64,000 nucleotides of DNA from assembly GCA_044867445.1 (NCBI GenBank), contig JBIOUY010000370.1, positions 9,037-73,036 on the forward strand. Direction: 5' to 3'. This stretch comes from Gemmatimonadales bacterium. Lineage in GTDB: Bacteria; Gemmatimonadota; Gemmatimonadetes; Gemmatimonadales; GWC2-71-9. Made by a program: the position numbers and the translations under genes. Position 1 is the first letter of the stretch, and the number at the start of each line of letters is the position of its first letter. The notes below the pieces were generated by a model. It worked only from the letters and a program-made list of their open reading frames with translations, searched no databases and was not told the origin of the DNA. Below, one piece after another: positions 1 through 64,000 of this stretch.

Positions 1-789
1 ATTGGCTGGGGCCACCTCGACCTTGACCAGGCCATGAAACAGATCTCTTCCCTCCCAGGGCCAGAGCCGAAGGGCCCACGCATGGACCGGGGCCATGCTG
101 CGGGTTTCGGGCGAAAAGATCGAGGAGCGATGGCCGAACGGGAGACGGAGATAGTGGTGAAGCTCGGAACCGTCGAAGGGGAGAGTGGAGTGGCTCTTGG
201 AGATGCCCAGCATCCGCTGGTCGAGCGACCAGGCCGGGCTTTCGCTCAAGGCCCCGTCGACGATCAGCCAGTCGTGCGACCGCGCGCGGTAGCGTTCCGC
301 GACCTCCAACTCCAGCCCACCCCGAGCCCGATCGAGTGCCCTGGCAGCCTGAGTAAAATCTCTGACCGGGTGCGCCGTCTCATCCTCGGGCAACCCAATC
401 GACCGGAACTGGTCCAGGACGTCTCCGGCGGCGGCCAAGGCGGATGGACGGGCAATAGCGAGCCGCCGCCGACTCTCCACCACGGTGTGGAGTCGGCGCT
501 CGTGGCGTTCCCGCACCCCGGCGGCGATCTCGGCTACGATGATAGGGCTGGAACCGACATAACCCACCAGCTCGGCATGCTGGACTCCATCCAAGAAGGC
601 GACCGGCGCAAGCCAAGATTCAGCGACACCCACCGAATGCCACGAAAGGGATGAGTCCTCCAGCAGGCGGGCGGGCCGTATGGTAGCTTCCTCATTTCGG
701 CCCGCACTGGCCTCCGGCACGGCTGAAGCCGGAGTGACGCCTCTCACGGCCAGGGCGCGCCGCACCTGTGACAAATTGGTAAGGGGCAT
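1..789 (-). CDS. NurA-like nuclease domain protein (3' end beyond left edge)
   Basis: Missing from the ORF track. Hand translation from ATG 789 is open to the edge: MPLTNLSQVRR...VAFLDGVQHAE...WLIVDGALS...LGISKSH...AWALRLW...GLVKVEV, resembling bacterial NurA-type FxDG/IVDG acidic motifs. Confidence 0.65.
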   Translation of the reverse strand, partial: MPLTNLSQVRRALAVRGVTPASAVPEASAGRNEEATIRPARLLEDSSLSWHSVGVAESWLAPVAFLDGVQHAELVGYVGSSPIIVAEIAAGVRERHERRLHTVVESRRRLAIARPSALAAAGDVLDQFRSIGLPEDETAHPVRDFTQAARALDRARGGLELEVAERYRARSHDWLIVDGALSESPAWSLDQRMLGISKSHSTLPFDGSELHHYLRLPFGHRSSIFSPETRSMAPVHAWALRLWPWEGRDLFHGLVKVEVAPAN

Positions 790-884
790 AGGGGATGAAG
801 GTAGGCCGGTGCGGGCACCTTGTGAACCGCGGAGCAACAGTACATTTACTATGGTCTTCAGGCTTAAACGCGGTGAGCGTCGAC

Positions 885-1346
885 ATGGTCGATGGCCCGG
901 TCGAGACAACCTTGAGCGGTAACGGAGCGGAGTCCCCCAGCCCCGCGGTGCCCCCCTTCCCGCTTTCGCAGCACCGCTGGATCGCCGCACTCTCTACGTT
1001 CAGCACTCTGCGACGGGACAGCCAGGCCATTCTTGAGCAGATCCGGCGCTCGATCACCGAGATGCGCGCACTTCGGGCGCGGCTAGTCCAGGGTCCGGGC
1101 CGACGGGCCGGGAATGGAGCTCCTGCTGCCGAACGGCCGCGCGCAATTCACTTCCAGCTGGAATACGGCCTGACAGCCCGCGAAATGCAGGTCGCGATGC
1201 TCCTTGCCGAAGGCCGATCGAACGAGGATGTCGCCGCCGCGCTGCGGGTCAGTCCGCACACCGCTCGACATCACACGCAGCACGTACTCGCCAAACTCGG
1301 GGTGCATTCCCGAGCCCAAGCCGGCGCCAAGATCCGCGATTGGTAA
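885..1346 (+). CDS. LuxR-type HTH transcriptional regulator, no receiver domain
   Basis: C-terminal LTAREMQVAMLLAEGRSNEDVAAALRVSPHTARHH..LAKLGVHSRAQA; start chosen at ATG 885. Confidence 0.85.
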   Translation: MVDGPVETTLSGNGAESPSPAVPPFPLSQHRWIAALSTFSTLRRDSQAILEQIRRSITEMRALRARLVQGPGRRAGNGAPAAERPRAIHFQLEYGLTAREMQVAMLLAEGRSNEDVAAALRVSPHTARHHTQHVLAKLGVHSRAQAGAKIRDW

Positions 1347-1410
1347 GCGGTGCTGGGGGATGGGCGATCACCGAGATGGGAACCGCGAGGGTTATTGCGG
1401 CTGGTGGGAG

Positions 1411-1947
1411 CTACATCTCCTCTTCGAAGGCGGTAAACGGCGGCACATTGGTCAGCCAGAAGCCGGCCAGGCCTCCTTCCTGATCCATCTCAACGTAGAA
1501 GTTGTCCGCCACTCTAATCACCTCGACCTTGCGCCGAGAGCCAATCCGCAGATGGAAGACGCTCTCGGAGGAATCAGTCTGAACCGAGAGGCTGGTGTCC
1601 ACCTCGACCGACGAGACGCTCCCGCTGCGGGACGTTCGTGAGGGAAGGACCACGCGGCCGTCGGTGAGCTGAGCCGGGACCCGGAGCTCCGCCGCCGTCG
1701 TCACTTCGGGCCAAACCACTACATCGAGCCCGCAGATAACCCCATTGTTCACATCGAGCACCGCCACCGAGCCTTCGGCGTCGGTGAGCTCCACGGTGCC
1801 GGTGAGGCCGCCACTCTTCCGGTTGCCCTTGAACGACCCGGAGAGGATGTCGGTCTCCGGATCCCAGCGCCAGGCGATGCTCGGGAGCTGGCCGGTGATT
1901 GGCTCGACCTGCGCTTCGACGCGCGAGGTACCGGCTCTAGGCGGCAC
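1411..1947 (-). CDS. Hypothetical protein with two DUF2283-like halves
   Basis: WRWDPETDILSGSF..VAVLDVNNGVICGLDV and TDSSESVFHLRI..VEMDQEGGLAGFWL; start uncertain (GTG overlapping upstream stop). Confidence 0.55.
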   Translation of the reverse strand: MPPRAGTSRVEAQVEPITGQLPSIAWRWDPETDILSGSFKGNRKSGGLTGTVELTDAEGSVAVLDVNNGVICGLDVVVWPEVTTAAELRVPAQLTDGRVVLPSRTSRSGSVSSVEVDTSLSVQTDSSESVFHLRIGSRRKVEVIRVADNFYVEMDQEGGLAGFWLTNVPPFTAFEEEM

Positions 1948-3148
1948 GCGCCGATGCCAGCCGCTGAACGAATCGGACGATTCGATCCAGCGCCTGCTCC
2001 AGCTCGGAGTCGGAGACAGCATAGCTCAGACGAACCCACCGATCGTCAGCGAAGGCCCCGCCGGGGACGAGCGCAACCCCTTCCTGCTTCATCAGCTGCT
2101 CGCAGAAGGCCTGTCCGGTAACCGGGTCTTTCTCCCGGATACCATCCACCCGGAAGAAAAAGTAGAACGCGCCGTGCGGCTCCACGAACTCGATGCCGGG
2201 CAGCTCGGCACGGAAGCGGCCGACCAGGTAATCCCGCCGGCGGCGGAAGGCGGCGACCATCTTGACCACTTCGGCCTCGACCCGTTCATCACTGAACGCG
2301 GTCGCCGCGGCCCACTGCGCCGGGTGGTTGGCGCCTGTCGTGGTGTGCGATTGGAGTGCGGCCATGGCCTTGGTGACCTGTGGCGGCGCCAGTGCGGCGC
2401 CGATGCGCCAGCCCGTCATCGCGTAGGCCTTGCTGGCGCCGTAGATGATTACGGCGCGCTCGAGCAGCTCGTCGGGAAGGTCGAGCAGCGACGCGGCTGG
2501 TCCCGGTCCGAAGTTGATCCTCCGGTAGATCTCATCGGAGATGATCCAGATCTCATTCTTTTTGGCCCACTCAGCGATCGCCTTGAGCTCGGCCAGAGTG
2601 TAGACCGCGCCGGTGGGATTGCAGGGGGAACAGAGAATGAGCCCGCGAGTCATCCGATTGGTCTGCCGGTCGAGATCCTTCACGCTGACCTTGAGTCCCC
2701 ATTCGACATCTCCCGGCACTAGGACCGGCTCCGCCCGGCAGAGATGGACGATCTGGGGATAGGAGACCCAGGCGGGGGCCGGGATCAGCACCCGATCCTT
2801 GGGCCCAAAGAGCGTGAAGCAGGCATTGAAAATCGATTGCTTGGACCCGGAGCTGACCACCAGCTGATCGGGGTCTACCGGCCGACCGCCGGAGAGTTGG
2901 CTCAGCTGCTGTGCGATGGCCCGCCGAAGCTCGACGATACCCACGTTAGGCGGGTACCGCGTCATTCCCCGCTGGATCGCCTGAACGCCCGCCTGAGCAG
3001 CGGGGATGGGAGTATCGAAGTCGGGCTCGCCAACGCCGAGGTCCAGGACGTCTTCGCCGGCGGCCTTCCGGCGCTTCGCCTCGTTGCTGATGGCGACCGT
3101 CTCTGAGGCCTTGAGGTGCTGTACGTTGAGCGAAAGGGGGTCTGGCAT
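1937..3148 (-). CDS. aspC: PLP-dependent aminotransferase class I/II (aspartate aminotransferase-like)
   Basis: GEPDF, SPCNPTG, SDEIY, SKAYAMTGWRIG motifs. Confidence 0.9.
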   Translation of the reverse strand: MPDPLSLNVQHLKASETVAISNEAKRRKAAGEDVLDLGVGEPDFDTPIPAAQAGVQAIQRGMTRYPPNVGIVELRRAIAQQLSQLSGGRPVDPDQLVVSSGSKQSIFNACFTLFGPKDRVLIPAPAWVSYPQIVHLCRAEPVLVPGDVEWGLKVSVKDLDRQTNRMTRGLILCSPCNPTGAVYTLAELKAIAEWAKKNEIWIISDEIYRRINFGPGPAASLLDLPDELLERAVIIYGASKAYAMTGWRIGAALAPPQVTKAMAALQSHTTTGANHPAQWAAATAFSDERVEAEVVKMVAAFRRRRDYLVGRFRAELPGIEFVEPHGAFYFFFRVDGIREKDPVTGQAFCEQLMKQEGVALVPGGAFADDRWVRLSYAVSDSELEQALDRIVRFVQRLASARAA

Positions 3149-3242
3149 CGATGAGAGTCCGGGACGATAGAGATGGATGAGTTTGGAAGAAAGTTCGCCG
3201 CCGGATCGGCGATGTCAACCACCAGGCCAGCGTTGGCTAGCG

Positions 3243-4751
3243 ATGCAAGGAGGCTTGGTTCGGGAAGTCCCGCCACTTAGCTTGGCGGAGCCGCGAACCC
3301 AGAGGATCCCCGTGCCGGTGCTTGAGTCGCTGCATCTGTCGTCGTCCCTCGCTGCTGCGCTCGAGCGGGTCGGTTGGACGGCGGATGATCCGATGGTGAA
3401 GGAGGGCCTGCCCACTGCCGCAAGGGGGCACAATTTGGTGGTGGTAACGCCCCCGGCTCCCCCATACGCTGCGCCGGCACTTGCGGGACTCCTGACCCGG
3501 GTGGGGCCGAATGGGCTGGGCCTGGTACTCTGCCCGGCAGCCCAGCTCGATGAGTGGGGTGCGCTGGCCAATGGGTTGGGCGGGGAGGTCGGTCTGCGTA
3601 TCCATGTGGCGCACGGCGAGGCACGGGCAATCCGCCGCCTCCGTGACGGCGCGGTCGACCTCCTGATTGCGACTCCGGATCTGATTCAGGACCTCCAACG
3701 CCGCTCGGCAGTGCAACTGGATCGGGTGATAGGCATCCTACTCGCTTGGCCGGAACAGTGGGAGGAGGAAGCCAGCCTCACACCGCTCATGCAGGACCTC
3801 TCCAAGGATACGCAGCGTCTGGTGCTGACGGCCTCACCGTCCCGAGCCGCCGATCTGGTTGAGCGCTACGCGCGTCGGGCGCTTACGGTGGGAGCCACCC
3901 AACAGGAAGCGGGCACGGTAGGCCCGGTGCGAACAGTCAGCGTGGCATGGGCGAATCGGTCGAGGGCCGTCACCGAGGTCCTGGAGCTGTTGGATCCGGC
4001 GTCGCTGGTCATCTGGACCGCCGATCGCAGCGCGCACGCCGCAATCCGCCGGGTCATCCCGCAGACCGAGCCCGAGATCCAGCTCACCTCCGGCGACGCA
4101 CCCAAGGCGGAATTGATCCTGGCCTTCGACCTGCCCAGCGCTCGACGTCTTCGTCAACTGCGCGAGGCCGGAGACGTGGTCCTGCTGGTGCCTCCGGGCG
4201 CCGAAAGCTATGTCGCAGCCATCGCGGCACCGGTCCGGCCGCTTCGACTATCCGGCCTGGTTGACCGGGTTGCGGCGGAAGCCGGCGTACGGCGCTCGGC
4301 GATCGTGCGAACCCTGGAGACCGCTCCGCCGGAGCGTGCGCTACTCACGCTGGCGCCGCTGTTCGAGCGCTACGATCCGTCGGCGGTTGCCGCTGCCCTC
4401 TATGAGTTATGGACGGCCTCGGGTCGCGAGCTCCCGGCAGCGACGCCGGACGTCCCGGCGGTGGCCAAGATCTACGTGGGCATCGGAAAGCGGGATGGGG
4501 TGACCGTCAACGACCTCGTTGCGGTGCTCACCAAGGAGGTTCGAGTCGAGCGGGGAAAGATCGGCCGAGTGGAGCTGCGCGATGGGTACGCGCTGATCGA
4601 AATCCCGGCGCAGGACGCCGAGGGTGTGGCCAGCGCGCTCAACGGAAGAACCATTCGCCGGAAGCGGGTGACGGCGAGGGTGGATCGAGGGGGGCCGAAG
4701 GGGACGAGGGTCGCGGGTCGCGGGTCGCGCGCCGATCGCAAGCTTACCTGA
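3243..4751 (+). CDS. Degenerate DEAD-box-like protein with C-terminal DbpA RNA-binding domain
   Basis: C-terminal IYVGIGKRDGVTVNDLVAVL..IGRVELRDGYALIE matches DbpA; N-terminal LVLCP and LIATP remnants but no GKT or DEAD; start uncertain (3177/3243/3312). Confidence 0.75.
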   Translation: MQGGLVREVPPLSLAEPRTQRIPVPVLESLHLSSSLAAALERVGWTADDPMVKEGLPTAARGHNLVVVTPPAPPYAAPALAGLLTRVGPNGLGLVLCPAAQLDEWGALANGLGGEVGLRIHVAHGEARAIRRLRDGAVDLLIATPDLIQDLQRRSAVQLDRVIGILLAWPEQWEEEASLTPLMQDLSKDTQRLVLTASPSRAADLVERYARRALTVGATQQEAGTVGPVRTVSVAWANRSRAVTEVLELLDPASLVIWTADRSAHAAIRRVIPQTEPEIQLTSGDAPKAELILAFDLPSARRLRQLREAGDVVLLVPPGAESYVAAIAAPVRPLRLSGLVDRVAAEAGVRRSAIVRTLETAPPERALLTLAPLFERYDPSAVAAALYELWTASGRELPAATPDVPAVAKIYVGIGKRDGVTVNDLVAVLTKEVRVERGKIGRVELRDGYALIEIPAQDAEGVASALNGRTIRRKRVTARVDRGGPKGTRVAGRGSRADRKLT

Positions 4752-4777
4752 CTCGCGACCCGAGACTCGCGACCCTC
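4701..4777. repeat. Inverted heptamer arrays (GGGTCGC)n / (GCGACCC)n between convergent genes
   Basis: gggacga gggtcgc x3 ... tgactc gcgaccc gagactc gcgaccc. Confidence 0.8.
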
Positions 4778-5066
4778 AGCGCTTCTTATTCACCAGCTCC
4801 TTCAACGCCTTTCCCGCCTTGAACGCCGGCGCGGTGGAGGCCTTGAGGTTGATGGTCTTGCCGGTCCGAGGATTCCTCCCCTCCCGTGCCGCGCGGCGTC
4901 GGGTCTCGAAGCTGCCGAAGCCAGCGATGGCAACTCGACCTCCGCGCCGCAGCTCCGAGGCGATGATGCCCGTGCTCCCGAAGAACGTGTCGGTGATGTC
5001 GGCCGCCTTGCCCTTGGTGATCCCCAGACGTTCGGCGACGGCGTCGATCAATCCCTGTTTGTTCAC
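4776..5066 (-). CDS. hup: HU family DNA-binding protein
   Basis: GTG start; NKQGLIDAVA..GFGSFETRRRAAREGRNPRTG..PAFKAGKALKELVN. Confidence 0.95.
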   Translation of the reverse strand: MNKQGLIDAVAERLGITKGKAADITDTFFGSTGIIASELRRGGRVAIAGFGSFETRRRAAREGRNPRTGKTINLKASTAPAFKAGKALKELVNKKR

Positions 5067-5196
5067 GGAGAGGTCCTCGGTTGGTCCGCAGGGGCACGAA
5101 TATCGCCGAGCCAGCGAGAGCGCCGCAAGATGGCTGGAGTTTCGCGCCCGAAACTCTAGATTTGCGTCCCTCACCCAATGACGCGGAGACCCGGCC

Positions 5197-5802
5197 ATGA
5201 ACTATGGGACGCACCCCGGCTGGATCGAGGTGATCAGCGGTGTCATGTTCAGCGGCAAGAGCGAGGAGCTCATCCGTCGAGTGCGCCGCGGGATCATTGC
5301 CCGCCGGAAGGTGCAAGTTTTCAAATCTCATCTCGACAGCCGATACGCCGGGCTCTACAGCGTGACCAGTCACGACGGCACTGAACTGGATGCTTCCCCG
5401 GTTGACTCAGCGGCCGAGATCTACCGGCTGGTGCGGCCGGATACTCAGATCGTGGCGATCGACGAGGCCCAGTTCCTAGACCCGGACGTGGTGACCGTCT
5501 CGACCCTTCTGGCCGGCCGGGGGATGCGGGTCATCCTGGCGGGTACGGATACCGACTTTCGGGGCGAGCCTTTCGGCTCGATGGGCGAGCTCATGGCGGT
5601 CGCCGAAATGGTGGATAAGCTGCAGGCCATCTGCGTGGTCTGCGGCGATCCTGCGTGTCGCAACCAGCGCCTATTAAACGGCAAACCAGCCCGATACGAC
5701 TCGCCGACCATCATGGTGGGAGGGCGGGAGAGCTACGAGGCCCGATGCCGGCACTGTCATAAGGTGCCGAGGAAGGATGAGGATCAGACGGCGTTGTTGT
5801 GA
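5197..5802 (+). CDS. tdk: Thymidine kinase
   Basis: [21 protein letters not shown] and YEARCRHCH zinc motifs. Confidence 0.97.
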
Positions 5803-5892
5803 GGTCGCGGGTCGCGGGTCGCGGGTCGCGGGTCGCGGGTCGCGGGTCGCGGGTCGCGGGTCGCGGGTCGCGGGTCGCGGGTCGCGGGTCGC
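5803..5892. repeat. Tandem heptamer array (GGGTCGC), about 13 copies
   Basis: Perfect tandem run directly after the tdk stop. Confidence 0.98.
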
Positions 5893-5976
5893 GCAGAAGG
5901 TAGTACCAGCGATCGTTTCTAGGGTTGGCGGACCTCAAAGATCCGACAGATTTTGGGGCACCTCGCAATTGTGGGC

Positions 5977-6357
5977 ATGCTCTTGGGTGAGTTCAGGAAA
6001 CTCGAGGTCTGGCAACGAGCGCACGCTCTTACACTCGCCGTATACCGCGCAACCGCTCGGTTCCCGCGTGAAGAGTTGTATTCCTTGACCTCACAACTAC
6101 GCCGGTCGGCCGTTTCCATCCCGGCCAATCTTGTGGAAGGCACAGGGCGCCAGACAGATGCGGAGCTTCGCCGTTTCATTCGCATCAGTCTGGGCTCCGC
6201 CGCAGAGCTGGAATATCACCTCCTCCTCGCACACGATCTCAGCCTACTTGATACTGGTGCCTTCGGAGATTTGAGCGCCCAACTTCACTCGATTCGAGGA
6301 ATGTTGGTATCTCTGATGCGAGCACTGAACGGCAAGCGGAACGCCTGCGACCCGTGA
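5977..6357 (+). CDS. Four helix bundle protein (23S rRNA IVP-like family)
   Basis: FRKLEVWQRAH..FPREELYSLTSQLRRSAVSIPANLVEG..FIRISLGSAAELEYHL. Confidence 0.93.
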   Translation: MLLGEFRKLEVWQRAHALTLAVYRATARFPREELYSLTSQLRRSAVSIPANLVEGTGRQTDAELRRFIRISLGSAAELEYHLLLAHDLSLLDTGAFGDLSAQLHSIRGMLVSLMRALNGKRNACDP

Positions 6358-6388
6358 CCCGCGACCCGTGACCCGCGACCCGTGACTC
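6347..6388. repeat. Heptamer array (GYGACCC) x6, inverted relative to 5803-5892
   Basis: gcgaccc gtgaccc gcgaccc gtgaccc gcgaccc gtgactc; contains the upstream stop and the coaE GTG. Confidence 0.95.
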
Positions 6389-6984
6389 TCTCCATCGCCC
6401 TGACCGGCAACATCGCCTCCGGTAAGTCCACCGTCGCCGAGCTGCTCCGGCGCTGGGGAGCAACGGTCATCGTAGCCGATGAACTCGTCCGGCAAGCACA
6501 GGCGCCTGGCAGCTCCATTTTGCGAGACATCGCCGCCCGATTTGGCCGCGAGGTGATCCTGCCCGATGGCTCGCTGGACCGGGCCGGCCTCCGGCGACGG
6601 GTGATGGGAGATCGCGCCGCGCTGGCCCAGCTCAACCGTATCGTCCACCCCACGGTGCAGCGCCGTCGGGCGGAGCTGGTGGAGGAAGCCCGTGCCAGGG
6701 GCGATCGCATCGTGATCAACGACATCCCCCTGCTGTTCGAGGCCGCGGACCCGACCGAGTTCGACGCCGTGGTGCTGGTCGACGCACCCGAACCAGTGCG
6801 GCGGGCCCGCCTCATCGCCGAGCGGGGTCTCTCACCCGATGAGGCCGATCGCATGCTTGCCTCTCAAGACCCCTCCGGACCCAAGCGAGCTCGCAGCGAT
6901 TACGTGATCGACAACGATGGTGATCGCGCCGCGCTCGAGCGGGCCACGGCGGAGGTCTGGCGGGCACTACTCGCCCGCGCTTGA
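6382..6984 (+). CDS. coaE: Dephospho-CoA kinase
   Basis: IALTGNIASGKST, LDRAGL, IVHP, DIPLLFE, DYVIDN. Confidence 0.95.
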   Translation: MTLSIALTGNIASGKSTVAELLRRWGATVIVADELVRQAQAPGSSILRDIAARFGREVILPDGSLDRAGLRRRVMGDRAALAQLNRIVHPTVQRRRAELVEEARARGDRIVINDIPLLFEAADPTEFDAVVLVDAPEPVRRARLIAERGLSPDEADRMLASQDPSGPKRARSDYVIDNDGDRAALERATAEVWRALLARA

Positions 6985-7039
6985 CCTCGCTCTCTCCCCC
7001 GCCTATCCTCCCACCCGCCACCCATCGGGAGCGTTGTGC

Positions 7040-7429
7040 GTGTCCAATGTGCCGGACGACTTGGTTTACACTGCCGAGCACGAATACGTCGCACGCACCA
7101 GTGATCCCGCGATCGTCCGTGTCGGGATCACCGACTACGCCCAGGGAGAGTTGGGCGATGTCGTGTTCGTCAACCTGCCCAAGCCGGGCGACCGGCTCAC
7201 GTCGCATCAGTCGTTCGGCACCATCGAGGCGGTGAAGGCGGTGTCCGACCTGTACAGTCCGGTTGCCGGAGAGGTCACCGAGGTGAACGGTGCGCTCGAG
7301 GGTGACCCAGCCGTCGTGAACCGCGATCCCTATGGAGATGGCTGGATGGTCAAGCTCAGGGTGTCCAATCCGTCGGAGCTAGACGCATTGCTTTCGCCCA
7401 CCGCCTACCGCTCGCATATCGGAGAATGA
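7040..7429 (+). CDS. gcvH: Glycine cleavage system H protein
   Basis: [16 protein letters not shown], lipoyl motif [15 protein letters not shown]. Confidence 0.96.
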
Positions 7430-7442
7430 TCCGCTCGTCCCG

Positions 7443-10346
7443 ATGACTTCCGTGCTTCCGGCCGGCCCGGCCTCCCCGCCCGCAGACGTGCTCCAACCCG
7501 GTCACTTTGCCTATCGCCACATCGGTCCACGCCGGGAAGATGTGGCCGACATGTTGGAGTTGTTGGGCTATCACTCCCTCGACGCGTTCATCGACGCCGT
7601 CGTCCCCCAGGAAATCCGGTTGCGCCGGCCCCTCGCGCTTCCCCCCGGTCGGAGCGAGCGCGAGGTCCTTCAGGCTCTGCGGGGCCTGGCCGGCATGAAC
7701 CGGGTATACCGGTCCTACATCGGCATGGGGTACGCGGGCTGCTTCACGCCCCAGGTGATCCAGCGGAATGTGTTGGAGAATCCCGGCTGGTACACCGCCT
7801 ATACCCCCTATCAGGCGGAGATATCCCAGGGGCGGCTGGAGGCGCTGCTCAACTTCCAGACGGTGGTGTCCGACCTCACCGGCCTGGAAGTGGCCAACGC
7901 GTCCCTTCTAGATGAGGCGACCGCCGCCGCGGAGGCGATGAGCCTTACGCTCGCCGTGAGCAGCGTGAAACGCGACCCGGTGTATCTGGTGGATGAGTAC
8001 TGTCACCCGCAGACCATCGCCGTCGTGCGGACCCGTGCCGAGGCGCGCGGGATCAAGATCGTGGTGGCGGAGCCAGAGACCTTCACCTTTGAGCCTGACG
8101 TCATCGGGGCTCTGGTCCAGTATCCATCGACCGATGGGGCAGTTCGCGACTTCCGCACCCTCTGCGAGCGGGCCCATGCAGCGGGAGCACTGGTCACCGC
8201 TGCGACTGACCTTCTGGGCCTCACCATGCTGGTGCCGCCGGGCGAGTGGGGCGCAGACATCGCGGTCGGGAACAGCCAGCGTTTCGGCGTCCCGATGGGT
8301 TATGGCGGCCCTCACGCCGCCTTCTTTGCCACTCGCGACAGCTACAAGCGATTCATGCCCGGCAGGATCATCGGCGTTTCCCGGGATCGCGACGGCCGCT
8401 CCGCGCTCCGGATGGCGCTGCAGACGAGGGAACAGCACATCCGCCGCGACAAGGCGACGAGCAACGTGTGCACCTCGCAGGTGCTGCTGGCGGTCATGGC
8501 CAGCATGTATGCTGTCTATCATGGGCCGGGGGGGCTCCGGCGGATCGCGGAACGAGTGCACAACCGGACGGTCGTCCTGGCCAACGCCCTCCGGCGACTG
8601 CGCTATCGCATCGTTCACGATTGGTATTTCGATACCATCTGCGTGGAAGTTCCGGAATGGGCCCTGCCGCGGCTGTTGGATGCGGCACGCGCCCGGATGA
8701 TCAATCTGCGGCCGCTCCCGCCGACGCGGCTCTGTGTGGCGCTGGACGAGACGGTGACCCTGGGCGATCTCGCCGATCTGATCGCGGTGTTCTCGCTCAA
8801 CGAGGCGCTGCCGTTCATGCTGGAAGACATCGGCGTCAAGTCTGAACGGGCTATTCCTCCCGCCCTCGAGCGAACCTCGAACTACCTCGCCCATCCGGTC
8901 TTCCATCTGCACCACTCGGAAACCGAGATGCTGCGGTACATCAAGCGGCTGGAGGCACGCGATCTTTCGCTCACGTCCGCGATGATCCCGCTCGGCTCCT
9001 GCACCATGAAGCTCAACGCCACCACCGAGATGATGCCGGTGAGCTGGCGAGAGTTCAATCGGCTGCATCCGTTCGCGCCAAGGGATCAAGCGGCGGGCTA
9101 CGAGCTGCTGTTCCGCCAACTGGAGTACCAGTTGGCCGAGATCACCGGCTTCTCCGCGGTGTCTCTACAGCCCAATGCGGGCTCACAGGGCGAGTTCGCT
9201 GGGCTGCTGGTGATCCGGGCGTACCACCGTTCGCGGGGCGAGGCCCATCGCCGAACCTGTCTCATTCCCCAGTCCGCCCACGGTACCAACCCGGCAAGCG
9301 CCGTGATGGCGGGGATGCAGGTGGTGCCGGTCAAGAGCGATGCCCGCGGCAACATCGATCTGGATGATCTGCGCGCCAAAGCCTCGACCCACCGGGATAC
9401 CCTCGCGGCGCTGATGGTCACCTACCCATCGACTCACGGAGTGTTCGAAGGCTCGATCCGGGAAATCTGCCGCATCGTCCATGAGCACGGCGGCCAGGTC
9501 TACATGGACGGCGCCAACATGAATGCCCAGGTCGGGCTCTGCCGTCCAGGCGACATCGGGGCCGACGTCTGCCACCTGAATCTCCATAAGACGTTCTGCA
9601 TCCCACATGGAGGTGGCGGTCCCGGCATGGGCCCGATCGGCGTGGGCAAGCACCTGGCGGATTTTCTCCCGGGCCATCCCGTCATCGATCTCAGCCATCC
9701 CAACGCCTGCGGAACCATCTCGGCGGCAGCCTGGGGCAGCGCCGCGATCCTTCCAATCTCCTGGGCGTACATCGCGCTGATGGGATACGATGGCCTCGCC
9801 GAGGCGAGCAAGATTGCGATCCTCAACGCCAACTACGTAGCCAAGCGGCTGAGCGGTCATTACAACGTGCTCTACGCCGGGCCTCACGGCCTGGTGGCTC
9901 ACGAATGCATCATCGACACCCGTCCGTTCAAAGCATCGGCGGGAGTAGACGTCGAGGACATTGCCAAGCGGATCATCGACTACGGCTTTCATCCGCCCAC
10001 GGTCTCCTTTCCAGTCGCCGGCACCTTGATGGTCGAACCCACCGAGAGCGAGTCTCAGGAAGAGCTCGACCGGTTTTGCGACGCGCTGATTGCCATCCGG
10101 GAGGAGATTCGGGAGATCGAGGAAGGGCGGGCGGACCGGGAGCATAACCTGCTCACCAATTCGCCTCATACGCTGGAGCAGGTCATCGCCGACAGCTGGG
10201 ATCGACCTTATCCTCGCGAGCGCGCCGCCTACCCTTCTCGAGCGGTTCGGGAGCACAAAGTGTGGCCCACCGTGGGCCGGGTCGACAGCGCGTACGGTGA
10301 TCGGAACCTGGTATGCGTGTGTCCCCCGATGGAGGAGTATTCCTGA
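7443..10346 (+). CDS. gcvP: Glycine dehydrogenase (P protein, single chain)
   Basis: [41 protein letters not shown]. Confidence 0.98.
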
Positions 10347-10561
10347 GGACGCAAAGGACGCAAAGGACGCAGAGGACGCAGAGGACGGAAATGACGGAAA
10401 AGGCAGTCAACCTGGAGGCCGCCCCGCGGCCGGAAGAGCTTGCCCCGAGCGCAGCGAGGGGGGTCGGAGCACGGCGTGAGTGTCGGCCCCTTTCCCGCTT
10501 CGCGCTCCAGGATGACAGCAGGTCCTCTCCGTCTTCTCCGTCCTCTGCGTCCTCTCCGTCC
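10345..10561. repeat. Composite element: 9-mer array (RAGGACGCA) + palindrome 10406-10516 + inverted 9-mer array
   Basis: gaggacgca aaggacgca.. x6; GTCAACCTGGAG...CTCCAGGATGAC; tccgtcctc-type units at 10523-10561. Confidence 0.85.
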
Positions 10562-11323
10562 TGGTATCTCTGGATTGATCTCGACGGTCGGCCTGGCTTC
10601 GAAAACATGGCCATCGATCAGGCGCTGCTCGGGCGCGCGGGCCGCCACGGTGAGCGATGGCTGCGACTGTACCGCTGGCAACCTCACTGCCTCTCCTTCG
10701 GCCGGCATGAGCCCGCCGCCCGGCGATACGACCCCGCTCGGATCGCGCAACATGGCCTGGATGCCGTTCGCCGGCCTACCGGCGGTAGGGCGGTGTGGCA
10801 TGGTCGTGAGGTGACCTACGCGATTGCGGCGCCGGCGAGCGCCCTGGGCCAGCTCCGGCACGCCTACCTCGAAATCCATCGGATGCTCCGGCACGCATTG
10901 CGCGCACTCGGCGCCCCCGCCGAAATGGCGCCACCTCAACCACCGGCGAGATTGGATGCGGGCGCCTGCTTCGCGCAGCCGGTAGGTGGTGAAATCATGA
11001 TTGGCGGTAAGAAGATCGTGGGGAGCGCGCAGCTCCGGGAAGGCGAAGCCCTGCTCCAGCACGGCTCCATCCTGCTGCGCGACGATCAGGCGGTGGTTCA
11101 ATCCGTCGCTCGCGGAGCGACGACAGGCGAACCCATGTTACGCGCACCTGAATGGGTGGAGCTGGAGGACAGTGACCGTCAGATAGCAGAGGCCGTGGGC
11201 GACGCTGCCGCTGCCCGCTGGGGCGGAGTCTGGGAGCGGCAGCCACCGATCGAGTCGGTGCTGGAGCTAGCCACCACCCATGTGCCTCGGTTTCGATCGG
11301 ATGCCTGGACCTGGAGGCTGTAG
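10391..11323 (+). CDS. Lipoate-protein ligase / LipM-like octanoyltransferase
   Basis: NMAIDQALL, LRLYRW, VRRPTGGRAVWH, KIVGSAQ, LQHGSIL; next to gcvH/gcvP. Confidence 0.9.
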   Translation: MTEKAVNLEAAPRPEELAPSAARGVGARRECRPLSRFALQDDSRSSPSSPSSASSPSWYLWIDLDGRPGFENMAIDQALLGRAGRHGERWLRLYRWQPHCLSFGRHEPAARRYDPARIAQHGLDAVRRPTGGRAVWHGREVTYAIAAPASALGQLRHAYLEIHRMLRHALRALGAPAEMAPPQPPARLDAGACFAQPVGGEIMIGGKKIVGSAQLREGEALLQHGSILLRDDQAVVQSVARGATTGEPMLRAPEWVELEDSDRQIAEAVGDAAAARWGGVWERQPPIESVLELATTHVPRFRSDAWTWRL

Positions 11324-11420
11324 AGTTTCTCCTGTTCCACGCCGCCGCCCTCCCCTACTACATTCTCTGCATCCCTGCCGAATCGACTCCGGAGTCTCTG
11401 TGACGCACTGGACGCCACGG

Positions 11421-13076
11421 ATGGTGCCCTCGCCCCTGCTCGGCGCTCGCCTCGCCGCCACTGTGTTCGCTATGGGCTCCCAGTCGTTCGCCGTTGGTCA
11501 GTCTCCGAGCGTTCAGAACAGCATTGTGATCGTCACCGGGCAGGAAGCACCCATGCCCATTCCCACACTGATGGAGGGTGCTCAAGCCAACGTCGCCAAC
11601 TTCGAGATTGCCGACCAGCTGTTCCTGCGTCTCGCGGGACTGGGAGCAGATCTGACGACGGGAGGAGACCGGGGATTCGTCCCGCTGCTCGCGCGCCGGT
11701 GGACCCGCCGGGACTCGGTCACCCTCGCCTTCGAGCTGGATCCGAGAGCCCGTTGGCACGACGGTACACCGGTGACAGCCAAGGATGTCCTCTTCACCTT
11801 CGAGCGAGCGCGGGATATTCAGATCGCGCCGCGAACCGCCAATCTCCTACGTCAAGTCGTGGCCGTTACGGCAGAGGGTGACCGCCAGGTCGTCTTTCGG
11901 TTTTCGCGTCCATATGCCGAGCAGCTTTACGACGCAACCTTTCACGTGGCGATCTTGCCAGCCCATCTCCTGGCATCGATCCCGGCCGCCGAGCTCGCTC
12001 GTTCAGAGTTCGTGCGGCACCCGATCGGGAGCGGTCCCTATCGCTGGGTCCGAAGTGTCCCTGGTCAGTTCATCGAGTTGGTCGCCAATGATGATTTCTT
12101 TTTGGGACGACCCAAGATCCAGCGAGTGATCGTGCGGGTGGCGAGTGATCCCAACGCCCGGATCAACCTGATGCTGGGCGGCGAGGCCGACGCCATGGAC
12201 AACATTCCGCCCCCGCTCGCCAATATTCAGCGGCTCGCGGCTCGGCCGGAGCTGCGGCTGGTGCCGGTCCCGTCGCCGGCGCTGGGCTATCTCCTGTTCA
12301 ATCAGCGTCAGCCGGGCGACAGCAGTCGGGCGCACCCGATTCTGGCCGACCGTGATATCCGGCGCGCGATCGGGCTTGCGCTGGATCGCGGGCTCTTGAT
12401 TCGCGTGGTCTTCGGGAATTACGCTGAGGTGCCCTTCGGTCCCACCTCACCACTGCTCTGGATTCGCCATGGGGCCCCGCCGCCTTTGACGCAGAACCAG
12501 ACCCAGGCGCGGCATCTGCTCGCGGCGCACGGGTGGAGCGATCACGACGGCGACGGCGTGCTCGACCGAGAAGGGAAGCCTCTCAGTCTCAAGCTCAACT
12601 TTCCCAATACCAGCGCGATCCGTCGCCAGATGAGCCTGCTAATCCAGGAGCAGCTTCGCTCCATCGGGATCCGCGTCGAGCTGCAGGAGCTCGAGGCCCC
12701 CGTGTGGGTCGAACGCCGAAGGTCCGGCAACTTCGACATCGACTTTTCCGCCGCCAGTCTGGATCCCTCGCCGTCGGGCCTCACCCAGAGCTGGTCGTGT
12801 GCCGGGGGCAACAACGTCGCCCACTACTGCGATCCGGTCGTGGACTCGCTGCTCGACCAGGCTATCCTGGGCCGCGGCGAGCTGCGCGCAGCATGGCACG
12901 CAGTGCTCCGCCGAATCGAGGAGGATGCGCCGGCCGCCTTCCTGTACGCACCGACCTACGTCTACGCCGTCAATCGCCGGTTCCGGGACGTTGTCATTCG
13001 GCCGGAATCATCCTGGCTGGACCTTTGGCGCTGGTCGGTGGGCCGTCCAGCGGGTTCGCGCGAGACGGGATACTAA
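11421..13076 (+). CDS. Peptide ABC transporter substrate-binding protein (family 5)
   Basis: ARWHDGTPVTAKDVLFTF, PIGSGPY, DHDGDGVLDREG; start uncertain. Confidence 0.9.
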   Translation: MVPSPLLGARLAATVFAMGSQSFAVGQSPSVQNSIVIVTGQEAPMPIPTLMEGAQANVANFEIADQLFLRLAGLGADLTTGGDRGFVPLLARRWTRRDSVTLAFELDPRARWHDGTPVTAKDVLFTFERARDIQIAPRTANLLRQVVAVTAEGDRQVVFRFSRPYAEQLYDATFHVAILPAHLLASIPAAELARSEFVRHPIGSGPYRWVRSVPGQFIELVANDDFFLGRPKIQRVIVRVASDPNARINLMLGGEADAMDNIPPPLANIQRLAARPELRLVPVPSPALGYLLFNQRQPGDSSRAHPILADRDIRRAIGLALDRGLLIRVVFGNYAEVPFGPTSPLLWIRHGAPPPLTQNQTQARHLLAAHGWSDHDGDGVLDREGKPLSLKLNFPNTSAIRRQMSLLIQEQLRSIGIRVELQELEAPVWVERRRSGNFDIDFSAASLDPSPSGLTQSWSCAGGNNVAHYCDPVVDSLLDQAILGRGELRAAWHAVLRRIEEDAPAAFLYAPTYVYAVNRRFRDVVIRPESSWLDLWRWSVGRPAGSRETGY

Positions 13077-13077
13077 G

Positions 13078-14049
13078 GTGGTCCGCTGGTTGATTCGGCG
13101 GAGTGCCCAAGCCGGGGTCACCCTCGCCGTCGCTGTGATGTTGATGTTCGTGCTGATGCGGGCCGCCCCGGGTGATCCCCTGTCGCGTCTCAGCGGCGAC
13201 CGTCCGTTGTCTTCCAGGGAGATGGCCGTTCTCCGCGCCCGTTATGGTTTGGATCAGCCGCTCCTGGAACAGTTGGGTGCATTTCTGAAGGGACTGCTGC
13301 GCGGAGACCTCGGCGCATCCATCGAATACGGCCGCCCGGTCACCCAGCTTCTTGCCGAGCGGCTGCCCGCGAGTCTCCTGCTCGGCGGCGCCGTCCTCCT
13401 GGTCAACTTCTCCGTGGGCCTATGGCTCGGAAGCAGGCAAGCCCTACGACGAGGGAGCGCGGAAGACCGGTGGCTCACGGTGCTGTCGCTGATCGGCTTC
13501 GCCACGCCATCCTTCTGGCTCGGACTGGTATTGGCCTGGCTACTAGGCGTGCACTGGCGGCTGCTCCCGCCTGCGGGCATGCACAGCCCCCTGTTGGATC
13601 CCACCTCCGGGCCGCTGGCCAACGCGACAGATTTGCTGCGACATCTGATCTTACCGGCTTTGACGCTCTCCCTGGTGAGTATCGCGGCGACTATGCGATA
13701 CCAGCGGGGGGCCATGCTCGAGGCCCTCCGCTTTCCCTATATAGTGACGGCTCGGGCGAAGGGGCTCTCCGACTCGCGGGTGATCTGGAAGCACGCCTGG
13801 CGCAACGCGATTTTCCCGGTGATTACCCTCTTCGGATTGTGGCTTCCTATCCTGGTGGCGGGCTCGGTGTTTGTTGAGTCGGTCTTCGCTTGGCCGGGGC
13901 TGGGATCACTCGCGGCCGCCGCGGTTGGCAATCGGGACTACCCGCTTCTGATGGGCGCGTCGATGCTTGCCTCCGGCCTGGTGGTTCTGGGTAGCCTGCT
14001 CACCGATCTGGCATACGCGTTCCTCGATCCCCGAGTGCGTCTGTCGTGA
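13078..14049 (+). CDS. Peptide ABC transporter permease (DppB/OppB-like)
   Basis: APGDP, GDLGAS, TARAKGL, FVESVFAWPGLG, LDPR. Confidence 0.92.
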   Translation: MVRWLIRRSAQAGVTLAVAVMLMFVLMRAAPGDPLSRLSGDRPLSSREMAVLRARYGLDQPLLEQLGAFLKGLLRGDLGASIEYGRPVTQLLAERLPASLLLGGAVLLVNFSVGLWLGSRQALRRGSAEDRWLTVLSLIGFATPSFWLGLVLAWLLGVHWRLLPPAGMHSPLLDPTSGPLANATDLLRHLILPALTLSLVSIAATMRYQRGAMLEALRFPYIVTARAKGLSDSRVIWKHAWRNAIFPVITLFGLWLPILVAGSVFVESVFAWPGLGSLAAAAVGNRDYPLLMGASMLASGLVVLGSLLTDLAYAFLDPRVRLS

Positions 14050-14888
14050 CGCCGGCGATCGACACGCTGCGCCGAGCCTGGCAGAATCCTCGGGGGCGGA
14101 CCGGCGCGCTGGTGCTGGCAGGAGTCGCTCTGGCGGCGCTGCTGGCTCCTCCCCTGCTCCCCGATCCCCTGGCCCAGCCCGATTTGCTGACCGGGGTCAA
14201 CCTGCCACCCGGCCTCGGCCATCCCTTCGGCACCGATCAGTTGAGCCGAGATGTCTTTGCCCGAGTGGTGACTGGGGCCCGGGTGTCATTGGCGGTATCG
14301 GTGCTCGCGATGGGCTTGTCGATCACACTTGGCGCTGCAATCGGCTTGATAGCCGGATATTGGGGAGGGGCGACGGACATCGTCCTGATGCGTCTGGTCG
14401 ACGGCGCGCTGGCGGTGCCGCGCCTGTTTCTGCTCTTATTGGTGCTTGCTGTCTGGGAACGGGTTCCGATTGGTGTGCTCATTCTTCTGATCGGAACCAC
14501 CGGCTGGTTCGCGACCAGTCGACTGGTCCGCGGCGAGGTCCTCAGGCTACGGGAAGAGGCGTACATCAACGCCGCGGAGGCGCTGGGGGCACCTCGGCGC
14601 CGGATTATCTTACGCCACCTGCTGCCGAACACCCTGGGCCTGCTGCTGGTCGCAGCTACTCTTGGCGTCGGCGAAGTGATCCTGCTCGAGGCCGGACTCT
14701 CCTTCCTGGGCCTCGGCGTTCAACCACCCACGCCGTCGTGGGGCGGCATGATCCTGGATGCCAAAGAAGTCCTGGTGACCGCACCCTGGGTCGGCGTGTT
14801 TCCCGGCCTCGCCATCGTGATCACGGTCCTCTCTGCCGATCTCCTGGGCGACGCGCTTCGAGATTCCATCGATATGTGGCGAGCATGA
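14046..14888 (+). CDS. Peptide ABC transporter permease (DppC/OppC-like)
   Basis: HPFGTDQLSRD, EAGLSFLGLG, PSWG, LGDALRD. Confidence 0.92.
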   Translation: MTPAIDTLRRAWQNPRGRTGALVLAGVALAALLAPPLLPDPLAQPDLLTGVNLPPGLGHPFGTDQLSRDVFARVVTGARVSLAVSVLAMGLSITLGAAIGLIAGYWGGATDIVLMRLVDGALAVPRLFLLLLVLAVWERVPIGVLILLIGTTGWFATSRLVRGEVLRLREEAYINAAEALGAPRRRIILRHLLPNTLGLLLVAATLGVGEVILLEAGLSFLGLGVQPPTPSWGGMILDAKEVLVTAPWVGVFPGLAIVITVLSADLLGDALRDSIDMWRA

Positions 14889-15862
14889 GCGCGGTCCTCC
14901 AAGTCGAGAACCTCCGGGTCTCCTTCCCGGACCACGAGCGCCGCCGATTCTATCCCGTGGATGGAGTGAGCTTCACGCTCGAGCGGGGCCGAACCCTGGC
15001 CCTCGTCGGTGAGTCAGGCTGCGGGAAGAGTCTCACCAGCCTCGCCCTGCTTCGCCTGGTTCCGGCCCCGGGCCGCATCGAGCCGGGCAGCAGCATTCGT
15101 CTGGGGGACACCGACGTTCTCTCACTCGAAGGCGACGCGCTCCGGCACATCCGTGGTCGTCGAATCGGCATGATCTTTCAGGATCCGATGACCAGTCTCA
15201 ATCCCGTGTTCACGGTGGGTGACCAGATCGCGGAGGGCGTGCGGGCCCACTTCGAGGTCTCTCGCGCGGAGGCGCGGAAGCGGGCATTGCGGCTCCTGCA
15301 AGAAGTGGGAATTCCCGACCCGGCCGAACGCCTGCGGGCTTATCCCCATCAGCTGAGCGGCGGCATGCGCCAGCGAGTGATGATCGCTATCGCGCTCAGT
15401 GCTGAACCTGAGATCCTGGTCGCGGACGAGCCCACCACTGCCTTGGATGTCACTGTGCAGGCCCAGATTCTCGAGGTGCTCGATCATCTTCGAGCCACCC
15501 GTGGTATGGCGGTCCTGCTCATCACCCACGACCTCGGGATTGTCGCCGGCCGGGCGGACCGGGTAGCGGTAATGTATGCCGGCCAGATCGTGGAGCAGGC
15601 GCCCACCGCTCGACTCTTCGCCAACCCCTCACATCCGTATACGCAGGGCCTGTTCGCGTCGGTGCCCCGCATTACCGGCCCGGTCGGCCGGCTCACGCCG
15701 ATCGGAGGCAGTGTGCCGCCGCCAACTGCCTGGCCCGAGGGCTGTCGCTTCCGTCCCCGCTGCCCCAAGGCCTTCGAGAAGAGCGAGCTTCCGCCGCCTC
15801 TGCTGCCGGTGGGACAGGATCACGAGATGCGTTGCTGGCTGGCGGAGGATGGGCGCGGATGA
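14885..15862 (+). CDS. Peptide ABC transporter ATP-binding protein (DppD/OppD-like)
   Basis: [36 protein letters not shown]. Confidence 0.95.
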
Positions 15863-16887
15863 GCGCGCCGGGGGCGAAGGTTGCGACGGCGTCGCGCTTG
15901 CTGGAGGTGCGGGACCTCGTCAAGCACTATCATGCCGGTGGCCTGTTCCGGGGCGCATCGCCACCCGTACGAGCAGTCGAGGGTGTCTCGTTCGAGGTAC
16001 GCCAGGCCGAGACCCTCGCGCTGGTGGGCGAATCGGGATGCGGCAAGTCATCGGTGGGACGGACTATTCTGCGGCTCCAGGAGCCTACCAGTGGCAGCGC
16101 GATATTCGAGGGCGTTGATGTCTTCTCTCTGGAGCGCCGCGCCCTGCGACAGCTCCGCCGACGGATGCAGATCATCTTTCAGGATCCCTACAGCTCGCTC
16201 AACCCGCGCATGTCCATCGGCACTGCCGTGGCTGAGGGAATCGAGATTCACAAGCTGGCTCGCGGCGCCGAGGTGCGCCGCCGAGTCGCCTCACTGCTGG
16301 AGGAAGTGGGCCTCGATCCGGGATACGCGCGGCGTTATCCTCACGAATTCTCCGGGGGGCAACGACAGCGAATCGGGATTGCCCGCGCCCTCGCGGTGCA
16401 ACCTTCGTTCATTGTGTGCGATGAGCCGGTGTCCGCGCTGGACGTCTCGGTCCAGGCGCAGGTGCTCAACCTGCTCGCCGATCTCCAGCGCGAACGGGGT
16501 CTCTCCTACCTCTTCATCGCACATGATCTCGCGGTGGTGCGGCAGATCGCGCACCGGGTCGCGGTGATGTACCTGGGACGCATTGTGGAGGAGGGAGCGA
16601 CCGAAGCCCTGCTGGCCAGTCCTCGCCACCCTTATACCGTCGCTCTCCTGTCCGCTGTTCCCGAGCCTGATCCGGCTCGGCAACGGTCGCGCATTGTGCT
16701 GAGCGGCGATCTGCCCAGCCCATCGAATCCACCCTCGGGGTGTCCCTTTCACACCCGCTGCTTCCATCCGCTGCGGAACGACCGCTGCCGTATCGAGCGG
16801 CCCCTGCTTCGGCAGGTGGGCGCCACGGCCGCCGCCTGCCACTATGCGGAGAGCACCCCCGCCCCTGAGATGTTGGCCAGCGCCTGA
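15859..16887 (+). CDS. Peptide ABC transporter ATP-binding protein (DppF/OppF-like)
   Basis: [32 protein letters not shown]. Confidence 0.95.
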
Positions 16888-17135
16888 CAAAACATCGCCC
16901 CCCTGGGGCGGCGTTCCGACGGTTCCCCGGCCTGGAGCGCGGGCTGCTCGAAGCGCTCCCGGGACTGGTCGCGTTCAGCGCCAGCAGATTGGTCTGCTGC
17001 ACGCTCGGGGAGTTGAGTGCTAAGCCGACGGCCCCACCGAGCCTCGGGCGTGGTTCTCGTCCTGCCGTAGGATTCTGCCGCACCCGAGCTTACGTTGTTC
17101 AGCACCCTGTTCTGCTCTCGAATCTTCCGGGACTC

Positions 17136-17852
17136 ATGGAACCGCCGGCGACGACCGACGCTGACCTCCTACTTGCTGCCAACCGGGCGGATACCCTCGA
17201 GACGGTCCTTCGATGGCTGCTGCACGACGTACGGACCCCGGCTCAAGTGTTGACCCTGCTGCCTCAGCTTCTGACCAGCGAATTCGGTCAGGCCTCGGAC
17301 TGGCAAGACGCGGTGCGGGACGCCTGCACGCAGCTGAGCTGTGATCTCCGCCTCCTCGACCGAGTACTTCTCCGTCCCAAAGAACGTCGCACAGCCCAGC
17401 CCGTGGATCTCGGCGCGGCGCTCAGGTTTGTGAGTGAGGTGTTTGCCGCTAGACGGTCGCAATTCCTGACTGATATCACCACGGCTGCCGATTTGGCCCT
17501 CCCACCGGTATGCGCGGTCCCAGAAGATCTCGAGAATGCGTTGATCAATCTCGTCCTGAACGCGGCAGAGGCCGGTGACAACGATGAGGGGTACGTTCGC
17601 TTTCGAGGCGCGGTCGATCGCGCAAACGTCCTGCTGTACCTGGAGGACGACGGGCCCGGCATGCCGGCGAGCATCCGAGAGCGCCTGTTCCAGCCCTTTC
17701 TCACGACGAAGCCCAACCGACGAGGCTTGGGACTCTATGCTGCCCGCACCTTGATCTCTCGCTCTGGCGGCGAAATAGCCTGCGAGGCCAGCGAGCCCCA
17801 AGGAACTCGCTTTGTGCTCCGGCTGCCCATCTGGCGTTTGCGGTCATCCTAA
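17136..17852 (+). CDS. Short cytoplasmic histidine kinase without sensor domain
   Basis: H-box LHDVRTP, N-box NLVLNA, DDGPG, FLTTK, GLGL. Confidence 0.85.
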   Translation: MEPPATTDADLLLAANRADTLETVLRWLLHDVRTPAQVLTLLPQLLTSEFGQASDWQDAVRDACTQLSCDLRLLDRVLLRPKERRTAQPVDLGAALRFVSEVFAARRSQFLTDITTAADLALPPVCAVPEDLENALINLVLNAAEAGDNDEGYVRFRGAVDRANVLLYLEDDGPGMPASIRERLFQPFLTTKPNRRGLGLYAARTLISRSGGEIACEASEPQGTRFVLRLPIWRLRSS

Positions 17853-18374
17853 GAAGACTTGCTGCACCAACGCTGCGCGGGTCTCGATCGCTCGGTCGAG
17901 CACGCCCTGCTGGTCGGCAAGCTTCCGTACCAACGAGAGCGCCTCCCGGCGAACCCCATCGCTTAACGCCCTGATCGCCATCGAGTCTTCCCGACTCCAG
18001 CACGGCACCCCGCTCTCGCCCTGGCCCGATCCCGCCAGGCTCGCCAGCATCAGCTTCTTGCGTCCTACCTCCCGAAGGGTGAGCACGGTGCGCTCGAGTG
18101 CCTGGATGCTGTCTGCCAAGCCGCTGAGGGCTGGGTCGTCGAGCGCGGCGCTCTGTTGCGCCAAGCAACGATGAACCAGTTCCAGCGAAAGGCACTCCTC
18201 GGCAAGGGCGACCCCCAACTTGCCGGACCATCCTGGGACTCCAGAGCATTCTGGGGATGCCACTGGGGTTTGGAGCAAGCCGTGCACTGCTTCCAGAGCG
18301 ACCCGGTTAATTGAGTGGGCCCGTCGAATCGCGTCTCGCGTTGAGGATTGAGGACCCGCCTTCGGCTCAGTCAT
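17844..18374 (-). CDS. Helical protein, FlgN-like chaperone candidate
   Basis: Coupled to the fliA stop; LAEE..L..QQSAAL..D..LADSI.A..R..LTL.E..RK pattern resembles FlgN. Confidence 0.45.
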   Translation of the reverse strand: MTEPKAGPQSSTRDAIRRAHSINRVALEAVHGLLQTPVASPECSGVPGWSGKLGVALAEECLSLELVHRCLAQQSAALDDPALSGLADSIQALERTVLTLREVGRKKLMLASLAGSGQGESGVPCWSREDSMAIRALSDGVRREALSLVRKLADQQGVLDRAIETRAALVQQVFLG

Positions 18375-19146
18375 CCGGCGACCCAGCGAGGGCCGCCTTC
18401 AGCCGCTTCATTGCCCTGCTCCGAATCTGGCAGACCCGGGACTCGGTCACGGCCAGCATCACACCGATCTCCCTCAGGGTAAGTTCTTCGTAGTAGCAGA
18501 GTGCCACGACCATTCTCTCTCGCTTCGGGAGACGGGAAACCGCCACTCGCAGTCGGTCCACCCGCTCTTGCTCGACCAACCGTTGATCCGGCGCTACGGT
18601 TGCCGCTTTGGCCTCAACCATTTCCAGGTCGGCCTCCTCGAAGGGCGTGAACCCACTACCAGAGATCTCGACTTTCTCACTGAAGCCAATCGCATCACAC
18701 CATTCCCAGTACACCTCGAGCTCGATGCCGAGCGCGTGAGCTATTTCCCCGGGAGTCGGAGCGCGCCCGAGTTTCCCTTCCAGCTCCGCCCGAGCAGCAA
18801 GCAGCCGGCGGCGCTTCGCCCGCAGGGACCTCGGCCTCCAGTCATTTCGCCTAAGATCATCCAGAATGGCGCCCCGAATTCGCTGGACCGCATACGTGCT
18901 GAAGGCCAGGCCTCGGGAAGGATCGAACGTGTCGAGAGCGCGGAGCAGTCCCATGGTCCCTGCGCTTACCAAATCTCCCACCCCAAGGGTTGGGGTCCGG
19001 CGATGCATCTCTCGAGCGACATGGTGGACCAGACCCAGGTACTGCTTCAGCAGCAGCTCCCTTGCCTCCGCATCGCGGGTGGTCTTATACCGCGCCCAAA
19101 GACTGGAGCAGGACGCACGAGACAGCCGGCCGACGCCTGAAGTCAC
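18367..19146 (-). CDS. fliA: FliA/WhiG family sigma factor (sigma28)
   Basis: FDPSRGLAFSTYAVQRIRGAILDDLRRNDW, YYEELTLREIG..VTESRVCQI. Confidence 0.93.
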   Translation of the reverse strand: MTSGVGRLSRASCSSLWARYKTTRDAEARELLLKQYLGLVHHVAREMHRRTPTLGVGDLVSAGTMGLLRALDTFDPSRGLAFSTYAVQRIRGAILDDLRRNDWRPRSLRAKRRRLLAARAELEGKLGRAPTPGEIAHALGIELEVYWEWCDAIGFSEKVEISGSGFTPFEEADLEMVEAKAATVAPDQRLVEQERVDRLRVAVSRLPKRERMVVALCYYEELTLREIGVMLAVTESRVCQIRSRAMKRLKAALAGSPDD

Positions 19147-19985
19147 GAGACTCTCCTGGCCATTTCCTGGGAGACATAGGGGTAGGCAACCATCAGACTC
19201 CGGAGCCGCAGTCCCGCCCGGGTATGCGAGACCGCATCGCGAAGCTGTTCCGCACTACGCACCGACGCTTGCAATGCCGGATCCTCCGGCAGCGCGCCAA
19301 GCCAACCAATCGGGTGGTACAGAAACTGACGGCAGGCACGTTCGAGCCGTTGGAATGCCGCCATACCCTCGGCATCGTCCATCGTTCGGTTGAGCAGAAT
19401 GTCAATCGGAAGCCCGGTACTCTGAGCTGTGATTACCTTGAGCAGCGCGTACGCATCTGTCAGCGCTGTAGGCTCCGAGGTCGTGACCAGGAGCATCCGC
19501 GATGCGCCGAGGGTCGAAACCCGCACGACGCTCTCGATCCCAGCACCCGCGTCTACGATCACGGCATCGAATCGCAGATACAGCTCGCTGAGCCGGCGTT
19601 GGAGCCGGGCACGCTCGGTTGCTTGGAGGGAGTACACCGACTCGGTATCCGGGTCCCCTGGTAGAAGCCACAGGTTATCTCCCACCTGCCGCAGGAGAGA
19701 CTCGGGCGAGATGTCCCCAGAGAGAATCGCTTCGGTCTGGACCACCGGTTTCATGCCCAGGAGCACGTGCAGATTCGGCAAATTCTGGTCGGCATCACAG
19801 AGGAGCACGCGCCGGCCGTGCAGTGCCATGGACTCCGCCAGCAAGATGCTGACCAACGACTTGCCTACTCCTCCCTTGCCGCTGCCGATCACGAACGTCA
19901 CCGGTGCCGAACCCTTGGCGTGCGGCGGCCGGTCTACTGATTCGGAGGACGTCTCGGTGTCCCGCGGGCCCTCGGCTGCGTTCAT
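19143..19985 (-). CDS. flhG: MinD-like ATPase FlhG/FleN
   Basis: SGKGGVGKS, DADQNLPNLHVLLG, DAGAGI, EPTALTDAYALLK; directly upstream of fliA. Confidence 0.85.
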   Translation of the reverse strand: MNAAEGPRDTETSSESVDRPPHAKGSAPVTFVIGSGKGGVGKSLVSILLAESMALHGRRVLLCDADQNLPNLHVLLGMKPVVQTEAILSGDISPESLLRQVGDNLWLLPGDPDTESVYSLQATERARLQRRLSELYLRFDAVIVDAGAGIESVVRVSTLGASRMLLVTTSEPTALTDAYALLKVITAQSTGLPIDILLNRTMDDAEGMAAFQRLERACRQFLYHPIGWLGALPEDPALQASVRSAEQLRDAVSHTRAGLRLRSLMVAYPYVSQEMARRVS

Positions 19986-20338
19986 CGAGATTCGACCTTT
20001 CCCAATCAGTGCCGCTGTGCGGTTGGCTCCACGAAGTGCGGAGCGTCCAGGGAAGACGGAGTTCCCTAAGGCAACCGGTATGCCAACGAGCATCTCAGTT
20101 CACCGGTTGGCTCGGGCTGCTCAGCACCAGTACGCATGTGTCGCTGCTCTCGGCATTTGGGAGCCGAGGACTGAGACCGATGGCTGTGTCGGCCAGGTCC
20201 GGTGCAGGCGGGATCCCGGTGGGGCGGCTGAAGCGATCGGAAGAGCTTACCGGGATGTCGGTCGAAATTGCCGGGTACTCGCGAGAGCTCGGCGCACCGC
20301 AGTTGACGCGCGCCAACGCGCGTCAACCACGGCGTACA

Positions 20339-21496
20339 TCAGGACTGCGGAGGTGCTGAGGTGCGGGGAGAGGACCGCAACGCCTCATGGTGGGCGTCAG
20401 CCAGCTCGGCTGCTCTCGCGGCAGTCGAGCTGCCAGAGATTTCAGCGATGTGGTCATCCAGAAAAATCAGAGCACGCCGGCGGCCCACGACCGCCGCGAG
20501 CGCTTCGTGTACCTCGGGAGCAGTGGTCGTCCCAATCAGCTTGCCCATTTCGGCCACCGCACTCTCGGGGGAGATCGGCTGGCGATACGGCCGTTTGGTG
20601 GTGAGCGCGTCATAAATCTCGGCCGCCCCGATCAAACGCGCCCCCCAGGGGATGGAGTCCTCCACGAGCCGGTCGGGGTACCCCTGGCCATCCCACCGCT
20701 CGTGATGGTGACGCACGAAGCTGCTGATCGAGCCGTACTCGGGCAGGGGCGACACGATCTCCGATCCCACGATGACGTGACGCTTGATCTGCTCGAACTC
20801 GTCCTGGGTCAGCGGCCCTTCCTTCGAGAGGATCCCATCGCCCAGGCAGATCATCCCGATGTCGTGCAGCCGGCCCGCAATGCGCACCGCCTCGATCTCT
20901 TCGTCCGTTCGGCTCATCTCTGCCGCTAGCGAGGCCGCCATCTGGGCAACTCGCACCGAATGGCCCGCCAGCCACGGATCCTTAGCCTCTACCACACAGA
21001 CTAACGATTCGAGGGTGGCGAGCGCGAGGTGCTCGACGCGCGCCCGTTCCTGACGAACCTCGCCGGATAGCCTCCCCACCTCCTCGCGGAGTGAGCGGGA
21101 GATGGCTTCCTCGCGTACCACCGTCTGACGGCGCTGTAGGGCTTGTCTGACAGCCGGCTCGATCTCTGGCGCTGTATCTCCTTCGCCGAGGCAATCCAGC
21201 GCCCCACGCCGCATGCACTGTAGACCGGTTCGAAGGTCTTGGTCTCTTGCGACCACGACAACCGCGAGTGCCGGCTCATATTCCAGCATTCGAGCGACCA
21301 TATCGGGAGCGCTCTCCAGCCCTGCTTCCATCAGCACGCAGCCGATCTTGAAGCGCGCCAGAACGCGCAATGCTTCGTGGGAGCTTTTCGCCGACAGCAC
21401 TTCGAGACCGCGCTGTCCGAGATAGTCGTGGATATCTGAGCGGGCTGTCAACTTCTCTCCAACCATCAGCACTGAGACCACCGAACCATCAGCCAT
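20339..21496 (-). CDS. HD-GYP phosphodiesterase with degenerate N-terminal receiver domain
   Basis: GHSVRVA, LHDIG, HHERWDGQGYP, RPY; receiver lacks canonical acidic residues. Confidence 0.9.
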   Translation of the reverse strand: MADGSVVSVLMVGEKLTARSDIHDYLGQRGLEVLSAKSSHEALRVLARFKIGCVLMEAGLESAPDMVARMLEYEPALAVVVVARDQDLRTGLQCMRRGALDCLGEGDTAPEIEPAVRQALQRRQTVVREEAISRSLREEVGRLSGEVRQERARVEHLALATLESLVCVVEAKDPWLAGHSVRVAQMAASLAAEMSRTDEEIEAVRIAGRLHDIGMICLGDGILSKEGPLTQDEFEQIKRHVIVGSEIVSPLPEYGSISSFVRHHHERWDGQGYPDRLVEDSIPWGARLIGAAEIYDALTTKRPYRQPISPESAVAEMGKLIGTTTAPEVHEALAAVVGRRRALIFLDDHIAEISGSSTAARAAELADAHHEALRSSPRTSAPPQS

Positions 21497-21592
21497 TTAG
21501 CGACGTTCTCCTTCGGTCCGCATACCCTATCGTCGGGCACAGCCGGGCGTGAGCAAGGAAGCAGGCAAGACTTTCCGGGCCAAGCGCCCAGT

Positions 21593-21609
21593 GGCAAAGT
21601 CCATGCCCC
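21593..21609 (-). promoter_or_regulatory. Putative sigma54 -24/-12 promoter for HD-GYP-flhG-fliA
   Basis: Minus strand GGGCATGGACTTTGC = GG-N10-GC with TTGC, about 100 bp upstream of the HD-GYP start. Confidence 0.6.
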
Positions 21610-21652
21610 ATTACAGTGCACCTGGGAACAGGCGAGGAAGGTCAGGCAGATT

Positions 21653-23059
21653 CTAGGCTGGTTCGGAGGCTTTCGTTGCTTTCAATTTGTTGCGGAGGGT
21701 CCGCTCACTGATGCCCAGAAGTTTTGCGGCGCGCACCCTGTTCCCGCCGGTTGCTGCCAGAGCGCGCTGTATGGCGCGGCCTTCAAGCTCCTCCAAGTCG
21801 AATGAGACTTCGGTTGCCGCCGAGGCCGCATCCGAAGTGGGGATCACCTCCCGCTCGACCTTCTCGGCCGCGGGGGCAGGTTCGGTGAGGGCGTGCTCGA
21901 AGTGTCCCTGGAAAGCCGATGGGCGAAGCGCCTCGCCACGGCAGAGAATGACCGCACGCTCCACGGCGTTCGCCAACTCCCGGACATTTCCGGGCCAGCG
22001 ATAGGCGTGCAGCAGCTCCATGGTCTCAGGGGCCACGGGCGGGACTGGTATGCCTAAGTGCTCCGAAGAGCGCTGCACAAAGTAGTGCACCAGGCGCGGG
22101 ATATCATCGGCCCGCTCGTGCAGGCTAGGGGTTCGGATGGGGACGACCTTGAGCCGGTAGTACAGATCGCTGCGGAACTTGCCGGCATCCGCTTCGGCCT
22201 TCAAATCGCGATTCGTGGTCGCAATGAGCCGAACATCCACCTTCACGGCCTGAGAGCCACCGACCCGCTCGAACTCCTGCTCCTGGATGACCCGAAGCAG
22301 CTTCGCTTGCAGATCGAGCCGCATCTCCGAGACCTCATCCAGCAAGAGGGTGCCGCTGTGGGCTCGCTCGAATGCCCCGGCGGTACGGACTGTCGCACCG
22401 GTAAAGGCCCCCTTTTCGTGGCCGAACAGCACGCTCTCCACCAGGCCCTCCGGAAGGGCAGCACAGTTCACTGTAATGAACGGTGCGGCGTGCCGTGGGC
22501 TCCGGTCGTGGATAGCACGGGCGAACAACTCCTTTCCCGTGCCCGACTCACCCTCGAGCAGCACCGTCGCTCGAGTCGGCGCGACCGCATCGATCAGATC
22601 CATGACACGTCGAAAGGGCTCGCTGTCACCGACGAGCGTTCTGGACGATCGTACCTTGAGGAGCTCGCGCCGGAAGCTTTCGTTTTCGCGGCGCAAGCGC
22701 ACGACCTCGAGCGCCTGGCCCACCGCAATCTCGAGCGTTTCCGGGGTAACCGGTTTGGTCAGGTAGTCGATGGCGCCACTCTTTATGGAGATGACCGCAT
22801 GCTCGATGCTCGAGTAACCAGTCATGATGATGACCGGGATGCGATGGCCCTCGGCTTCCAGCAGGGCGAGCAGATCGAGCCCGGTCTTCCTGGGCATTCG
22901 GTAGTCCGCCAGGATCAGATCAAATGGCGAGCGGCCGACCGCCACCATAGCCTCTTCGACGCTGGGCACGATGAGGCACCGGTGGCCCATCTGGGTCAAG
23001 GCATGCTCGAGGATGACGCCGACCGCGGGCTCGTCATCCACGCAGAGGATCATTGCCAT
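21653..23059 (-). CDS. Sigma54-dependent response regulator (NtrC/FleR-like)
   Basis: Receiver with DD..D..K, GESGTGKE, GAFTGA, WPGNVREL, Fis-type HTH. Confidence 0.95.
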   Translation of the reverse strand: MAMILCVDDEPAVGVILEHALTQMGHRCLIVPSVEEAMVAVGRSPFDLILADYRMPRKTGLDLLALLEAEGHRIPVIIMTGYSSIEHAVISIKSGAIDYLTKPVTPETLEIAVGQALEVVRLRRENESFRRELLKVRSSRTLVGDSEPFRRVMDLIDAVAPTRATVLLEGESGTGKELFARAIHDRSPRHAAPFITVNCAALPEGLVESVLFGHEKGAFTGATVRTAGAFERAHSGTLLLDEVSEMRLDLQAKLLRVIQEQEFERVGGSQAVKVDVRLIATTNRDLKAEADAGKFRSDLYYRLKVVPIRTPSLHERADDIPRLVHYFVQRSSEHLGIPVPPVAPETMELLHAYRWPGNVRELANAVERAVILCRGEALRPSAFQGHFEHALTEPAPAAEKVEREVIPTSDAASAATEVSFDLEELEGRAIQRALAATGGNRVRAAKLLGISERTLRNKLKATKASEPA

Positions 23060-23162
23060 CGAATTCAGCCGTCAGGCGAGCAGTTGACAGATGTGAGGGG
23101 TTGGTAGAAGATACGGCCGAGACCGCCCGGTTGGCACCCCGTACCCCGGGCAGGTGCGCCCG

Positions 23163-23190
23163 TCAAGCTTGAGGGGGCGTGGGCCGATAC
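23163..23190 (+). promoter_or_regulatory. Putative sigma28 promoter upstream of flgM-like gene
   Basis: TCAA-N16-GCCGATAC. Confidence 0.75.
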
Positions 23191-23216
23191 TGGGGATTAT
23201 GGTGAACCGAGCACTC

Positions 23217-23414
23217 ATGGACCTCGAGCCTTCCCTGCCCAGCCAACCGCCCGCCCTGCCCGAGGCCCCGATTCCGGCGGACCCGACGACTGAGCTCACG
23301 CCCGAGCAAGTCCAGATCATACTGCGCCGGCTGAACGAAGGGTTCTACGATACGCCGGAGGCCCTGGAGCAAATCGCTCGCCGTCTGCTAAAGGATCTGG
23401 GCGATTCGCCCTGA
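23217..23414 (+). CDS. FlgM-like anti-sigma28 factor (C-terminal part only)
   Basis: EQVQIILRRLNEGFYDTPEALEQIARRLL resembles the FlgM sigma-binding C-terminus; sigma28 promoter upstream. Confidence 0.6.
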   Translation: MDLEPSLPSQPPALPEAPIPADPTTELTPEQVQIILRRLNEGFYDTPEALEQIARRLLKDLGDSP

Positions 23415-23523
23415 ACGGCAATCCCGCACGTCAATTTGACCTTGTCTCAAACCTCGTCCGCCAGCCCGCGGGAGCGGTAGCCGCCGGCACGCCGTGGCTG
23501 CAGAAGTCCGGATTCGGAAGGAC

Positions 23524-23551
23524 TCAAGTCCGGCTCCGTTGGGGCCGATAG
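23524..23551 (+). promoter_or_regulatory. Putative sigma28 promoter upstream of cheY
   Basis: TCAA-N16-GCCGATAG, same spacing as the 23163 motif. Confidence 0.75.
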
Positions 23552-23606
23552 TTCAAGGAGCGCCAAGAACTTTCGCCTAGGCCTTCCGAAGACGGAGCGA
23601 TGCGGT

Positions 23607-23984
23607 ATGAAGTGCCTGGTGATCGACGATTCCGCCACCATGCGTCGCATCGTCGTCAATGCGCTCAAGACCATTGGGTACAACGATGTTGTCGAGGCGG
23701 GTGACGGCAAAGAGGCGCTGACTAAGTGTGACGGCACGATCCAGATGGTCATCACCGATTGGAACATGCCCATCATGGGCGGTCTCGACCTGGTGAAGAG
23801 CCTGCGCTCGGACCCGCAGACGGCCAAGCTGCCCATTCTGATGGTTACCACCCGCAGCGTGAAGGAAGACATCCTTCAGGCGGTGGAGGCGGGCGTCAGC
23901 AGCTACATCCTCAAGCCGTTCACCCCTCAGGTGCTGAAGGAGAAGCTGGACCAGATCTCCTCTCCGACTTCCGGCTCCGCCTGA
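23607..23984 (+). CDS. cheY: CheY-like response regulator
   Basis: VIDDSATMRRIV, TDWNMP, PILMVT, YILKPF. Confidence 0.9.
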   Translation: MKCLVIDDSATMRRIVVNALKTIGYNDVVEAGDGKEALTKCDGTIQMVITDWNMPIMGGLDLVKSLRSDPQTAKLPILMVTTRSVKEDILQAVEAGVSSYILKPFTPQVLKEKLDQISSPTSGSA

Positions 23985-23987
23985 GTC

Positions 23988-24695
23988 ATGGCTCCGGGTC
24001 CCTCATCCGTCGGCACCGAGCTTCAGACCACGATCGAACTGCTCCATCGTCTGTTTCTCGAGGTCGAGGGGGCCGACGCTTCGATGCGCAAGTCCTCCCG
24101 GATTGAGGAGATCCTGCTGGCCCTGCGGCGCCAGCCCAACCTCGCCGGCCTACCCAAGAAGCTGCTTCGAGTGTACGCCGAGCTGGCGGAGGCCTTGAAT
24201 GGCATCCGCCTGACCCGGGAGACGATCCAGGCGTACTCGGTCGAGCGGTTGCGTGACACCCAGATGCGGCTGAATGCGGTGTCGAGCACGACCGAGAGCG
24301 CGGCGATCGAGATGCTCAACGGACTCGATCGCACGCTCGCGATGATCGATCAGCTCGAGGGGTCCCAGCGGGAGGCCCCCTCTCATGAGATGTGCGACGC
24401 TCTCCGCTCAGAGGTGAATCAGCTTTACGGCTGCCTCCAATTCCAGGACATCATCGGCCAACAGCTTCGGGGCGCGGCAGGGCTCCTGCTGGAAGTGGAA
24501 CAGCGGGTGGAGACGGTCGCCAGCCTGTTCGACGAGTCTCACGGGGCGCGGAGTGTGGACCTGCCCTCGGAGGCCCCGGCCAGCTACAACCCCGACGCCT
24601 CCATGCGTGACACCGCCAGCCGCCAGGCAATGATCGACGAAGCCTTCAGTCTCGCGCGTCGTTCAGCCCCCTCCAACCCCTTCGTCACCGGCTGA
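23988..24695 (+). CDS. cheZ: CheZ-like phosphatase
   Basis: TESAAIEML and catalytic-type LQFQDIIGQQL (DxxxQ); C-terminal QAMIDEAF; follows cheY. Confidence 0.7.
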   Translation: MAPGPSSVGTELQTTIELLHRLFLEVEGADASMRKSSRIEEILLALRRQPNLAGLPKKLLRVYAELAEALNGIRLTRETIQAYSVERLRDTQMRLNAVSSTTESAAIEMLNGLDRTLAMIDQLEGSQREAPSHEMCDALRSEVNQLYGCLQFQDIIGQQLRGAAGLLLEVEQRVETVASLFDESHGARSVDLPSEAPASYNPDASMRDTASRQAMIDEAFSLARRSAPSNPFVTG

Positions 24696-24704
24696 GTCGT
24701 CGCC

Positions 24705-25103
24705 GTGGCCCGCGAACGACCCACTGTGCTCCTGGTGGACGACGAGCCCGGTATTCTGCTGAGTGTCTCTCGGCTCCTCCAGCGCGCCGGCTTTCAGGCG
24801 ATTACCGCGACGTCCGGATATGCGGCTATCGAGCAGGTGCGAGTCCGGCGGTTGGACGCGGTGGTGTGCGATCTCTGCATGCCAGGATTGAGCGGCGCCG
24901 ACCTCTGCGCCTGGTTGCGGCTGGAGGCACCGGAATTGGGCGACCGTATCATCATCACCACCGGCGATCCGCATCAGGCCGATCGCTTCGGCGCGGCAAT
25001 CGCCGGCCTTCCCGTCCTCGCCAAGCCGTACGGCTTCGGCGACCTGCTGGCTGCCCTGACATCGTTTGGCACCGCCCCGGACGCTATTCGAGCGGCCTCA
25101 TGA
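24705..25103 (+). CDS. Single-domain response regulator
   Basis: LVDDE, CDLCMP, TG, LAKP. Confidence 0.85.
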   Translation: MARERPTVLLVDDEPGILLSVSRLLQRAGFQAITATSGYAAIEQVRVRRLDAVVCDLCMPGLSGADLCAWLRLEAPELGDRIIITTGDPHQADRFGAAIAGLPVLAKPYGFGDLLAALTSFGTAPDAIRAAS

Positions 25104-25229
25104 GGGTCCACCTTGCCGGAGCCCCACTGGCCACCCGCGCCCACTAATACGCCCCTTCACTTCCCGCCCACCAGGCTCATACTTCTCTAGCGCCAACCGC
25201 CGTCCTTTCTCCATCTCAGGCCAGCACCG

Positions 25230-26027
25230 ATGAAAATCCGGCAGCGATTTACTCAGGTGGATGCATTCACCGATCAGCCGTTCTCCGGAAATCCCGCGGC
25301 GGTATGCCTGCTGCCCACCGTACGGGATGCCGACTGGATGCAGCTGGTAGCGCGGGAGATGAACCTGGCCGAGACCGCGTTCCTGGTTCGGCGGCTCGAC
25401 GGATTCGATCTGCGGTGGTTCACTCCGAGTTGTGAGGTGGATCTCTGCGGGCATGCGACACTGGCGAGCGCGCACGTGCTCTGGGAGCAGGAGCATCTGT
25501 CGGCCGATCAGGTCGCGCGCTTTCATACTCGAAGCGGCGTGCTGACGGCTGAACGCCGCGATCGGTTCATCTGGCTCGACTTTCCCGCCACACCCGCGAC
25601 TCCGGCCGAACCACCGGCAGAGCTGTCCCAGGGACTCGGGACCAGCGGTCGGTTCGTGGGCCGCACTCCTTTCGACTACCTGGTGGAGCTTGATTCCGAA
25701 ACCACAGTCCGCAACCTGACTCCCGACCTCGCCATCCTCGCCTGTGTGCCGGCTCGAGGCATCATCGTCACCGCGAAGGCCGCCACACCGGATTACGACT
25801 TCGTCTCCCGATTCTTCGGCCCCGCGGCTGGGGTGCCGGAGGATCCGGTGACCGGCTCAGCGCACTGCGCTTTGGCTCCGTACTGGTGCCCCCGCCTCAG
25901 CCGGAATGAGCTGGTGGGGTACCAGGCGTCGGCGCGCGGGGGAACGGTTCAGGTCCGGCTTGCCGGCGATCGGGTGAAGTTGGGAGGAGAGGCGGTAACG
26001 GTGCTCAAAGGCGAGCTATTGTACTGA
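25230..26027 (+). CDS. PhzF family epimerase/isomerase
   Basis: VDAFT..GNPAAV, EVDLCGHATLA, EDPVTGSAH. Confidence 0.93.
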   Translation: MKIRQRFTQVDAFTDQPFSGNPAAVCLLPTVRDADWMQLVAREMNLAETAFLVRRLDGFDLRWFTPSCEVDLCGHATLASAHVLWEQEHLSADQVARFHTRSGVLTAERRDRFIWLDFPATPATPAEPPAELSQGLGTSGRFVGRTPFDYLVELDSETTVRNLTPDLAILACVPARGIIVTAKAATPDYDFVSRFFGPAAGVPEDPVTGSAHCALAPYWCPRLSRNELVGYQASARGGTVQVRLAGDRVKLGGEAVTVLKGELLY

Positions 26028-26356
26028 TGGACCCGCTCACGGCCTTCGAGGTACTCGATCTCCGGGTCGGCCGAATCATCCGTGCCGAGGCCCACGAGCG
26101 GGCGCGCAAGCCGTCGTATAAACTGTGGCTGGATTTTGGTCCGTTGGGAGAAAAGACGTCGAGCGCCCAGATTCGCGCCCTCTACCATCCGGACGAGCTG
26201 GTCGGACGCCTGGTCGTCGCAGCCATCAATCTGGGCACCCGGAACATCGCCGGCTTCGCCTCGGAGGTGCTGGTGCTAGGCGTCCCGAGTGAGCAGGGCG
26301 ACGTCGTGCTGCTCGCAGTGGAGCGCGAGGTACCGCTCGGCGGCCGAGTCTACTAG
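26027..26356 (+). CDS. csaA: tRNA-binding OB-fold protein / CsaA chaperone
   Basis: LDLRVGRI, SSAQI, IAGFASEVLVLG. Confidence 0.85.
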   Translation: MDPLTAFEVLDLRVGRIIRAEAHERARKPSYKLWLDFGPLGEKTSSAQIRALYHPDELVGRLVVAAINLGTRNIAGFASEVLVLGVPSEQGDVVLLAVEREVPLGGRVY

Positions 26357-26375
26357 CCCCGCACCCTCGGCGGGC

Positions 26376-26780
26376 TCACTGCGAGTCGGAGAGCTCCGGG
26401 CGCACCACCAGCCCGGTCACATCGCCATTCTTGGCGAGGGTCCACTCGATCAGCATCCGATGACGCGACTTGTCGAAGGAGGCGGCCCGGCTGTATACCG
26501 GAAACGGCTGAGTCACGTCGACCCGCTCGTCGACCACTCGCCTCTCGACGCCCAGCCGAGTCACCGCCCGTCCCGCAAAGCTGGCCAGGTCGGCCACACT
26601 GCCGAACGTCTGGCGCATGTCGGGTGAGAATCGGTCCCACAGCTTTTCGTATTGGCTGCCGTAGAGCCAGGCGGTGTAGAGACGCCCCTGCTGGAGCAGG
26701 TTGCTGTCTCGCTGGTCACCACGGGGAGAGCAGGCGACCACGATCGCCGCCGCGATTCCCCACACAGGTGCAGCACGCAT
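26376..26780 (-). CDS. Putative lipoprotein (DUF3887-like)
   Basis: Lipobox IVVAC; RFSPDMRQ..NGDVTGLVVRP. Confidence 0.6.
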   Translation of the reverse strand: MRAAPVWGIAAAIVVACSPRGDQRDSNLLQQGRLYTAWLYGSQYEKLWDRFSPDMRQTFGSVADLASFAGRAVTRLGVERRVVDERVDVTQPFPVYSRAASFDKSRHRMLIEWTLAKNGDVTGLVVRPELSDSQ

Positions 26781-26825
26781 CGTTTGTCCTCGTCGAGTCA
26801 CCGGTCACCCACCACGGGAGAAGTC

Positions 26826-27650
26826 ATGCGGGTCTACATCTCCGTTGACATGGAAGGCATTGCCGGCGTCGTTCATGAGGATCAGACTGACCCGACTGAT
26901 CCGCTTCACGCGGGGGAGTATAACAGGTTTCGCCGTTTGATGACGGCGGAAGCCAACGCGGCCATTGAAGGCGCCCTCAGTGCCGGCGCGACGACGGTGC
27001 TGGTTAATGACAGTCACTGGTTCATGCGCAACCTGCTGGCCGAGGAGCTGCATCCGGCCGCCGAGCTACTGAGCGGCGGGCCGAAACTCCGTTCCATGAT
27101 GGAAGGCGTCGAGCAGGGTTTCCAATCGGCGATGCTGATCGGCTATCACGCGCGAGCAGGCGCCGCGGCCGGCATCATTGATCACACCTATACCAGCCGA
27201 GTTTACGAGGCCCGACTCAATGGCCGGCCGGTGGGCGAGCTGGCCATCAACGCCGCCCTCGCGGGGACCTACGGTGTGCCGATCGCGCTGGTGAGTGGCG
27301 ACCAAACACTGGCTCAGGAGGCGAGGGATTTCCTGGGCGAGTCGGTCGAGACGGTCACCGTGAAGCACGCCGTGGGGCGGTTCGCGGCGCGCAGCGTGGC
27401 CCCCGTCGAAGCCTGTCGTCTCATTCGGGAGGGTGCGGCGGCTGCGCTCCAGCGCCGCCACCGGCCGTTCACGTTCCCTGCGCCCATTCGGCTGGAGGTG
27501 GACTTCGCCCTCACCCAGATGGCCGACATGGCAGAGCTGGTTCCGGGCTCGGTGCGGACCGCCGGGCGAACGGTCGAGTATGTGCACCAGGACTATCAAG
27601 AAGTGTTCCGGGCTTGGCGGGCATTGTACAATCTGGCCGGAGTAGAATAA
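26826..27650 (+). CDS. M55 family D-aminopeptidase (DppA type)
   Basis: YISVDMEG, NDSH, IGYHA, HTY, VSGD. Confidence 0.93.
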   Translation: MRVYISVDMEGIAGVVHEDQTDPTDPLHAGEYNRFRRLMTAEANAAIEGALSAGATTVLVNDSHWFMRNLLAEELHPAAELLSGGPKLRSMMEGVEQGFQSAMLIGYHARAGAAAGIIDHTYTSRVYEARLNGRPVGELAINAALAGTYGVPIALVSGDQTLAQEARDFLGESVETVTVKHAVGRFAARSVAPVEACRLIREGAAAALQRRHRPFTFPAPIRLEVDFALTQMADMAELVPGSVRTAGRTVEYVHQDYQEVFRAWRALYNLAGVE

Positions 27651-27862
27651 AGTGAGAAGTGAGAGGTGAGAAGTGAGAAGGTGAAGCGTGAAAGGTGAAA
27701 GGTGAAAGGGAGGGTTCGGGGCTCCGTTCATCTTCACCTTTTACGTTTCACACTTCACGTTTCACGCTTCCACGTCTCACCTCTCACCTCTCACCTCTCA
27801 CCTTCTTACTTCTCACTTCTCACCTTCTTACTTCTTACTTCTTACTTCTCACTTCTCACTTC
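27651..27862. repeat. Nested inverted heptamer arrays between convergent genes
   Basis: agtgaga/aggtgaa units followed by tttcacg/tctcacc/tctcact units. Confidence 0.93.
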
Positions 27863-28576
27863 TTCCGGCACTCGCACCCACCGCGTGATCTCCGTCTGCC
27901 AACCCTGATCCTTACGCCGGTCGAACGAGGCCTTGAGATAGGGGCTCGCCTTGTGCTGCTCCAGTGCCTCCGCATTGCGCCAGACCTCGAGCCGCATGAA
28001 CTCACCAGGATGATCGGCGGACTGATAAAGATCATAGCCAAGGTTCCCCGGCTCGGCTCGTGTGGGCTGCGTCAAGCTCAATAGCTCATTCTTGACTTGC
28101 TGGTCCGCTCCGGGCTTGCCCCGGATGAAGGTGACTGCCGTGAGCACCTCACTCAGCTCACCCTGACTCCTGCCACCCTGCACCGCTTGCCGTGCAGCAG
28201 CCGTTTTCAACTCCACCAGGATCCCGTGGGCGTCGGTATCGCCGATGTTGGTGGGCGAGTGCATCACGGCATCGCTGTAGAGGACTTCGCCCGCCTTCGC
28301 CTCGCGAATCGCCGTGCGCCCACCCGGCAGCTTGAACCTGATCTTGAACGGCTCCAGGACGTAGAGCACATGGGCAGGATGGGAATGGAACGCTTCGGTG
28401 TCGCCCTTCCGCAGGCGGAAGTCGAGGACCCGAACCCGATCATTGTCGATCAGGACCTTGTAGTTGCCCGGATAGCGGGGCACAGGGTCCTCACCTGCCG
28501 GTAGCTGAGCCACGGCGACACCAGACAATGCGAGGAGCAGAGCCGCGGCGGCAGCCAGCGAAGAAATGGCCTGCAT
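27842..28576 (-). CDS. Secreted cupin + antibiotic biosynthesis monooxygenase (ABM) fusion
   Basis: Signal peptide; DNDRVRV..FHSHP..HSPTN cupin; TRAEPGNLGYDLYQ..EVW..ALEQH ABM. Confidence 0.8.
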   Translation of the reverse strand: MQAISSLAAAAALLLALSGVAVAQLPAGEDPVPRYPGNYKVLIDNDRVRVLDFRLRKGDTEAFHSHPAHVLYVLEPFKIRFKLPGGRTAIREAKAGEVLYSDAVMHSPTNIGDTDAHGILVELKTAAARQAVQGGRSQGELSEVLTAVTFIRGKPGADQQVKNELLSLTQPTRAEPGNLGYDLYQSADHPGEFMRLEVWRNAEALEQHKASPYLKASFDRRKDQGWQTEITRWVRVPEEVRSEK

Positions 28577-28635
28577 GGTAGACCTCCACTGCGGGTGAGA
28601 GTGCGCTCGACTGTACCTGCGGCGGATAGCGGTGT

Positions 28636-28661
28636 AATGCGGCGGGCCTGCGGGAGGTTCC
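28636..28661 (-). promoter_or_regulatory. Putative ECF sigma promoter 1
   Basis: GGAACC-N14-CGCATT. Confidence 0.7.
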
Positions 28662-28666
28662 GGAGA

Positions 28667-28715
28667 AGCTGACAGCCAACAGGTAACGGCTGACAACTAA
28701 CAGCTGACGGCTATC
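28667..28715. repeat. Degenerate heptamer array (RGCTGAC) x7
   Basis: agctgac agccaac aggtaac ggctgac aactaac agctgac ggctatc. Confidence 0.75.
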
Positions 28716-29330
28716 AGGCTGCTGAAATAGCGTGGATCTGTGACTCCGTCTGCTCGCGATGCGATCCCATTTGCCCCGCCGGCCGTGGCGTGGTGGCCCC
28801 GGCTCTGGCGGCACTCCGCTCGGTGCTCCAGGGGGGCCTCAGGGGCTCACTCCCGCACCGATCAGGGTCCGCAGCCGCACCAGATTGTACGCGGCCATCG
28901 TGAAGGTGAAGATCCAGTCGACCAGCTCTCGACCTCGATGCCGCAGCTTCCGCAGGAGCCCGATGGTCTTGCTCCAGCCGAAGCTCTCCTCCACCCGTTT
29001 CCGGCGCTGTTGGCTGGTGGCATAGCCGGCGTGACGAGTCGTGCGTCCATCCAAGACACTGGTCGGGCCCGGTGCGATATGCGGGGTCCAGCCCAGGGTG
29101 CGCAGCCCGGTGATGAGACTCTGCTGATCGTAGCCCTTATCGGCCCCCAGCGTGCGCCGGCCGACGCGCGCCGGCTGGGTCGCACAGAGCTCGATCGCCT
29201 GGTCCACCTCCGCCGTCCCGCTCGGCGCACTCACCGTGGTCGCCACCACCAGGCCATGCCGGTTGTCCAACAGCACACTCGCCTGATAGCTCAGCTTGGC
29301 TTCCTTGCTCGGCCCCTTGTTCGCCAGCCC
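28715..29330 (-). mobile_element. Truncated IS5-family element (transposase C-terminal half plus one terminal repeat)
   Basis: KEAKLSY..DNRHGLVV..LGADKGYD..DGRTTRHAGY..RKRVEESFGW..AAYNLVRL; end CAGGCTGCTGAAA at 28715; N-terminal half missing. Confidence 0.85.
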
Positions 29331-29421
29331 GGCAAGAGCGCGCTCAGCTCCTCGCGTCCAACTGCGAGACACTACGTGAGGCGCAGCAAACGGCTGCGGC
29401 GTGCTCGTCACTGCGCACCCC

Positions 29422-29453
29422 TTGACCCTATACCCTGGTACAGGGTCTATGTT
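29422..29453 (+). promoter_or_regulatory. MerR-type operator/promoter
   Basis: TTGACC-N20-TATGTT with dyad GACCCTATACC-CT-GGTACAGGGTC. Confidence 0.88.
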
Positions 29454-29479
29454 GCATCAGCCGCAAGGAGGGCTGAAGG

Positions 29480-29893
29480 ATGGCGCTGAGTATCGGTCAG
29501 ATAGCGACGGCGGGCAACGTGAACATCCAGACGATCCGCTATTACGAGCGGCGGGGTCTCTTTCCGGCTCCCCGGCGCACCGCCGCAGGCTATCGGCAGT
29601 ACCCTGATGATGCGGTAGCGCGTCTCCGCTTCATCAAGCACGCGCAGGAGCTCGGCTTCTCCCTCAATGAGATCCAGGACTTGCTCGGACTGCGGGTCCG
29701 GCACGGCGCCGCGTGCGATGTGGTCGAGCGCAAGACCAGGCAGAAGATCGAGGTTGTCCAACAGAGGATCCGTGACCTCCAGCGTATGAAGCGCACTCTG
29801 GAGCGGCTCGCTGCGGCATGTGCGGCCAGACGGCCGACGGACGACTGCCCGATCCTAGAGGTGTTGGAAGACGATGACGACACCAGTCACTAA
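29480..29893 (+). CDS. merR: Hg(II)-responsive MerR regulator
   Basis: TIRYYERRGL, AQELGFSL, three Cys (AAC..AC..DCPIL). Confidence 0.9.
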   Translation: MALSIGQIATAGNVNIQTIRYYERRGLFPAPRRTAAGYRQYPDDAVARLRFIKHAQELGFSLNEIQDLLGLRVRHGAACDVVERKTRQKIEVVQQRIRDLQRMKRTLERLAAACAARRPTDDCPILEVLEDDDDTSH

Positions 29894-30227
29894 AACGGCA
29901 CTCGCCACGACCGGGGGCGTCGCCGCCGCCATCGCGTCGGCACTCTGCTGCGCCGGGCCGCTGGTCGCGGTCGCGCTCGGCCTGAGCGGCGCGGGGCTGG
30001 CTGCGACGTTCGAACCGTTGCGACCCTACTTCGTGGCCGCCACCATCCTCGCCCTCGGCTTCGGCTTCGTCGTGCTGCGCCGTGAGGAGAGGAAGGCGTG
30101 CGAGCCCGACACCCTATGTGCCTCGCCGATCGCCCGCCGCCGCATGAAGCGGTCGCTGTGGATCGCGACCGGGATTGCTGTCCCGCTCGCCACCTTCCCC
30201 TGGTGGTCGAGATTCATTCTGTCTTAG
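29874..30227 (+). CDS. merT: Mercuric transport protein MerT
   Basis: ALCCAGPL, PLRPYF, ACEPDTLCA. Confidence 0.9.
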   Translation: MTTPVTKTALATTGGVAAAIASALCCAGPLVAVALGLSGAGLAATFEPLRPYFVAATILALGFGFVVLRREERKACEPDTLCASPIARRRMKRSLWIATGIAVPLATFPWWSRFILS

Positions 30228-30236
30228 GAGAAGACG

Positions 30237-30617
30237 ATGCTGTCCAACACGGTGGTACTAGCCGCCTTCACCGCGCTCGCTGGCGCTGGGGCACTCTGCC
30301 CATTGTGTGATGCAGGTGCCAGCCCAGTTGGAGCTCCGCAAGTCTCAGTGTGGCACGAGGCCACGGACACCGCAACCGTGAAACTCCACATCTCGGGGAT
30401 GACCTGCGGAAGCTGCCCGGTGACGGCGCGGACCGCGCTCAAGCGGCTTCCCGGGGTTCTGGATGCCAAGGTGACCTTGGATGACAGCCTCGGCGTCGTG
30501 ACCTACGATCCGCGCAAGGTCACCCCTGGGCAGATCGCGGCCCACCTCACACGGCTCACCGGGTACGGCGCGCGGATCATCACCGAGAGCCCGAAGGCGG
30601 AGCGTCAGGGAGCGTAA
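30237..30617 (+). CDS. merP: MerP-like periplasmic metal-binding protein
   Basis: Signal peptide, GMTCGSCP HMA motif, extra CPLC. Confidence 0.8.
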   Translation: MLSNTVVLAAFTALAGAGALCPLCDAGASPVGAPQVSVWHEATDTATVKLHISGMTCGSCPVTARTALKRLPGVLDAKVTLDDSLGVVTYDPRKVTPGQIAAHLTRLTGYGARIITESPKAERQGA

Positions 30618-30622
30618 ACGCA

Positions 30623-30814
30623 GTGTCTGATCGTTGGACTTTGGGCCTTGTCGTCGCGGCAATCGTCTGCTGCGCCGTCCCCGTGTTGATCGCCGCCGGG
30701 ATTGTGGGAGCGGCGTGGGCGCTCGCGCGCGAGCACTGGGGCTGGCTCGTGGTGGGACTTGGGCTCGCCGGACTCGCTATCGTCATAGGATCGCGGCGCG
30801 CGCGGGAACCGTGA
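30623..30814 (+). CDS. Small two-helix mercury transport protein (MerF/MerE-like)
   Basis: AAIVCCAVPVL in the first transmembrane helix; within the mer operon. Confidence 0.6.
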   Translation: MSDRWTLGLVVAAIVCCAVPVLIAAGIVGAAWALAREHWGWLVVGLGLAGLAIVIGSRRAREP

Positions 30815-30924
30815 CCGTCTTATGACTGAGTCGGATCATACCGGAGCGCCGACACCCTGGTGGCAGAATACAGTCGATGCTCGCCCGATCGACGGGTGAT
30901 TGCGATGGAGGCAACGAGGTGAAC

Positions 30925-32583
30925 GTGACCCGAGAAGTGACCCTCGAAATCCAGGGTATGACGTGCGACCACTGCGAGCGCACGGTGGCGAACGCCCTCA
31001 AGGCCGTGCCTGGGGTGGCGGAGGTGCTGAGCGTGAGCTCGGCGTCAGGCCTGGCGCGCATTGCGGCCGGGCCCGAGGCCACGGCCGAGCGGATCGAAGC
31101 GGCTGTGGCGAAGGCGGGCTACCGAGCCCGCGTGCCGGAGGCTCGGACCGGGTCGGCGCCCGCCGTACTCGTGCGTACCGACACCGATTTTGATCTCGTG
31201 ATCGTCGGGGGCGGTTCCGCCGGGTTCGCGGCGGCCATCAAAGGGGCGGAGTTTGGGGCCCGGGTGGCGATGGCCGAGGCCGGCACCCTGGGCGGGACGT
31301 GCGTCAACGTCGGCTGCATCCCGTCCAAGACGCTCATCCGGGCGGCCGAGGCGAACCACCGTCGGGTTAACCACGGATTCGCCGGCATCCCGGCGACCGA
31401 TGGCAGGCCGGACTGGGAGCGCGTCCGCCACCAGAAGGACGACCTGGTCGCGCAATTGCGGCAGGCCAAGTACTGGGACGTCCTTCGCTCGTACGAGGAC
31501 ATCACGCTCTTCGAGCAACGGGCCACTCTCGGCTCGGGCCGCGCGGTGCGCCTGGCCGACGGCCGCACCCTCACGGCGGGCAAGATCGTCGTCACGACGG
31601 GGGCCTCGCCGTGGGCACCCCCAATCCCAGGGCTAGCCGAGGCCGGCTATCTCGACAACGCCAGCGCGATGGCGCTCGACCGGCTGCCGAGCTCCTTGGC
31701 CGTGATCGGGGCGAGCGCTGTCGGGCTCGAGCTGGCACAAATGTTCGCACGCTTGGGGGTTGAGGTCACGGTGCTCGAGGCCTTGCCGCGCGTCGTCCCC
31801 GCGGAGGACCCGGCGATCGGGGATGTGCTCGGGGAGTACCTGCGCGCGGAGGGGCTGGCGGTGCACGCGGGCGTCCAGATCGAGCGGGTGAGTCGTGGCG
31901 GCGACGGGTATGCCGTCGCCTTCCGCGGCCAAGGCGGACCCCAGACGCTCCGGGCAGAGCAGCTCCTCGTCGCCACTGGCCGGCGGGCCAACACTAACGG
32001 GGTCGGCCTGGAGACGGTTGGCGTGGGGCTCGGCAAGAAGGGCGAGATCGTGGCCAACGAGTTCCTCCAGACCGCGAACGCGGACGTCTACGCCGCGGGT
32101 GACGTTCTCGGCGATCCGATGTTCGTCTACGTGGCCGCCTACGGGGGAACCGTTGCGGCGGAGAACGCGCTGGGCGGCAACTCCCGGCGCTATGACCTCT
32201 CGGCGCTCCCCAAGATCACGTTCACCGATCCCGCCGTGGCCTCGGTAGGGCTCACCGAGGCCGACGCGCGGTCGCGGGGCATCGAGCCGTTGGTCTCGCA
32301 GCTCCCGCTCGAGCACGTGCCCCGCGCGCTCGCGGCACGCGATACCCGCGGGTTCGTGAAGCTCGTGGCCGACGCCGCGACCCGCAAAATCATCGGGGCC
32401 CAGATCCTGGCCGCCGAGGCGGGAGAGATGATTACCGAGCCGGCGTTGGCGATCAAGTTCGGGCTGTCGGTCGAGGACATCGCGTCGACATTCCACCCCT
32501 ATCTCACCTTGTCGGAAGCGATCAAGCTCGCCGCCCAGACCTTCGACAAGGACGTGGGGAAACTGTCGTGCTGCGCCGCGTAG
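30925..32583 (+). CDS. merA: Mercuric reductase
   Basis: NmerA GMTCDHC, GGTCVNVGCIPSK, FHPYLT, C-terminal KLSCCA. Confidence 0.96.
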   Translation: MTREVTLEIQGMTCDHCERTVANALKAVPGVAEVLSVSSASGLARIAAGPEATAERIEAAVAKAGYRARVPEARTGSAPAVLVRTDTDFDLVIVGGGSAGFAAAIKGAEFGARVAMAEAGTLGGTCVNVGCIPSKTLIRAAEANHRRVNHGFAGIPATDGRPDWERVRHQKDDLVAQLRQAKYWDVLRSYEDITLFEQRATLGSGRAVRLADGRTLTAGKIVVTTGASPWAPPIPGLAEAGYLDNASAMALDRLPSSLAVIGASAVGLELAQMFARLGVEVTVLEALPRVVPAEDPAIGDVLGEYLRAEGLAVHAGVQIERVSRGGDGYAVAFRGQGGPQTLRAEQLLVATGRRANTNGVGLETVGVGLGKKGEIVANEFLQTANADVYAAGDVLGDPMFVYVAAYGGTVAAENALGGNSRRYDLSALPKITFTDPAVASVGLTEADARSRGIEPLVSQLPLEHVPRALAARDTRGFVKLVADAATRKIIGAQILAAEAGEMITEPALAIKFGLSVEDIASTFHPYLTLSEAIKLAAQTFDKDVGKLSCCAA

Positions 32584-32605
32584 CCGGGGACGAAGGAGAA
32601 CACGG

Positions 32606-33958
32606 GTGGGAGAGTCGTTCGACCTCGTCGTGATCGGGACGGGCAGCGGCGGCTCGGCGTCGGCGAGCCGATGCCGCGAGGCGGGCTGGCGGGTCGCCGT
32701 CGTGGACGACCAGCCGTACGGCGGCACCTGCGCCCTCCGCGGGTGCGATCCCAAGAAAGTGCTGGTAGGCGCGGCAGATCTCGTGGACTGGCACCGGCGC
32801 ATGGCGGGGCACGGCGTCGCGGCCGACGCCCGCATCGACTGGCCGACCCTCATGCGATTCAAGCGCAGCTTTACCGACCCAGTGCCCGCGAGCCGCGCCG
32901 CGGCGTTTGAGAAGGCCGGCATCGCCACCTACCATGGTGCGGCCCGGTTTATCGGCGAGGACTGCCTCGTGGTCGCGGGTCGCGAGCTCGAGGCGCGACA
33001 CGTCGTGCTTGCCAGCGGGGCCGAGCCCAAGCGGCTCGACATCCCGGGCGAGGAGCACCTGCGGACCAGCACTGACTTCCTCGAGCTCGACCAGCTTCCA
33101 AAGCGAATTGCGCTCGTCGGGGCCGGCTACATTGCATTCGAGTTCGCGCACATCGCTCGCCGCGCGGGCGCGGAGGTCGTGATGCTCGGCCGGGAGCGGG
33201 CACTCCCCCAGTTCGACCAGGATTTGGTGCAGCGACTCGTGAGCCACACGCGGACGCTCGGTGTAGACGTGCGGTTGAACGCGCCCGCGACGGCGATCGA
33301 GGCCCGCGGCAATGGATACCGGGTGCACTTTCGCGGACCGAGCGGCGACGAGGCGCTGGAGGCCGACCTCGTGGTGCACGCCGCCGGTCGCGTGCCGAAG
33401 ACGAGGGAACTCGACTTCGGCACGGCAAAGGTGAGGACGGACGCGCGGGGTGCGGTGGAGGTGAACGAGTACCTGCAGAGCGCCTCCAACCCGAGGGTCT
33501 ACGCGGCTGGCGACTCCGCGCTGCCACCGGGATCACTCCCGCTCACGCCAGTGGCCGCTCACGAGGGCTTGGTCGTCGCATCGAATCTCCTACACGGCAA
33601 TCAGAAGAAACCTGACTACCGGGGCATACCGAGCGTCGTCTTCACGATCCCGCCGCTGGCGGGTGTCGGGCTCACCGAGGCCGAGGCACGGCGGCAGCCG
33701 CTCGATGTCCGGGTGAACATGGAGGACACATCGCGGTGGTACGCGAACCGGCGGGTGAACCAGAGCTGCGCCATGTTCAAGACCATCGTGGAGAACGGGA
33801 GCGACCGCATTCTTGGCGCGCACCTGCTGGGCCCGGATGCAGACGAGGTCATCAACCTCTTTGCCCTCGCCATTCGTCACGGCCTCACGGCAACGCATCT
33901 CAAGCATGAGATCTACGCCTACCCGACCAGCGGGTCGGATGTACCGCACATGCTCTGA
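32606..33958 (+). CDS. Glutathione reductase-like pyridine nucleotide-disulfide oxidoreductase
   Basis: GGTCALRGCDPKK, GAGYI, YAYPT. Confidence 0.9.
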   Translation: MGESFDLVVIGTGSGGSASASRCREAGWRVAVVDDQPYGGTCALRGCDPKKVLVGAADLVDWHRRMAGHGVAADARIDWPTLMRFKRSFTDPVPASRAAAFEKAGIATYHGAARFIGEDCLVVAGRELEARHVVLASGAEPKRLDIPGEEHLRTSTDFLELDQLPKRIALVGAGYIAFEFAHIARRAGAEVVMLGRERALPQFDQDLVQRLVSHTRTLGVDVRLNAPATAIEARGNGYRVHFRGPSGDEALEADLVVHAAGRVPKTRELDFGTAKVRTDARGAVEVNEYLQSASNPRVYAAGDSALPPGSLPLTPVAAHEGLVVASNLLHGNQKKPDYRGIPSVVFTIPPLAGVGLTEAEARRQPLDVRVNMEDTSRWYANRRVNQSCAMFKTIVENGSDRILGAHLLGPDADEVINLFALAIRHGLTATHLKHEIYAYPTSGSDVPHML

Positions 33959-33991
33959 CGAGCGTAGGACGCTCGAGGCAAGGAGGAAGTC

Positions 33992-34867
33992 TTGAGCGAC
34001 TGTTACGCGGTTTCTCGGAGAGATCGGGATCCTGCGGCGAATCCCGCGGGCTTCGGTGTCGGCCGGCCGCTTAAGACACTCGACGTCGCCGGCTTTCGAC
34101 TGCGCGACGCGGTCTACGGCCCGGCGCTGGAGATTCCACGGCAACCGTCCCCCTGGGCGGGCCTGTGCCTCGTGATCGAGGGCGGGTACGTGGCGGACTG
34201 GGGGCGGGTCCGCATCCGCTACGGTGCCGGATCGCTCATGTTTCACCCGCCGGACGAGGTATTCGGTGGCCGCGTTTCGGATGCTGGAAGTCACTGTTTC
34301 ACGGTGGCGATCGCCCCAGAGGTCTTCCTGGCCGCGGCCGGCGCCGTCCCGGCGCTGACCAGCCTTCGGGCCCCGCTCAGCGCCTCGCCCAGCTGGATCG
34401 CTTTCCGCCTCCACGCGGAGCTTGAGTTCGAGGACGACCTGTCGCCGGCGTCCATCGAGAGCGCGGTGCTCGAGCTGCTCGCCGCTTTCGTTCACCGGCC
34501 CGCCCTGGAGGTTGGGGGTGCCCCGCCTCCCTGGCTCGAGCGCATCCGAGAACGCATCCACGATGAGTTCACGCGAACTCTGACGTTGGCCACGCTCGCC
34601 GAGACCGCCGGCGTCCACCGCGTGCACGTCGCCCGCGCGTTTCGGCAACATTACCGGTGCACCGTTGGCGACTACGTCCGCCAGCGCCGCGTCGAGTTCG
34701 CGAGCCACCGACTCGCCGCCTCACGCGAGCCGCTGTCCGAGATCGCGTTCGACGCCGGGTTCGCCGACCAAAGCCACTTCACCAACACGTTCCGGCGGCT
34801 GGTAGGAATGACGCCGGCGGCCTTCCGGAGCCGGTTCAGCCCTCACCGCGCGCTCGCGCGGCGCTAA
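33992..34867 (+). CDS. AraC family transcriptional regulator
   Basis: PPWLERIRE, GVHRVHVARAF, GFADQSHFTNTF..GMTP. Confidence 0.92.
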   Translation: MSDCYAVSRRDRDPAANPAGFGVGRPLKTLDVAGFRLRDAVYGPALEIPRQPSPWAGLCLVIEGGYVADWGRVRIRYGAGSLMFHPPDEVFGGRVSDAGSHCFTVAIAPEVFLAAAGAVPALTSLRAPLSASPSWIAFRLHAELEFEDDLSPASIESAVLELLAAFVHRPALEVGGAPPPWLERIRERIHDEFTRTLTLATLAETAGVHRVHVARAFRQHYRCTVGDYVRQRRVEFASHRLAASREPLSEIAFDAGFADQSHFTNTFRRLVGMTPAAFRSRFSPHRALARR

Positions 34868-34929
34868 TCCGCTTCAATCGCGACGCTACGGGCTTCCAAG
34901 ACCGGGCGCACTGACCGGCCTAGGTTGCG
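34863..34929 (+). promoter_or_regulatory. Putative AraC-activated promoter, copy 1
   Basis: GCTA-N8-CAA direct repeat with 22-bp period, then TAGGTT; 61/67 identical to 37047-37113. Confidence 0.65.
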
Positions 34930-34988
34930 TTGGGGGTGTTCTTTGAGCCCCTAGCCGTAATCCACTACTCAGGCGAAAGGAGAGTCAG

Positions 34989-35672
34989 ATGACAGGGAAG
35001 AACTCGAAGGCCCTAGACCAGTTATGGGAGGCGGCACTGCCCACGCCGTCGCCCGAGGAACAGCGAGCCGGGCTGGTGCTGCTCGGCGAGTTGGCCGAGG
35101 GCCAGCCCGTGACGGTCGCGCAGTTCGCCGCGGCGCTGGGCGGATCGGTGGGCGCGGTGGAAGCGATGCTGAACGCGTGGCCGCTGCGCCCGCTCGTGTA
35201 CACGGACGAGGATGGCCGACTCGCGGGCTTCTTCGGCCTCTCGACCGTCCGCACGCACCACCGGTTCTCGATCAACGGTCGCACCTTGTGGGCGAATTGC
35301 GCTGGGGACAGCCTCTCTCTGCCGGAGCTCCTCGGTGAGACCGCCCACGTGGAGTCGCGGGACCCGGAAAGCGGCCAGCAGGTCCATCTCACGATCTCGC
35401 CGGCGCGCGTCGAGGCCGTGGAGCCGAAGGACGTCGTGGTGTCTTTCCTGGCGCCGGACACAGTCGACTTCACGTCGGCTACGCGGATCGTCGCGACGGC
35501 CTGCCACTACGTCTTCTTCTTCGCCTCCCGAGCGTCGGGGGAGCGCTGGCTGGCCAAGCACCCCGGCAAGCTCCTGCTGTCGCTCGACGAGGCCTTCGCG
35601 CTCGTGAAGCGGATTAACGCGCACGTCTTCGGGCGGGGACTCGAGCGGCGGCGCCGAGCGGGCGCGGCATGA
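34989..35672 (+). CDS. merB: Organomercurial lyase MerB-like protein 1
   Basis: THHRF..LWANCAGD (Cys, Asp), ESRDP, TACHYVFFF (Cys). Confidence 0.8.
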   Translation: MTGKNSKALDQLWEAALPTPSPEEQRAGLVLLGELAEGQPVTVAQFAAALGGSVGAVEAMLNAWPLRPLVYTDEDGRLAGFFGLSTVRTHHRFSINGRTLWANCAGDSLSLPELLGETAHVESRDPESGQQVHLTISPARVEAVEPKDVVVSFLAPDTVDFTSATRIVATACHYVFFFASRASGERWLAKHPGKLLLSLDEAFALVKRINAHVFGRGLERRRRAGAA

Positions 35673-35923
35673 CGGGAATGTTTCGAGGGCTCAGCGGGAT
35701 GCACCAGCGAAGCCATGAGACGATGGACGTGCCCGTGACCGGGTGCGGCCCCTACAGTTGCTGCCTCCTAGCGATGACGATTGCCAGGGTGAGGAACCTG
35801 CCGGGGGTCGAGCATGCGAGGGTGAAGGTCTTCCCCCTCACGTTCCTCAGTAAGACCCTCAGGGTCACGTACGATCCCAGCCGCGTCTCGCCCAACCAGA
35901 TCCGCCGCTACTGTGAGATCTGA
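35669..35923 (+). CDS. Small HMA-like protein with atypical Cys motif
   Basis: VTGCGPYSCC..LPGVEHARV..VTYDPSRVSP; ATGA overlap with merB-like 1. Confidence 0.6.
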   Translation: MTGMFRGLSGMHQRSHETMDVPVTGCGPYSCCLLAMTIARVRNLPGVEHARVKVFPLTFLSKTLRVTYDPSRVSPNQIRRYCEI

Positions 35924-35937
35924 GGGAGCGCGCGACA

Positions 35938-36846
35938 GTGACTGATCCGTCGTACTGGTTCGAGTACTGGTACATCTTCCCGGTCGCCATGGCGATCTGC
36001 CTAACGGTCTGCACCGTGGGCATCGAGGGAGCTGTGCTGTTCGTCCCGTTCTTCACCCTAGTGTTCCCGCTCCTGATTGCGCCGCTCGAGCCGGTGCAAG
36101 CCGTCGCCATCGGGCTCATCACGGAGGTCTTCGGGTTCATCAGCGCCCTGATCGCCTGGTGGCGCGCGGGGCTCATCGACCTGACGATCGGCAAGCGCTC
36201 GGCGCTCCTCTCCGTCCCCTTCGCCCTGGTAGGCGGGTTTGTGTCTTATCTCCTCCCCTCCTGGCTGCTCCTCGCGGTCATCGGGCTGGCAATGGCGATG
36301 ATCGGTTTGCAGCTCTGGCAGTTCCGGATGGACGCAGCGCTGGACGGGGAGGAGAGCCCTCCAGCGCCGACCGAGCGCGTTCCGTCTAACCCCACGTCCA
36401 CCGCGGCCGCGTTCGAGCGCCGGATGCGAGACCGCTGGGGGAGGGAGTACGTGTACCGTTACCGCGAGGATGGCCGCCGCCTTGGGGTCGTAGGTTTCGG
36501 GGGTCTGTTCGAGGGGCTAGCGGGGTTCGGCATCGGCGTCATGGGCGTGGGCGACCTGATCCTGCGGCGGATCCCCATCCGTGTCGCGATTGGGACGAGT
36601 CACGCCATCATCGCCGTTACGGCGATCGCCGCCGCAGTTCCGCACGTGTACGAGGTGACGGTGGCCGAGAGGCCTCTCCCCTGGAACGTGATCGCCATGA
36701 CCGTGCCGGCCGTCACCATCACGGCCCAGGCAAGCTCCTACGTGGCGGGCTATCTGCCTCAGGATCTCATGAAAAAGATCATCGCTGCCCTCCTCGTGAT
36801 CCTGGGTTTGTTCACCATCGGGCGCGGCCTCTACCTGTTCTTGTAG
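35938..36846 (+). CDS. TSUP (TauE/SafE) family membrane transporter
   Basis: GIEGAVLFVP, GLAGFGIG, IPIRVAIGTS; multiple hydrophobic helices. Confidence 0.85.
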   Translation: MTDPSYWFEYWYIFPVAMAICLTVCTVGIEGAVLFVPFFTLVFPLLIAPLEPVQAVAIGLITEVFGFISALIAWWRAGLIDLTIGKRSALLSVPFALVGGFVSYLLPSWLLLAVIGLAMAMIGLQLWQFRMDAALDGEESPPAPTERVPSNPTSTAAAFERRMRDRWGREYVYRYREDGRRLGVVGFGGLFEGLAGFGIGVMGVGDLILRRIPIRVAIGTSHAIIAVTAIAAAVPHVYEVTVAERPLPWNVIAMTVPAVTITAQASSYVAGYLPQDLMKKIIAALLVILGLFTIGRGLYLFL

Positions 36847-36868
36847 GGGCGGCCGAAAGGGACCGGTA

Positions 36869-37051
36869 GGCCGCAGTTCGGACGCTGGAAGTCACTGCCT
36901 TACCGTGGCGATCGCCCCAGACCTGTTTCTGGCGCGGCCCACGCCGTCCCGGCGCTGTGACCAGCCTCGAGGCCCGGCTCAGCGCCCCGCCTGACCTCCT
37001 CGCCCTTCCGAAAGCCGTTTCAGCCCGCCCCGCGACGCTCGCGCGGGCTAA
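36869..37051 (+). pseudogene. Deleted remnant of a second araC copy
   Basis: Matches about 34268-34390 and 34820-34867 with an internal deletion and indels. Confidence 0.8.
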
Positions 37052-37113
37052 TCCGCTTCAATCGCGACGCTACGGGTGTCCAAGACCGGGCGAGCCGCCC
37101 GGCCTAGGTTGCG
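37047..37113 (+). promoter_or_regulatory. Putative AraC-activated promoter, copy 2
   Basis: Near-identical to 34863-34929. Confidence 0.65.
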
Positions 37114-37178
37114 CCCTAGGTGTGCTATGCGTGGCGCAAGCTCTGTAATCCACTTCCGCAGCGAGGGGAGAGAGTCCG

Positions 37179-37868
37179 ATGACGCGAGCGAACATTCCCA
37201 CCGTGGATCAGTACTGGAACGCGCTGGCGAGCGTATTGCCGACGTTCACGCCCGAAGAGCAGCGAGCCGCCCTGACGCTCTATCGGGAACTCGCGAAGGG
37301 CCAGCCAGTCGAACTCTCCCGGTTCGGCCAGGCGCTCGGCGTGACCGCGGCCGAGGCCCAGGCGTTGCTCAACCGGGACTCCCTGAAGTGGTTGGTCTAC
37401 CCTGACGACCAGGGCCGGGTCGTCGGCTTCGGCGGGCTCGCGGCCTCGCCGATGCACCACCGCTTCGAGATAGCCGGCCGAACCCTGTGGACGTGGTGCG
37501 CATGGGACGCGCTCTTCATGCCGGAGCGACTGGGGCAGCGGGCCCGCGTCGTGTCGCCCGACCCCGAGTCCGGCGAGCCGGTCGAGCTCGTCTTGACGCC
37601 GCAGGAGATCGAGGCGGTGCACCCCGAGGAAGCGGTCGTTTCCTTCTTGCTACCCGATGCCCGCGACCTCACGTCGGCCAGCAACGCGATCGCGAAGTGG
37701 TGCCACTTCGTCTTCTTCTTCACCTCCGGGAGCTCGGGGGAGCGCTGGGTGGCGAAGCATCCCGGGACGTTTCTCTACTCGGTCGAGGACGCGTTCGCGC
37801 TCGCCCGGCGCGCCAACGCGAAATACTTCGGTTCGGCGCTCGCCCAGCGCGGAGCGGCGGTACCGTGA
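37179..37868 (+). CDS. merB: Organomercurial lyase MerB-like protein 2
   Basis: HHRFEIAGRTLWTWCAWDAL, KWCHFVFFF. Confidence 0.85.
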   Translation: MTRANIPTVDQYWNALASVLPTFTPEEQRAALTLYRELAKGQPVELSRFGQALGVTAAEAQALLNRDSLKWLVYPDDQGRVVGFGGLAASPMHHRFEIAGRTLWTWCAWDALFMPERLGQRARVVSPDPESGEPVELVLTPQEIEAVHPEEAVVSFLLPDARDLTSASNAIAKWCHFVFFFTSGSSGERWVAKHPGTFLYSVEDAFALARRANAKYFGSALAQRGAAVP

Positions 37869-37929
37869 CGACAACTCATCACAGATTAACCATGAGATGC
37901 CACGGACGTCCCGTGGCAAGGAGGTAACT

Positions 37930-38483
37930 ATGACGGCCACCACTGACCTACCCGCGCACCTGGCGCGCACGCTCGAGGAGAGCTCCGGCGCAGCGGCGAT
38001 CTGGGGAGGACCTGACCGCGACCTTTGACGCGTACCTGACGTAGTCGGAGGCGATCAAAGCCCACGGCGCACACGTTCGACAAGAAGTGGCGTGGCGTAT
38101 GTTGCGTTTGGTGCGCAGGAGACACCCTGTTTCTGCCGGAAGTCCTCGGTGAGACCGCCGCGGTCGAGTCACGCGACCCCGAGAGCGGCGAGCTCATCCG
38201 GCTCACGATTTCGCCCACCCGCATCGAGGCCGTGGAGCCGAAGGAGGTCACCGTGTCCTACTTGCGGCCGGACACGGTGGACTTCACGTCGGCGACCCAG
38301 ATCATGGCGACCGCGTGCCACCACATCTTCTTCCTCGCCTCGCGAGCGTCGGGGGAGCGCTGGGTGACCAAGCATCCGGGAAAAGTGCTGCTCTCGCTGG
38401 ATGAGGTTTTCACGCTGGCGAGGCGGCACAACGCGCAGGTGTTCGGAGAGGAGCTGGCGCGGCGGCGCGCAGCCCGGGCGTAG
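37930..38483 (+). pseudogene. MerB-like 3, N-terminally disrupted
   Basis: Frame from 38043 reads PTAHTF..VWCAGDTLFLP..TACHHIFF; 5' part deleted or out of frame, TGA at 38037. Confidence 0.8.
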
Positions 38484-38584
38484 TCACAGCCCGCGTCCGG
38501 ATCGGGCGTCTGCACACGCTGTACGTCTCGTGCGCACCGGATGTCCTGGTACTGCCCACGATCCTCGGTCTCTCCGCCCGACTC

Positions 38585-38780
38585 GTGTCTCCCTGTCACA
38601 CGACTAAGGAGCCCATTACGGTCGACGTGGGGCTCGAAGGCATCGACAAGGTAACGCCGCCGTCGGCGGTGGTGTCCTGGTGGCCCGACGCTTTCAACTC
38701 AAGCGACATTCGGAACTCCAGTTGCGTCAACCAGAACCTGTTTCGTTCCGCGCCGCTGCGTAAGCAGATGAGTCGGTGGA
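38585..38780 (+). pseudogene. MerB-like 4 fragment
   Basis: SPCHTTKEPITVDV..VTPPSAVVS..IRNSSC..NLFRS resembles the MerB C-terminal half. Confidence 0.55.
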
Positions 38781-38990
38781 TCGAAGAGGCCTGCGCTACG
38801 CCCCGATCTATCTCCGGATCGCCCTGGGCGTGACGTCTCTCGCGGCCGTGACTGACCGGTTCGGGATGTGGGGGCCACCGGTGGTTCGTGACCGCCGCCG
38901 AGACCGTCCTCGCGGTGTGGCCCTCATTCTCGGGTATCGTACGAGGACGGCGCGATTCTGAGCGGCTTGCTCGGTCTTCTCTGCTTCAGC
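38776..38990 (+). pseudogene. DoxX-like membrane protein remnant
   Basis: YLRIALG..AVTDRFGMWG, then TAAETVL..LILGYRTR in shifted frames. Confidence 0.5.
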
Positions 38991-39150
38991 AGGGGCGTTC
39001 CTGCTTGCCTAGTGCATTCGGCGTGAAGGAAGGACGCGCGATATGCATTCGGCGGACCGGGCGCCCGCGTCACTCGCATGAGGGAGTACGTCCTTGGTTC
39101 CCTCCATGAACGCCGCGCCGCTCCCAAGCAGCCCAGACCCGACCCCTTCG

Positions 39151-39618
39151 TTAGGCACTTGATCTGACCGCTTGCTGATACGCTCCTAACAGCCCCGGGT
39201 CATCTATGGAGCCATGGTGATGAACCTGCCGCGATTCTCCATCTATCCGCCGGAAGACCCTAGTCGTCCTGATCGCCATGTCCAGCACCGCTTCACCAGT
39301 TCTGTACTCTCCTCGCTCTTTGCCCACAGCATAGAAGATCCCTCCAGTTTCATGATAGCTGTAGTCATAGAACTCGAACCAATATTGGCTAGAGTTGCTG
39401 AAGATCCGCTCGTATACTGTTCTGATCGCTTCCCAGCCGCGAGTAATACCGCCCACAGGATTGTCATTACAGCCTCATCCGTGTGCGCCCAGTTCCGCGC
39501 CATGAGCTCCATGTCTCGGTTGTTAAGGGCCTGATAGAACTCGGCCAAGGCTCTCAGCTGTGGGGGTCAGTTGCTCCTTCTGTTCTCTCCCTGTGATGGG
39601 CGCGTCTTCTACTTTCAC
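39151..39618 (-). pseudogene. SnoaL/NTF2-like protein with two frameshifts
   Basis: GGAGG + GTG 39618; AEFYQALNNRD..NW and GGITRGWEAI..RTTRVF..QVHHHGS lie in different frames. Confidence 0.75.
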
Positions 39619-39693
39619 GATATGGAATCCTCCCACGGACCAACGTGTGAGCACACTGGCGCTCTCTAGCAGCGCACAGCCGCAAGCACCATC

Positions 39694-39773
39694 CTCATCC
39701 TGAGCAAAGCGAAGGATCTAACCAACGACCTTCCGGGACCTTGAGCCAGATCCCTCGCTGCGCTCGGGATAAG
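39694..39773. repeat. REP-like palindromic element
   Basis: CTCATCCTGAGCAAAGCGAAGGATCT...AGATCCCTCGCTGCGCTCGGGATAAG. Confidence 0.85.
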
Positions 39774-39780
39774 GAGTTCG

Positions 39781-39866
39781 TCACTCCCTACTCCTACTCC
39801 TCACTTCTTACCGCTTACGCTCACTGCTCACTTTACACTTCTCACTCACTTCTCACTTCTCACCGC
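39781..39866. repeat. Degenerate heptamer array (TCACTTC/TCACTGC), one arm only
   Basis: tcactcc ctactcc..tcacttc ttaccgc..tcactgc..tcacttc tcacttc tcaccgc. Confidence 0.8.
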
Positions 39867-39872
39867 ACTCCG

Positions 39873-39898
39873 GGAACCATCTGCGCGCTCCTCGCATT
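39873..39898 (+). promoter_or_regulatory. Putative ECF sigma promoter 2
   Basis: GGAACC-N14-CGCATT. Confidence 0.7.
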
Positions 39899-39946
39899 AG
39901 AGCCAGCATCACTGGAACCTCTCCCCAAGACGAGGAGCAGCAGATC

Positions 39947-40441
39947 ATGAAGATCACCGGTTCTCTCCTGGTTGCGCTGGCGCTGATCGCGTCGGCAGGC
40001 CAGGCTCATGCACAGGCCACCCAAGGGAAGAAGACCCTGACCCTCGAGGGCGCCAAGGTGGTCGCCGCGGCGGCCGCGGCTGAAGCGAAGAAGGGCAATG
40101 AAGGCGGTTCCATCGCAATCGTGGACGACGGCGGCAACCTCATGTATCTCGAGCGCATCCAGCCCACCTTTCCCATGGGTGCCACGATCTCCACCGAAAA
40201 GGCGCGGACTGCCGCGCTGTTCCAGAAGCCCACCAAGATTCTCGAGGATGCCATCGTCGGGGGCCGCACCCCGCTTCTGAGCGTGTGGTCGGCACCGCTC
40301 AACGGCGGCGAGCCGATCGTCGCCGACGGTCAGGTGGTCGGCGCCATTGGAGTGAGCGGCGCATCCAGCGCAGCCCGGGACGCCGCCATTGCAATCGCCG
40401 GCGCAACCGCACTTAACGGCAAGACCAGCGCGGCCAAGTGA
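39947..40441 (+). CDS. GlcG/HbpS family heme-binding protein, secreted
   Basis: Signal peptide, IAIVDDGG, KARTA, GGEPI..GAIGVSG. Confidence 0.9.
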   Translation: MKITGSLLVALALIASAGQAHAQATQGKKTLTLEGAKVVAAAAAAEAKKGNEGGSIAIVDDGGNLMYLERIQPTFPMGATISTEKARTAALFQKPTKILEDAIVGGRTPLLSVWSAPLNGGEPIVADGQVVGAIGVSGASSAARDAAIAIAGATALNGKTSAAK

Positions 40442-40452
40442 GGAAACCGATT

Positions 40453-40920
40453 ATGCGACCGATGATTCTGCTTTTCGCGCTCGTGCTGCTCCTGGGCGCT
40501 GCCCTCGGACCCCAGGCAAACGACGGTGCCGTGACCTACATCCCGGCAGAGCAGGTGAAGGCGAACTTCGCCAAAGGCGTGCCGATGCTGGAGGTCGGCG
40601 ACTACAAGATCCACGCGAGCCGGCGCGAGGGGCCGGGCATGGCGGAGATCCATACCCGGGACACCGATATCGCCTACGTCCTCCAGGGTTCGGCGACACT
40701 GGTGACCGGCGGTACCGCGCTGGCGGTGAAGTCGATCGGGCCCGAAGAGCTCCGCGGAAGCGCCATCCGGGGCGGTGAGACCCGGCAGCTTTCCCCCGGC
40801 GACGTCGTGGTGATTCCCAATGGCACGCCGCACTGGTTCAAGGAGGTCAAGGCTCCGTTTCTGTACTACGTGGTCAAGGTCCGTCAGGCCGAGCGCCAGA
40901 CCGCCGCGGGGGCGATGTGA
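40453..40920 (+). CDS. Secreted cupin domain protein
   Basis: AEIH..D..YVLQGSATLVTGG, GDVVVIPNGTPHWF. Confidence 0.85.
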   Translation: MRPMILLFALVLLLGAALGPQANDGAVTYIPAEQVKANFAKGVPMLEVGDYKIHASRREGPGMAEIHTRDTDIAYVLQGSATLVTGGTALAVKSIGPEELRGSAIRGGETRQLSPGDVVVIPNGTPHWFKEVKAPFLYYVVKVRQAERQTAAGAM

Positions 40921-42563
40921 TGCCGGGCCGATTCCCTACCCTGCCGTGGGCCGCACTGGCCAGCGTTCTCATCCCAGTGGTGGGATGGGCGCAGGCCACT
41001 GTGGACTTACCGCTCGTCCTCCCCGCGGCGGTGGTAGATCTCCGCACCAACGAAGGCGCCGCGTTGGTCAAGGCCCAGTGGCGTTACAGCGATGTCAAGC
41101 TGGTCGAAGTCGATCACCATGCTCCCGGTTCGGATCTCCGACCGTCGGGCACTCCCACCCGTACCCATGATATCTCGCCTCACGCCGGGGCGGCCGACTT
41201 CGATGATTCGGCTTGGGAGGGGATCGAGCCCGCGGGCCTGGAGGCCCGCCGCTCCAATGGCAGGCTTGCCTTCAACTGGTACCGGACCAGAATCACCCTC
41301 CCCGAACGCGTGGCCCGGTTCGACGTGACCGGGTCGACCGTGGTGTTCGAGCTGGTCATCGACGACTACGCCGAGGTCTGGGTGGATGGCAAGCTGCCGC
41401 TGGTGCTCGGTCAGACAGGAGGCCAACTGATCAAGGGATTCAACGCACCTAACCGGGTGGTGCTCACCCGGCACGCCCGCCCAGGTCAGCAAATCCAACT
41501 CGCGATCTTCGGGGTCAACGGTCCGGTGTCCAATCCACCGGGCAACTTCATTTGGATCCGTTCCGCGACACTGGACTTCTATCGGCCGGACCAGGTGGGC
41601 GGAGCAGCCACGGTTGCTGCCAAGATCGTTCGGCTCGACCCCGCGGTCGATCGCATCGTTGCGCCGGGCGCAAAGCTGGAGAAGCTGGCCGGAGGGTTCC
41701 AGTTCATCGAGGGGCCGGTGTGGCATCCCGATGGCTACCTACTCTTCAGCGACCCCAATGCCAACACCATCTACCGCTGGACACCCGACGGATCGGTCTC
41801 CGTCTTCCGCAGCAAGAGCGGGTACAGCGGGTTTGATATTGGCCAGTACCATCAGCCTGGCTCCAACGGGCTGACCTTGGACCCGAACGGGCTGCTCACG
41901 ATCAACGAACATGGTAATCGCCGGGTGACACGGCTGGAACGCACCGGCGCGATCACCGTCCTGGCCGACCGCTACGACGGCAAGCGACTCAACAGTCCCA
42001 ACGACCTGGTCTATCGGTCGGACGGCACGCTGTACTTCACCGACCCACCGTTCGGTCTGCCGAAGGCATTCGATGACCCGCGAAAGGAGCTCCCCTTCAG
42101 CGGAGTCTATAAGGTGAAGGACGGCCAGGTGTCGCTGCTGACCAGGGAGCTGAGCGGCCCCAACGGGATCGCCTTCTCTCCCGACGAGCAATACCTCTAC
42201 GTCGATAACTGGGATCTCAAACGCAAGGTGCTGATGCGCTACGAAGTGAACTCGGACGGGACGATTGCCAACGGGAAGGTGCTCTACGACTTCACCAAAG
42301 AGCCCGAGATGGTTGCGCTGGACGGCATCAAGGTGGATCAGCAGGGCAACGTCTACGTCTCGGCGCCGGGCGGGATCTGGATTCTCTCGCCCTCAGGCAA
42401 GGCCCTGGGCCGGATCGCACCACCGGAGCACGACGCCAATTTTGCTTTCGGCGATGCCGATGGGAAGTCACTCTATCTGACGGCCAGCACCGGACTGTAT
42501 CGGATTCGGGTGAACGTCCCAGGGATTCGGCCGTTGCCCACGGTGCAAGCCGCGGCCCGCTGA
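40917..42563 (+). CDS. SMP-30/gluconolactonase with N-terminal sugar-binding-like domain
   Basis: EGPVW, LFSD, GSNGL, LNSPND, YFTDP, PNGIAFSPD, DGIKVD; N-terminal WYRT..DDYAEVWVDG. Confidence 0.9.
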   Translation: MMPGRFPTLPWAALASVLIPVVGWAQATVDLPLVLPAAVVDLRTNEGAALVKAQWRYSDVKLVEVDHHAPGSDLRPSGTPTRTHDISPHAGAADFDDSAWEGIEPAGLEARRSNGRLAFNWYRTRITLPERVARFDVTGSTVVFELVIDDYAEVWVDGKLPLVLGQTGGQLIKGFNAPNRVVLTRHARPGQQIQLAIFGVNGPVSNPPGNFIWIRSATLDFYRPDQVGGAATVAAKIVRLDPAVDRIVAPGAKLEKLAGGFQFIEGPVWHPDGYLLFSDPNANTIYRWTPDGSVSVFRSKSGYSGFDIGQYHQPGSNGLTLDPNGLLTINEHGNRRVTRLERTGAITVLADRYDGKRLNSPNDLVYRSDGTLYFTDPPFGLPKAFDDPRKELPFSGVYKVKDGQVSLLTRELSGPNGIAFSPDEQYLYVDNWDLKRKVLMRYEVNSDGTIANGKVLYDFTKEPEMVALDGIKVDQQGNVYVSAPGGIWILSPSGKALGRIAPPEHDANFAFGDADGKSLYLTASTGLYRIRVNVPGIRPLPTVQAAAR

Positions 42564-42587
42564 CCCGGCTCCAGATCGATCCCGTTC

Positions 42588-42683
42588 ACCACAGAGGCAC
42601 AGGTCACAGAGCTCACAGAGGAAACAACAGAAAACCAGTTGCAGTTCTCTCTGTGCCCTCCGTGTCCTCTGTGCCTCTGTGGT
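42588..42683. repeat. 9-mer-type palindromic element with perfect 15-bp terminal inverted repeats
   Basis: ACCACAGAGGCACAG...CTGTGCCTCTGTGGT with internal cacagag/ctctgtg units. Confidence 0.85.
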
Positions 42684-42725
42684 AAGAAGCGACAGGAACT
42701 TAGCAGCTTACGGAGCGTCGACGAC

Positions 42726-43787
42726 ATGAGACGGACCTGGTGCGGCACTCTATCGTTGTCGGTTGTGACACTGGTGGCCGTGCTCACGGTCGAGGCGCGT
42801 GCCCAGCTCCAACCCCGCCCCACGCACGAGCCCATCCTCACTCGCCTTGACCCGCGTTTCGATCGCCTTGTGCCGCCCGGTACGATCCTCGAGAAGATCG
42901 TGGACCATCACGGCTGGGCCGAAGGACCGGTGTGGGTTCGCGACGGCGGCTACCTGCTCTTCTCAGACGTGGTCCAGAACGCGATTTACCGCTGGAAAGA
43001 AGGCGAGGGGGAAACGGTCTTCTTGCGCCCCAGCGGATATACCGGTTCGGCGCCATTCAGCGGCCCCGAGCCCGGCTCCAATGGCCTTGCCCTCGATCCG
43101 ATGGGCCGGATGGTCTTCTGTCGGCACGGAGACCGCAGCATCTCGCGCCGTGAGGTCGACGGCCGAGTCACGACTTTGGTCGACCACTTCGAAGGCAAGC
43201 GGATCAACAGCCCCAACGACCTGGTCTTCAAGTCGAACGGTGACCTCTATTTCACCGATCCGCCCTTCGGCCTGCCTCGCACCTTCGATGATCCGGGTAA
43301 GGAGCTGCCCTTTCAGGGAGTCTACCGGTTGACCCGCGACGGCCAACTGACCTTGCTCACGAAGGAGTTGAGCGCGCCGAATGGGATCGCCTTCTCTCCC
43401 GACGAGCGCACCCTCTACGTCTCCAACGCCGATCGTCAGCGGCTGGTGTGGATGGCGTTCGCCGTGAACCCTGACGGATTGCTGGGGAGGGGCCGAGTCC
43501 TCTATGACGGAACCAAATCGCTCGCCGGTCGCAGAGGCACCGCCGACGGCATGAAAGTCGATGCCCAGGGAAACGTCTTTGGAGCAGGACCCGGCGGTGT
43601 CTATGTCTTCGCGCCCGACGGTACCATGCTCGGCTGGTTCGATTTCGGCGGCAACGTGGGGAACGTTGCTTGGGGGGAAGACGGCTCAACTCTCTTCATT
43701 GCGGCGAATGCCGCGGTGTATCGCGTCAGCCTCGCCACCAGAGGCGCGGGATGGCCGCCCACGCAGGCAGTGAGCAGTGAGAAGTAA
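42726..43787 (+). CDS. SMP-30/gluconolactonase family protein
   Basis: EGPVW, GSNGL, NSPND, YFTDP, DGMKVD. Confidence 0.92.
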   Translation: MRRTWCGTLSLSVVTLVAVLTVEARAQLQPRPTHEPILTRLDPRFDRLVPPGTILEKIVDHHGWAEGPVWVRDGGYLLFSDVVQNAIYRWKEGEGETVFLRPSGYTGSAPFSGPEPGSNGLALDPMGRMVFCRHGDRSISRREVDGRVTTLVDHFEGKRINSPNDLVFKSNGDLYFTDPPFGLPRTFDDPGKELPFQGVYRLTRDGQLTLLTKELSAPNGIAFSPDERTLYVSNADRQRLVWMAFAVNPDGLLGRGRVLYDGTKSLAGRRGTADGMKVDAQGNVFGAGPGGVYVFAPDGTMLGWFDFGGNVGNVAWGEDGSTLFIAANAAVYRVSLATRGAGWPPTQAVSSEK

Positions 43788-43902
43788 GAAGTGACACCTC
43801 CTCACTTCTTACTTCTCACTTCTTACTTCTCACTTCTTACTTCTCACTCCTGCTCACTGCTCACTGCTCACTGCTCACTTCTTACTGCTCACTTTTCACT
43901 GC
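43767..43902. repeat. Nested inverted heptamer arrays between convergent genes
   Basis: gcagtga x2 gaagtaa gaagtga | tcacttc/ttacttc x6, then tcactgc units. Confidence 0.93.
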
Positions 43903-45423
43903 CCTCTCCATCTCCACCTCGGTCTCCAGACTTTCGCGATCGCGATAGATGGTCGCAACCGCTAGAGTCTTGGGCCCGCGGCGAAATCGAACCGTGCAGT
44001 CCCGGGCACTGATATCACCATCCACCTCGATAGCGTCCCACTTTTCCGCGTGCCCCACGTAATTGATCGGGACATCGTAGTGCTGGCTCCAGAAAAACGG
44101 GATCGCATCGAATCGCTTGCCAAGGCCGAGGATGTTCCGCGCCACGGTTTGTCCCTGGCGCTCGGCCACCACCCAGTGCTCCACCCGGATCCGGTCGCCA
44201 CTGTGGGGGTCGGGCCATCGAGCGAGGTCGCCTGCGGCGTAAATCCCCGGAATGCTGGTTTCGAGATACTCGCTGACCGCCACCCCGCGATCGATGGCAA
44301 GCCCCGCCGATTCTGCCAGATCCAGATTGGGTCGCACTCCGATCCCCGCGACCACCACGTCCGCAGCGAGCCGTTCTCCGTTCTTCAGGATCACTCTTCC
44401 GCCGGAGATCTCCGTCGCCGTCTGACCCAGATGAAAGATCACGCCGTGCTCTTCATGCAGCCGGCGAAGAAAATCCCCTAGCTCCGGGCCCATGACCCGC
44501 TCCAGTGGCCGTGACTCGGGAGCGACGACATGCACCTCGAGCTTCCTCGCCCTGAGCGAGGCCGCGACCTCCAGTCCAATGAAGCTGGCGCCGAGAACGA
44601 CGGCCCGCTGAGACCCGTCTGCAGCCGCGATGATGGCGCGGCTATCCGCGAGCGAGCGGAGGTAGTGAATCGTCGGGGTCCCTGACTCGAGCTCGGGAAG
44701 CCGCACCGGGCTGGCTCCCGTTGCGAGTACCAGTGCACCGTAGGCGCGGGCGTCGCCATTGTCCAAGCGCACCCGCCGTTCTCCCGGCTCCAGGGCGACA
44801 ACCCTGGGGCCACGAAGCAGCTCGATGCCCCGATCGCGATAGAACTCGGCTGGATGGAGAGGGATCCAGTCTTCGGGTGCGTTTCCGGCCAGATAGTCCT
44901 TGGAAAGGTTGGGCCGGTCGCAGGGCGCAGCCGGATCCGGGTCGACCATCGTGATCGGACCTGCGTACCCTTCTCGCCGGAGCGTCTCCGCGACGCTGTT
45001 GCCGGCCGCACCTGCGCCAATGATGAGCACCGACGAGGGTCCCTGCCCCCGGGCCCGTGCGCCAGCCTTGGGTTTGGCAGGCTCGACCTTCTCTCCGATG
45101 TAAACTTTTCCGCCTCGCTGTTCGACTCGCCAGCATGACAGATCGTTCAGCGCGGGGGGGTGGATTGCTGCACCGGTTCGAAGACTGAAACAGGCATGGT
45201 GCCAGGGGCAGCGCACGGTGTCGCCGACAATGATCCCCTCAGCCAAGGGGCCACTGTAGTGGCTGCACGTGGCGCCGATGGCAAACCACTCCGAGCCTCG
45301 GCGGACGAGCAGGACCGCCTCCCCGTCCACCTGGCCTGCGAGACTCCCGCCATCCGGCACGTCGGCGGCGGAGATGCCCAGCTTCAAGTCGGGTCCGGTC
45401 GGACCGGTCTGCTCGGCGGCCAT
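43882..45423 (-). CDS. Rieske [2Fe-2S] + FAD/NAD oxidoreductase (AIF/ferredoxin reductase-like)
   Basis: CSHY..CPWH, GAGAAG, DRPNLSK, RVEHW, PFFWS. Confidence 0.93.
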   Translation of the reverse strand: MAAEQTGPTGPDLKLGISAADVPDGGSLAGQVDGEAVLLVRRGSEWFAIGATCSHYSGPLAEGIIVGDTVRCPWHHACFSLRTGAAIHPPALNDLSCWRVEQRGGKVYIGEKVEPAKPKAGARARGQGPSSVLIIGAGAAGNSVAETLRREGYAGPITMVDPDPAAPCDRPNLSKDYLAGNAPEDWIPLHPAEFYRDRGIELLRGPRVVALEPGERRVRLDNGDARAYGALVLATGASPVRLPELESGTPTIHYLRSLADSRAIIAAADGSQRAVVLGASFIGLEVAASLRARKLEVHVVAPESRPLERVMGPELGDFLRRLHEEHGVIFHLGQTATEISGGRVILKNGERLAADVVVAGIGVRPNLDLAESAGLAIDRGVAVSEYLETSIPGIYAAGDLARWPDPHSGDRIRVEHWVVAERQGQTVARNILGLGKRFDAIPFFWSQHYDVPINYVGHAEKWDAIEVDGDISARDCTVRFRRGPKTLAVATIYRDRESLETEVEMERAVKSEQ

Positions 45424-45502
45424 GGTGGCACCTCCCTGTCGTAACCCGGCCTCCAGGGAAGGGTAACCACTCGGGCGACCCTCGGCAGCTTGCGGACCGG
45501 CG

Positions 45503-45528
45503 GGAACCTTTTGAGGATTCGTCGCATT
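45503..45528 (+). promoter_or_regulatory. Putative ECF sigma promoter 3
   Basis: GGAACC-N14-CGCATT. Confidence 0.7.
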
Positions 45529-45562
45529 GCACCTGTCGAACCCACGCCCGGAGAACCCCTCG

Positions 45563-46129
45563 ATGGCCGAGCCTCGCCCGCTGAGCATTCCCGTGATCCT
45601 GGGCACCGCCCGCAAGGGTCGGATGAGTGCCCATGCCGCCCGGCTGGTCCATGGGGAGCTGGAGAAGCGAGAGGGCGTAGTGACTGAGCTAATCGATGTG
45701 GGGTCGCTTGCCGTCATGCTGGACGACAATGGTCAAGGGACGGGCGATCCCAGCTTTGCGGCGAGCATGAATCGCGCTGATGCGATCGTGCTGGTTGCCC
45801 CGGAGTACAACCACGCCATGCCGGGCCTGCTCAAGCACGTGCTCGACAGTTGTCTGCAGGAGTACATCCACAAGGCAGCCGGTATCGTGGCCGTGTCCGC
45901 CGGACCATTCGGCGGGACTCGGGTGATCGAGACCTCACTGCCGGTCCTTCGGGAGCTTGGGCTGGTGACCATCTTCTGGGATGTGAACTTTGGCAGCGTC
46001 GGCAAGATCTTCGACGAGAAGGGCACTCTGCTCGATCAGTCCTTCATTCGTCGGACCGACAAGTTCCTGGGCGAGCTGATCTGGATGGCGAAGACTTTGC
46101 GCTACGGGCGAGAAAACGTCACGGTGTAG
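45563..46129 (+). CDS. NADPH-dependent FMN reductase
   Basis: ILGTARKGRMS, PEYNH..PGLLKHVLD, GGTR. Confidence 0.92.
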   Translation: MAEPRPLSIPVILGTARKGRMSAHAARLVHGELEKREGVVTELIDVGSLAVMLDDNGQGTGDPSFAASMNRADAIVLVAPEYNHAMPGLLKHVLDSCLQEYIHKAAGIVAVSAGPFGGTRVIETSLPVLRELGLVTIFWDVNFGSVGKIFDEKGTLLDQSFIRRTDKFLGELIWMAKTLRYGRENVTV

Positions 46130-46130
46130 T

Positions 46131-46221
46131 AGGTGAGAGGTGACAGGTGAGAGGTGACAGGTGAGAGGTGACAGGTGAGAGGTGACAGGTGAGAGGTGAC
46201 AGGTGAGAGGTAAGAGGTAAT
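46131..46221. repeat. Heptamer array x13, alternating AGGTGAG/AGGTGAC
   Basis: Direct reading; last units aggtaag aggtaat. Confidence 0.97.
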
Positions 46222-46222
46222 T

Positions 46223-46396
46223 ATGGCTCCCAGCCCGATGCGCTGCCCCAAGTGCGGCGCCACCATGAATCAACATGCCGAGAAAGTGGTGTACGGCAGC
46301 CAGGGGGCCAAGACCGATCCCGAGCTCGGTGGCGTGATCGAGGAGATGCACGCCTGCCCCCGATGCGGGTACGTCGCCTCGCGCCCGGCGACGTGA
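46223..46396 (+). CDS. 57-aa zinc-ribbon protein
   Basis: Missing from the ORF track: MAPSPMRCPKCGATMNQHAEK..EEMHACPRCGYVASRPAT; GAGGT RBS. Confidence 0.75.
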   Translation: MAPSPMRCPKCGATMNQHAEKVVYGSQGAKTDPELGGVIEEMHACPRCGYVASRPAT

Positions 46397-46640
46397 GCTA
46401 TGCGGTTAGCCCGAGTCGCACCGTGGGTCCTGCGCCCGATCTCGCTCCTCCTCCCCGATCGAGCCTCAAGCAACTCTGAAAACGGGCCGCGGGATTGCAC
46501 CGGCGTGACGCTCGGTGTCGGCTTGCTCGGCGCGGCCGTCGATGGAACGCTGGGCCATTTGGTTGGACGGGCAATTCCCAGGAAGTAATCACGCGGCTGG
46601 TCCCACACTTCGAGTGTCTGTGCCCGAAACGTCTGCCGCT

Positions 46641-47255
46641 ATGTCCGGCTCTCGAGCCGCCCACCCCACACCGGCGCCCGCCCCGGCAAGCTTCGAGTCG
46701 CTCTTCGGGGCGCTGGCCAACTCAGCCTTTGGGGTGGCGGTGCGCCTGACGCGAAACAAGGCGGACGCGGAGGATCTGGTCCAGGAGGCCGCGCTCCTCG
46801 CGTTCCGAGCCTTTGAATCTTTCGAGCAGGGGTCCAACTTTAGGGCCTGGTTCTTCAAGATCCTGACCAACTGCTATTTCTCCAAGCGGAGGCGGGAGAA
46901 GAGCCGGCCGGTCACCTCTGACCTGGACGACACGCCCGATCTGTACTTGTACGCCCGGTCAGGTGAAGCAGGCTTTCCTACCACCGGGCCCGACCCGGCC
47001 GGCCAACTCCTGGACAAACTGGGAACGGAGCGAGTGGTGGCTGCGATTGATCGGCTGCCGGAGGAGTATCGAGTCGTTTCCACGCTGTATTTCATGGAGG
47101 ACCTCTCCTACGAGGAGATCGCCCGGATGCTGGACTGCCCCATCGGCACGGTGCGGTCCCGGCTCCATCGAGGACGCAAGATGCTACAGAAGGCCCTGTG
47201 GCAGATCGCCACTGAAGACGGTATCATCGCCCCAGCATTCGGGGGATTGCAATGA
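46641..47255 (+). CDS. ECF sigma factor (SigR/SigH-like)
   Basis: DAEDLVQE, GSNFRAW, LSYEEIA..CPIGTVRSRLHRGRKML; start uncertain. Confidence 0.93.
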   Translation: MSGSRAAHPTPAPAPASFESLFGALANSAFGVAVRLTRNKADAEDLVQEAALLAFRAFESFEQGSNFRAWFFKILTNCYFSKRRREKSRPVTSDLDDTPDLYLYARSGEAGFPTTGPDPAGQLLDKLGTERVVAAIDRLPEEYRVVSTLYFMEDLSYEEIARMLDCPIGTVRSRLHRGRKMLQKALWQIATEDGIIAPAFGGLQ

Positions 47256-47524
47256 GCGATTCACTGGACCGGATGACCTGCGAGGCGGCCTTCCGCCGAC
47301 TGGACGATTTTCTCGACCGTCAATTGAGTGCCGAGGAGATGCGGCTGGTGGAGGAACACTTGCACATCTGCGAAGCCTGCACCCGGGAGTTCACCTTCGA
47401 AGCCAGCGTACTCGCGGGAGTGAAGCGCAAGCTCAGGGCGATCGAGCTCCCCGCCGATCTCCTTGCCCGCATTTCGGGCCAACTCGGTCGCGCGAAAGAG
47501 GACTCTGCGGAGGGTCAGAGCTGA
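47252..47524 (+). CDS. Zinc-binding anti-sigma factor (zf-HC2, RsrA-like)
   Basis: TCE..LDDFLD..HLHICEAC; ATGA overlap with the sigma gene. Confidence 0.9.
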   Translation: MSDSLDRMTCEAAFRRLDDFLDRQLSAEEMRLVEEHLHICEACTREFTFEASVLAGVKRKLRAIELPADLLARISGQLGRAKEDSAEGQS

Positions 47525-48354
47525 CTGACGCCGGTTCCTGTCTCGTGAACCACGTTCGCCACAGCCCGCTCGATTCCAAAATCCTTCAGTACCTCGTCCG
47601 AGGTCTGCCAGAGACTGTGCCCGACCGTCTCCAGGTCCACCGATGAGGGGTGCAGGTGCTCCAGCAGGTCCAGTCCGAGCGCTTCATGCAGGTCCCGGCA
47701 CCGCGCAAAGACCGTGCGTGACAGGTGCGCCCGGGTCAGGTCCGCGCCCCTCAGGGAAGCCCCATTCAGCACGGCGAAGGTGAGATCGGAATGGCGGAGC
47801 GCCGCGCCTCGCAGGTCCACGGCGGTGAACAGCGCGTCCAGCAACATGCAATAGCCGAGATTCGCGTCGCGCAGGTTGGAGTAGCTGACATTGGCTTCGG
47901 TGAGATTGGCGCCGCTCAGGTCGGCTCCAGTCAGGTTTACGTGGGTGAGGTCAATACGCCGCATCTCGGCGTCTCTGAAGGTCGATCCCGAGAGATTGGA
48001 ATTCTTGAGCGTGACGCGGGTCAGGTCAGCGCCCTGAAAGTTGGTCCGTGCCAGCCCGCTCACCTCCAGTGTTACGGCCTGAAGCCGAGCGTCGCCCAAT
48101 CTTGCGCTGATGAAGCTGGCGCCCGCGAGATTCGCAAGCGTAAGGTCCGCACCTTCCAGGTTGGCCCCCTCCAGAACCGCTCCCCGAAGATCCGACTGAC
48201 ACAGGTCGGCCCATCGCAAGTCGGCGCCCCGCAGATCGGCATCGCGCAGGTCTGCTCCGAGCAACATTGCATGAGTGAGGGATGCTCCGGTCAGCACATC
48301 GGCCTCTATCTCCCGAAGTGCCTCGCCAGTCTGCTTGTGCCTGATCGTGATCAT
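47515..48354 (-). CDS. Pentapeptide repeat protein
   Basis: Many A(D/N)LxG repeats; RBS GAGGAGG. Confidence 0.9.
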   Translation of the reverse strand: MITIRHKQTGEALREIEADVLTGASLTHAMLLGADLRDADLRGADLRWADLCQSDLRGAVLEGANLEGADLTLANLAGASFISARLGDARLQAVTLEVSGLARTNFQGADLTRVTLKNSNLSGSTFRDAEMRRIDLTHVNLTGADLSGANLTEANVSYSNLRDANLGYCMLLDALFTAVDLRGAALRHSDLTFAVLNGASLRGADLTRAHLSRTVFARCRDLHEALGLDLLEHLHPSSVDLETVGHSLWQTSDEVLKDFGIERAVANVVHETGTGVSQL

Positions 48355-48440
48355 TGCAGCCTCCTCATCGATGCTCCACCTGATCGCGCGTCGAGAGCCT
48401 CCGCCGTCTGCAGTAGCGTGACTTCCTGGCGAGTCCGCGA

Positions 48441-48722
48441 TCAGGCGGCCAACAGCACGTGCGCCACCCGCATCACGCCGTAGGCGAGCGGTGCGGCGAT
48501 CGCGATTCGGGGAAGCAGTGACAGAAGAGGCTGCCGGTGTGCCAGGCGGGCGTGAGTGGCACCAGTGCAGGTGGTGGCCACTGCGAGCGCCGCATTGGTC
48601 GCTGTGGCGCCGGCCACCCATCGGACCAGGAGTTCACTGGTGACGAGGCCGCTCAGGCTTCCGACAAATACCGCGACCAGGAACACGGCGAGCTCCCGTG
48701 CGATCGGTCGAGTAGGGTCCAT
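48441..48722 (-). CDS. Small membrane protein
   Basis: Three hydrophobic segments; in operon orientation. Confidence 0.55.
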   Translation of the reverse strand: MDPTRPIARELAVFLVAVFVGSLSGLVTSELLVRWVAGATATNAALAVATTCTGATHARLAHRQPLLSLLPRIAIAAPLAYGVMRVAHVLLAA

Positions 48723-48739
48723 GAGGGCCACTGCCTGGC

Positions 48740-49063
48740 TCAGTCGCTGCTGGGAGGCGGCCCGGCCCGGAGCTGGGTCTGCCGGGCCAGGAACCAATCG
48801 GCGTAGTACTCCGACCAGTGTGACTGGGACGCTCCTGCCCGATATTCCGCATCCAAGCCATGGAGCTGCTCCGCCAGGGCCTCGACCGGCGGCACCTGAT
48901 GAAGCAGCCCAGCCATCCGTGGAGCGAGATAGCGGGCGTACCAGACCGGCCACTCCGGGTCGTCTCCGTTGGTGGCCGCGAAGGCCTGGTGATGTGCTGA
49001 TCCGGCTGATCGAAGCAGCTCCGCCAACGCCGCCCTGGCGCTGCCGACCGTTCCTCCAGTCAC
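48740..49063 (-). CDS. Hypothetical protein
   Basis: AHHQAF..DGDDPEWPxWYA-like motif; ATGA coupling. Confidence 0.65.
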   Translation of the reverse strand: MTGGTVGSARAALAELLRSAGSAHHQAFAATNGDDPEWPVWYARYLAPRMAGLLHQVPPVEALAEQLHGLDAEYRAGASQSHWSEYYADWFLARQTQLRAGPPPSSD

Positions 49064-49296
49064 GGGCGTATGGCCGCGCGCTCTCCGAAACGCGCCCTCC
49101 CACCGCGAAACTCGAAATGGCCCTCCACCAGCACCCTGCCCCAGATCACGTCATCCCGACCTCGAAGGAGGTGGCCAGCGAGCACCCGGTCGGCGAGGAT
49201 GGCAGCAGGTTGCCACTCCCCCGGCCGGATCCAGGGATAGCGGTGCGCCTCCTCCGGGCGCAACCGGGCCTCCCGGGTGCTCTCTGCGCTGGACAT
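49060..49296 (-). CDS. Hypothetical protein
   Basis: REARLRPE..YP..GEW..HFEFRGG; fills the operon gap; start uncertain. Confidence 0.6.
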   Translation of the reverse strand: MSSAESTREARLRPEEAHRYPWIRPGEWQPAAILADRVLAGHLLRGRDDVIWGRVLVEGHFEFRGGRARFGERAAIRP

Positions 49297-49336
49297 GACC
49301 AATTGTTGGCGGTCGGGTATCCCTGGCGCAACCACC

Positions 49337-50516
<1,180 letters not shown>

Positions 50517-50530
<14 letters not shown>

Positions 50531-51749
50531 GAACCTCTCCTTGGGTCTCAACCAGTTGAATGACGTGGCCGTCGGGATCGCGGACCAGGATGCCCCGCTG
50601 AAAACCGAGGGTCGTATCGGGCAGCGTTACCGGCGTGGACGAGAGCAGGCGGAATTGTCCCCGCTTAACCACCTGCGCCGCCGCGGCGACGTCGGGGACC
50701 AGTACCGTGGTCTGCCAGTGGACCAGATCGTTGGGCCGTTCGTCTGCCGGGAATGGCCGACCATTCCGCGGGTTCAGGTACTCGAGAAACTCGACGCCGG
50801 GGCCCGACGGCGCTCGGAGACCTGTGATCTGGAGCCGCGCCCCAGGCACACTGTTCAGGTTTTCCTGCTCCGTCCCGAAATTCATGCTCTCGCCCGCGAC
50901 TCGAAAGCCGAGCGCGTCGCGATAGAACGCCAGGCTTGCCTGCGTGTCCCGAACCACAATGGCCGTGTGGTCGATTCCCAGAAAGAGCCGGTCGCTGGCC
51001 GAGTGCCACTTAGGGTCGCCCTTGTCGGGCGGGAACTGCAGCACCTCAAGCGGATGGCCGTCGGGATCGCGGAAGTAGAAGGCGCGGATGCCCGCCGCAT
51101 TCGGGATAGTCTTTGGGAGCAGCTGTGGCCCGGCCGACACCTCGTGCACCTTGAACCGTTGCAAACGGGCGTAGGCGCTGTCCATGTCGCTCACGATCAC
51201 GGCCACATGCTGAAACCAGCGATCGTTGCTCTTGGCATCGGCCGGCGCGGGCCGACCTCGAGGGATCAGATACTGAGAAAGCTGGAGATACTCATCGCCC
51301 AGGCGCAGACGAACCACGCGCACGTGCGCTCCGGAGATGCCGCCGAGCTGCTCGTAGGCTGGGCCGGCGATCTCGTCGTCGGTGAGCTTCTCGAAATCCA
51401 GCACCTTGGTGTAGAACGCCACCGAACGGTTCATATCAGAAACGGTGAGCCCCACCATGGCTACCGCCTGCGCCCGGCTCGCTTGGTTGGTCGGCTCAGT
51501 CGCCTGGGTGGCCGCGTACCTGGGAACGGCACCCTTTCCTTGCCAGGGGTGGGGCGACTGGGCGGGGAGCTGAGGCGCGATGAGGAAACTTGCGAGCAGC
51601 ACAAGCACCGTCAGCCCGAGGAGGCACCGCGCTCCCGTCATCCCGAGCGGAGCGAGGGACCTTCTTAGCCGATCTCCGGAGCTGGCCGGCAAGGTCCCTC
51701 GGTCGCGTTGCTCCCTCGGGATGACGGCACAGCGCATCAAGGCGCTCAT
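50517..51749 (-). CDS. Secreted two-domain VOC/glyoxalase family protein
   Basis: [41 protein letters not shown]. Confidence 0.88.
51637..51725. repeat. REP-like palindrome inside the 5' end of the VOC gene
   Basis: GTCATCCCGAGCGGAGCGAGGGACCT...AGGTCCCTCG..CTCGGGATGAC. Confidence 0.9.
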
Positions 51750-53368
51750 GCCGCCACCCCAGTGGCCTCGGCTGACACCCTAGCCGCGTTTCGTCCGGCA
51801 CCGAGTCGCTCCAGCAGATGATCCCCCACCCGGAGCGCGTTTGCCATGATGGTGAGCGCCGGGTTCACCGCGCCGCTCGAGGGGAAGAAGCTGCCATCCA
51901 CGACGTAAAGATTGTCCACCTCGTGGGCCCGGCAGTTCGGATCGAGCGCCGACGTGTTGGGGTCACGGCCGAATCGGACGGTGCCGTTCTGGTGCGCCAC
52001 GCCGGCCAGCGGAATGCGTTGGCCCAGGAAGAGATTCCGGGCGAAGAGTCCTTGATGACAGCTTTTGCCGTGGATCGAGCAGGTGGTCTGCTGCTGCATC
52101 AGGGCTTCCACCTTCTTGATCAGCCGCTTATGCCCCTCGCCATTGTTCGGAGTGTAGGCGAGAACGATCTTGCCGTCGCGATCGAGGGTGACCCGATTGT
52201 TCGGATCCGGGAGGTCCTCGGAAGTAAGCCAGAAGTCGATCGAGTGCTTCCCCATGAGCTCCAAGGTCCAGCCTGGCGCGATGGCGGGAGCCCCCGCCGA
52301 GAGCGTCGCCCCGTCGAGCTTGCCGACGAAGGAGATGTGCCCCATGGGGAATTCCCACTCCGGTGAGCCGAAATAGAAGTCATTTACCGCGAGCGTCTTC
52401 TGAAAGATTGTGGGGTTGGGACACTTGGAGAGCGCCATCAGCACCGAGTTGACGTGCCCCATGTAATACCGGCCCACCACATCGGAGCCGTTGGCTAGCC
52501 CGCGCGGGTGTTGATCGCTCACCGACCGGAGCAAGAGCGCGGCGGAGTTGATGGCCCCGGCCGAGACCACTACAATGTCGGCCGAATAGATCTCCCGCGC
52601 CCCTTGGCGCTCCACCAACACCTTGGTGACCTCGCGGCCCGACGCGTTGGTTTCCAGGCGGGAAACGTAGGCCCCAGTGAGCAAGATAGCGTTGGGGTAC
52701 TGGAGCGCGGGCTCGACGCAGATCACCTGGGCATCGGACTTGGCCTGGACCAGACAGGGATGGCCGTCGCAGGTCCCGCAGCGAATGCAGCGACTCCGCC
52801 GCCGATCCGATTCGTCGAGCATGATGCCAAGCGGGACATGGAACGGACGCAAACCCAGGGCGGCGAAGTCATCGCTCAGCTGCTGCATCCTCGGCTCGTG
52901 ACTCACGGCCGGGAACTTGTAGGGTGCGCTCGCGGGCGGCTCGGTCGGATCGACTCCGCGCTCCCCGTGCACTTGGTAGAGGTGCTCCGCCGCGGAGTAG
53001 TAGGGCTCCATCTCGTCGTAACTGATCGGCCAGGCGGGCGAGATTCCCTCATGGTGCTTGAGCTCTCCGAAGTCCGCCTTGCGTAGCCGGAATAGAGCAG
53101 CGCCGTAGAACTTGGTATTGCCTCCTACCCAATAGTTGGTGTGAGGATGAAGATCCTTGCCATCCTTGTCGCGCCAGTGCTCAGTCGTCTGGTACTTCCC
53201 CTCCACGTTGACCGCGCGGGTATTCCAGTTATCCGTTTCCCGGGGAACAAAATCCCCGCGCTCCAGGAGGAGGATTCGCTTTCCCGACGGCGCCAGGCGA
53301 TGGAAGAGCGTGCCTCCCCCAGCGCCGGAGCCGATGATGATGATGTCGTAGTGAGTTGAGGGGGGCAT
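51746..53368 (-). CDS. GMC family oxidoreductase
   Basis: GSGAGG, VGGNTKFYG, CIRCGTCDGHPC, AHQNGT, VNPALT. Confidence 0.93.
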   Translation of the reverse strand: MPPSTHYDIIIIGSGAGGGTLFHRLAPSGKRILLLERGDFVPRETDNWNTRAVNVEGKYQTTEHWRDKDGKDLHPHTNYWVGGNTKFYGAALFRLRKADFGELKHHEGISPAWPISYDEMEPYYSAAEHLYQVHGERGVDPTEPPASAPYKFPAVSHEPRMQQLSDDFAALGLRPFHVPLGIMLDESDRRRSRCIRCGTCDGHPCLVQAKSDAQVICVEPALQYPNAILLTGAYVSRLETNASGREVTKVLVERQGAREIYSADIVVVSAGAINSAALLLRSVSDQHPRGLANGSDVVGRYYMGHVNSVLMALSKCPNPTIFQKTLAVNDFYFGSPEWEFPMGHISFVGKLDGATLSAGAPAIAPGWTLELMGKHSIDFWLTSEDLPDPNNRVTLDRDGKIVLAYTPNNGEGHKRLIKKVEALMQQQTTCSIHGKSCHQGLFARNLFLGQRIPLAGVAHQNGTVRFGRDPNTSALDPNCRAHEVDNLYVVDGSFFPSSGAVNPALTIMANALRVGDHLLERLGAGRNAARVSAEATGVAA

Positions 53369-53383
53369 ACGACCACCGCCTGA

Positions 53384-53499
53384 TCAGTGAGAAGTAAGAA
53401 GTGAGAAGTGAGCAGTTAACAGTGAGCGGTGAGCAGTGAGCCGTAGGAGGCGGTAGGGGCTCTCTTACTTCTCACTGCTCACTTCTTACTGCTCACCGC
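53384..53499. repeat. Inverted heptamer arrays
   Basis: gaagtga/gcagtga units, then ttacttc tcactgc tcacttc ttactgc tcaccgc. Confidence 0.9.
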
Positions 53500-53500
53500 T

Positions 53501-54238
53501 CTACTTGCTGCTCATCGCCTCACCCGCCGGCACGATGCTCACCCGCAGCACATCGGCCGTCCGGGGATAGCTGAAGTGATCGCTGACGTGAGCCACCGCG
53601 TTATGCTCGGCCACGCCGGCATCCGGCGTCTTCTGGCGGGGGCCCTGATTGGGACCCAAGCCGGGCTCTTCGTTCACCTCAGTGCCCGCGTCCCACAGCG
53701 AAAGCTGCAGCGTCATGTCTCCCGACTTGGGCTTGCCGGCGGCGTCGAACAGCGCGATCGGCCGATCATTGGAGTAGAACAGGTCGTTGGACTGGCCGAA
53801 CATCCACGCCACCGATAGGGTCTGCCCCGGTGAGGCTGAAACCTCGAAGCTGTAGCCTTGGCCCGGAGTGAGTGGCCCCTGAGCCGTTGCACCGATCGGG
53901 CTCGCATCCGCTCCCACCGAGACAATTCCCTTGGCCCCGGTCAGCGACTTGGCGAGAGGCTCAGGATTACCGGTCTCGGCGAGGGCCTCGAGCCCCTTCC
54001 CCGCGTCCGGCTGGCCGCCGGTGAAGATGGGATTTGCGGCGCCGCTGTGAATGACCCAGAGAACTGGCGCCGATACGAAGGGCGCGGTCTTGGCGTTGGA
54101 CAGCTGCAACACCTCACTCTTCGAGATGTTGTCGACCTTGACGGTGAACTTGGTCGGCTCCGCCGAGCTCTGCGCCGCGGCTCCGTGGGCCGCGGCCAGG
54201 ACGGCCACCGACAGCGAGATTGCGCGGACGAGCGACAT
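53501..54238 (-). CDS. Secreted spondin-N domain protein
   Basis: GLEALAETG, MFGQSNDLF, WDAGTEVNEEPG. Confidence 0.88.
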   Translation of the reverse strand: MSLVRAISLSVAVLAAAHGAAAQSSAEPTKFTVKVDNISKSEVLQLSNAKTAPFVSAPVLWVIHSGAANPIFTGGQPDAGKGLEALAETGNPEPLAKSLTGAKGIVSVGADASPIGATAQGPLTPGQGYSFEVSASPGQTLSVAWMFGQSNDLFYSNDRPIALFDAAGKPKSGDMTLQLSLWDAGTEVNEEPGLGPNQGPRQKTPDAGVAEHNAVAHVSDHFSYPRTADVLRVSIVPAGEAMSSK

Positions 54239-54251
54239 GGGAGTCTCCAGG

Positions 54252-54731
54252 TCAGGAAGCAGGGGTCAGGGGCGCGGTTGCGAAGTTGACGCCGAACCGG
54301 CGGCACCAGATCGTCACGGCCCGATACTTGGAAAGATCGAGATCTTCCGGCACGTCATAGTTCTGGTCGCCCTGGTTACCCTTGAGCTTGCCGACCTCAA
54401 TGAAGCCGGCCTTGGTCACAGTTTCGTTGTCTTTGGCATCGGAGCTGGCGACGAGGTATACCCGAACATCCGGTCCGTTGGAGGTGGCGAATTCCGTCAA
54501 CCGCAGAACCCGCCGGCCATCGCCGAGGTCCTGGATGGTCGCCGTCCCATGGGTCTCGTGGGCTACCGAGTGGAACTGACCGGCCGCAAGGGCCCGGGCC
54601 ACGGAGGCGCCGGCGCTCGCGACCTGCTCCTCATTGACCTTCTGGTTTACAAACAGCAACTCCGGCCGGAACAGATACCAGCCAATCCCTCCGAGCACGA
54701 CCAACCCGACGATCCAGGCACGGCGTTTCAT
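54252..54731 (-). CDS. DM13 domain protein
   Basis: NGPDVRVYL, LKGNQGDQNY, IWCRRFGVNF. Confidence 0.9.
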   Translation of the reverse strand: MKRRAWIVGLVVLGGIGWYLFRPELLFVNQKVNEEQVASAGASVARALAAGQFHSVAHETHGTATIQDLGDGRRVLRLTEFATSNGPDVRVYLVASSDAKDNETVTKAGFIEVGKLKGNQGDQNYDVPEDLDLSKYRAVTIWCRRFGVNFATAPLTPAS

Positions 54732-54791
54732 CCTTCGGTCTCCTTCATGAGACGTGGTGCGGGAGATGACAAGCGATCCTGTCGACGGGGG

Positions 54792-55691
54792 CTATAATGC
54801 CGGCGGGCGAGAAAAGGTTTCCTGCGCTGTCCTGGCCTGGCGAGCCTCGCAGAAGATGCAGCGCTGGTCGTTCGGGTGATGCAGTTTGGCGCAGAAGATG
54901 GCTTCTCGCCCGCGTGTCCGGAGATAGAGTTCGGCCGCTGCCAGCATGCCCAGTGGAGGGGCCGCAAAGTAGAGCCAGAGGGCTGTCCAGTTGCGGGCAA
55001 ACAAGGCAGAACTCAAGGTCCGTGCCGGGTTCATGCTCATCCCCGAGAGGGGCCCCTCGAAAGTGATATACAGGGCGACGAGCGCTCCGGCGCAGAGGCC
55101 GGTGTACCGAGCGAAGCGCCGATGGTTGGAGACCCTCAGAATGACCGCCATCAGCAGAAATGAGATGGCCAACTCCGCCAGGAACGCGACGGCGACGCCA
55201 TCGGGTCCCGGCACGGTAACCGCGAAATTGGTGGCCCGGTCCGCCAGCCGAGCTCCGAGAAGCTCCCATGCCACGAATACCCCCACCGCGCCACCAAGAA
55301 ACTGGGCCACGACGTATCCCACGGCGTCACGCCGGGGCACCTTCCCCAGCCGGAGAAAGGTGAGTGTGGTTGCCGGGTTGAAATGGGCGCCGGACCGCTT
55401 GCCCCAAGGGGAGTAGATCAGCAGGATCGCGGTAGCTCCCATGGCCAGCCCGGTCAGCAACCGGCGGAGGTCGCCGTTGGCGACGCCCTGGCGAACCGGC
55501 GAGGAGGGATATTCCAGCAGCACCGTGAAGGCGCACGCGGAGATCATGAAGATCCCGAGCAGCGCCGCCTCGATCAGGTATTCGGCGCGGAACCTCGGAG
55601 CCTGGACCACAGGCTTTGGCTGGGTGGCGAGCGTAGCCTCGGTGCGTCCGCCGTCACTCAGTTCGGCACCTGCCTGTGTCACCGCGTCCAT
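54792..55691 (-). CDS. MIP/aquaporin family channel with Cys/His-rich tail
   Basis: SGAHFNPA and SMNPAR; tail FCAKLHH..RCIFC. Confidence 0.92.
   Translation of the reverse strand: MDAVTQAGAELSDGGRTEATLATQPKPVVQAPRFRAEYLIEAALLGIFMISACAFTVLLEYPSSPVRQGVANGDLRRLLTGLAMGATAILLIYSPWGKRSGAHFNPATTLTFLRLGKVPRRDAVGYVVAQFLGGAVGVFVAWELLGARLADRATNFAVTVPGPDGVAVAFLAELAISFLLMAVILRVSNHRRFARYTGLCAGALVALYITFEGPLSGMSMNPARTLSSALFARNWTALWLYFAAPPLGMLAAAELYLRTRGREAIFCAKLHHPNDQRCIFCEARQARTAQETFSRPPAL
54796..54821 (-). promoter_or_regulatory. Putative ECF sigma promoter 4
   Basis: GAAACC-N14-GGCATT upstream of the DM13 gene. Confidence 0.55.
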
Positions 55692-57691
55692 GGTGCAACG
55701 CCGGTGAGCGTCCGACCGGGCGCCGCCGAGCGGCTTTCCGCCAGCACCTGCAGATTCAGCCGAAGGGCCTCGCCCACCGACCATGCCTGAAACGGACAGC
55801 CCCGTGGAGTGTACGGTGACTCGGCGTCGGCGATCTCGGAGATGTGCCCCAGGCCGGCCTGGGACAGGTGCTCCATCAGGGGCTCCAGGAATCGCTGCCT
55901 GGCCTCTCCTCGCGCATCGACCGTGTCCCCGCGGACCCGCACCCAGGCGTCCACGAAGGCGCCCAACAACCAGGGCCAGACGGTCCCCTGATGGTAGGCG
56001 GCGTCGCGGGAGCGCATATCGCCCTGGTAAACCGGCTGGTACCCCGGCGAGCCGGGAGCCAGCGTCCGCAACCCGAGTGGGGTCCAGAGCACCTGCTCGA
56101 CCCGCTCCACGATCCGCCGCGCTCGGGCCCCCTCAATGAGTGGGTAGGGTAGTCCGCCTACAGCAAAGATCTGATTGGGGCGGAAAGAGTCATCCACCTG
56201 GCCCGACTGGTGGTCCACATCCACAACGTCGTAGAGACATCCGCCCGCTTCATTCCAGAACCGCCGAGCGAACGCGTCCATTCCTCGCTCGTATACCGCC
56301 CGATAGGCCGGGGTAAACAGCTCCGCAATTCTCAGCGCGTTGAGCCACAGCGCCTGGATCTCGACCGGCTTGCCCACTCGAGGCGTGACCACCCAGTCGC
56401 CCACTTTGGCATCCATCCACGTGAGCTGAACGCCCGGCTCTCCTCCCGCGAGCAAGCCGTCCTCAGCGACTCGGATCCGATAGCGGCCGCCTCGCACGTG
56501 GCCGGCGAGGATCGCCTCAACCGCGCTGCCCAGCTCGCGCTGATCGCGCTGAGCGGCAACCTTGAAGCCGCGGGCGTTCATGGCCGCCAGGTAGTCGTGC
56601 ACCGCGATGATATACCAGAGCGATGCGTCCACCGTGTTGTACTCCGGGGCATCCCCCTGATCCACGAAGCGGTTGGGTAGCATCCCCTCGGAGACCAGCC
56701 CAGCCCACTCGAGCAGAATGGAACGGGCCTCACCCAGCCGTCCCGTGGCGAGACAGAGACCCCGAAGTGAGATGAAGGTGTCCCGACCCCAATCGGTGAA
56801 CCAGGGATAACCGGCCACGATGGTCTTGCCGTCGCCGCGGCGCACGAGATACCCATCGGCCGCGCGCTCCAGCCGAGAGGCGAACCGGGCTCTGCGGGTC
56901 CGCTCCCCGTGGCGCAGCTTCGTGAAGAGGGAGCCGGCGAGGCGCTCGTCACGCATTGTATCACCTGCCGAGAGCAGCAGCACTGCGTCACCCTCCGCCA
57001 GATTCCAGGAGAAGACGCCAGGCGCTGCCAGGTCCTCCACCGCATCGAGCCCGCGAGCCCGCTCTTCGGTGTAGAGGAACCCACGGTACCACTGCTGATC
57101 GGGAGCGTAGCTGCCGTTGCTGAGAGCGGTCACCGGGGGCACGCCCTCGTATGACCGCCACACAACCTTCTGACCGGCAAGCTCAGCGTGGAAGCGAAAG
57201 TCGGGATTCTCGTGATGGGTCGAGTGTGAGTCCCGGCCAGAGAGAAAGGGACGAACCGAGAGGGTGAGCGGGAGGCGCTTGCCGACGATTTTCCAGCGCA
57301 ACGCGACCATGGGCCTGCCGCTGGGTACGAACAGCTCCTGCTCGATCTTGTTGCCGCTCGACAGTTGGTAGACCCAGGTTGGCCAGGGGTCGTCACTAAA
57401 CGATTCGAGGGTAGCACCCTGCTCCGGAGCCACAATTCCGGGATCGTAGCGCTGCCGGGTGAGGTATTCAGGAGCAGAGCTGCTCTCGTGCGGGCCGCCC
57501 GAGGCAGTCGCCACCCAGGCATCCAGCCCATTGACCAGGACCATGCGGCCCGTCGGTGGCGTGGTGGCGGCAAGCAGCAGCGCGTGATAGCGGCGAGTGC
57601 GGAGCCCAGACGTGGTGCCCGAGGCGAATCCTCCCAGGCCATCGGTCTCCAGCCACTCGGTCTGGTCGTCGAGCGAGATAAGCTCGGTCAT
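55679..57691 (-). CDS. Amylo-alpha-1,6-glucosidase (glycogen debranching enzyme-like)
   Basis: EWLETDGLGGFASGT, AGYPWFTDWGRD, LTWMD, YHQGTVWPW, GCPFQAWS. Confidence 0.93.
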   Translation of the reverse strand: MTELISLDDQTEWLETDGLGGFASGTTSGLRTRRYHALLLAATTPPTGRMVLVNGLDAWVATASGGPHESSSAPEYLTRQRYDPGIVAPEQGATLESFSDDPWPTWVYQLSSGNKIEQELFVPSGRPMVALRWKIVGKRLPLTLSVRPFLSGRDSHSTHHENPDFRFHAELAGQKVVWRSYEGVPPVTALSNGSYAPDQQWYRGFLYTEERARGLDAVEDLAAPGVFSWNLAEGDAVLLLSAGDTMRDERLAGSLFTKLRHGERTRRARFASRLERAADGYLVRRGDGKTIVAGYPWFTDWGRDTFISLRGLCLATGRLGEARSILLEWAGLVSEGMLPNRFVDQGDAPEYNTVDASLWYIIAVHDYLAAMNARGFKVAAQRDQRELGSAVEAILAGHVRGGRYRIRVAEDGLLAGGEPGVQLTWMDAKVGDWVVTPRVGKPVEIQALWLNALRIAELFTPAYRAVYERGMDAFARRFWNEAGGCLYDVVDVDHQSGQVDDSFRPNQIFAVGGLPYPLIEGARARRIVERVEQVLWTPLGLRTLAPGSPGYQPVYQGDMRSRDAAYHQGTVWPWLLGAFVDAWVRVRGDTVDARGEARQRFLEPLMEHLSQAGLGHISEIADAESPYTPRGCPFQAWSVGEALRLNLQVLAESRSAAPGRTLTGVAPWTR

Positions 57692-60408
57692 CGGCGGCTC
57701 CCCGCGAGGGCGGCGGGCTTCCGTGCCCCAGCATGAGCTGGGGCTTCCCGTCGGCGCGCAAGGTCTTCGATGCAGCGCACCGCAAGCGCCGTCCACCCGG
57801 TCTGGTGACTGGCGCCTACCCCGCGTCCGTTGTCGCCGTGAAAGTATTCGTAGAAGAGCACCAGATTTTTCCAGTGTGGATCGCTGGCGTAGCGGCTATC
57901 AGCCCCGTGGACTGGGCGACGGCCGCTCTCGTCCTGGAGAAAGATCCGCGCGAGCCGCGCCTGCAGCTCCATCGCGGTCTCCTGGAGGTTCAGCATCCGT
58001 CCTGATCCCATGGGGCACTCCACTCTGAGCTCGTCGCCGTAGAAGTGGTAGTAGCGCTCCAACGCCTCGACCAGCAGGAAATTGATCGGGAACCAGATTG
58101 GGCCGCGCCAGTTCGAGTTGCCGCCGAAGAGCCCAGTATTGCCCTCGGCCGGGACGTAGTCCACCCCGTACGGCATGCCCATCACATCGAACTGGTAGGG
58201 CCGATCCTTATGAATCCGGCTCACCGAGCGAATCCCGTGGGGAGAGAGGAATTCGGTCTCATCCAGCAGATAGCGCAGCACTCGCTCCAGCCGATCCCGT
58301 GACGGGATCGCGAGCAGGCGGCGCACCCGCCCGTCCTTCTCCTGCGGGCGCATGCACGCGATGTTTCGGGTGACGTCCTGCCGGTTCTCCAGGAACCAGT
58401 TCATCCGGCGCTTGAACCCCTCGAGATGGCCGAACTTCTCCTCCTCCAGCACCTCGACTGCGATCAGGGGAAGGGCACCCACCAAGGAACGGATTCTGAG
58501 TGGTATGTGGTGGCCGTCGACGTGAAGTTGGTCGTAGTAGAACCCATCCTCTTCACTCCATAGGCCGGATCCGCCCAGGTGGTTCATCGCATCCGCGATG
58601 CAGATGAAATGCTCGAAGAACTTGGAGGCCACGTCCTCATACGCCGGGTCCTCACTGGCAAGCTCCAGTGCCATGGAGAGCATGGTATTGCAGTAGAATG
58701 CCATCCACGCGGTGCCGTCGGCTTGTTCCAGGTGTCCGCCGGTGGGCAGCGGCCGCGAGCGATCGAAGACCCCGATGTTGTCCAGCCCCAGAAAACCGCC
58801 GGCGAACAGGTTGCGCCCCTCGGGATCCTTCCGGTTGACCCACCAGGTGAAGTTGAGCAGCAGCTTCTGGAAGACGCGCTCCAGGAAAAACCGGTCTCGC
58901 TGCCCCCTGGGCCCCGTCATCTTGTACACCCGCCAGCAGGCCCACGCGTGCACCGGTGGATTCACGTCGCCAAACGCGAATTCGTAGGCCGGGATCTGGC
59001 CATTGGGATGCATGTACCACTCGCGCAGGAACAGGACCAGTTGCTCCTTGGCGAACTCGGGGTCGATCCGGGCGAAGGGGATCATGTGGAACGCGAGGTC
59101 CCAGGCGGCATACCAGGGATACTCCCACTTGTCCGGCATCGAGATGACGTCGCGGTTGTAGATGTGCGGCCATTCGACGTTGCGGCCCGACATCCGACTT
59201 GCCGGTGGGGCCGGTTGAGAAGGATCGCCCTCCAGCCAGTGCTGGGTCACGAAATGAAAGAACTGCTTGCTCCAGAGCAGCCCGGCGTACCCCTGCCGGA
59301 TCACCCGTCGCTCGTCCTCCGTCGCTGCTGCTGGAATCCGCTCGGCGTAGAACTCATCGGCCTCGGCGATCCGATCACGGAAGACGCGATCGAACCCGGC
59401 GCCGAACGGTATGCCCCGGCTCTGCTCTGCGTGGCGCAGACGCAGGCGAACGGTCCGCTGGCCCCCCGATGGTATGGACAGGATGTAGTGGAAGGCGGCC
59501 TTGCTGCCCTCCCTCGCAGGGTTCACCGCGCCGAGCTCTCCGTGTACGACGACGCGGTGAAACGCGTCCTTCACGTAGGGCTGCGGGTTGGGCGCGCCGT
59601 ACAGCCGGCTGAGATTGGTTTCGTTCTCGGTGAACCGGAGTTCGGGATCCGGGGCGCCATCGACGGATTCCGCGTCGAGCTGATACCGACCCAGGCTCTC
59701 CTGCTCAGCGACAAGACTTCTCAGTCCGGACGCTCGGATCACCGGCTTGGCCCAGTAGCCTTCTCCCTGCCGCCCCCAGCTCCAGGTGTTGCGAAACCAG
59801 AGCGTGGGAAGCAGGTGGAGGGTCGCTGTTTCCGGGCCGCGATTCGCTACCGTGATTCGGATCAGCACATCGTCCGTGTCGGCCTTGGCGTACTCGGCGA
59901 AGACGTCGAAGTATCGGTTGTCGTCGAATATGCTGCTGTCGGTCAACTCGAATTCGGGATCCAGTTTCCCCCGTTCCCGGTTGACTCGGACGAGCTGGTC
60001 GTATGGGTATTCCGTCTGAGGATACTTGTAGAGTGCCTTGAGGTAGGAATGGGTGGGCGTGGAGTCGAGGTAGTAGTACAGCTCCTTCACGTCCTCACCG
60101 TGGTTGCCTTCGGGACCGGTGAGCCCGAACAGGCGCTCCTTGAGTATCGGATCTCGCCCGTTCCACAGCGCCAGCGCGAAGCACATCCGCCCTTGGCGGT
60201 CGGTAATGCCGAGCAGTCCGTCCTCGCCCCAGCGGTACGCCCGACTCCTCGCGTGATCATGAGGGAAGTAGTTCCAGCAGTCTCCGTACTCCGAGTAGTC
60301 CTCTCGGACCGTTCCCCACTGGCGTTCGGCCAGGTAGGGTCCCCACCGCTTCCAGTTGCGCTCGCGCCGCGTGTCCTGCGCCAGGCGCTCCGCTTCGGCT
60401 CCAGCCAC
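57688..60408 (-). CDS. MGH1-like / GH63 glucosidase
   Basis: WGPYLAERQWGTVREDYS, MPDKWEYPWYAAWD, NSNWRGPIW, GASHQTGWT. Confidence 0.92.
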   Translation of the reverse strand: MAGAEAERLAQDTRRERNWKRWGPYLAERQWGTVREDYSEYGDCWNYFPHDHARSRAYRWGEDGLLGITDRQGRMCFALALWNGRDPILKERLFGLTGPEGNHGEDVKELYYYLDSTPTHSYLKALYKYPQTEYPYDQLVRVNRERGKLDPEFELTDSSIFDDNRYFDVFAEYAKADTDDVLIRITVANRGPETATLHLLPTLWFRNTWSWGRQGEGYWAKPVIRASGLRSLVAEQESLGRYQLDAESVDGAPDPELRFTENETNLSRLYGAPNPQPYVKDAFHRVVVHGELGAVNPAREGSKAAFHYILSIPSGGQRTVRLRLRHAEQSRGIPFGAGFDRVFRDRIAEADEFYAERIPAAATEDERRVIRQGYAGLLWSKQFFHFVTQHWLEGDPSQPAPPASRMSGRNVEWPHIYNRDVISMPDKWEYPWYAAWDLAFHMIPFARIDPEFAKEQLVLFLREWYMHPNGQIPAYEFAFGDVNPPVHAWACWRVYKMTGPRGQRDRFFLERVFQKLLLNFTWWVNRKDPEGRNLFAGGFLGLDNIGVFDRSRPLPTGGHLEQADGTAWMAFYCNTMLSMALELASEDPAYEDVASKFFEHFICIADAMNHLGGSGLWSEEDGFYYDQLHVDGHHIPLRIRSLVGALPLIAVEVLEEEKFGHLEGFKRRMNWFLENRQDVTRNIACMRPQEKDGRVRRLLAIPSRDRLERVLRYLLDETEFLSPHGIRSVSRIHKDRPYQFDVMGMPYGVDYVPAEGNTGLFGGNSNWRGPIWFPINFLLVEALERYYHFYGDELRVECPMGSGRMLNLQETAMELQARLARIFLQDESGRRPVHGADSRYASDPHWKNLVLFYEYFHGDNGRGVGASHQTGWTALAVRCIEDLARRREAPAHAGARKPAALAGSRR

Positions 60409-60471
60409 GGTAAATCCTCCCGATGGCGCCGTACCGCCGTCTGTAGACGAGTTTTGCGATTACCTGCCTAG

Positions 60472-60497
60472 AATGACAACCAGGGGGGAATGGTTCC
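60472..60497 (-). promoter_or_regulatory. Putative ECF sigma promoter 5
   Basis: GGAACC-N14-GTCATT upstream of the glucosidase operon. Confidence 0.65.
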
Positions 60498-60513
60498 CCG
60501 GTTTATCGGCGAG

Positions 60514-60750
60514 CTAGCACCTTTTTCCCGCCGCGTCGAGGCGGAGCTTGATGGAGGCCATCAGCTGGGGAGGAAGGCTGGTCCGGCGGAGGCGAGACCG
60601 TATCCCGTCGAGGAGCGCCCTCTCGAAGCGATACTTCCGAAGACAGCTCAGACACTCATCCAGATGCTCGTCTACCCGGCGAACTTCCTCAGGCGAGAGG
60701 TTCCGGTCGAGATAGTCGTCCAGTCGGCCCAGAACCTCCTCACACGTCAC
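60514..60750 (-). CDS. Second zf-HC2 anti-sigma-like protein
   Basis: TCEE..LDDYLD..HLDECLSC. Confidence 0.85.
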   Translation of the reverse strand: MTCEEVLGRLDDYLDRNLSPEEVRRVDEHLDECLSCLRKYRFERALLDGIRSRLRRTSLPPQLMASIKLRLDAAGKRC

Positions 60751-60792
60751 GTGGCTCCGCCTTTCACCTGAAGCTGCGGGCGCGTGCCCCGT

Positions 60793-62316
60793 TCAGCTAC
60801 CCCCGATTGGCCGGGAAACGCCGCCGGACTGAGTTTGGTTCCATGGAGGACACTGCAGGGCTCCGTCGCGCCAGTGGGTCCGGCGGGCATGGACGTAGCT
60901 CATGTCCCACCGGACTGCGCGGGCAAAGTCGGCATCCCACCGATCCTTGAGGATGGTGGCGAGGACGCAGGCCTGCCCCCTGGAGAGAGTGTGAAGCTCA
61001 CGGCGGATGACGGGAAGGGCATCGGCGCTGAGCAGCGCGGTATAGGCGGGATCAAATGGCCGGCCGGCAGCCGCGCGCGACAGGTTGGTGGCCGCGATCA
61101 GGCCGTCGGGGTTCAGCAGATTAAGAGTCAGGAGTACCAGGAGCGCGGCGGTGACAGCACCGGAGGCGAATCGGAAACGCCGTCCCCGTAGCACGGTTGC
61201 CGCGAACCAGCCGAATACCAGCACCAGCCAACCCATGAAGGCCGTGGTGTAGAACCGCGACTCGGTGAGACCGTACTCCAGCGTATAGAGCCGCATGCGG
61301 AAGAGCGCCGAGGCGAGCATGACGTTGAGCAGGACCAGCATGAGGCAGGCCAATTGGCGGAAGACCCGCACGGCCTGGTGATCCTGTCGGTCCAGAGTCC
61401 AGTCAGCGACGAGAAGCAGCGGGAGCGAGAGTGCTACTACCGCAACCAGCTCGAAGAACCCGCTGCGGGCATACTCGGCGTAGCTCAAGCCGATGACCTG
61501 CCGCACCAGGTCCGCGCCCCCAAAGAGGTAGCGAAACTGCACCGCGACGAACGCCAGAAACAGAAGATCGACCAGCGCCACGACCGTGCCCACCTGCCCC
61601 AGGCGAAGCCGTCCTGCCCACGAGCCGGCGGTCGAGGGCGGCTGTGGCTGGGTCTTGGTAAAGACTCGAAGCAAGCCCGCCACCGTCCATGACCACAGGC
61701 ATACCGCGACACCGTGCTCGACCAGGAAATCGATCTTTGCTCGAAAGGCGTCGGTCATCAGCCGGGAGAAGACTGGATCGCTATCCATGAGCAATCCGCC
61801 GAATACCGTGATGACCGGCACTGCCGCCGCCAGCCCAACCACCGCATCGCTCACCACTCGCACCCCGCCCTTCCGAGGAATCGAGCGCCACTCGATGTCC
61901 GAGAGGAGCAGCGGGATTCCTCCCAGGGTGGCGCCGCCGAGCATTTGTCCGGCGCCCCAGGCGTAGTCAGCCAGTCCGGCACGTTCGTGGGACACCGCCA
62001 CGACCCGAGGCGATGCCAGAGTCAGCAGGCCCGCCAAACCGAGGAGGTTGAGCGCGAACAGGGTGGGTGAATCGCGCCACACCAGAGCGACGCAAAGCAG
62101 GCCCAGCGGCACTCCGATCGGAGCAAGCTTGGACGGAAGAGAGATCAGCTCACGCTGGGCCATGAACCCAACCATCAGGGCCAGTGCTCCCAGACCCACC
62201 GCCACATTGAGCCGCCCCGGCAGCGTGTGCGCCAGGACGTCCGCGGCAAGTCCCAGCGCGATGCCGGCCGCGAGGATCGCGAGCCCCTCGCGAGTCCGGC
62301 CGGCCATCGGCATCAC
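60793..62316 (-). CDS. DUF4153/DUF4173-like membrane protein
   Basis: [42 protein letters not shown]. Confidence 0.85.
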
Positions 62317-63044
62317 CCGGCTACCGCGTCGGAAAGTCCCCCGAAGCGTCGTTCCCGCGAAGCGAACTCCCGCACCGCCGCATGCAGATCGTCAGGGCCG
62401 AAGTCGGGCCATAGCCGATTCAGGAACAGCAGCTCGGCGTAGGCCGCCTCCCAGAGAAGGAAGTCGCTCAAGCGCTGCTCCCCGCCGGTACGAATCAGCA
62501 GATCGAGATCGGGTACCGGGCTGCCATGATCCACGATGGCGAGCAGCCGCGAGAACGATTCCCGGGTCGGCACCACACCGGGTCGAATACACTGGGCGGC
62601 GCGAAGGATCGCATCACGGGAGGAATAGTCCAGCGCGATGCGGAGATGCAAACGGGTGCCGGCAATCGTCTGCTGCTCGGCCGCTTCGACTGCGGCGCGC
62701 AGCGCGCGCGAGATCCGATCTCTGCGCCCGATCACCTCGAGTCGCACACCATTCTCGAGGCAGCGGGCCACTTCGCCGCGAAGATACTCACGAAAGATTC
62801 GCATGAGCCAGGCGACTTCGGAGGGAGGTCGCCGCCAGTTGTCAGCGGAGAAGGCATAGAGCGTGAGCACCCCGATCCCCGCTCCAGGGGCCGCTTCGAC
62901 GCAGCGCCGCACCGCCTCGGCTCCTTCGCGGTGTCCTGCCGAGCGCGACCGCCCTCGCTGCTCAGCCCAGCGTCCGTTCCCATCCATGATGATGCCGACA
63001 TGGAGACGGGATGGCGCGGCCATCTGCGAAGCGCTTTGCTTCAT
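62313..63044 (-). CDS. uppS: Undecaprenyl diphosphate synthase (cis-prenyltransferase)
   Basis: [45 protein letters not shown]. Confidence 0.95.
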
Positions 63045-63071
63045 AAAGCTGCTCCTCAAAAAAAGAACGGG

Positions 63072-63461
63072 TCAGCGTTCCCGGGTCCGCCGAATCAACG
63101 CTTCCATGTGCTCCAGGTAGTGCTCCAGCGCCTGGCGGCCGGCCGAATTCAACCGGTACTCCGTCTTGGGCACTCGGCCTTCGAACGACTTGGTACAATC
63201 GATGTAGCCTGCCTCTTCCAACTTGCGGGCGTGGACGCTGAGATTGCCGTCGGTCGTCTCCAGCAGACGCTTGAGCTCGTTGAAGCTGAGTGACTCATTC
63301 ACGGCTAGGGCGCTCACGATTGCGAGCCGCATGCGCTCATGAATCAGGCGGTCGAGCTCGAGCGGGCCGAGGCTCGCTTCTCCGCCACGCACGCCGTGCA
63401 GCGGCTGATGCCCGTCGCCCCCCTCGGGACCGCGTGGTGCGAGATTGGACTTAGCCACCAT
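63072..63461 (-). CDS. Winged-helix transcriptional regulator
   Basis: [35 protein letters not shown]. Confidence 0.9.
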
Positions 63462-64000
63462 ACCTCCGTGCGATGATCGAACCGAAGACGATGTGCAGTC
63501 CTCCAAAGCCAGCTACCATGAAGGGATCGCCCCAGGAGGGCGGACCGAAGAGTGCGGCGGCACCCAACAGCATGAAGCAGATTCCCATCAGTGGAACGAC
63601 TCGGACCGAGAACGCTCCCCCGGTCACCACGCCGGTGCCGTAGAGCAGGAGCCAGGTACCCGGGAGGGCGGTATGCAAGTCAGCCCGGATCATTGCCGCC
63701 GTGAGCAATGCTCCGACCACGAGGGGCGGCACGAAGCTCAGGACAAAGCGGCGTCCCGAGTACGATAAGACCGGCGTACCGGCCCGCCGGGCCTTCGCCC
63801 TCATAGCGAGGCCCCCGATCGTCAGGGCCACCATCGCGGCGCCGAGCCAAGTGAGCAGCCAATCCAACGGGGTGAGTCGCGCCCGAGCGATGGCGCCGGC
63901 AGCGAAGGCGGTGACTCCCATGGCCACGCCTCCCCAGCCCGGTACGGCGGTGAACGCGGTCGCCCGCTCCATCGTCTGCCGAATAAAGGAGAGATTGTCC
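63451..64000 (-). CDS. Membrane protein (5' end beyond right edge)
   Basis: [23 protein letters not shown] followed by several hydrophobic helices. Confidence 0.75.

Follow-up and report, generated by a model that had tools for sequence, protein, structure and literature searches.

The four-helix-bundle (S23p) family was first seen in the intervening sequences (IVSs) of ribosomal RNA. Classical IVSs are excised by RNase III; to our knowledge no other enzyme has so far been shown to act on such stems. Among short repeats, the STRR repeats of cyanobacteria form a system comparable to the heptamer arrays considered here. Two old puzzles meet in the present locus, namely the function of the very large S23p/four-helix-bundle family and the over-representation of intergenic heptamers in many bacteria.

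A close parallel is the helix-45 IVS of Coxiella burnetii, which has a 28-bp terminal stem, tandem GACAGAT heptamers in variable number and an S23p ORF (Warrier et al. 2016, PMC4990558). Near DGR reverse transcriptases, this same family (PF05635) is the most frequent of all Pfam families (PMC10053308), and Avd binds RNA stem-loops beside a template flanked by complementary segments (bioRxiv 10.1101/2023.10.23.563531). On the side of the repeats, the inverted GGGAATC heptamer pairs of Xanthomonas and the heptamers of Nostoc are described as G-quadruplex-forming simple sequence repeats (SSRs; Rehm et al. 2015, PMC4692102), and genes for the Ssn GIY-YIG single-strand nucleases lie between hairpin repeats of their own, called NTS/SRM (Chenal et al. 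2025, PMC11893778).

The window analyzed here is a 64,000-nucleotide stretch of contig JBIOUY010000370.1 from a Gemmatimonadales genome (GCA_044867445.1). Its unit at 5803–6388 lies between tdk and coaE (Table 1). The TGA stop codon of tdk occupies 5800–5802 and the left array begins at the very next base. TRF assigns this array a period of 7, a score of 182 and 100% matches, with the consensus written as GGTCGCG; the preliminary description of about 13 GGGTCGC units running from the tdk stop is thereby borne out. The unit of the right array is the reverse complement of GGGTCGC, with about six GYGACCC units in all; TRF reports it with period 14 (GCGACCCGTGACCC; 2.9 copies, 100%), equal to 5.4 heptamers at 87%. 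As had been noted before, the right array takes in both the stop codon of the four-helix gene (6355–6357) and the coaE GTG (6382–6384). The GTG falls in the last repeat unit, and the two codons are in the same frame, eight codons apart.

The four-helix protein is the only ORF in the element, and an in-frame TTG at 5953 provides an alternative upstream start. In the leader (5894–5976), no sigma-70-like site is seen. The heptamer also recurs without a gene: the hairpin noticed earlier 1 kb away consists of 3.1 GGGTCGC copies (4708–4729), a 23-nt loop and about three inverted GCGACCC-type copies (4753–4777). It sits between convergent genes for a DbpA-like helicase and HU, identified as Pfam neighbors, and its RNA fold reaches −55.6 kcal/mol. 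With at most one mismatch allowed, the window contains 19 copies of the 14-mer GGGTCGCGGGTCGC, compared with 0.22 on average and 2 at most in 100 shuffles. The host is a soil bacterium, and the cassette is placed exactly between two of its housekeeping genes.

Table 1 Features of the tdk–coaE unit and of the nearby gene-less hairpin, in window positions
Feature	Position	Strand	Basis
tdk (thymidine kinase), upstream host gene	5197..5802	+	ORF list; PF00265 E 9.5e-51
Left (5') arm, 13.0 perfect GGGTCGC copies	5803..5893	+	TRF
Leader, 83 nt, non-repetitive, from left arm to cargo ATG	5894..5976	+	Sequence
Four-helix-bundle gene, 126 aa from ATG 5977	5953/5977..6357	+	PF05635 E 1.8e-35
Right (3') arm, alternating GCGACCC / GTGACCC	6347..6386	+	TRF
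coaE (dephospho-CoA kinase), downstream host gene, GTG start	6382..6984	+	ORF list; PF01121 E 7.8e-44
Gene-less hairpin, GGGTCGC unit	4708..4777		TRF, sequence

Folding of the RNA from 5790 to 6400 yields a minimum free energy (MFE) of −310.7 kcal/mol (z −5.87), and none of 20 shuffled sequences is as stable. In the MFE fold, 49 pairs, five of them G-U, join 5795–5847 with 6343–6394; the right arm pairs with 5806–5847, and the arm duplex by itself accounts for −99.3 kcal/mol. The four-helix stop, the coaE start and two bases of the tdk stop are all paired in this predicted stem. The unit thus has terminal inverted repeats predicted to form a stem around an ORF, as IVSs do, and the stem of about 40 bp proposed earlier is predicted at about 45–49 bp.

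These features suggest how the cassette may behave in its transcript. With no visible promoter of its own, it would be read within a tdk–coaE transcript, in which the two arms could pair into the stem of about 45–49 bp, loop the ORF out and bring the tdk stop beside the coaE start. The same looping-out would occur where a like cassette occupies the tip of helix 45 in the 23S rRNA of this genome. As the cargo ORF ends within the 3' arm that holds the coaE start, ribosomes finishing the cargo may open the stem and expose coaE, a putative case of translational coupling.

The tdk–coaE unit is an insertion. In 16 of 29 loci from relatives, tdk and coaE are separated by −4 to 46 nt without repeats, so that comparison of these loci supplies the empty sites expected of the discrete inserted element that had been postulated. 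Four of these empty junctions are found among the six loci of the outgroup family, and the shortest, at −4 to 4 nt, carry no scar. Other relatives hold the cassette at different stages: an intact one with a different unit (L024), a frameshifted one (L018), a C-terminal remnant of the four-helix gene on the opposite strand (L020; E 8.6e-7) and arm remnants alone (L023). Unrelated inserts, namely 8-mer hairpins and a GTCATCC palindrome, occupy the junction in further relatives. Comparison of occupied and empty sites reveals no target duplication, conserved termini or recombinase, and the target-site duplication, conserved termini and transposase of a transposon or MITE are likewise not found.

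In a tree of tdk and coaE, cassette-bearing loci fall in three clades, each of which also contains empty sites. The nearest relative of the window protein is the same-locus copy in one relative (G005; 63% identity), a placement without branch support, and units with a GGTC core are common to L001, L020, L023 and L024; because of these two observations, a single old insertion followed by many losses is possible. Under our reading, the cassette would have entered the gap of a few bases left between tdk and coaE in relatives, and may have been both gained and lost within the genus. Its decay would then proceed by frameshift, by internal deletion or by a flip between its inverted arms.

Inverted heptamer arms accompany the four-helix gene well beyond this junction. 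In this genome, all six PF05635 loci lie by eye between inverted tandem arrays, with a different unit in each, and four of the six pass a strict TRF rule (binomial P ~9e-14). The inverted-arm score reaches 33 or more in 58, and 40 or more in 42, of 77 foreign loci that span no fewer than 10 phyla; none of 136 displaced controls reaches 33. The link between four-helix genes and inverted 7-mer arrays suspected from the one locus is very strong in this sample, and the best period is 7 in 42 of the 43 strong loci.

The cargo is co-oriented with its surroundings. Where both neighbors point in the same direction, it shares their orientation at 46 loci and has the opposite one at 8, a count based on heuristic gene calls. 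The four intact copies of this genome are co-directional with the upstream gene or rRNA, and the two antisense copies (C27 and C300) are the two broken ones. Cassette anatomy is recurrent as well: at 28 of 43 loci the cargo stop falls inside the 3' arm, at 32 it is no more than 10 nt from the arm, and the distance from the end of the 5' arm to the ORF has a median of 54 nt. The leaders of 44 cassettes share no common motif, and an SD-like motif is present in 23 of them. Six near-identical pairs of cassettes were compared, and all are syntenic orthologues or duplicates, so they are uninformative on the boundaries of the unit. The gene-plus-arms package recurs across many bacterial phyla and is apparently undescribed as a class; in full-text searches of the openly accessible literature, main texts only, we found no published account of PF05635 with inverted heptamer arms other than in rRNA.

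One of the copies in this genome is a true 23S rRNA IVS. On the rRNA strand, the C13 copy occupies the helix-45 tip (position 1218/1219 of the LSU model). The helix-25 site holds a heptamer hairpin without a gene. The family link to rRNA IVSs, given in the preliminary description, is thus real in this very genome, through a helix-45 IVS of like design. The tdk–coaE unit itself is not sited in a 23S helix tip, either 25 or 45. The case is an unusually clean one: close relatives offer empty sites, the same junction shows stages of decay, and the genome has a like-designed rRNA IVS of its own.

The host lineage seems to be without RNase III. No RNase III domain was found with the PF14622 and PF00636 profiles in this genome, which is 95.4% complete, and tblastn with RNase III from the same phylum gave a best E of 0.15. 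PF14622 is found in none of 46 genomes of the host class, compared with 14 of 15 genomes from other classes of the phylum. Since the gene is not found in the class, classical excision of the cassette by RNase III is doubtful. We also considered that loss of RNase III had permitted the spread of hairpins, and rejected this, as two RNase III-less genomes from other families of the class have no inverted pairs in 200 kb each.

The cargo protein belongs to the family by curated cut-offs, scoring 121.8 bits with PF05635 (cut-off 33.8) and 118.6 bits with TIGR02436 (cut-off 24), and matches PDB 2gsc_A with an E of 5.8e-17. Its AlphaFold model (pLDDT 92) consists of four long helices. Foldseek gives TM scores of 0.87 to 2gsc, 0.75–0.78 to 2rld and 0.74 to Avd (4dwl), so the fold is of the 2GSC/2RLD type; the score to Avd in the DGR RNP 8ub7 is also 0.74. 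The structural kinship with Avd given in the preliminary description holds. The protein is basic (pI 9.5), and its fold has no known catalytic motif.

Avd is a pentamer and 2GSC and 2RLD contain five chains; our oligomer modelling extended to four copies. The four-copy model scores 0.78, against 0.00 for the best control, and has a head-to-tail interface, a pass that may reflect memory of the solved pentamers; 20 of 30 solved pairs of one chain attain this mark, as does 1 of 23 single chains. The runs agree on 75% or more of contacts, with a partner pLDDT of 83 or higher. The cargo protein has the Avd fold and is tentatively predicted to form a ring oligomer. In three syntenic pairs from other lineages, dN/dS is 0.07, 0.10 and 0.11, and the protein is under purifying selection there. 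Our best guess, by analogy with Avd and the stem-loops of DGR RNA, is that it would bind the stem-loop of its own arms.

Heptamer arrays without a gene are far more numerous than cassettes. In a TRF census of 1339 short arrays, the period is 7 in 845, and inverted pairs outnumber direct ones by 324 to 63, giving intergenic heptamers in convergent pairs of the Xanthomonas type. Each cassette unit of this genome recurs in gene-less arrays: GGGTCGC in 33, CGGCTAA in 53, AGGTGAC in 38, AGGTGAG in 54 and GGAGAGGAC in 23. A profile of 72 family members was searched against six-frame translations of 136 loops and 136 random controls (best control E 0.26); it matched just the four known cassettes, and none of the 132 gene-less loops holds a four-helix remnant. 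In 79 of 235 loops we find a palindrome that flanks GIY-YIG (Ssn-type) genes, and a GIY-YIG gene at C56 lies within heptamer arrays, a different cargo in the same arrays. The proposal that gene-less arrays are empty derivatives of a gene-bearing element is thus sustained in part: it agrees with the relatives at tdk–coaE, where frameshifted gene, remnant and bare arms are all found, but not with most arrays, given the loops without remnants and those with the GIY-YIG palindrome.

Inverted pairs are unevenly distributed, with one each in two genomes of the same genus (G004 and G019) compared with 7.2 per 100 kb in this genome. The single gene-less pair sampled in G004 has the unit type of that genome's cassette. 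The idea that many four-helix genes bring many gene-less arrays was rejected: genomes with ten (G077), eight (G031) and six (G053) matches have one, none and none, respectively, in 200–220 kb.

Taken together, 5803–6388 is probably one IVS-type gene cassette between inverted 7-nt arrays, co-transcribed and stem-forming. A possible but unlikely alternative is that the arms act as DNA, in a palindromic element that forms a hairpin or cruciform on which insertion, copying or correction operates, any RNA stem being a by-product; examples would be insertion at the tip of a pre-existing array hairpin, or template switching that keeps the arms alike. Several features of arm evolution are consistent with this. 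Arm mismatches at the 43 strong loci comprise 47 that give G·U on the sense strand, 46 on the antisense strand and 117 transversions, and because this wobble test shows no strand bias we claim no RNA-level selection. In two syntenic pairs (L085/L088 and L089/L091) arm substitutions are largely uncompensated, so complementarity is possibly kept at the DNA level. Handedness is fixed, with a purine-rich 5' arm in 270 of 292 pairs and, in the 5' arms of foreign loci, RGC exceeding GCY in 27 and the reverse in 4. The failure to find RNase III, the tens of gene-less arrays that share each cassette unit (as does the G004 pair) and the arrays around the C56 GIY-YIG gene and its palindrome point the same way. 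A pure DNA role, however, does not predict the co-orientation of the cargo or the decay of antisense copies, and the position of the cargo stop in the 3' arm points to translation and RNA; moreover, the available portion of Rehm et al. links the Xanthomonas heptamer pairs to no mobile gene (PMC4692102).

It is improbable that the gene is an old, non-mobile resident whose flanking SSRs arose and were homogenized by replication slippage, with patchiness due to repeated loss. The same-locus relative in G005, the shared GGTC-core units, the unequal copy numbers of the arms (13 vs 5.4) and the rapid length changes of heptamer SSRs (PMC4692102, PMC4990558) would fit such a history. The mixture of occupied and empty sites in three clades, the clean outgroup loci, the scarless junctions and the unrelated inserts at the same junction argue against it, as does the recurrence of the design in 23S rRNA and at unrelated loci in many phyla. 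We consider it very improbable that the unit is a host regulatory device, in which a slippage-prone stem sequesters the coaE start and tunes or phase-varies coaE (and tdk) and the small gene is incidental. The pairing of the coaE GTG and part of the tdk stop in the predicted stem and the unequal repeat numbers suit such a device, and in Haemophilus intergenic SSRs exert RNase III-dependent control of phase variation (PMC12721329); yet most relatives dispense with the cassette, it recurs at unrelated junctions and in rRNA, and its cargo is under purifying selection. That the gene is an orphan accessory gene (Avd) of a DGR or of a defense system is exceedingly improbable. In its favor are the Avd-like fold, the abundance of PF05635 near DGR reverse transcriptases (PMC10053308) and a weak hit against NF033474, the equivalog model for Avd (E 7.6e-5), which at 23 bits falls well short of the cut-off of 80. 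The neighbors are tdk and coaE rather than a reverse transcriptase (RT) with template and variable repeats. None of the 19 RT matches shares a contig with any of the six PF05635 loci, four of five RTs tested carry group II intron maturase domains, and a PADLOC search for defense systems returned no match.

The cassette reading can be taken further, to a proposal that we hold distinctly improbable. PF05635 with heptamer arms would form a pan-bacterial, self-propagating class with rRNA IVSs as its rRNA-resident subset, and the Avd-fold ring protein would bind the stem-loop of its own arms and recruit a cellular polymerase or RT to copy or extend the element, as Avd enables the DGR RT. At least 15 matches to group II intron-type RTs are present in this genome. 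If the 3' ends flanking a break were both extended on one short template, the two arms would receive the same unit, the unit could vary from copy to copy and the purine-rich strand would in every case be oriented 5' to 3' towards the center. If true, the proposal would also supply the missing explanation for why bacterial genomes have heptamer repeats in excess. Should the cassettes prove mobile as a class, the rRNA IVSs would occupy just one niche of a far more widespread element. Operon junctions would then be frequent landing sites, and insertion there would bear on how the downstream gene is translated. The design of the cassette leads to clear predictions that RNA end-mapping and assays of protein binding to the repeats could check cheaply.

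Among described systems, the tdk–coaE element resembles the Coxiella IVS in its PF05635/S23p cargo, in its terminal inverted repeats with a long stem that loops the ORF out, in tandem heptamers variable in number, and in being embedded in, and co-oriented with, a host transcript. In contrast to that IVS, it lies between protein-coding genes of an operon rather than in rRNA, and its arms, of 13 and 5.4 units, are long, homogeneous arrays running across a stop and a start codon. Unlike known IVSs excised by RNase III, it resides in a class where RNase III is not found. Its protein resembles Avd (4DWL; DGR RNP 8UB7) in the four-helix bundle (TM 0.74), its basic character (pI 9.5) and a tentatively predicted ring-type self-association, but has no RT, template repeat or variable repeat nearby and scores below the equivalog cut-off.

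With the Ssn system (PMC11893778), the cassettes share a small gene with inverted repeat copies on its two sides, the repeat also being scattered through the genome without the gene; the C56 GIY-YIG gene has the Ssn layout itself, inside heptamer arrays. They differ in a four-helix fold without known catalytic motif, and in tandem arms whose unit varies with each copy, compared with one conserved motif in Ssn. With the Xanthomonas and Nostoc repeats (PMC4692102), they share intergenic heptamers, often in convergent pairs able to form stem-loops, a position near the end of the upstream gene and fast change between relatives. The available portion of that paper ties its repeats to no gene and does not contain the term 'four helix', whereas the heptamer pair described here encloses a specific gene family.

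The element at the junction of tdk and coaE in the source genome G000 (4.51 Mb in 373 contigs, 65% G+C, 95.4% complete) consists of a gene for a four-helix-bundle protein (profile matches to PF05635 and TIGR02436) and its leader, held between two inverted tandem heptamer arrays, the arms. The window itself corresponds to G000:C370:9037-73036. The right arm encloses both the stop codon of this cargo gene and the GTG start of coaE (6382), which lie in the same frame, eight codons apart. In the RNA fold, 49 pairs, five of them G-U, join 5795-5847 to 6343-6394, and the cassette region folds with a z-score of -5.87 (equally good shuffles, 0/20). The preliminary description is correct in every element of its observation: array copies, arm stem and the gene-less pair nearby. 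In window 3177-4777, the DbpA-like helicase reading frame runs on through the left arm of that gene-less GGGTCGC hairpin and stops within its loop; therefore, the hairpin supplies the end of the protein (C-terminus ...TRVAGRGSRADRKLT).

Features of the window, of G000 and of the compared tdk–coaE junctions
Feature	Location	Description
tdk	5197-5802	ends with TGA; left array directly 3'
Left array	5803-5893	GGGTCGC, 13.0 perfect copies
Leader	between left array and ATG 5977	unique sequence, 83 nt
Cargo ORF	ATG 5977 to stop 6355-6357	126 codons; in-frame TTG at 5953
Right array	6347-6386	GCGACCC/GTGACCC alternating, 5.4 units
Gene-less GGGTCGC pair	4708-4777	between converging DbpA-like helicase and HU genes
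Other intergenic tandem arrays	10346-10562, 27650-27863, 39796-39863, 43769-43900, 46131-46218, 53381-53501	several are inverted pairs; units 9-mers AGGACGCAA/GTCCTCTCC; GTGAAAG/CTTCTCA; AGTGAGA/CTCACTT; AGGTGAG; TGAGCAG/ACTGCTC
GIY-YIG genes with flanking palindrome repeat	G000:C56:8133-8870 (L036); G000:C80:12416-12830; G000:C8:1128-1461	
Inverted pairs	G000:C184:1194-1692; G000:C320:17511-18103	loops 428 and 465 bp
Junction, L024 (G005)		intact four-helix gene, 63% identical; AGGTCGA-type arrays
Junction, L018 (G004)		frameshifted gene copy; GAGCTGT-type arrays
Junction, L020 (G015)		C-terminal gene remnant, opposite strand, E 8.6e-7; GGGTCTA-type arms
Junction, L023		arm remnants only
Junction, L013, L025, L029		gene-less 8-mer hairpins
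Junction, L008, L019		single arms
Junction, L014, L016		GTCATCCTGAGCGAAGCG-type palindrome
Junction, L011		other sequence, 301 nt
Junction, L017		rearranged
Reverse-transcriptase matches	C360, C232, C71, C115, C348, C251, C30, C107, C156, C185, C366, C14, C279, C297, C7	

A profile search of G000 finds PF05635 at six loci. On visual inspection, inverted tandem arrays enclose each of the six, with a unit particular to that locus (CGGCTAA; GGGTCGC; the 9-mer GGAGAGGAC; CAGGAGT; AGGTGAG/C; and a longer GGCGGAC-containing unit), and each unit belongs to an abundant unit family of the genome. Among 1339 short arrays in a TRF census, 845 have period 7; the arrays form 324 inverted versus 63 direct pairs. 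Among the inverted pairs, the loop is shorter than 200 bp in 275 and measures 428-465 bp in six, four of which contain a PF05635 gene; for random 330-bp segments, four or more of six would land in such loops with a probability of ~9e-14. The loops on C184 and C320 hold no ORF of 60 codons matching the four-helix profile, and nested arrays of two other units are found inside the latter. The C13 copy, encoded on the rRNA strand and with heptamer arms, sits at the helix 45 tip of 23S rRNA (LSU model position 1218/1219); at the helix-25 site of that rRNA (LSU 583/584) there is a gene-less CAGGAGT/CAGGAAT hairpin (L033, G000:C13:1-2978).

For a foreign set, 80 relatives were taken from public genomes of Acidobacteriota, Gemmatimonadota, Nitrospira, Verrucomicrobiota, Chloroflexota, Planctomycetota, Desulfobacterota, Chlamydiota, a CPR genome and others; 77 had flank enough for analysis. 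Matching the upstream flank against the reverse-complemented downstream flank gives an arm score of at least 33 at 58 of these loci and at least 40 at 42, as against 0 of 136 control pseudo-genes displaced within the same loci that score 33 or more (maximum 31). Arms of 42 of the 43 strong loci fit a period of 7 best. The tie of four-helix genes to inverted heptamer arrays is re-derived on our own locus set.

We compared the tdk loci of 29 relatives, 23 from the same genus and six from another family of the order. The junction is empty in 16 (one of them, L007, from the unpublished genome G003), with repeats absent and tdk to coaE spaced by -4 to 46 nt. The other junctions hold a variety of insertions (table), those outside L024, L018, L020 and L023 being unrelated to the cassette; the 8-mer arrays among them are of the CACAGAGG/GGCACGGG type, one that another family of the order has as well. 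Hairpin-forming DNA has repeatedly landed or grown at this junction. With these empty sites, the earlier view of a discrete inserted unit is borne out, and its reading as a repeat-bounded, dispensable gene cassette of the family of 23S rRNA intervening sequences (IVS) is right.

In a 28-row tree of tdk+coaE, from which L011 and L020 were omitted for their partial coaE match, the three cassette-bearing rows sit in three clades, each of which has empty sites too, and the outgroup has four empty rows out of six. A tree of 73 family proteins places the window protein nearest to the L024 copy, on a branch without support; the history could therefore be several gains or one early gain followed by many losses. 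Under either history, the cassette is dispensable and turning over within a genus.

The proposal that the gene-less arrays are empty derivatives of the cassette fares unevenly. At tdk–coaE it agrees with a decay series (L018, L020 and L023); genome-wide, none of 132 other loops of 60-1000 bp in G000 holds a recognizable four-helix remnant, and for the gene-less arrays of this genome the reading is mostly wrong. Instead, among 235 loops of 25-1000 bp, 79 belong to a single gene-less family with an inner palindrome, TCATCCCGAGCG...CGCTCGGGATGA. Palindromes of this kind with arrays on both sides number 65 versus 0.25 expected. The inverted repeat of this palindrome (TCAYCC(C/T)GAGCG...CGCTC(G/A)GGRTGA) flanks small GIY-YIG genes (PF01541), and on C56 the whole GIY-YIG unit is enclosed by AGCTAAC/GTTAGCT heptamer arrays. 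As arrays enclose both four-helix genes and GIY-YIG palindromes, at least two kinds of cargo are wrapped. By Pfam domain and layout, the GIY-YIG genes resemble the 'Ssn' nucleases which, in the available text of Chenal et al. 2025, are flanked by their own dispersed hairpin repeats, SRM (PMC11893778).

Inverted pairs reach 7.2 per 100 kb in G000. Sampling of relatives yielded one pair in 200 kb each for G004 and G019 (same genus) and for G077, none in 200-220 kb each for G031, G053, G071, G086, G089 and G046, and none in 60 kb each for G042, G049 and G058. Pairs in G000 are at least ~14 times denser than in any sampled relative, the two same-genus ones having 0.5 per 100 kb, which points to a recent, species-level expansion. 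Three of the sampled genomes have 6-10 PF05635 matches (the count over genomes also takes in the unpublished G085) yet few pairs; therefore, many four-helix genes need not mean many gene-less arrays. A separate observation concerns the 19 reverse-transcriptase matches in G000, mostly on short contigs, with group II intron maturase domains in four of five tested. The group II intron load of this genome is unusually high.

The arms are handed. Within unit families, orientation is uniform in 289 of 293 inverted pairs, as shared descent predicts. Between families, however, 270 of 292 pairs have a purine-rich 5' arm and 22 a pyrimidine-rich one, and in foreign cassettes RGC exceeds GCY in the 5' arm at 27 loci, with the reverse at four and equality at 12. 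All three reading frames are closed in 184 of 235 heptamer 5' arms of G000 versus 64 of 235 3' arms, a pattern not seen in foreign cassettes (16 versus 21 of 43); the window unit GGGTCGC is an exception, with no stop.

Cargo genes tend to run with their surroundings. Of the loci whose two neighbors share an orientation, 46 have a cargo gene that follows it and eight have one that opposes it (all 79 loci analyzed: ++ 46, +- 16, -- 8, -+ 4, one flank uncalled 5; gene calls from our own heuristic, G+C by codon position). In G000, the four intact copies run with the upstream gene or rRNA, and the two that run antisense are both broken (C27 lacks the C-terminus, C300 is frameshifted). No promoter-like site was found in the cassette leader, nor a motif common to the leaders compared. 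The cassette is asymmetric: in strong loci the ORF starts a median of 54 nt from the 5' arm, while its stop lies within the 3' arm in 28 of 43 and no more than 10 nt from it in 32.

Values of dN/dS of 0.07, 0.10 and 0.11 in three diverged syntenic pairs indicate purifying selection on the cargo protein; a fourth, in which changes are few, gives 0.36, a further pair shows no synonymous change, and saturation affects the window/L024 pair. The protein is basic (pI 9.5). Its predicted structure (pLDDT 92) has TM scores of 0.87 to 2GSC, 0.75-0.78 to 2RLD and 0.74 to Avd (4DWL), the accessory protein of a diversity-generating retroelement (DGR), so that the suggested kinship to Avd holds for the predicted model. 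Modeling of four copies gives a head-to-tail interface of 0.78 (best control 0.00), which may reflect memory of solved pentamers; at least 75% of contacts agree between runs, with partner pLDDT of at least 83. In a benchmark, 20 of 30 solved pairs of one chain attained this mark, as did 1 of 23 single chains.

From orientation, layout and protein data we infer that the cassette would ride on the host transcript, where the arms could pair and loop out the cargo ORF, and that ribosomes ending the cargo gene may open the 3' arm that buries the coaE start. The closest precedent for a cargo protein role, by analogy, would be Avd, described in the available text as a pentameric basic barrel that binds DGR RNA stem-loops and is needed by the DGR reverse transcriptase (bioRxiv 10.1101/2023.10.23.563531).

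RNA excision, as in the simple picture of an IVS removed by RNase III, is unproven. This picture has a counterpart in Coxiella, where the accessible text describes an IVS with an S23p ORF and a 28-bp terminal stem that RNase III cleaves (PMC4990558). Against it, no RNase III domain (PF14622 or PF00636) is found in G000, and tblastn with three same-phylum RNase III proteins gives a best E of 0.15. PF14622 is likewise found in none of 25 relatives and in none of 46 genomes from the class, some of which are closed assemblies, versus 14 of 15 from the phylum's other classes; the whole class seems to have lost an enzyme that is otherwise nearly universal. Arm mismatches in the 43 strong loci also speak against it, with no strand preference (G·U-compatible 47 sense and 46 antisense; transversions 117), as do arm changes between syntenic orthologues, which are mostly uncompensated. 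Therefore, judging from these sequence comparisons, arm complementarity may be kept at the DNA level.

In searches of the main text of openly available papers, no description was found of non-rRNA PF05635 cassettes bracketed by inverted heptamer arrays. In the text available to us, inverted heptamer SSR pairs of Xanthomonas are not linked to any gene (PMC4692102), PF05635 is said to resemble Avd (PMC10053308), and CPR bacteria carry PF05635 in rRNA insertions (bioRxiv 10.1101/2024.02.27.582315). The nearest described system is the ORF-bearing 23S rRNA IVS, and that of Coxiella, in the same partial account, has two to three tandem GACAGAT heptamers whose number differs between strains (PMC4990558). 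The window element is an IVS-type cassette that resides at an operon junction, and its host lineage has no detectable RNase III.

Follow-up and report, generated by a model that had tools for sequence, protein, structure and literature searches.

About 20 genes of a soil Gemmatimonadales bacterium are clustered behind one common motif, which is found at six places in the 64,000-nucleotide stretch of DNA that we analysed (the window). Judged by the motif and its geometry, by the way it is conserved at orthologous genes and by its association with a sigma factor and a zinc anti-sigma factor (ZAS), this system is a variant of SigH/SigR-ZAS with a distinct, conserved regulon. The six sites are probably promoters for an ECF sigma factor of the SigH/SigR-like type, here most likely P0001, whose gene lies in the window. 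We infer which sigma factor reads the sites, which signal releases it and what the physiological output is. A known type of stress switch, the sigma/ZAS pair, would control sugar-degrading and redox genes in an unusual combination.

The motif and the genes behind it

The original prediction listed five copies of an ECF promoter motif, each co-oriented with a gene and 35–65 bp before its start codon. All five were recovered: GRAACC-N14-SNCATT has exactly five matches in the window, at 28636(-), 39873(+), 45503(+), 54796(-) and 60472(-), and between each site's 3' end and the start codon there are 34–64 nt. Dinucleotide shuffles gave an expectation of 0.17 matches (sd 0.40, largest 2) and five or more in 0 of 100 shuffles; as the pattern had been built from these same five sites, this comparison is partly circular, and independent support comes from the genome-wide and comparative searches. 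The five do not make up the full set, as a sixth site in the CGTT form had been missed at 60817-60842(-), 66 nt 5' of a zf-HC2 anti-sigma gene. Similarly, the predicted variant -10 element is real as CATT but is not fixed, and the full motif, as judged from sequence, is gGGAACY-N14-NNC(A/G)TT. The base at -11 is A at five of the six window sites, and among 60 sites it is A at 35 and G at 25, with both forms occurring within the same genomes and loci. What is conserved are two short blocks at a fixed distance of 17 nt, found on one strand only, co-oriented with the gene and 34–66 nt from its start. The predicted sites and the genes of the cluster are as follows:

27842..28576, minus strand: ABM-domain (antibiotic biosynthesis monooxygenase-like) protein, 244 aa, hydrophobic N-terminus (Pfam PF03992, E 3.2e-18)
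28636..28661, minus strand: promoter site 1 (predicted), GGAACC-N14-CGCATT, 59 nt 5' of the ABM gene
39873..39898, plus strand: promoter site 2 (predicted), GGAACC-N14-CGCATT, 48 nt 5' of the HbpS-like gene
39947..43787, plus strand: four-gene operon of HbpS-like/GlcG, cupin and two SGL genes (Pfam PF03928, PF07883, PF08450)
39947-40441, plus strand: HbpS-like/GlcG, first gene of this operon
40462-40920, plus strand: cupin, second gene
40917-42563, plus strand: SMP-30/gluconolactonase-like (SGL), third gene
ATG 42726 or GTG 42765 to 43787, plus strand: second SGL protein, fourth gene
45503..45528, plus strand: promoter site 3 (predicted), GGAACC-N14-CGCATT, 34 nt 5' of the FMN reductase ATG at 45563
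45563..46129, plus strand: NADPH-dependent FMN reductase family protein (Pfam PF03358, E 3.2e-25)
46223..46396, plus strand: zinc-ribbon protein, 57 aa, two CxxC pairs (weak zinc-ribbon Pfam matches only)
46641..47255, plus strand: SigH-like ECF sigma factor P0001, 204 aa (Pfam Sigma70_r2 and Sigma70_r4_2)
47252..47524, plus strand: ZAS anti-sigma factor P0002, 90 aa (PF13490), its start overlapping the sigma stop codon
47515..48354, minus strand: pentapeptide-repeat protein (PF00805, E 7.9e-48), adjoining the sigma and ZAS genes, which run the other way
49337..54731, minus strand: five-gene run DM13-spondin-GMC-VOC-MDR (Pfam and NCBIfam)
54252-54731, minus strand: DM13, first gene of this run
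53501-54238, minus strand: spondin-domain protein, second gene
51746-53368, minus strand: GMC oxidoreductase, third gene
50517-51641, minus strand: two-domain VOC/glyoxalase-fold protein, fourth gene
49337-50449, minus strand: glucose-dehydrogenase-like MDR, last gene
54796..54821, minus strand: promoter site 4 (predicted), GAAACC-N14-GGCATT, within the aquaporin 3' end and 64 nt 5' of DM13
54792..60408, minus strand: three-gene operon GH63-GDE-MIP channel (Pfam and NCBIfam)
57688-60408, minus strand: GH63/MGH1-like glycoside hydrolase, 906 aa (PF22422, PF03200)
55679-57691, minus strand: archaeal-type glycogen debranching enzyme, GDE (PF06202, PF12439; TIGR01561 at 372 bits, above cut-off)
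54792-55691, minus strand: MIP channel (aquaporin; PF00230)
60472..60497, minus strand: promoter site 5 (predicted), GGAACC-N14-GTCATT, 63 nt 5' of the GH63-like gene
60514..60750, minus strand: orphan ZAS anti-sigma factor P0003, 78 aa (PF13490, E 8.4e-11)
60817..60842, minus strand: promoter site 6 (predicted), GGAACC-N14-GGCGTT, within the 3' end of a DUF4153 gene and 66 nt 5' of the orphan ZAS gene

Site 4 shares sequence with the final aquaporin codons and would thus be an internal promoter. A weaker copy of the motif that had been suggested at 42695 was rejected: it reads GGAACT-N13-CGTC, which is outside the motif, and ends 5 nt ahead of the ATG at 42726.

The search of the genome and of relatives that had been proposed for the motif bore it out. 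G[GA]AACC-N14-NNCATT matches 14 times in 4,513,069 bp (both strands), and 5 of these 14 matches fall inside the window, which is 1.4% of the genome; orthologs in other genera carry the motif as well. We scored 16 spacing and -10 variants of GGAACY-Nx-NNCxTx for genome-wide matches that are intergenic, co-oriented and at most 250 nt from a start codon. Enrichment was seen only for N14/CATT and N14/CGTT, with 5/11 and 4/11 gene-proximal matches, respectively; each of the other 14 variants had none or one. Intergenic repeat arrays are abundant in this genome. A candidate target outside the window encodes an RclA-like flavoprotein disulfide reductase (C161:29889). An exact GGAAC-N17-CRTT within 400 nt upstream was found at none of the eight trx/trxB genes (four trxB-like, four trx) of the draft assembly, which is 95.4% complete, and this weakens a simple thiol-stress reading. 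Tolerating one core mismatch and spacings of 16–18 nt yielded five matches at four of these genes, each with a spacing of 16 or 18 and one mismatch.

The sigma factor and two anti-sigma factors

P0001 is composed of Sigma70_r2 (residues 22-87) and Sigma70_r4_2 (130-182), lacks regions 3 and 1.1, and passes the model for group 4 (ECF) sigma-70 factors (TIGR02937 sigma70-ECF, 97.4 bits, cut-off 42.9). In the PDB it matches M. tuberculosis SigH best (5zx2_F, E 2.4e-33), and its best NCBIfam model is SigH_actino (TIGR02947), although its 146.4 bits lie below the cut-off of 251.55; a weak match to PhyR_sigma2 is also below cut-off (19 against 27 bits). With RsrA as the top model of the adjacent anti-sigma factor, again below cut-off, the SigR/SigH-type assignment of the original prediction is supported as the best available on sequence grounds. 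The residues that form the T-10/T-9 pocket in SigH (F72, N77, W81, I85, N88) are conserved in P0001. Those that contact -11 (I91/N92) are replaced by F and S, and by Y/F/I and S/G/A/T across the clade, which fits A or G at -11. Region-4 matches number 52 in the host genome (G000), which corresponds to about 50 sigma genes of the ECF type. One paralog, on C35, belongs to the same clade as P0001, is 56% identical to it and has a nearly identical -35 recognition helix; it has neither an adjacent ZAS nor a site. In a tree whose backbone is poorly resolved, P0001 groups with this paralog and with a homolog from a relative (G033:C233), apart from the sigma genes that are linked to GH63.

Both anti-sigma factors keep the pattern Cys-x25-His-x3-Cys-x2-Cys, with C10, H36, C40 and C43 as ligand residues in P0002 and C3, H29, C33 and C36 in P0003, and neither has a membrane or sensor domain; such conservation is no proof of redox sensing. 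P0002 aligns to RsrA (5frf), and its best NCBIfam model is RsrA (TIGR03988, 40.2 bits, below the cut-off of 62.5); among solved chains, RsiW (E 6.7e-5) is slightly ahead of RsrA (E 2.8e-4). P0003 is 47% identical to P0002 (tblastn) and reaches 50.5 bits against TIGR03988, also below 62.5. A structural model of the P0001-P0003 complex scored an ipSAE of 0.81 (best of three controls 0.00), passing a mark that 51/78 solved complexes and 2/108 mismatched pairs attain, although this may reflect likeness only, as sigma/anti-sigma complexes have already been solved. Across three runs of the model, 96% or more of the contacts are shared, and the pLDDT of the partner does not fall below 86. Further ZAS genes stand behind a site in two relatives (G120, L007:3262; G002, L055:4147).

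The nearest site 5' of the P0001 gene lies 1.1 kb away, ahead of the FMN reductase and zinc-ribbon genes, and the genes of this run are separated by 93 and 244 nt. A search of 45400-47700 for terminator-like sites found none, and both intergenic gaps in this interval fold no better than shuffled sequence. The run of site, FMN reductase, zinc ribbon, sigma and ZAS is repeated in two relatives of the same genus (G143, G268), the zinc-ribbon gene is kept between FMN reductase and sigma in these and in a third genome (G221), and same-genus orthologs of P0001 (74-88% identity) stand behind the same site. This gene arrangement is in keeping with the suggestion that the copy at 45503 heads an autoregulated run.

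Conservation of the sites in relatives

Relatives' loci spanning 389 kb contain 54 distinct sites, against about 2.5 expected from the background of the host genome (29 matches in 4.45 Mb outside the window); the regular expression behind this search was built on the window and misses diverged sites, and related genomes are not independent samples. Sites at orthologous genes of other genera share their orientation but have unrelated spacers. Among sigma homologs of at least 45% identity, a site is present at 22/45 loci, 19 of them within 400 nt and 3 within 1500 nt; the chance level computed from the host background rate is about 0.07 within 400 nt. All 22 belong to the 38 homologs with an adjacent ZAS, whereas none of the seven without a ZAS has a site. 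The exact site is missing at 23/45 sigma-homolog loci and at 14/26 GH63 loci. Together, the orthologous placement, the unrelated spacers and the way in which the motif tracks the sigma/ZAS pair agree with the earlier claim that the sites are promoters of one ECF sigma family.

The targets are conserved to different degrees. A co-oriented site precedes the GH63 ortholog or its operon at 12/26 evaluable loci, DM13 orthologs (at least 59% identity) at 5/5 loci, and same-genus ABM orthologs (at least 59% identity) at 4/5. For the HbpS-cupin-lactonase genes it is found at 10/13 loci, namely 5/5 in the same genus and 5/8 in other genera (at least 50% identity). No site precedes the distant homologs of DM13 (0/7) or HbpS (0/19), which makes 0/26 distant paralogs in total. 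The order HbpS-cupin-SGL is maintained in relatives, as is DM13-spondin-GMC in G040 and G120. Four genomes (G033, G040, G075, G018) share the order site-sigma-ZAS, pentapeptide gene, site-GH63-GDE; G101 has the same two site-led groups, with no pentapeptide gene detected, and G037 and G104 have a site followed by ZAS, sigma, GH63 and GDE. A pentapeptide gene next to sigma/ZAS recurs at many loci. In all 12 genomes with a site-bearing GH63 gene, a sigma homolog is found with an E value no higher than 6.5e-43, and in the 11 genomes in which every GH63 copy is site-less the best sigma match is E 7.2e-39 or worse, or absent at 1e-30; the threshold that separates the two groups was picked after the data were seen.

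Proposed regulation and relation to known systems

At rest, P0001 would be bound by cytoplasmic ZAS, that is, by P0002 from its own operon and by the orphan paralog P0003. Its release may then follow a redox or general stress signal, as originally suggested; RsrA and RshA suggest by analogy that the C-H-C-C zinc site could be the target, through oxidation of its thiols or attack by electrophiles. The freed sigma factor would bring RNA polymerase to the motif, with transcription starting about 9 nt past its last T. Six units would be expressed: the ABM protein (unit 1), the HbpS-like protein with the cupin and the two lactonase-like proteins (unit 2), FMN reductase, zinc ribbon, sigma and ZAS (unit 3), DM13, spondin, GMC oxidoreductase, VOC and the glucose-dehydrogenase-like protein (unit 4), the GH63-like hydrolase, debranching enzyme and aquaporin (unit 5), and the second ZAS (unit 6). 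Unit 3 would provide positive autoregulation with built-in negative feedback, and unit 6 extra negative feedback. The predicted output is mobilisation of stored glucan, oxidation of sugar for reducing power, and exported redox proteins.

It is highly improbable that the motif is no promoter at all but a chance recurrence, a site for a conventional transcription factor or a repeat element. The first pattern was fitted to five sites and the genome is rich in repeat arrays, yet the fixed block distance, orientation and position before the start codon, the unrelated spacers at orthologs, the same geometry as experimentally mapped ECF promoters, and the co-occurrence with a sigma/anti-sigma pair all argue for promoters. 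Such promoters might be read by another sigma factor, either the C35 paralog or a further ECF of the GGAAC/CGTT type, with P0001 merely being regulated. The large ECF complement, the -35 helix of the C35 paralog and the position of P0001 outside the sub-branch of GH63-linked sigma genes favour this, and more than one ECF group uses promoters of the GGAAC/CGTT type, several groups sharing them, with overlap between SigH and SigE in C. glutamicum (PMC10012870). We nevertheless consider it distinctly unlikely, as the C35 paralog has neither ZAS nor site, ZAS-less homologs have none either, same-genus orthologs of P0001 are preceded by the same site, and site and clade members co-occur across genomes.

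The nature of the signal leaves more room for debate. This could be a regulon for general, osmotic or desiccation stress or for carbon storage, in which the ZAS zinc is structural (as in RsiW, ChrR-type) and not redox-sensing, and which would serve to turn over storage glucan or compatible solutes instead of defending against oxidative stress. The conserved core target (GH63-like hydrolase, debranching enzyme and aquaporin), the site-less trx/trxB genes, the slightly better match of P0002 to RsiW and the below-cut-off RsrA scores of both ZAS point this way. The four RsrA-type ligand positions with identical spacing in soluble proteins, the many flavin and redox targets (FMN reductase, GMC oxidoreductase, DM13, HbpS-like) and the RclA-like candidate point the other way, and on balance we find a non-redox regulon somewhat unlikely. 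A bolder joint proposal is a redox switch that turns stored alpha-glucan into reducing power, which we put forward only as a speculation and rate as rather unlikely in its entirety. Here the GH63-like hydrolase and the debranching enzyme would free glucose, the glucose-dehydrogenase-like, GMC and lactonase-like enzymes would oxidise it, and FMN reductase and the exported HbpS, DM13 and spondin redox proteins would consume the reductant, so that the conserved output would not be thiol-repair machinery. The change of I91/N92 to aromatic and small residues would have removed the contacts to the G:C pair at -11, with A or G accepted. Threshold and shut-off would be set by both ZAS paralogs, of which one would be sigma-dependent and is unlinked.

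The general stress promoters of the alphaproteobacterial EcfG-NepR-PhyR system (GGAAC-N16-17-CGTT) resemble the motif described here, and the EcfG regulon is a broad stress response with many proteins of unknown function. However, NepR and PhyR are absent here, and the anti-sigma factor is a ZAS. The closer counterparts are SigH-RshA of M. tuberculosis and SigR-RsrA of S. coelicolor (original group ECF12), with which our system shares a two-domain ECF sigma factor, a small soluble ZAS with the same Cys/His pattern, an operon of sigma and anti-sigma genes with the motif upstream, and the geometry GGAAY-N18-(G)TT. It differs from these actinobacterial systems in its Gemmatimonadales host, a second ZAS paralog that is predicted to be transcribed separately, trx and trxB genes without a site, a regulon centred on GH63-GDE and exported redox proteins, and scores under the curated cut-offs (146 against 251.55; 40 and 50 against 62.5).

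The C. glutamicum SigH/SigE regulon comprises chaperones, membrane proteins and sigB, and its promoters follow GGAACN-N16-CGTT, the same layout of -35, spacer and -10 as the CGTT form here; the 16 promoters listed for it all end in GTT (14 CGTT, 2 AGTT) and none in ATT (PMC10012870). For M. tuberculosis SigH, which recognises GGAACA/GTT, any change in GTT is reported to abolish promoter activity (PMC6411747). In the motif described here, the -35 element, the spacing and the TT match those of SigH/SigR, but the invariant G at -11 is replaced by A at 35 of 60 sites. If P0001 does read both forms, this would be a natural and engineerable change of ECF -10 specificity.

Predicted ECF promoters in the window and the draft genome

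Five copies of an ECF promoter motif had been predicted in the window, and the pattern GRAACC-N14-SNCATT matches at exactly these five positions, compared with 0.17 expected matches and none of 100 shuffles reaching five. As this pattern was tailored to the five sites, the shuffle figure is not independent, and genome-wide and comparative support was sought. The draft genome (4,513,069 bp, 373 contigs, 95.4% complete) contained 14 matches to G[GA]AACC-N14-NNCATT, 5 of them within the 64-kb window, and 35 matches to the broader pattern G[GA]AAC[CT]-N14-NNC[AG]TT, 6 of them within the window. The original count was thus incomplete: a sixth site, GGAACC-N14-GGCGTT at 60817-60842(-), lies 66 nt upstream of a small zf-HC2 gene, which the original prediction had not connected with the motif. 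A proposed weaker copy at 42695 was discarded, with its wrong spacing (N13), CGTC instead of CRTT, and an ATG only 5 nt beyond its end; the orthologue of the SMP-30/gluconolactonase-like gene behind it in the relative G120 does carry a good site (L119:745).

Predicted promoter sites in the window and the genes behind them
28636 (-): ABM-domain (antibiotic biosynthesis monooxygenase-like) protein
39873 (+): HbpS-like protein, cupin, two SMP-30/gluconolactonase-like proteins
45503 (+): FMN reductase, 57-aa zinc ribbon, ECF sigma factor P0001 (46641-47255), zinc anti-sigma (ZAS) protein P0002 (47252-47524)
54796 (-): DM13 protein, spondin-domain protein, GMC oxidoreductase, two-domain VOC protein, glucose-dehydrogenase-like MDR protein
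60472 (-): 906-aa GH63/MGH1-like hydrolase, archaeal-type glycogen debranching enzyme, MIP channel
60817 (-): orphan ZAS protein P0003 (60514-60750), 47% identical to P0002

Sixteen variants of spacing and -10 element were scanned in the draft genome for matches that were intergenic, co-oriented and within 250 nt of a gene start. Only N14/CATT (5 of 11 matches) and N14/CGTT (4 of 11) were enriched, and every remaining variant had 0 or 1 such match. With gene starts taken from our codon-usage calls (4,404 genes in the draft genome), the distance from site to start, predicted at 35-65 bp, measured 34-66 nt over the six sites, and a purine-rich Shine-Dalgarno-like stretch was present at every start behind them. 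The P0002 start codon overlaps the P0001 stop, and site 54796(-) falls within the end of an aquaporin gene. The glycogen debranching enzyme matched TIGR01561 at 372 bits, over the cut-off. No name for the GH63-like enzyme was taken from its sole PDB match, which was marginal (4j5t, E 3.5e-4), nor from the glucosylglycerate hydrolase model (20.9 bits, cut-off 550).

The stretch from the FMN reductase gene to the sigma gene showed no terminator-like site, and neither of its two gaps folded, as RNA, more stably than shuffled sequence (z +0.61 and +1.92). Two sigma-70-like matches between these genes, compared with 0.2 expected, were judged uninformative. Heptamer-type repeat arrays occupy gaps beside sites (46130-46215, 42585-42685, 39833-39865 and 28662-28700), and the one that separates the FMN reductase gene from the Zn-ribbon gene has GGTGAGA/GGTGACA units; the fold of the array at 46120-46230 was no better than shuffles (z 0.61). 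Divergent from site 45503 lies a gene for a Rieske-ferredoxin domain fused to a ferredoxin-NAD(+) reductase (43882-45423(-)), which is also divergent from the site-bearing sigma operon in the relative G207 (L146); our search found no site on the strand of this gene. A second sigma gene in the window, at 18367-19146(-), has regions 2, 3 and 4, is thus of group-3 type and not ECF, and appears unrelated to the motif.

Conservation of the sites in relatives

Sigma homologs were sought in 61 genomes of the genus, 121 of the family and 201 of the phylum. At a threshold of E 1e-45, 23 of 96 same-family genomes and 3 of 38 genomes of a second family of the order had a homolog, and none of the 66 sampled genomes of ten other families did. 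Excluding the draft genome itself, 45 loci from published genomes had a sigma homolog of at least 45% identity preceded by 400 nt or more of sequence. A co-oriented exact site lay at most 400 nt from the operon start in 19 of these, where the match rate of the draft genome predicts ~0.07, and within 1500 nt in 3 more. In all 22 site-bearing loci a ZAS gene adjoins the sigma gene, whereas none of the seven loci without a ZAS gene has a site. Weaker sigma homologs had a match in one of ten loci (L027), which is not retained in the close relative L029. In the same genus, P0001 orthologues of G143 (88% identity) and G268 (81%) stand in the same run of site, FMN reductase, Zn ribbon, sigma and ZAS, tightly packed in G268, and in G201 the site is immediately upstream of the sigma gene. 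Unpublished genomes contribute little: G068 counts only in the sigma-homolog search tally, and the loci of G156 (L129) and G273 (L165) underlie no claim.

The predicted target genes carry the site as well. Among 26 evaluable loci with GH63 orthologues, 12 have a site before the gene or before a ZAS-sigma-GH63-debranching enzyme operon. These loci come from 12 different genomes, each of which has a sigma match of E 6.5e-43 or better, whereas in the 11 genomes with no site at any GH63 copy sigma matches are weaker or absent; this threshold was set post hoc, and the genomes are related rather than independent samples. In five genomes a site-sigma-ZAS unit is followed by a site-GH63-debranching enzyme unit, with a pentapeptide-repeat gene between the units in four. 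All relatives' sites were sought by one regular expression that misses diverged sites, so the numbers of loci without a site (sigma, 23 of 45; GH63, 14 of 26) are upper bounds. The site precedes DM13 in 5/5 orthologous loci (at least 59% identity) as against 0/7 distant homologs, and ABM in four of five orthologues. For the HbpS-like gene it was found in 5/5 same-genus loci, 5/8 loci from other genera and 0/19 distant homologs; four of the five sites in other genera precede a longer reading frame and stand ~560-650 nt from the gene, and two of the three site-less loci sit behind other same-strand island genes, while the third is cut by a contig end. In total, the relatives' loci (389 kb) held 54 distinct sites, compared with ~2.5 expected. 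Across sites, G(-1), GGAACY and CRTT are retained and the spacer sequences are unrelated, which fits selection on the -35/-10 pair and is not explained by general sequence conservation.

The pentapeptide-repeat gene (47515-48354(-) in the window) is an opposite-strand neighbour of sigma/ZAS across many genera (loci L003-L008, L116 and L126-L138), often located between the ZAS gene and the predicted GH63 promoter. Signs of module decay were also seen: a sigma copy with an in-frame TGA lies beside a site-bearing lactonase gene (G120:C60:212-742), and one GH63 gene is split into several frames (G116:C3:387995-390647).

A mercury-resistance island (28839-39800) is located precisely between sites 28636 and 39873. 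It encodes merR, merT, merP, merA, three merB copies (one truncated), a second flavoprotein disulfide reductase, an AraC regulator and a TauE exporter, and includes a DDE transposase fragment (28839-29372). In three genomes of the same genus (G271, G143 and G203), the ABM and HbpS operons stand next to each other and diverge from two back-to-back sites spaced 24-37 nt apart; G301 has such a pair at a distance of 13 nt, with ABM on one side and a lactonase-like gene on the other. This divergent arrangement in relatives suggests that the island was inserted into a promoter region serving both directions and left both predicted promoters intact.

The probable sigma and anti-sigma factors

The layout GGAAC-N17-C(A/G)TT is shared with mapped actinobacterial ECF promoters, reported as GGAACN-N16-CGTT for C. 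glutamicum SigH/SigE (PMC10012870) and as GGAACA with G-11 T-10 T-9 for M. tuberculosis SigH (PMC6411747). SigH is also the closest solved structure to P0001 (5zx2_F, E 2.4e-33), and SigH_actino its top NCBIfam model, at 146 bits under a cut-off of 251.55. For P0002 and P0003 the top model is RsrA (40 and 50 bits, under the cut-off of 62.5), with which both align column for column, including Cys-x25-His-x3-Cys-x2-Cys.

The draft genome has two members of the sigma clade, P0001 and a paralogue on contig C35 (3651-4837, L042; 56% identity). The paralogue has no adjacent ZAS gene and no upstream GGAAC site that we could find; it lies between a STAS-domain gene upstream and a small DUF4031-like gene downstream, and may be under partner-switching control. 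In the tree, P0001 clusters with a sigma factor of G033 (C233) and the C35 paralogue (support 95/85), while GH63-linked sigma genes sit in the unresolved backbone. Given this separate grouping, the common module seems to have been rearranged in the draft genome. The GH63 operon there has kept a ZAS gene, P0003, with its own site, and lacks the neighbouring sigma gene. Further ZAS genes preceded by a site occur in G120 and G002. The predicted P0001-P0003 complex scored 0.81 (ipSAE), compared with 0.00 for the best of three controls, with at least 96% contact agreement between runs and partner pLDDT of at least 86. Among solved complexes 51 of 78 pass the mark used, and among mismatched pairs 2 of 108; as sigma/anti-sigma complexes have already been solved, passing it indicates likeness only and does not identify the binding family member.

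Gemmatimonadota are abundant soil bacteria, and to our knowledge almost none of their gene regulation has been studied experimentally. Judged by title and abstract, our literature searches found no paper on a Gemmatimonadetes ECF sigma/anti-sigma system of this sort and no relevant one on Gemmatimonas sigma factors and oxidative stress; none linking an ECF sigma factor with GH63 was found either. Gemmatimonadetes are absent from the main text of the ECF re-classification (PMC7826278), whose supplementary group tables may already list this group. The conserved sigma/anti-sigma/promoter set, with ~20 predicted target genes, is within reach of simple assays.

The -11 base and the predicted regulon compared with SigH and SigR

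The original prediction of a variant -10 element holds in that 35 of 60 sites have the non-canonical A before TT (-11), but the variant is not fixed, as the other 25 have G. C or T at this position showed no gene-proximal enrichment in the scan of the draft genome. The two forms might have marked two paralogous sigma factors; this was ruled out, as CATT and CGTT occur together in single loci and genomes (the draft genome, G040 and G101). M. tuberculosis SigH, by comparison, needs G: any change to G-11 T-10 T-9 is reported to abolish promoter activity, and I91 and N92 to read the -11 pair (PMC6411747). When P0001 is aligned with SigH, the T-10/T-9 pocket residues F72, N77, W81, I85 and N88 are conserved and T76 is replaced by S, whereas I91 and N92 are F and S. 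Over the 32-member clade these two positions hold Y/F/I and S/G/A/T, and the outgroup clade, for which no conserved upstream site was found, retains I-N. Judging from the alignment, the replaced contacts are a plausible structural reason for tolerance of A or G at -11. This offers a structure-specificity hypothesis for understanding and engineering orthogonal ECF switches.

The conserved targets comprise the glucan-degrading pair and channel, sugar-oxidising and lactonase-like enzymes, flavin reductases and several redox-domain proteins that are probably exported. Candidate sites also stand before genes beyond the window, among them those for an RclA-like flavoprotein disulfide reductase, a VOC protein and an HtrA-type protease; as the draft genome has ~50 ECF sigma factors, these may belong to other regulons. 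The reductase may be a regulon member: its gene starts 44 nt after GGAACC-N14-CTCGTT (contig C161, 29889; L032), and its nearest models, PRK06370 and RclA (reactive-chlorine resistance), are below cut-offs. An exact site was found upstream of none of the four trxB-like and four trx genes in the draft genome, so the hallmark SigR/SigH output is not seen. We favour a stress response gated by ZAS proteins, in which stored carbohydrate and redox enzymes would be mobilised; its signal and physiology are inferred. Whereas the hallmark output of SigR/SigH is the thioredoxin system, the SigH-like, ZAS-controlled sigma factor described here is bound up, in genome position and in regulation, with a GH63-like hydrolase and a debranching enzyme for glycogen, which suggests that stress sensing is linked with the use of storage carbohydrate.
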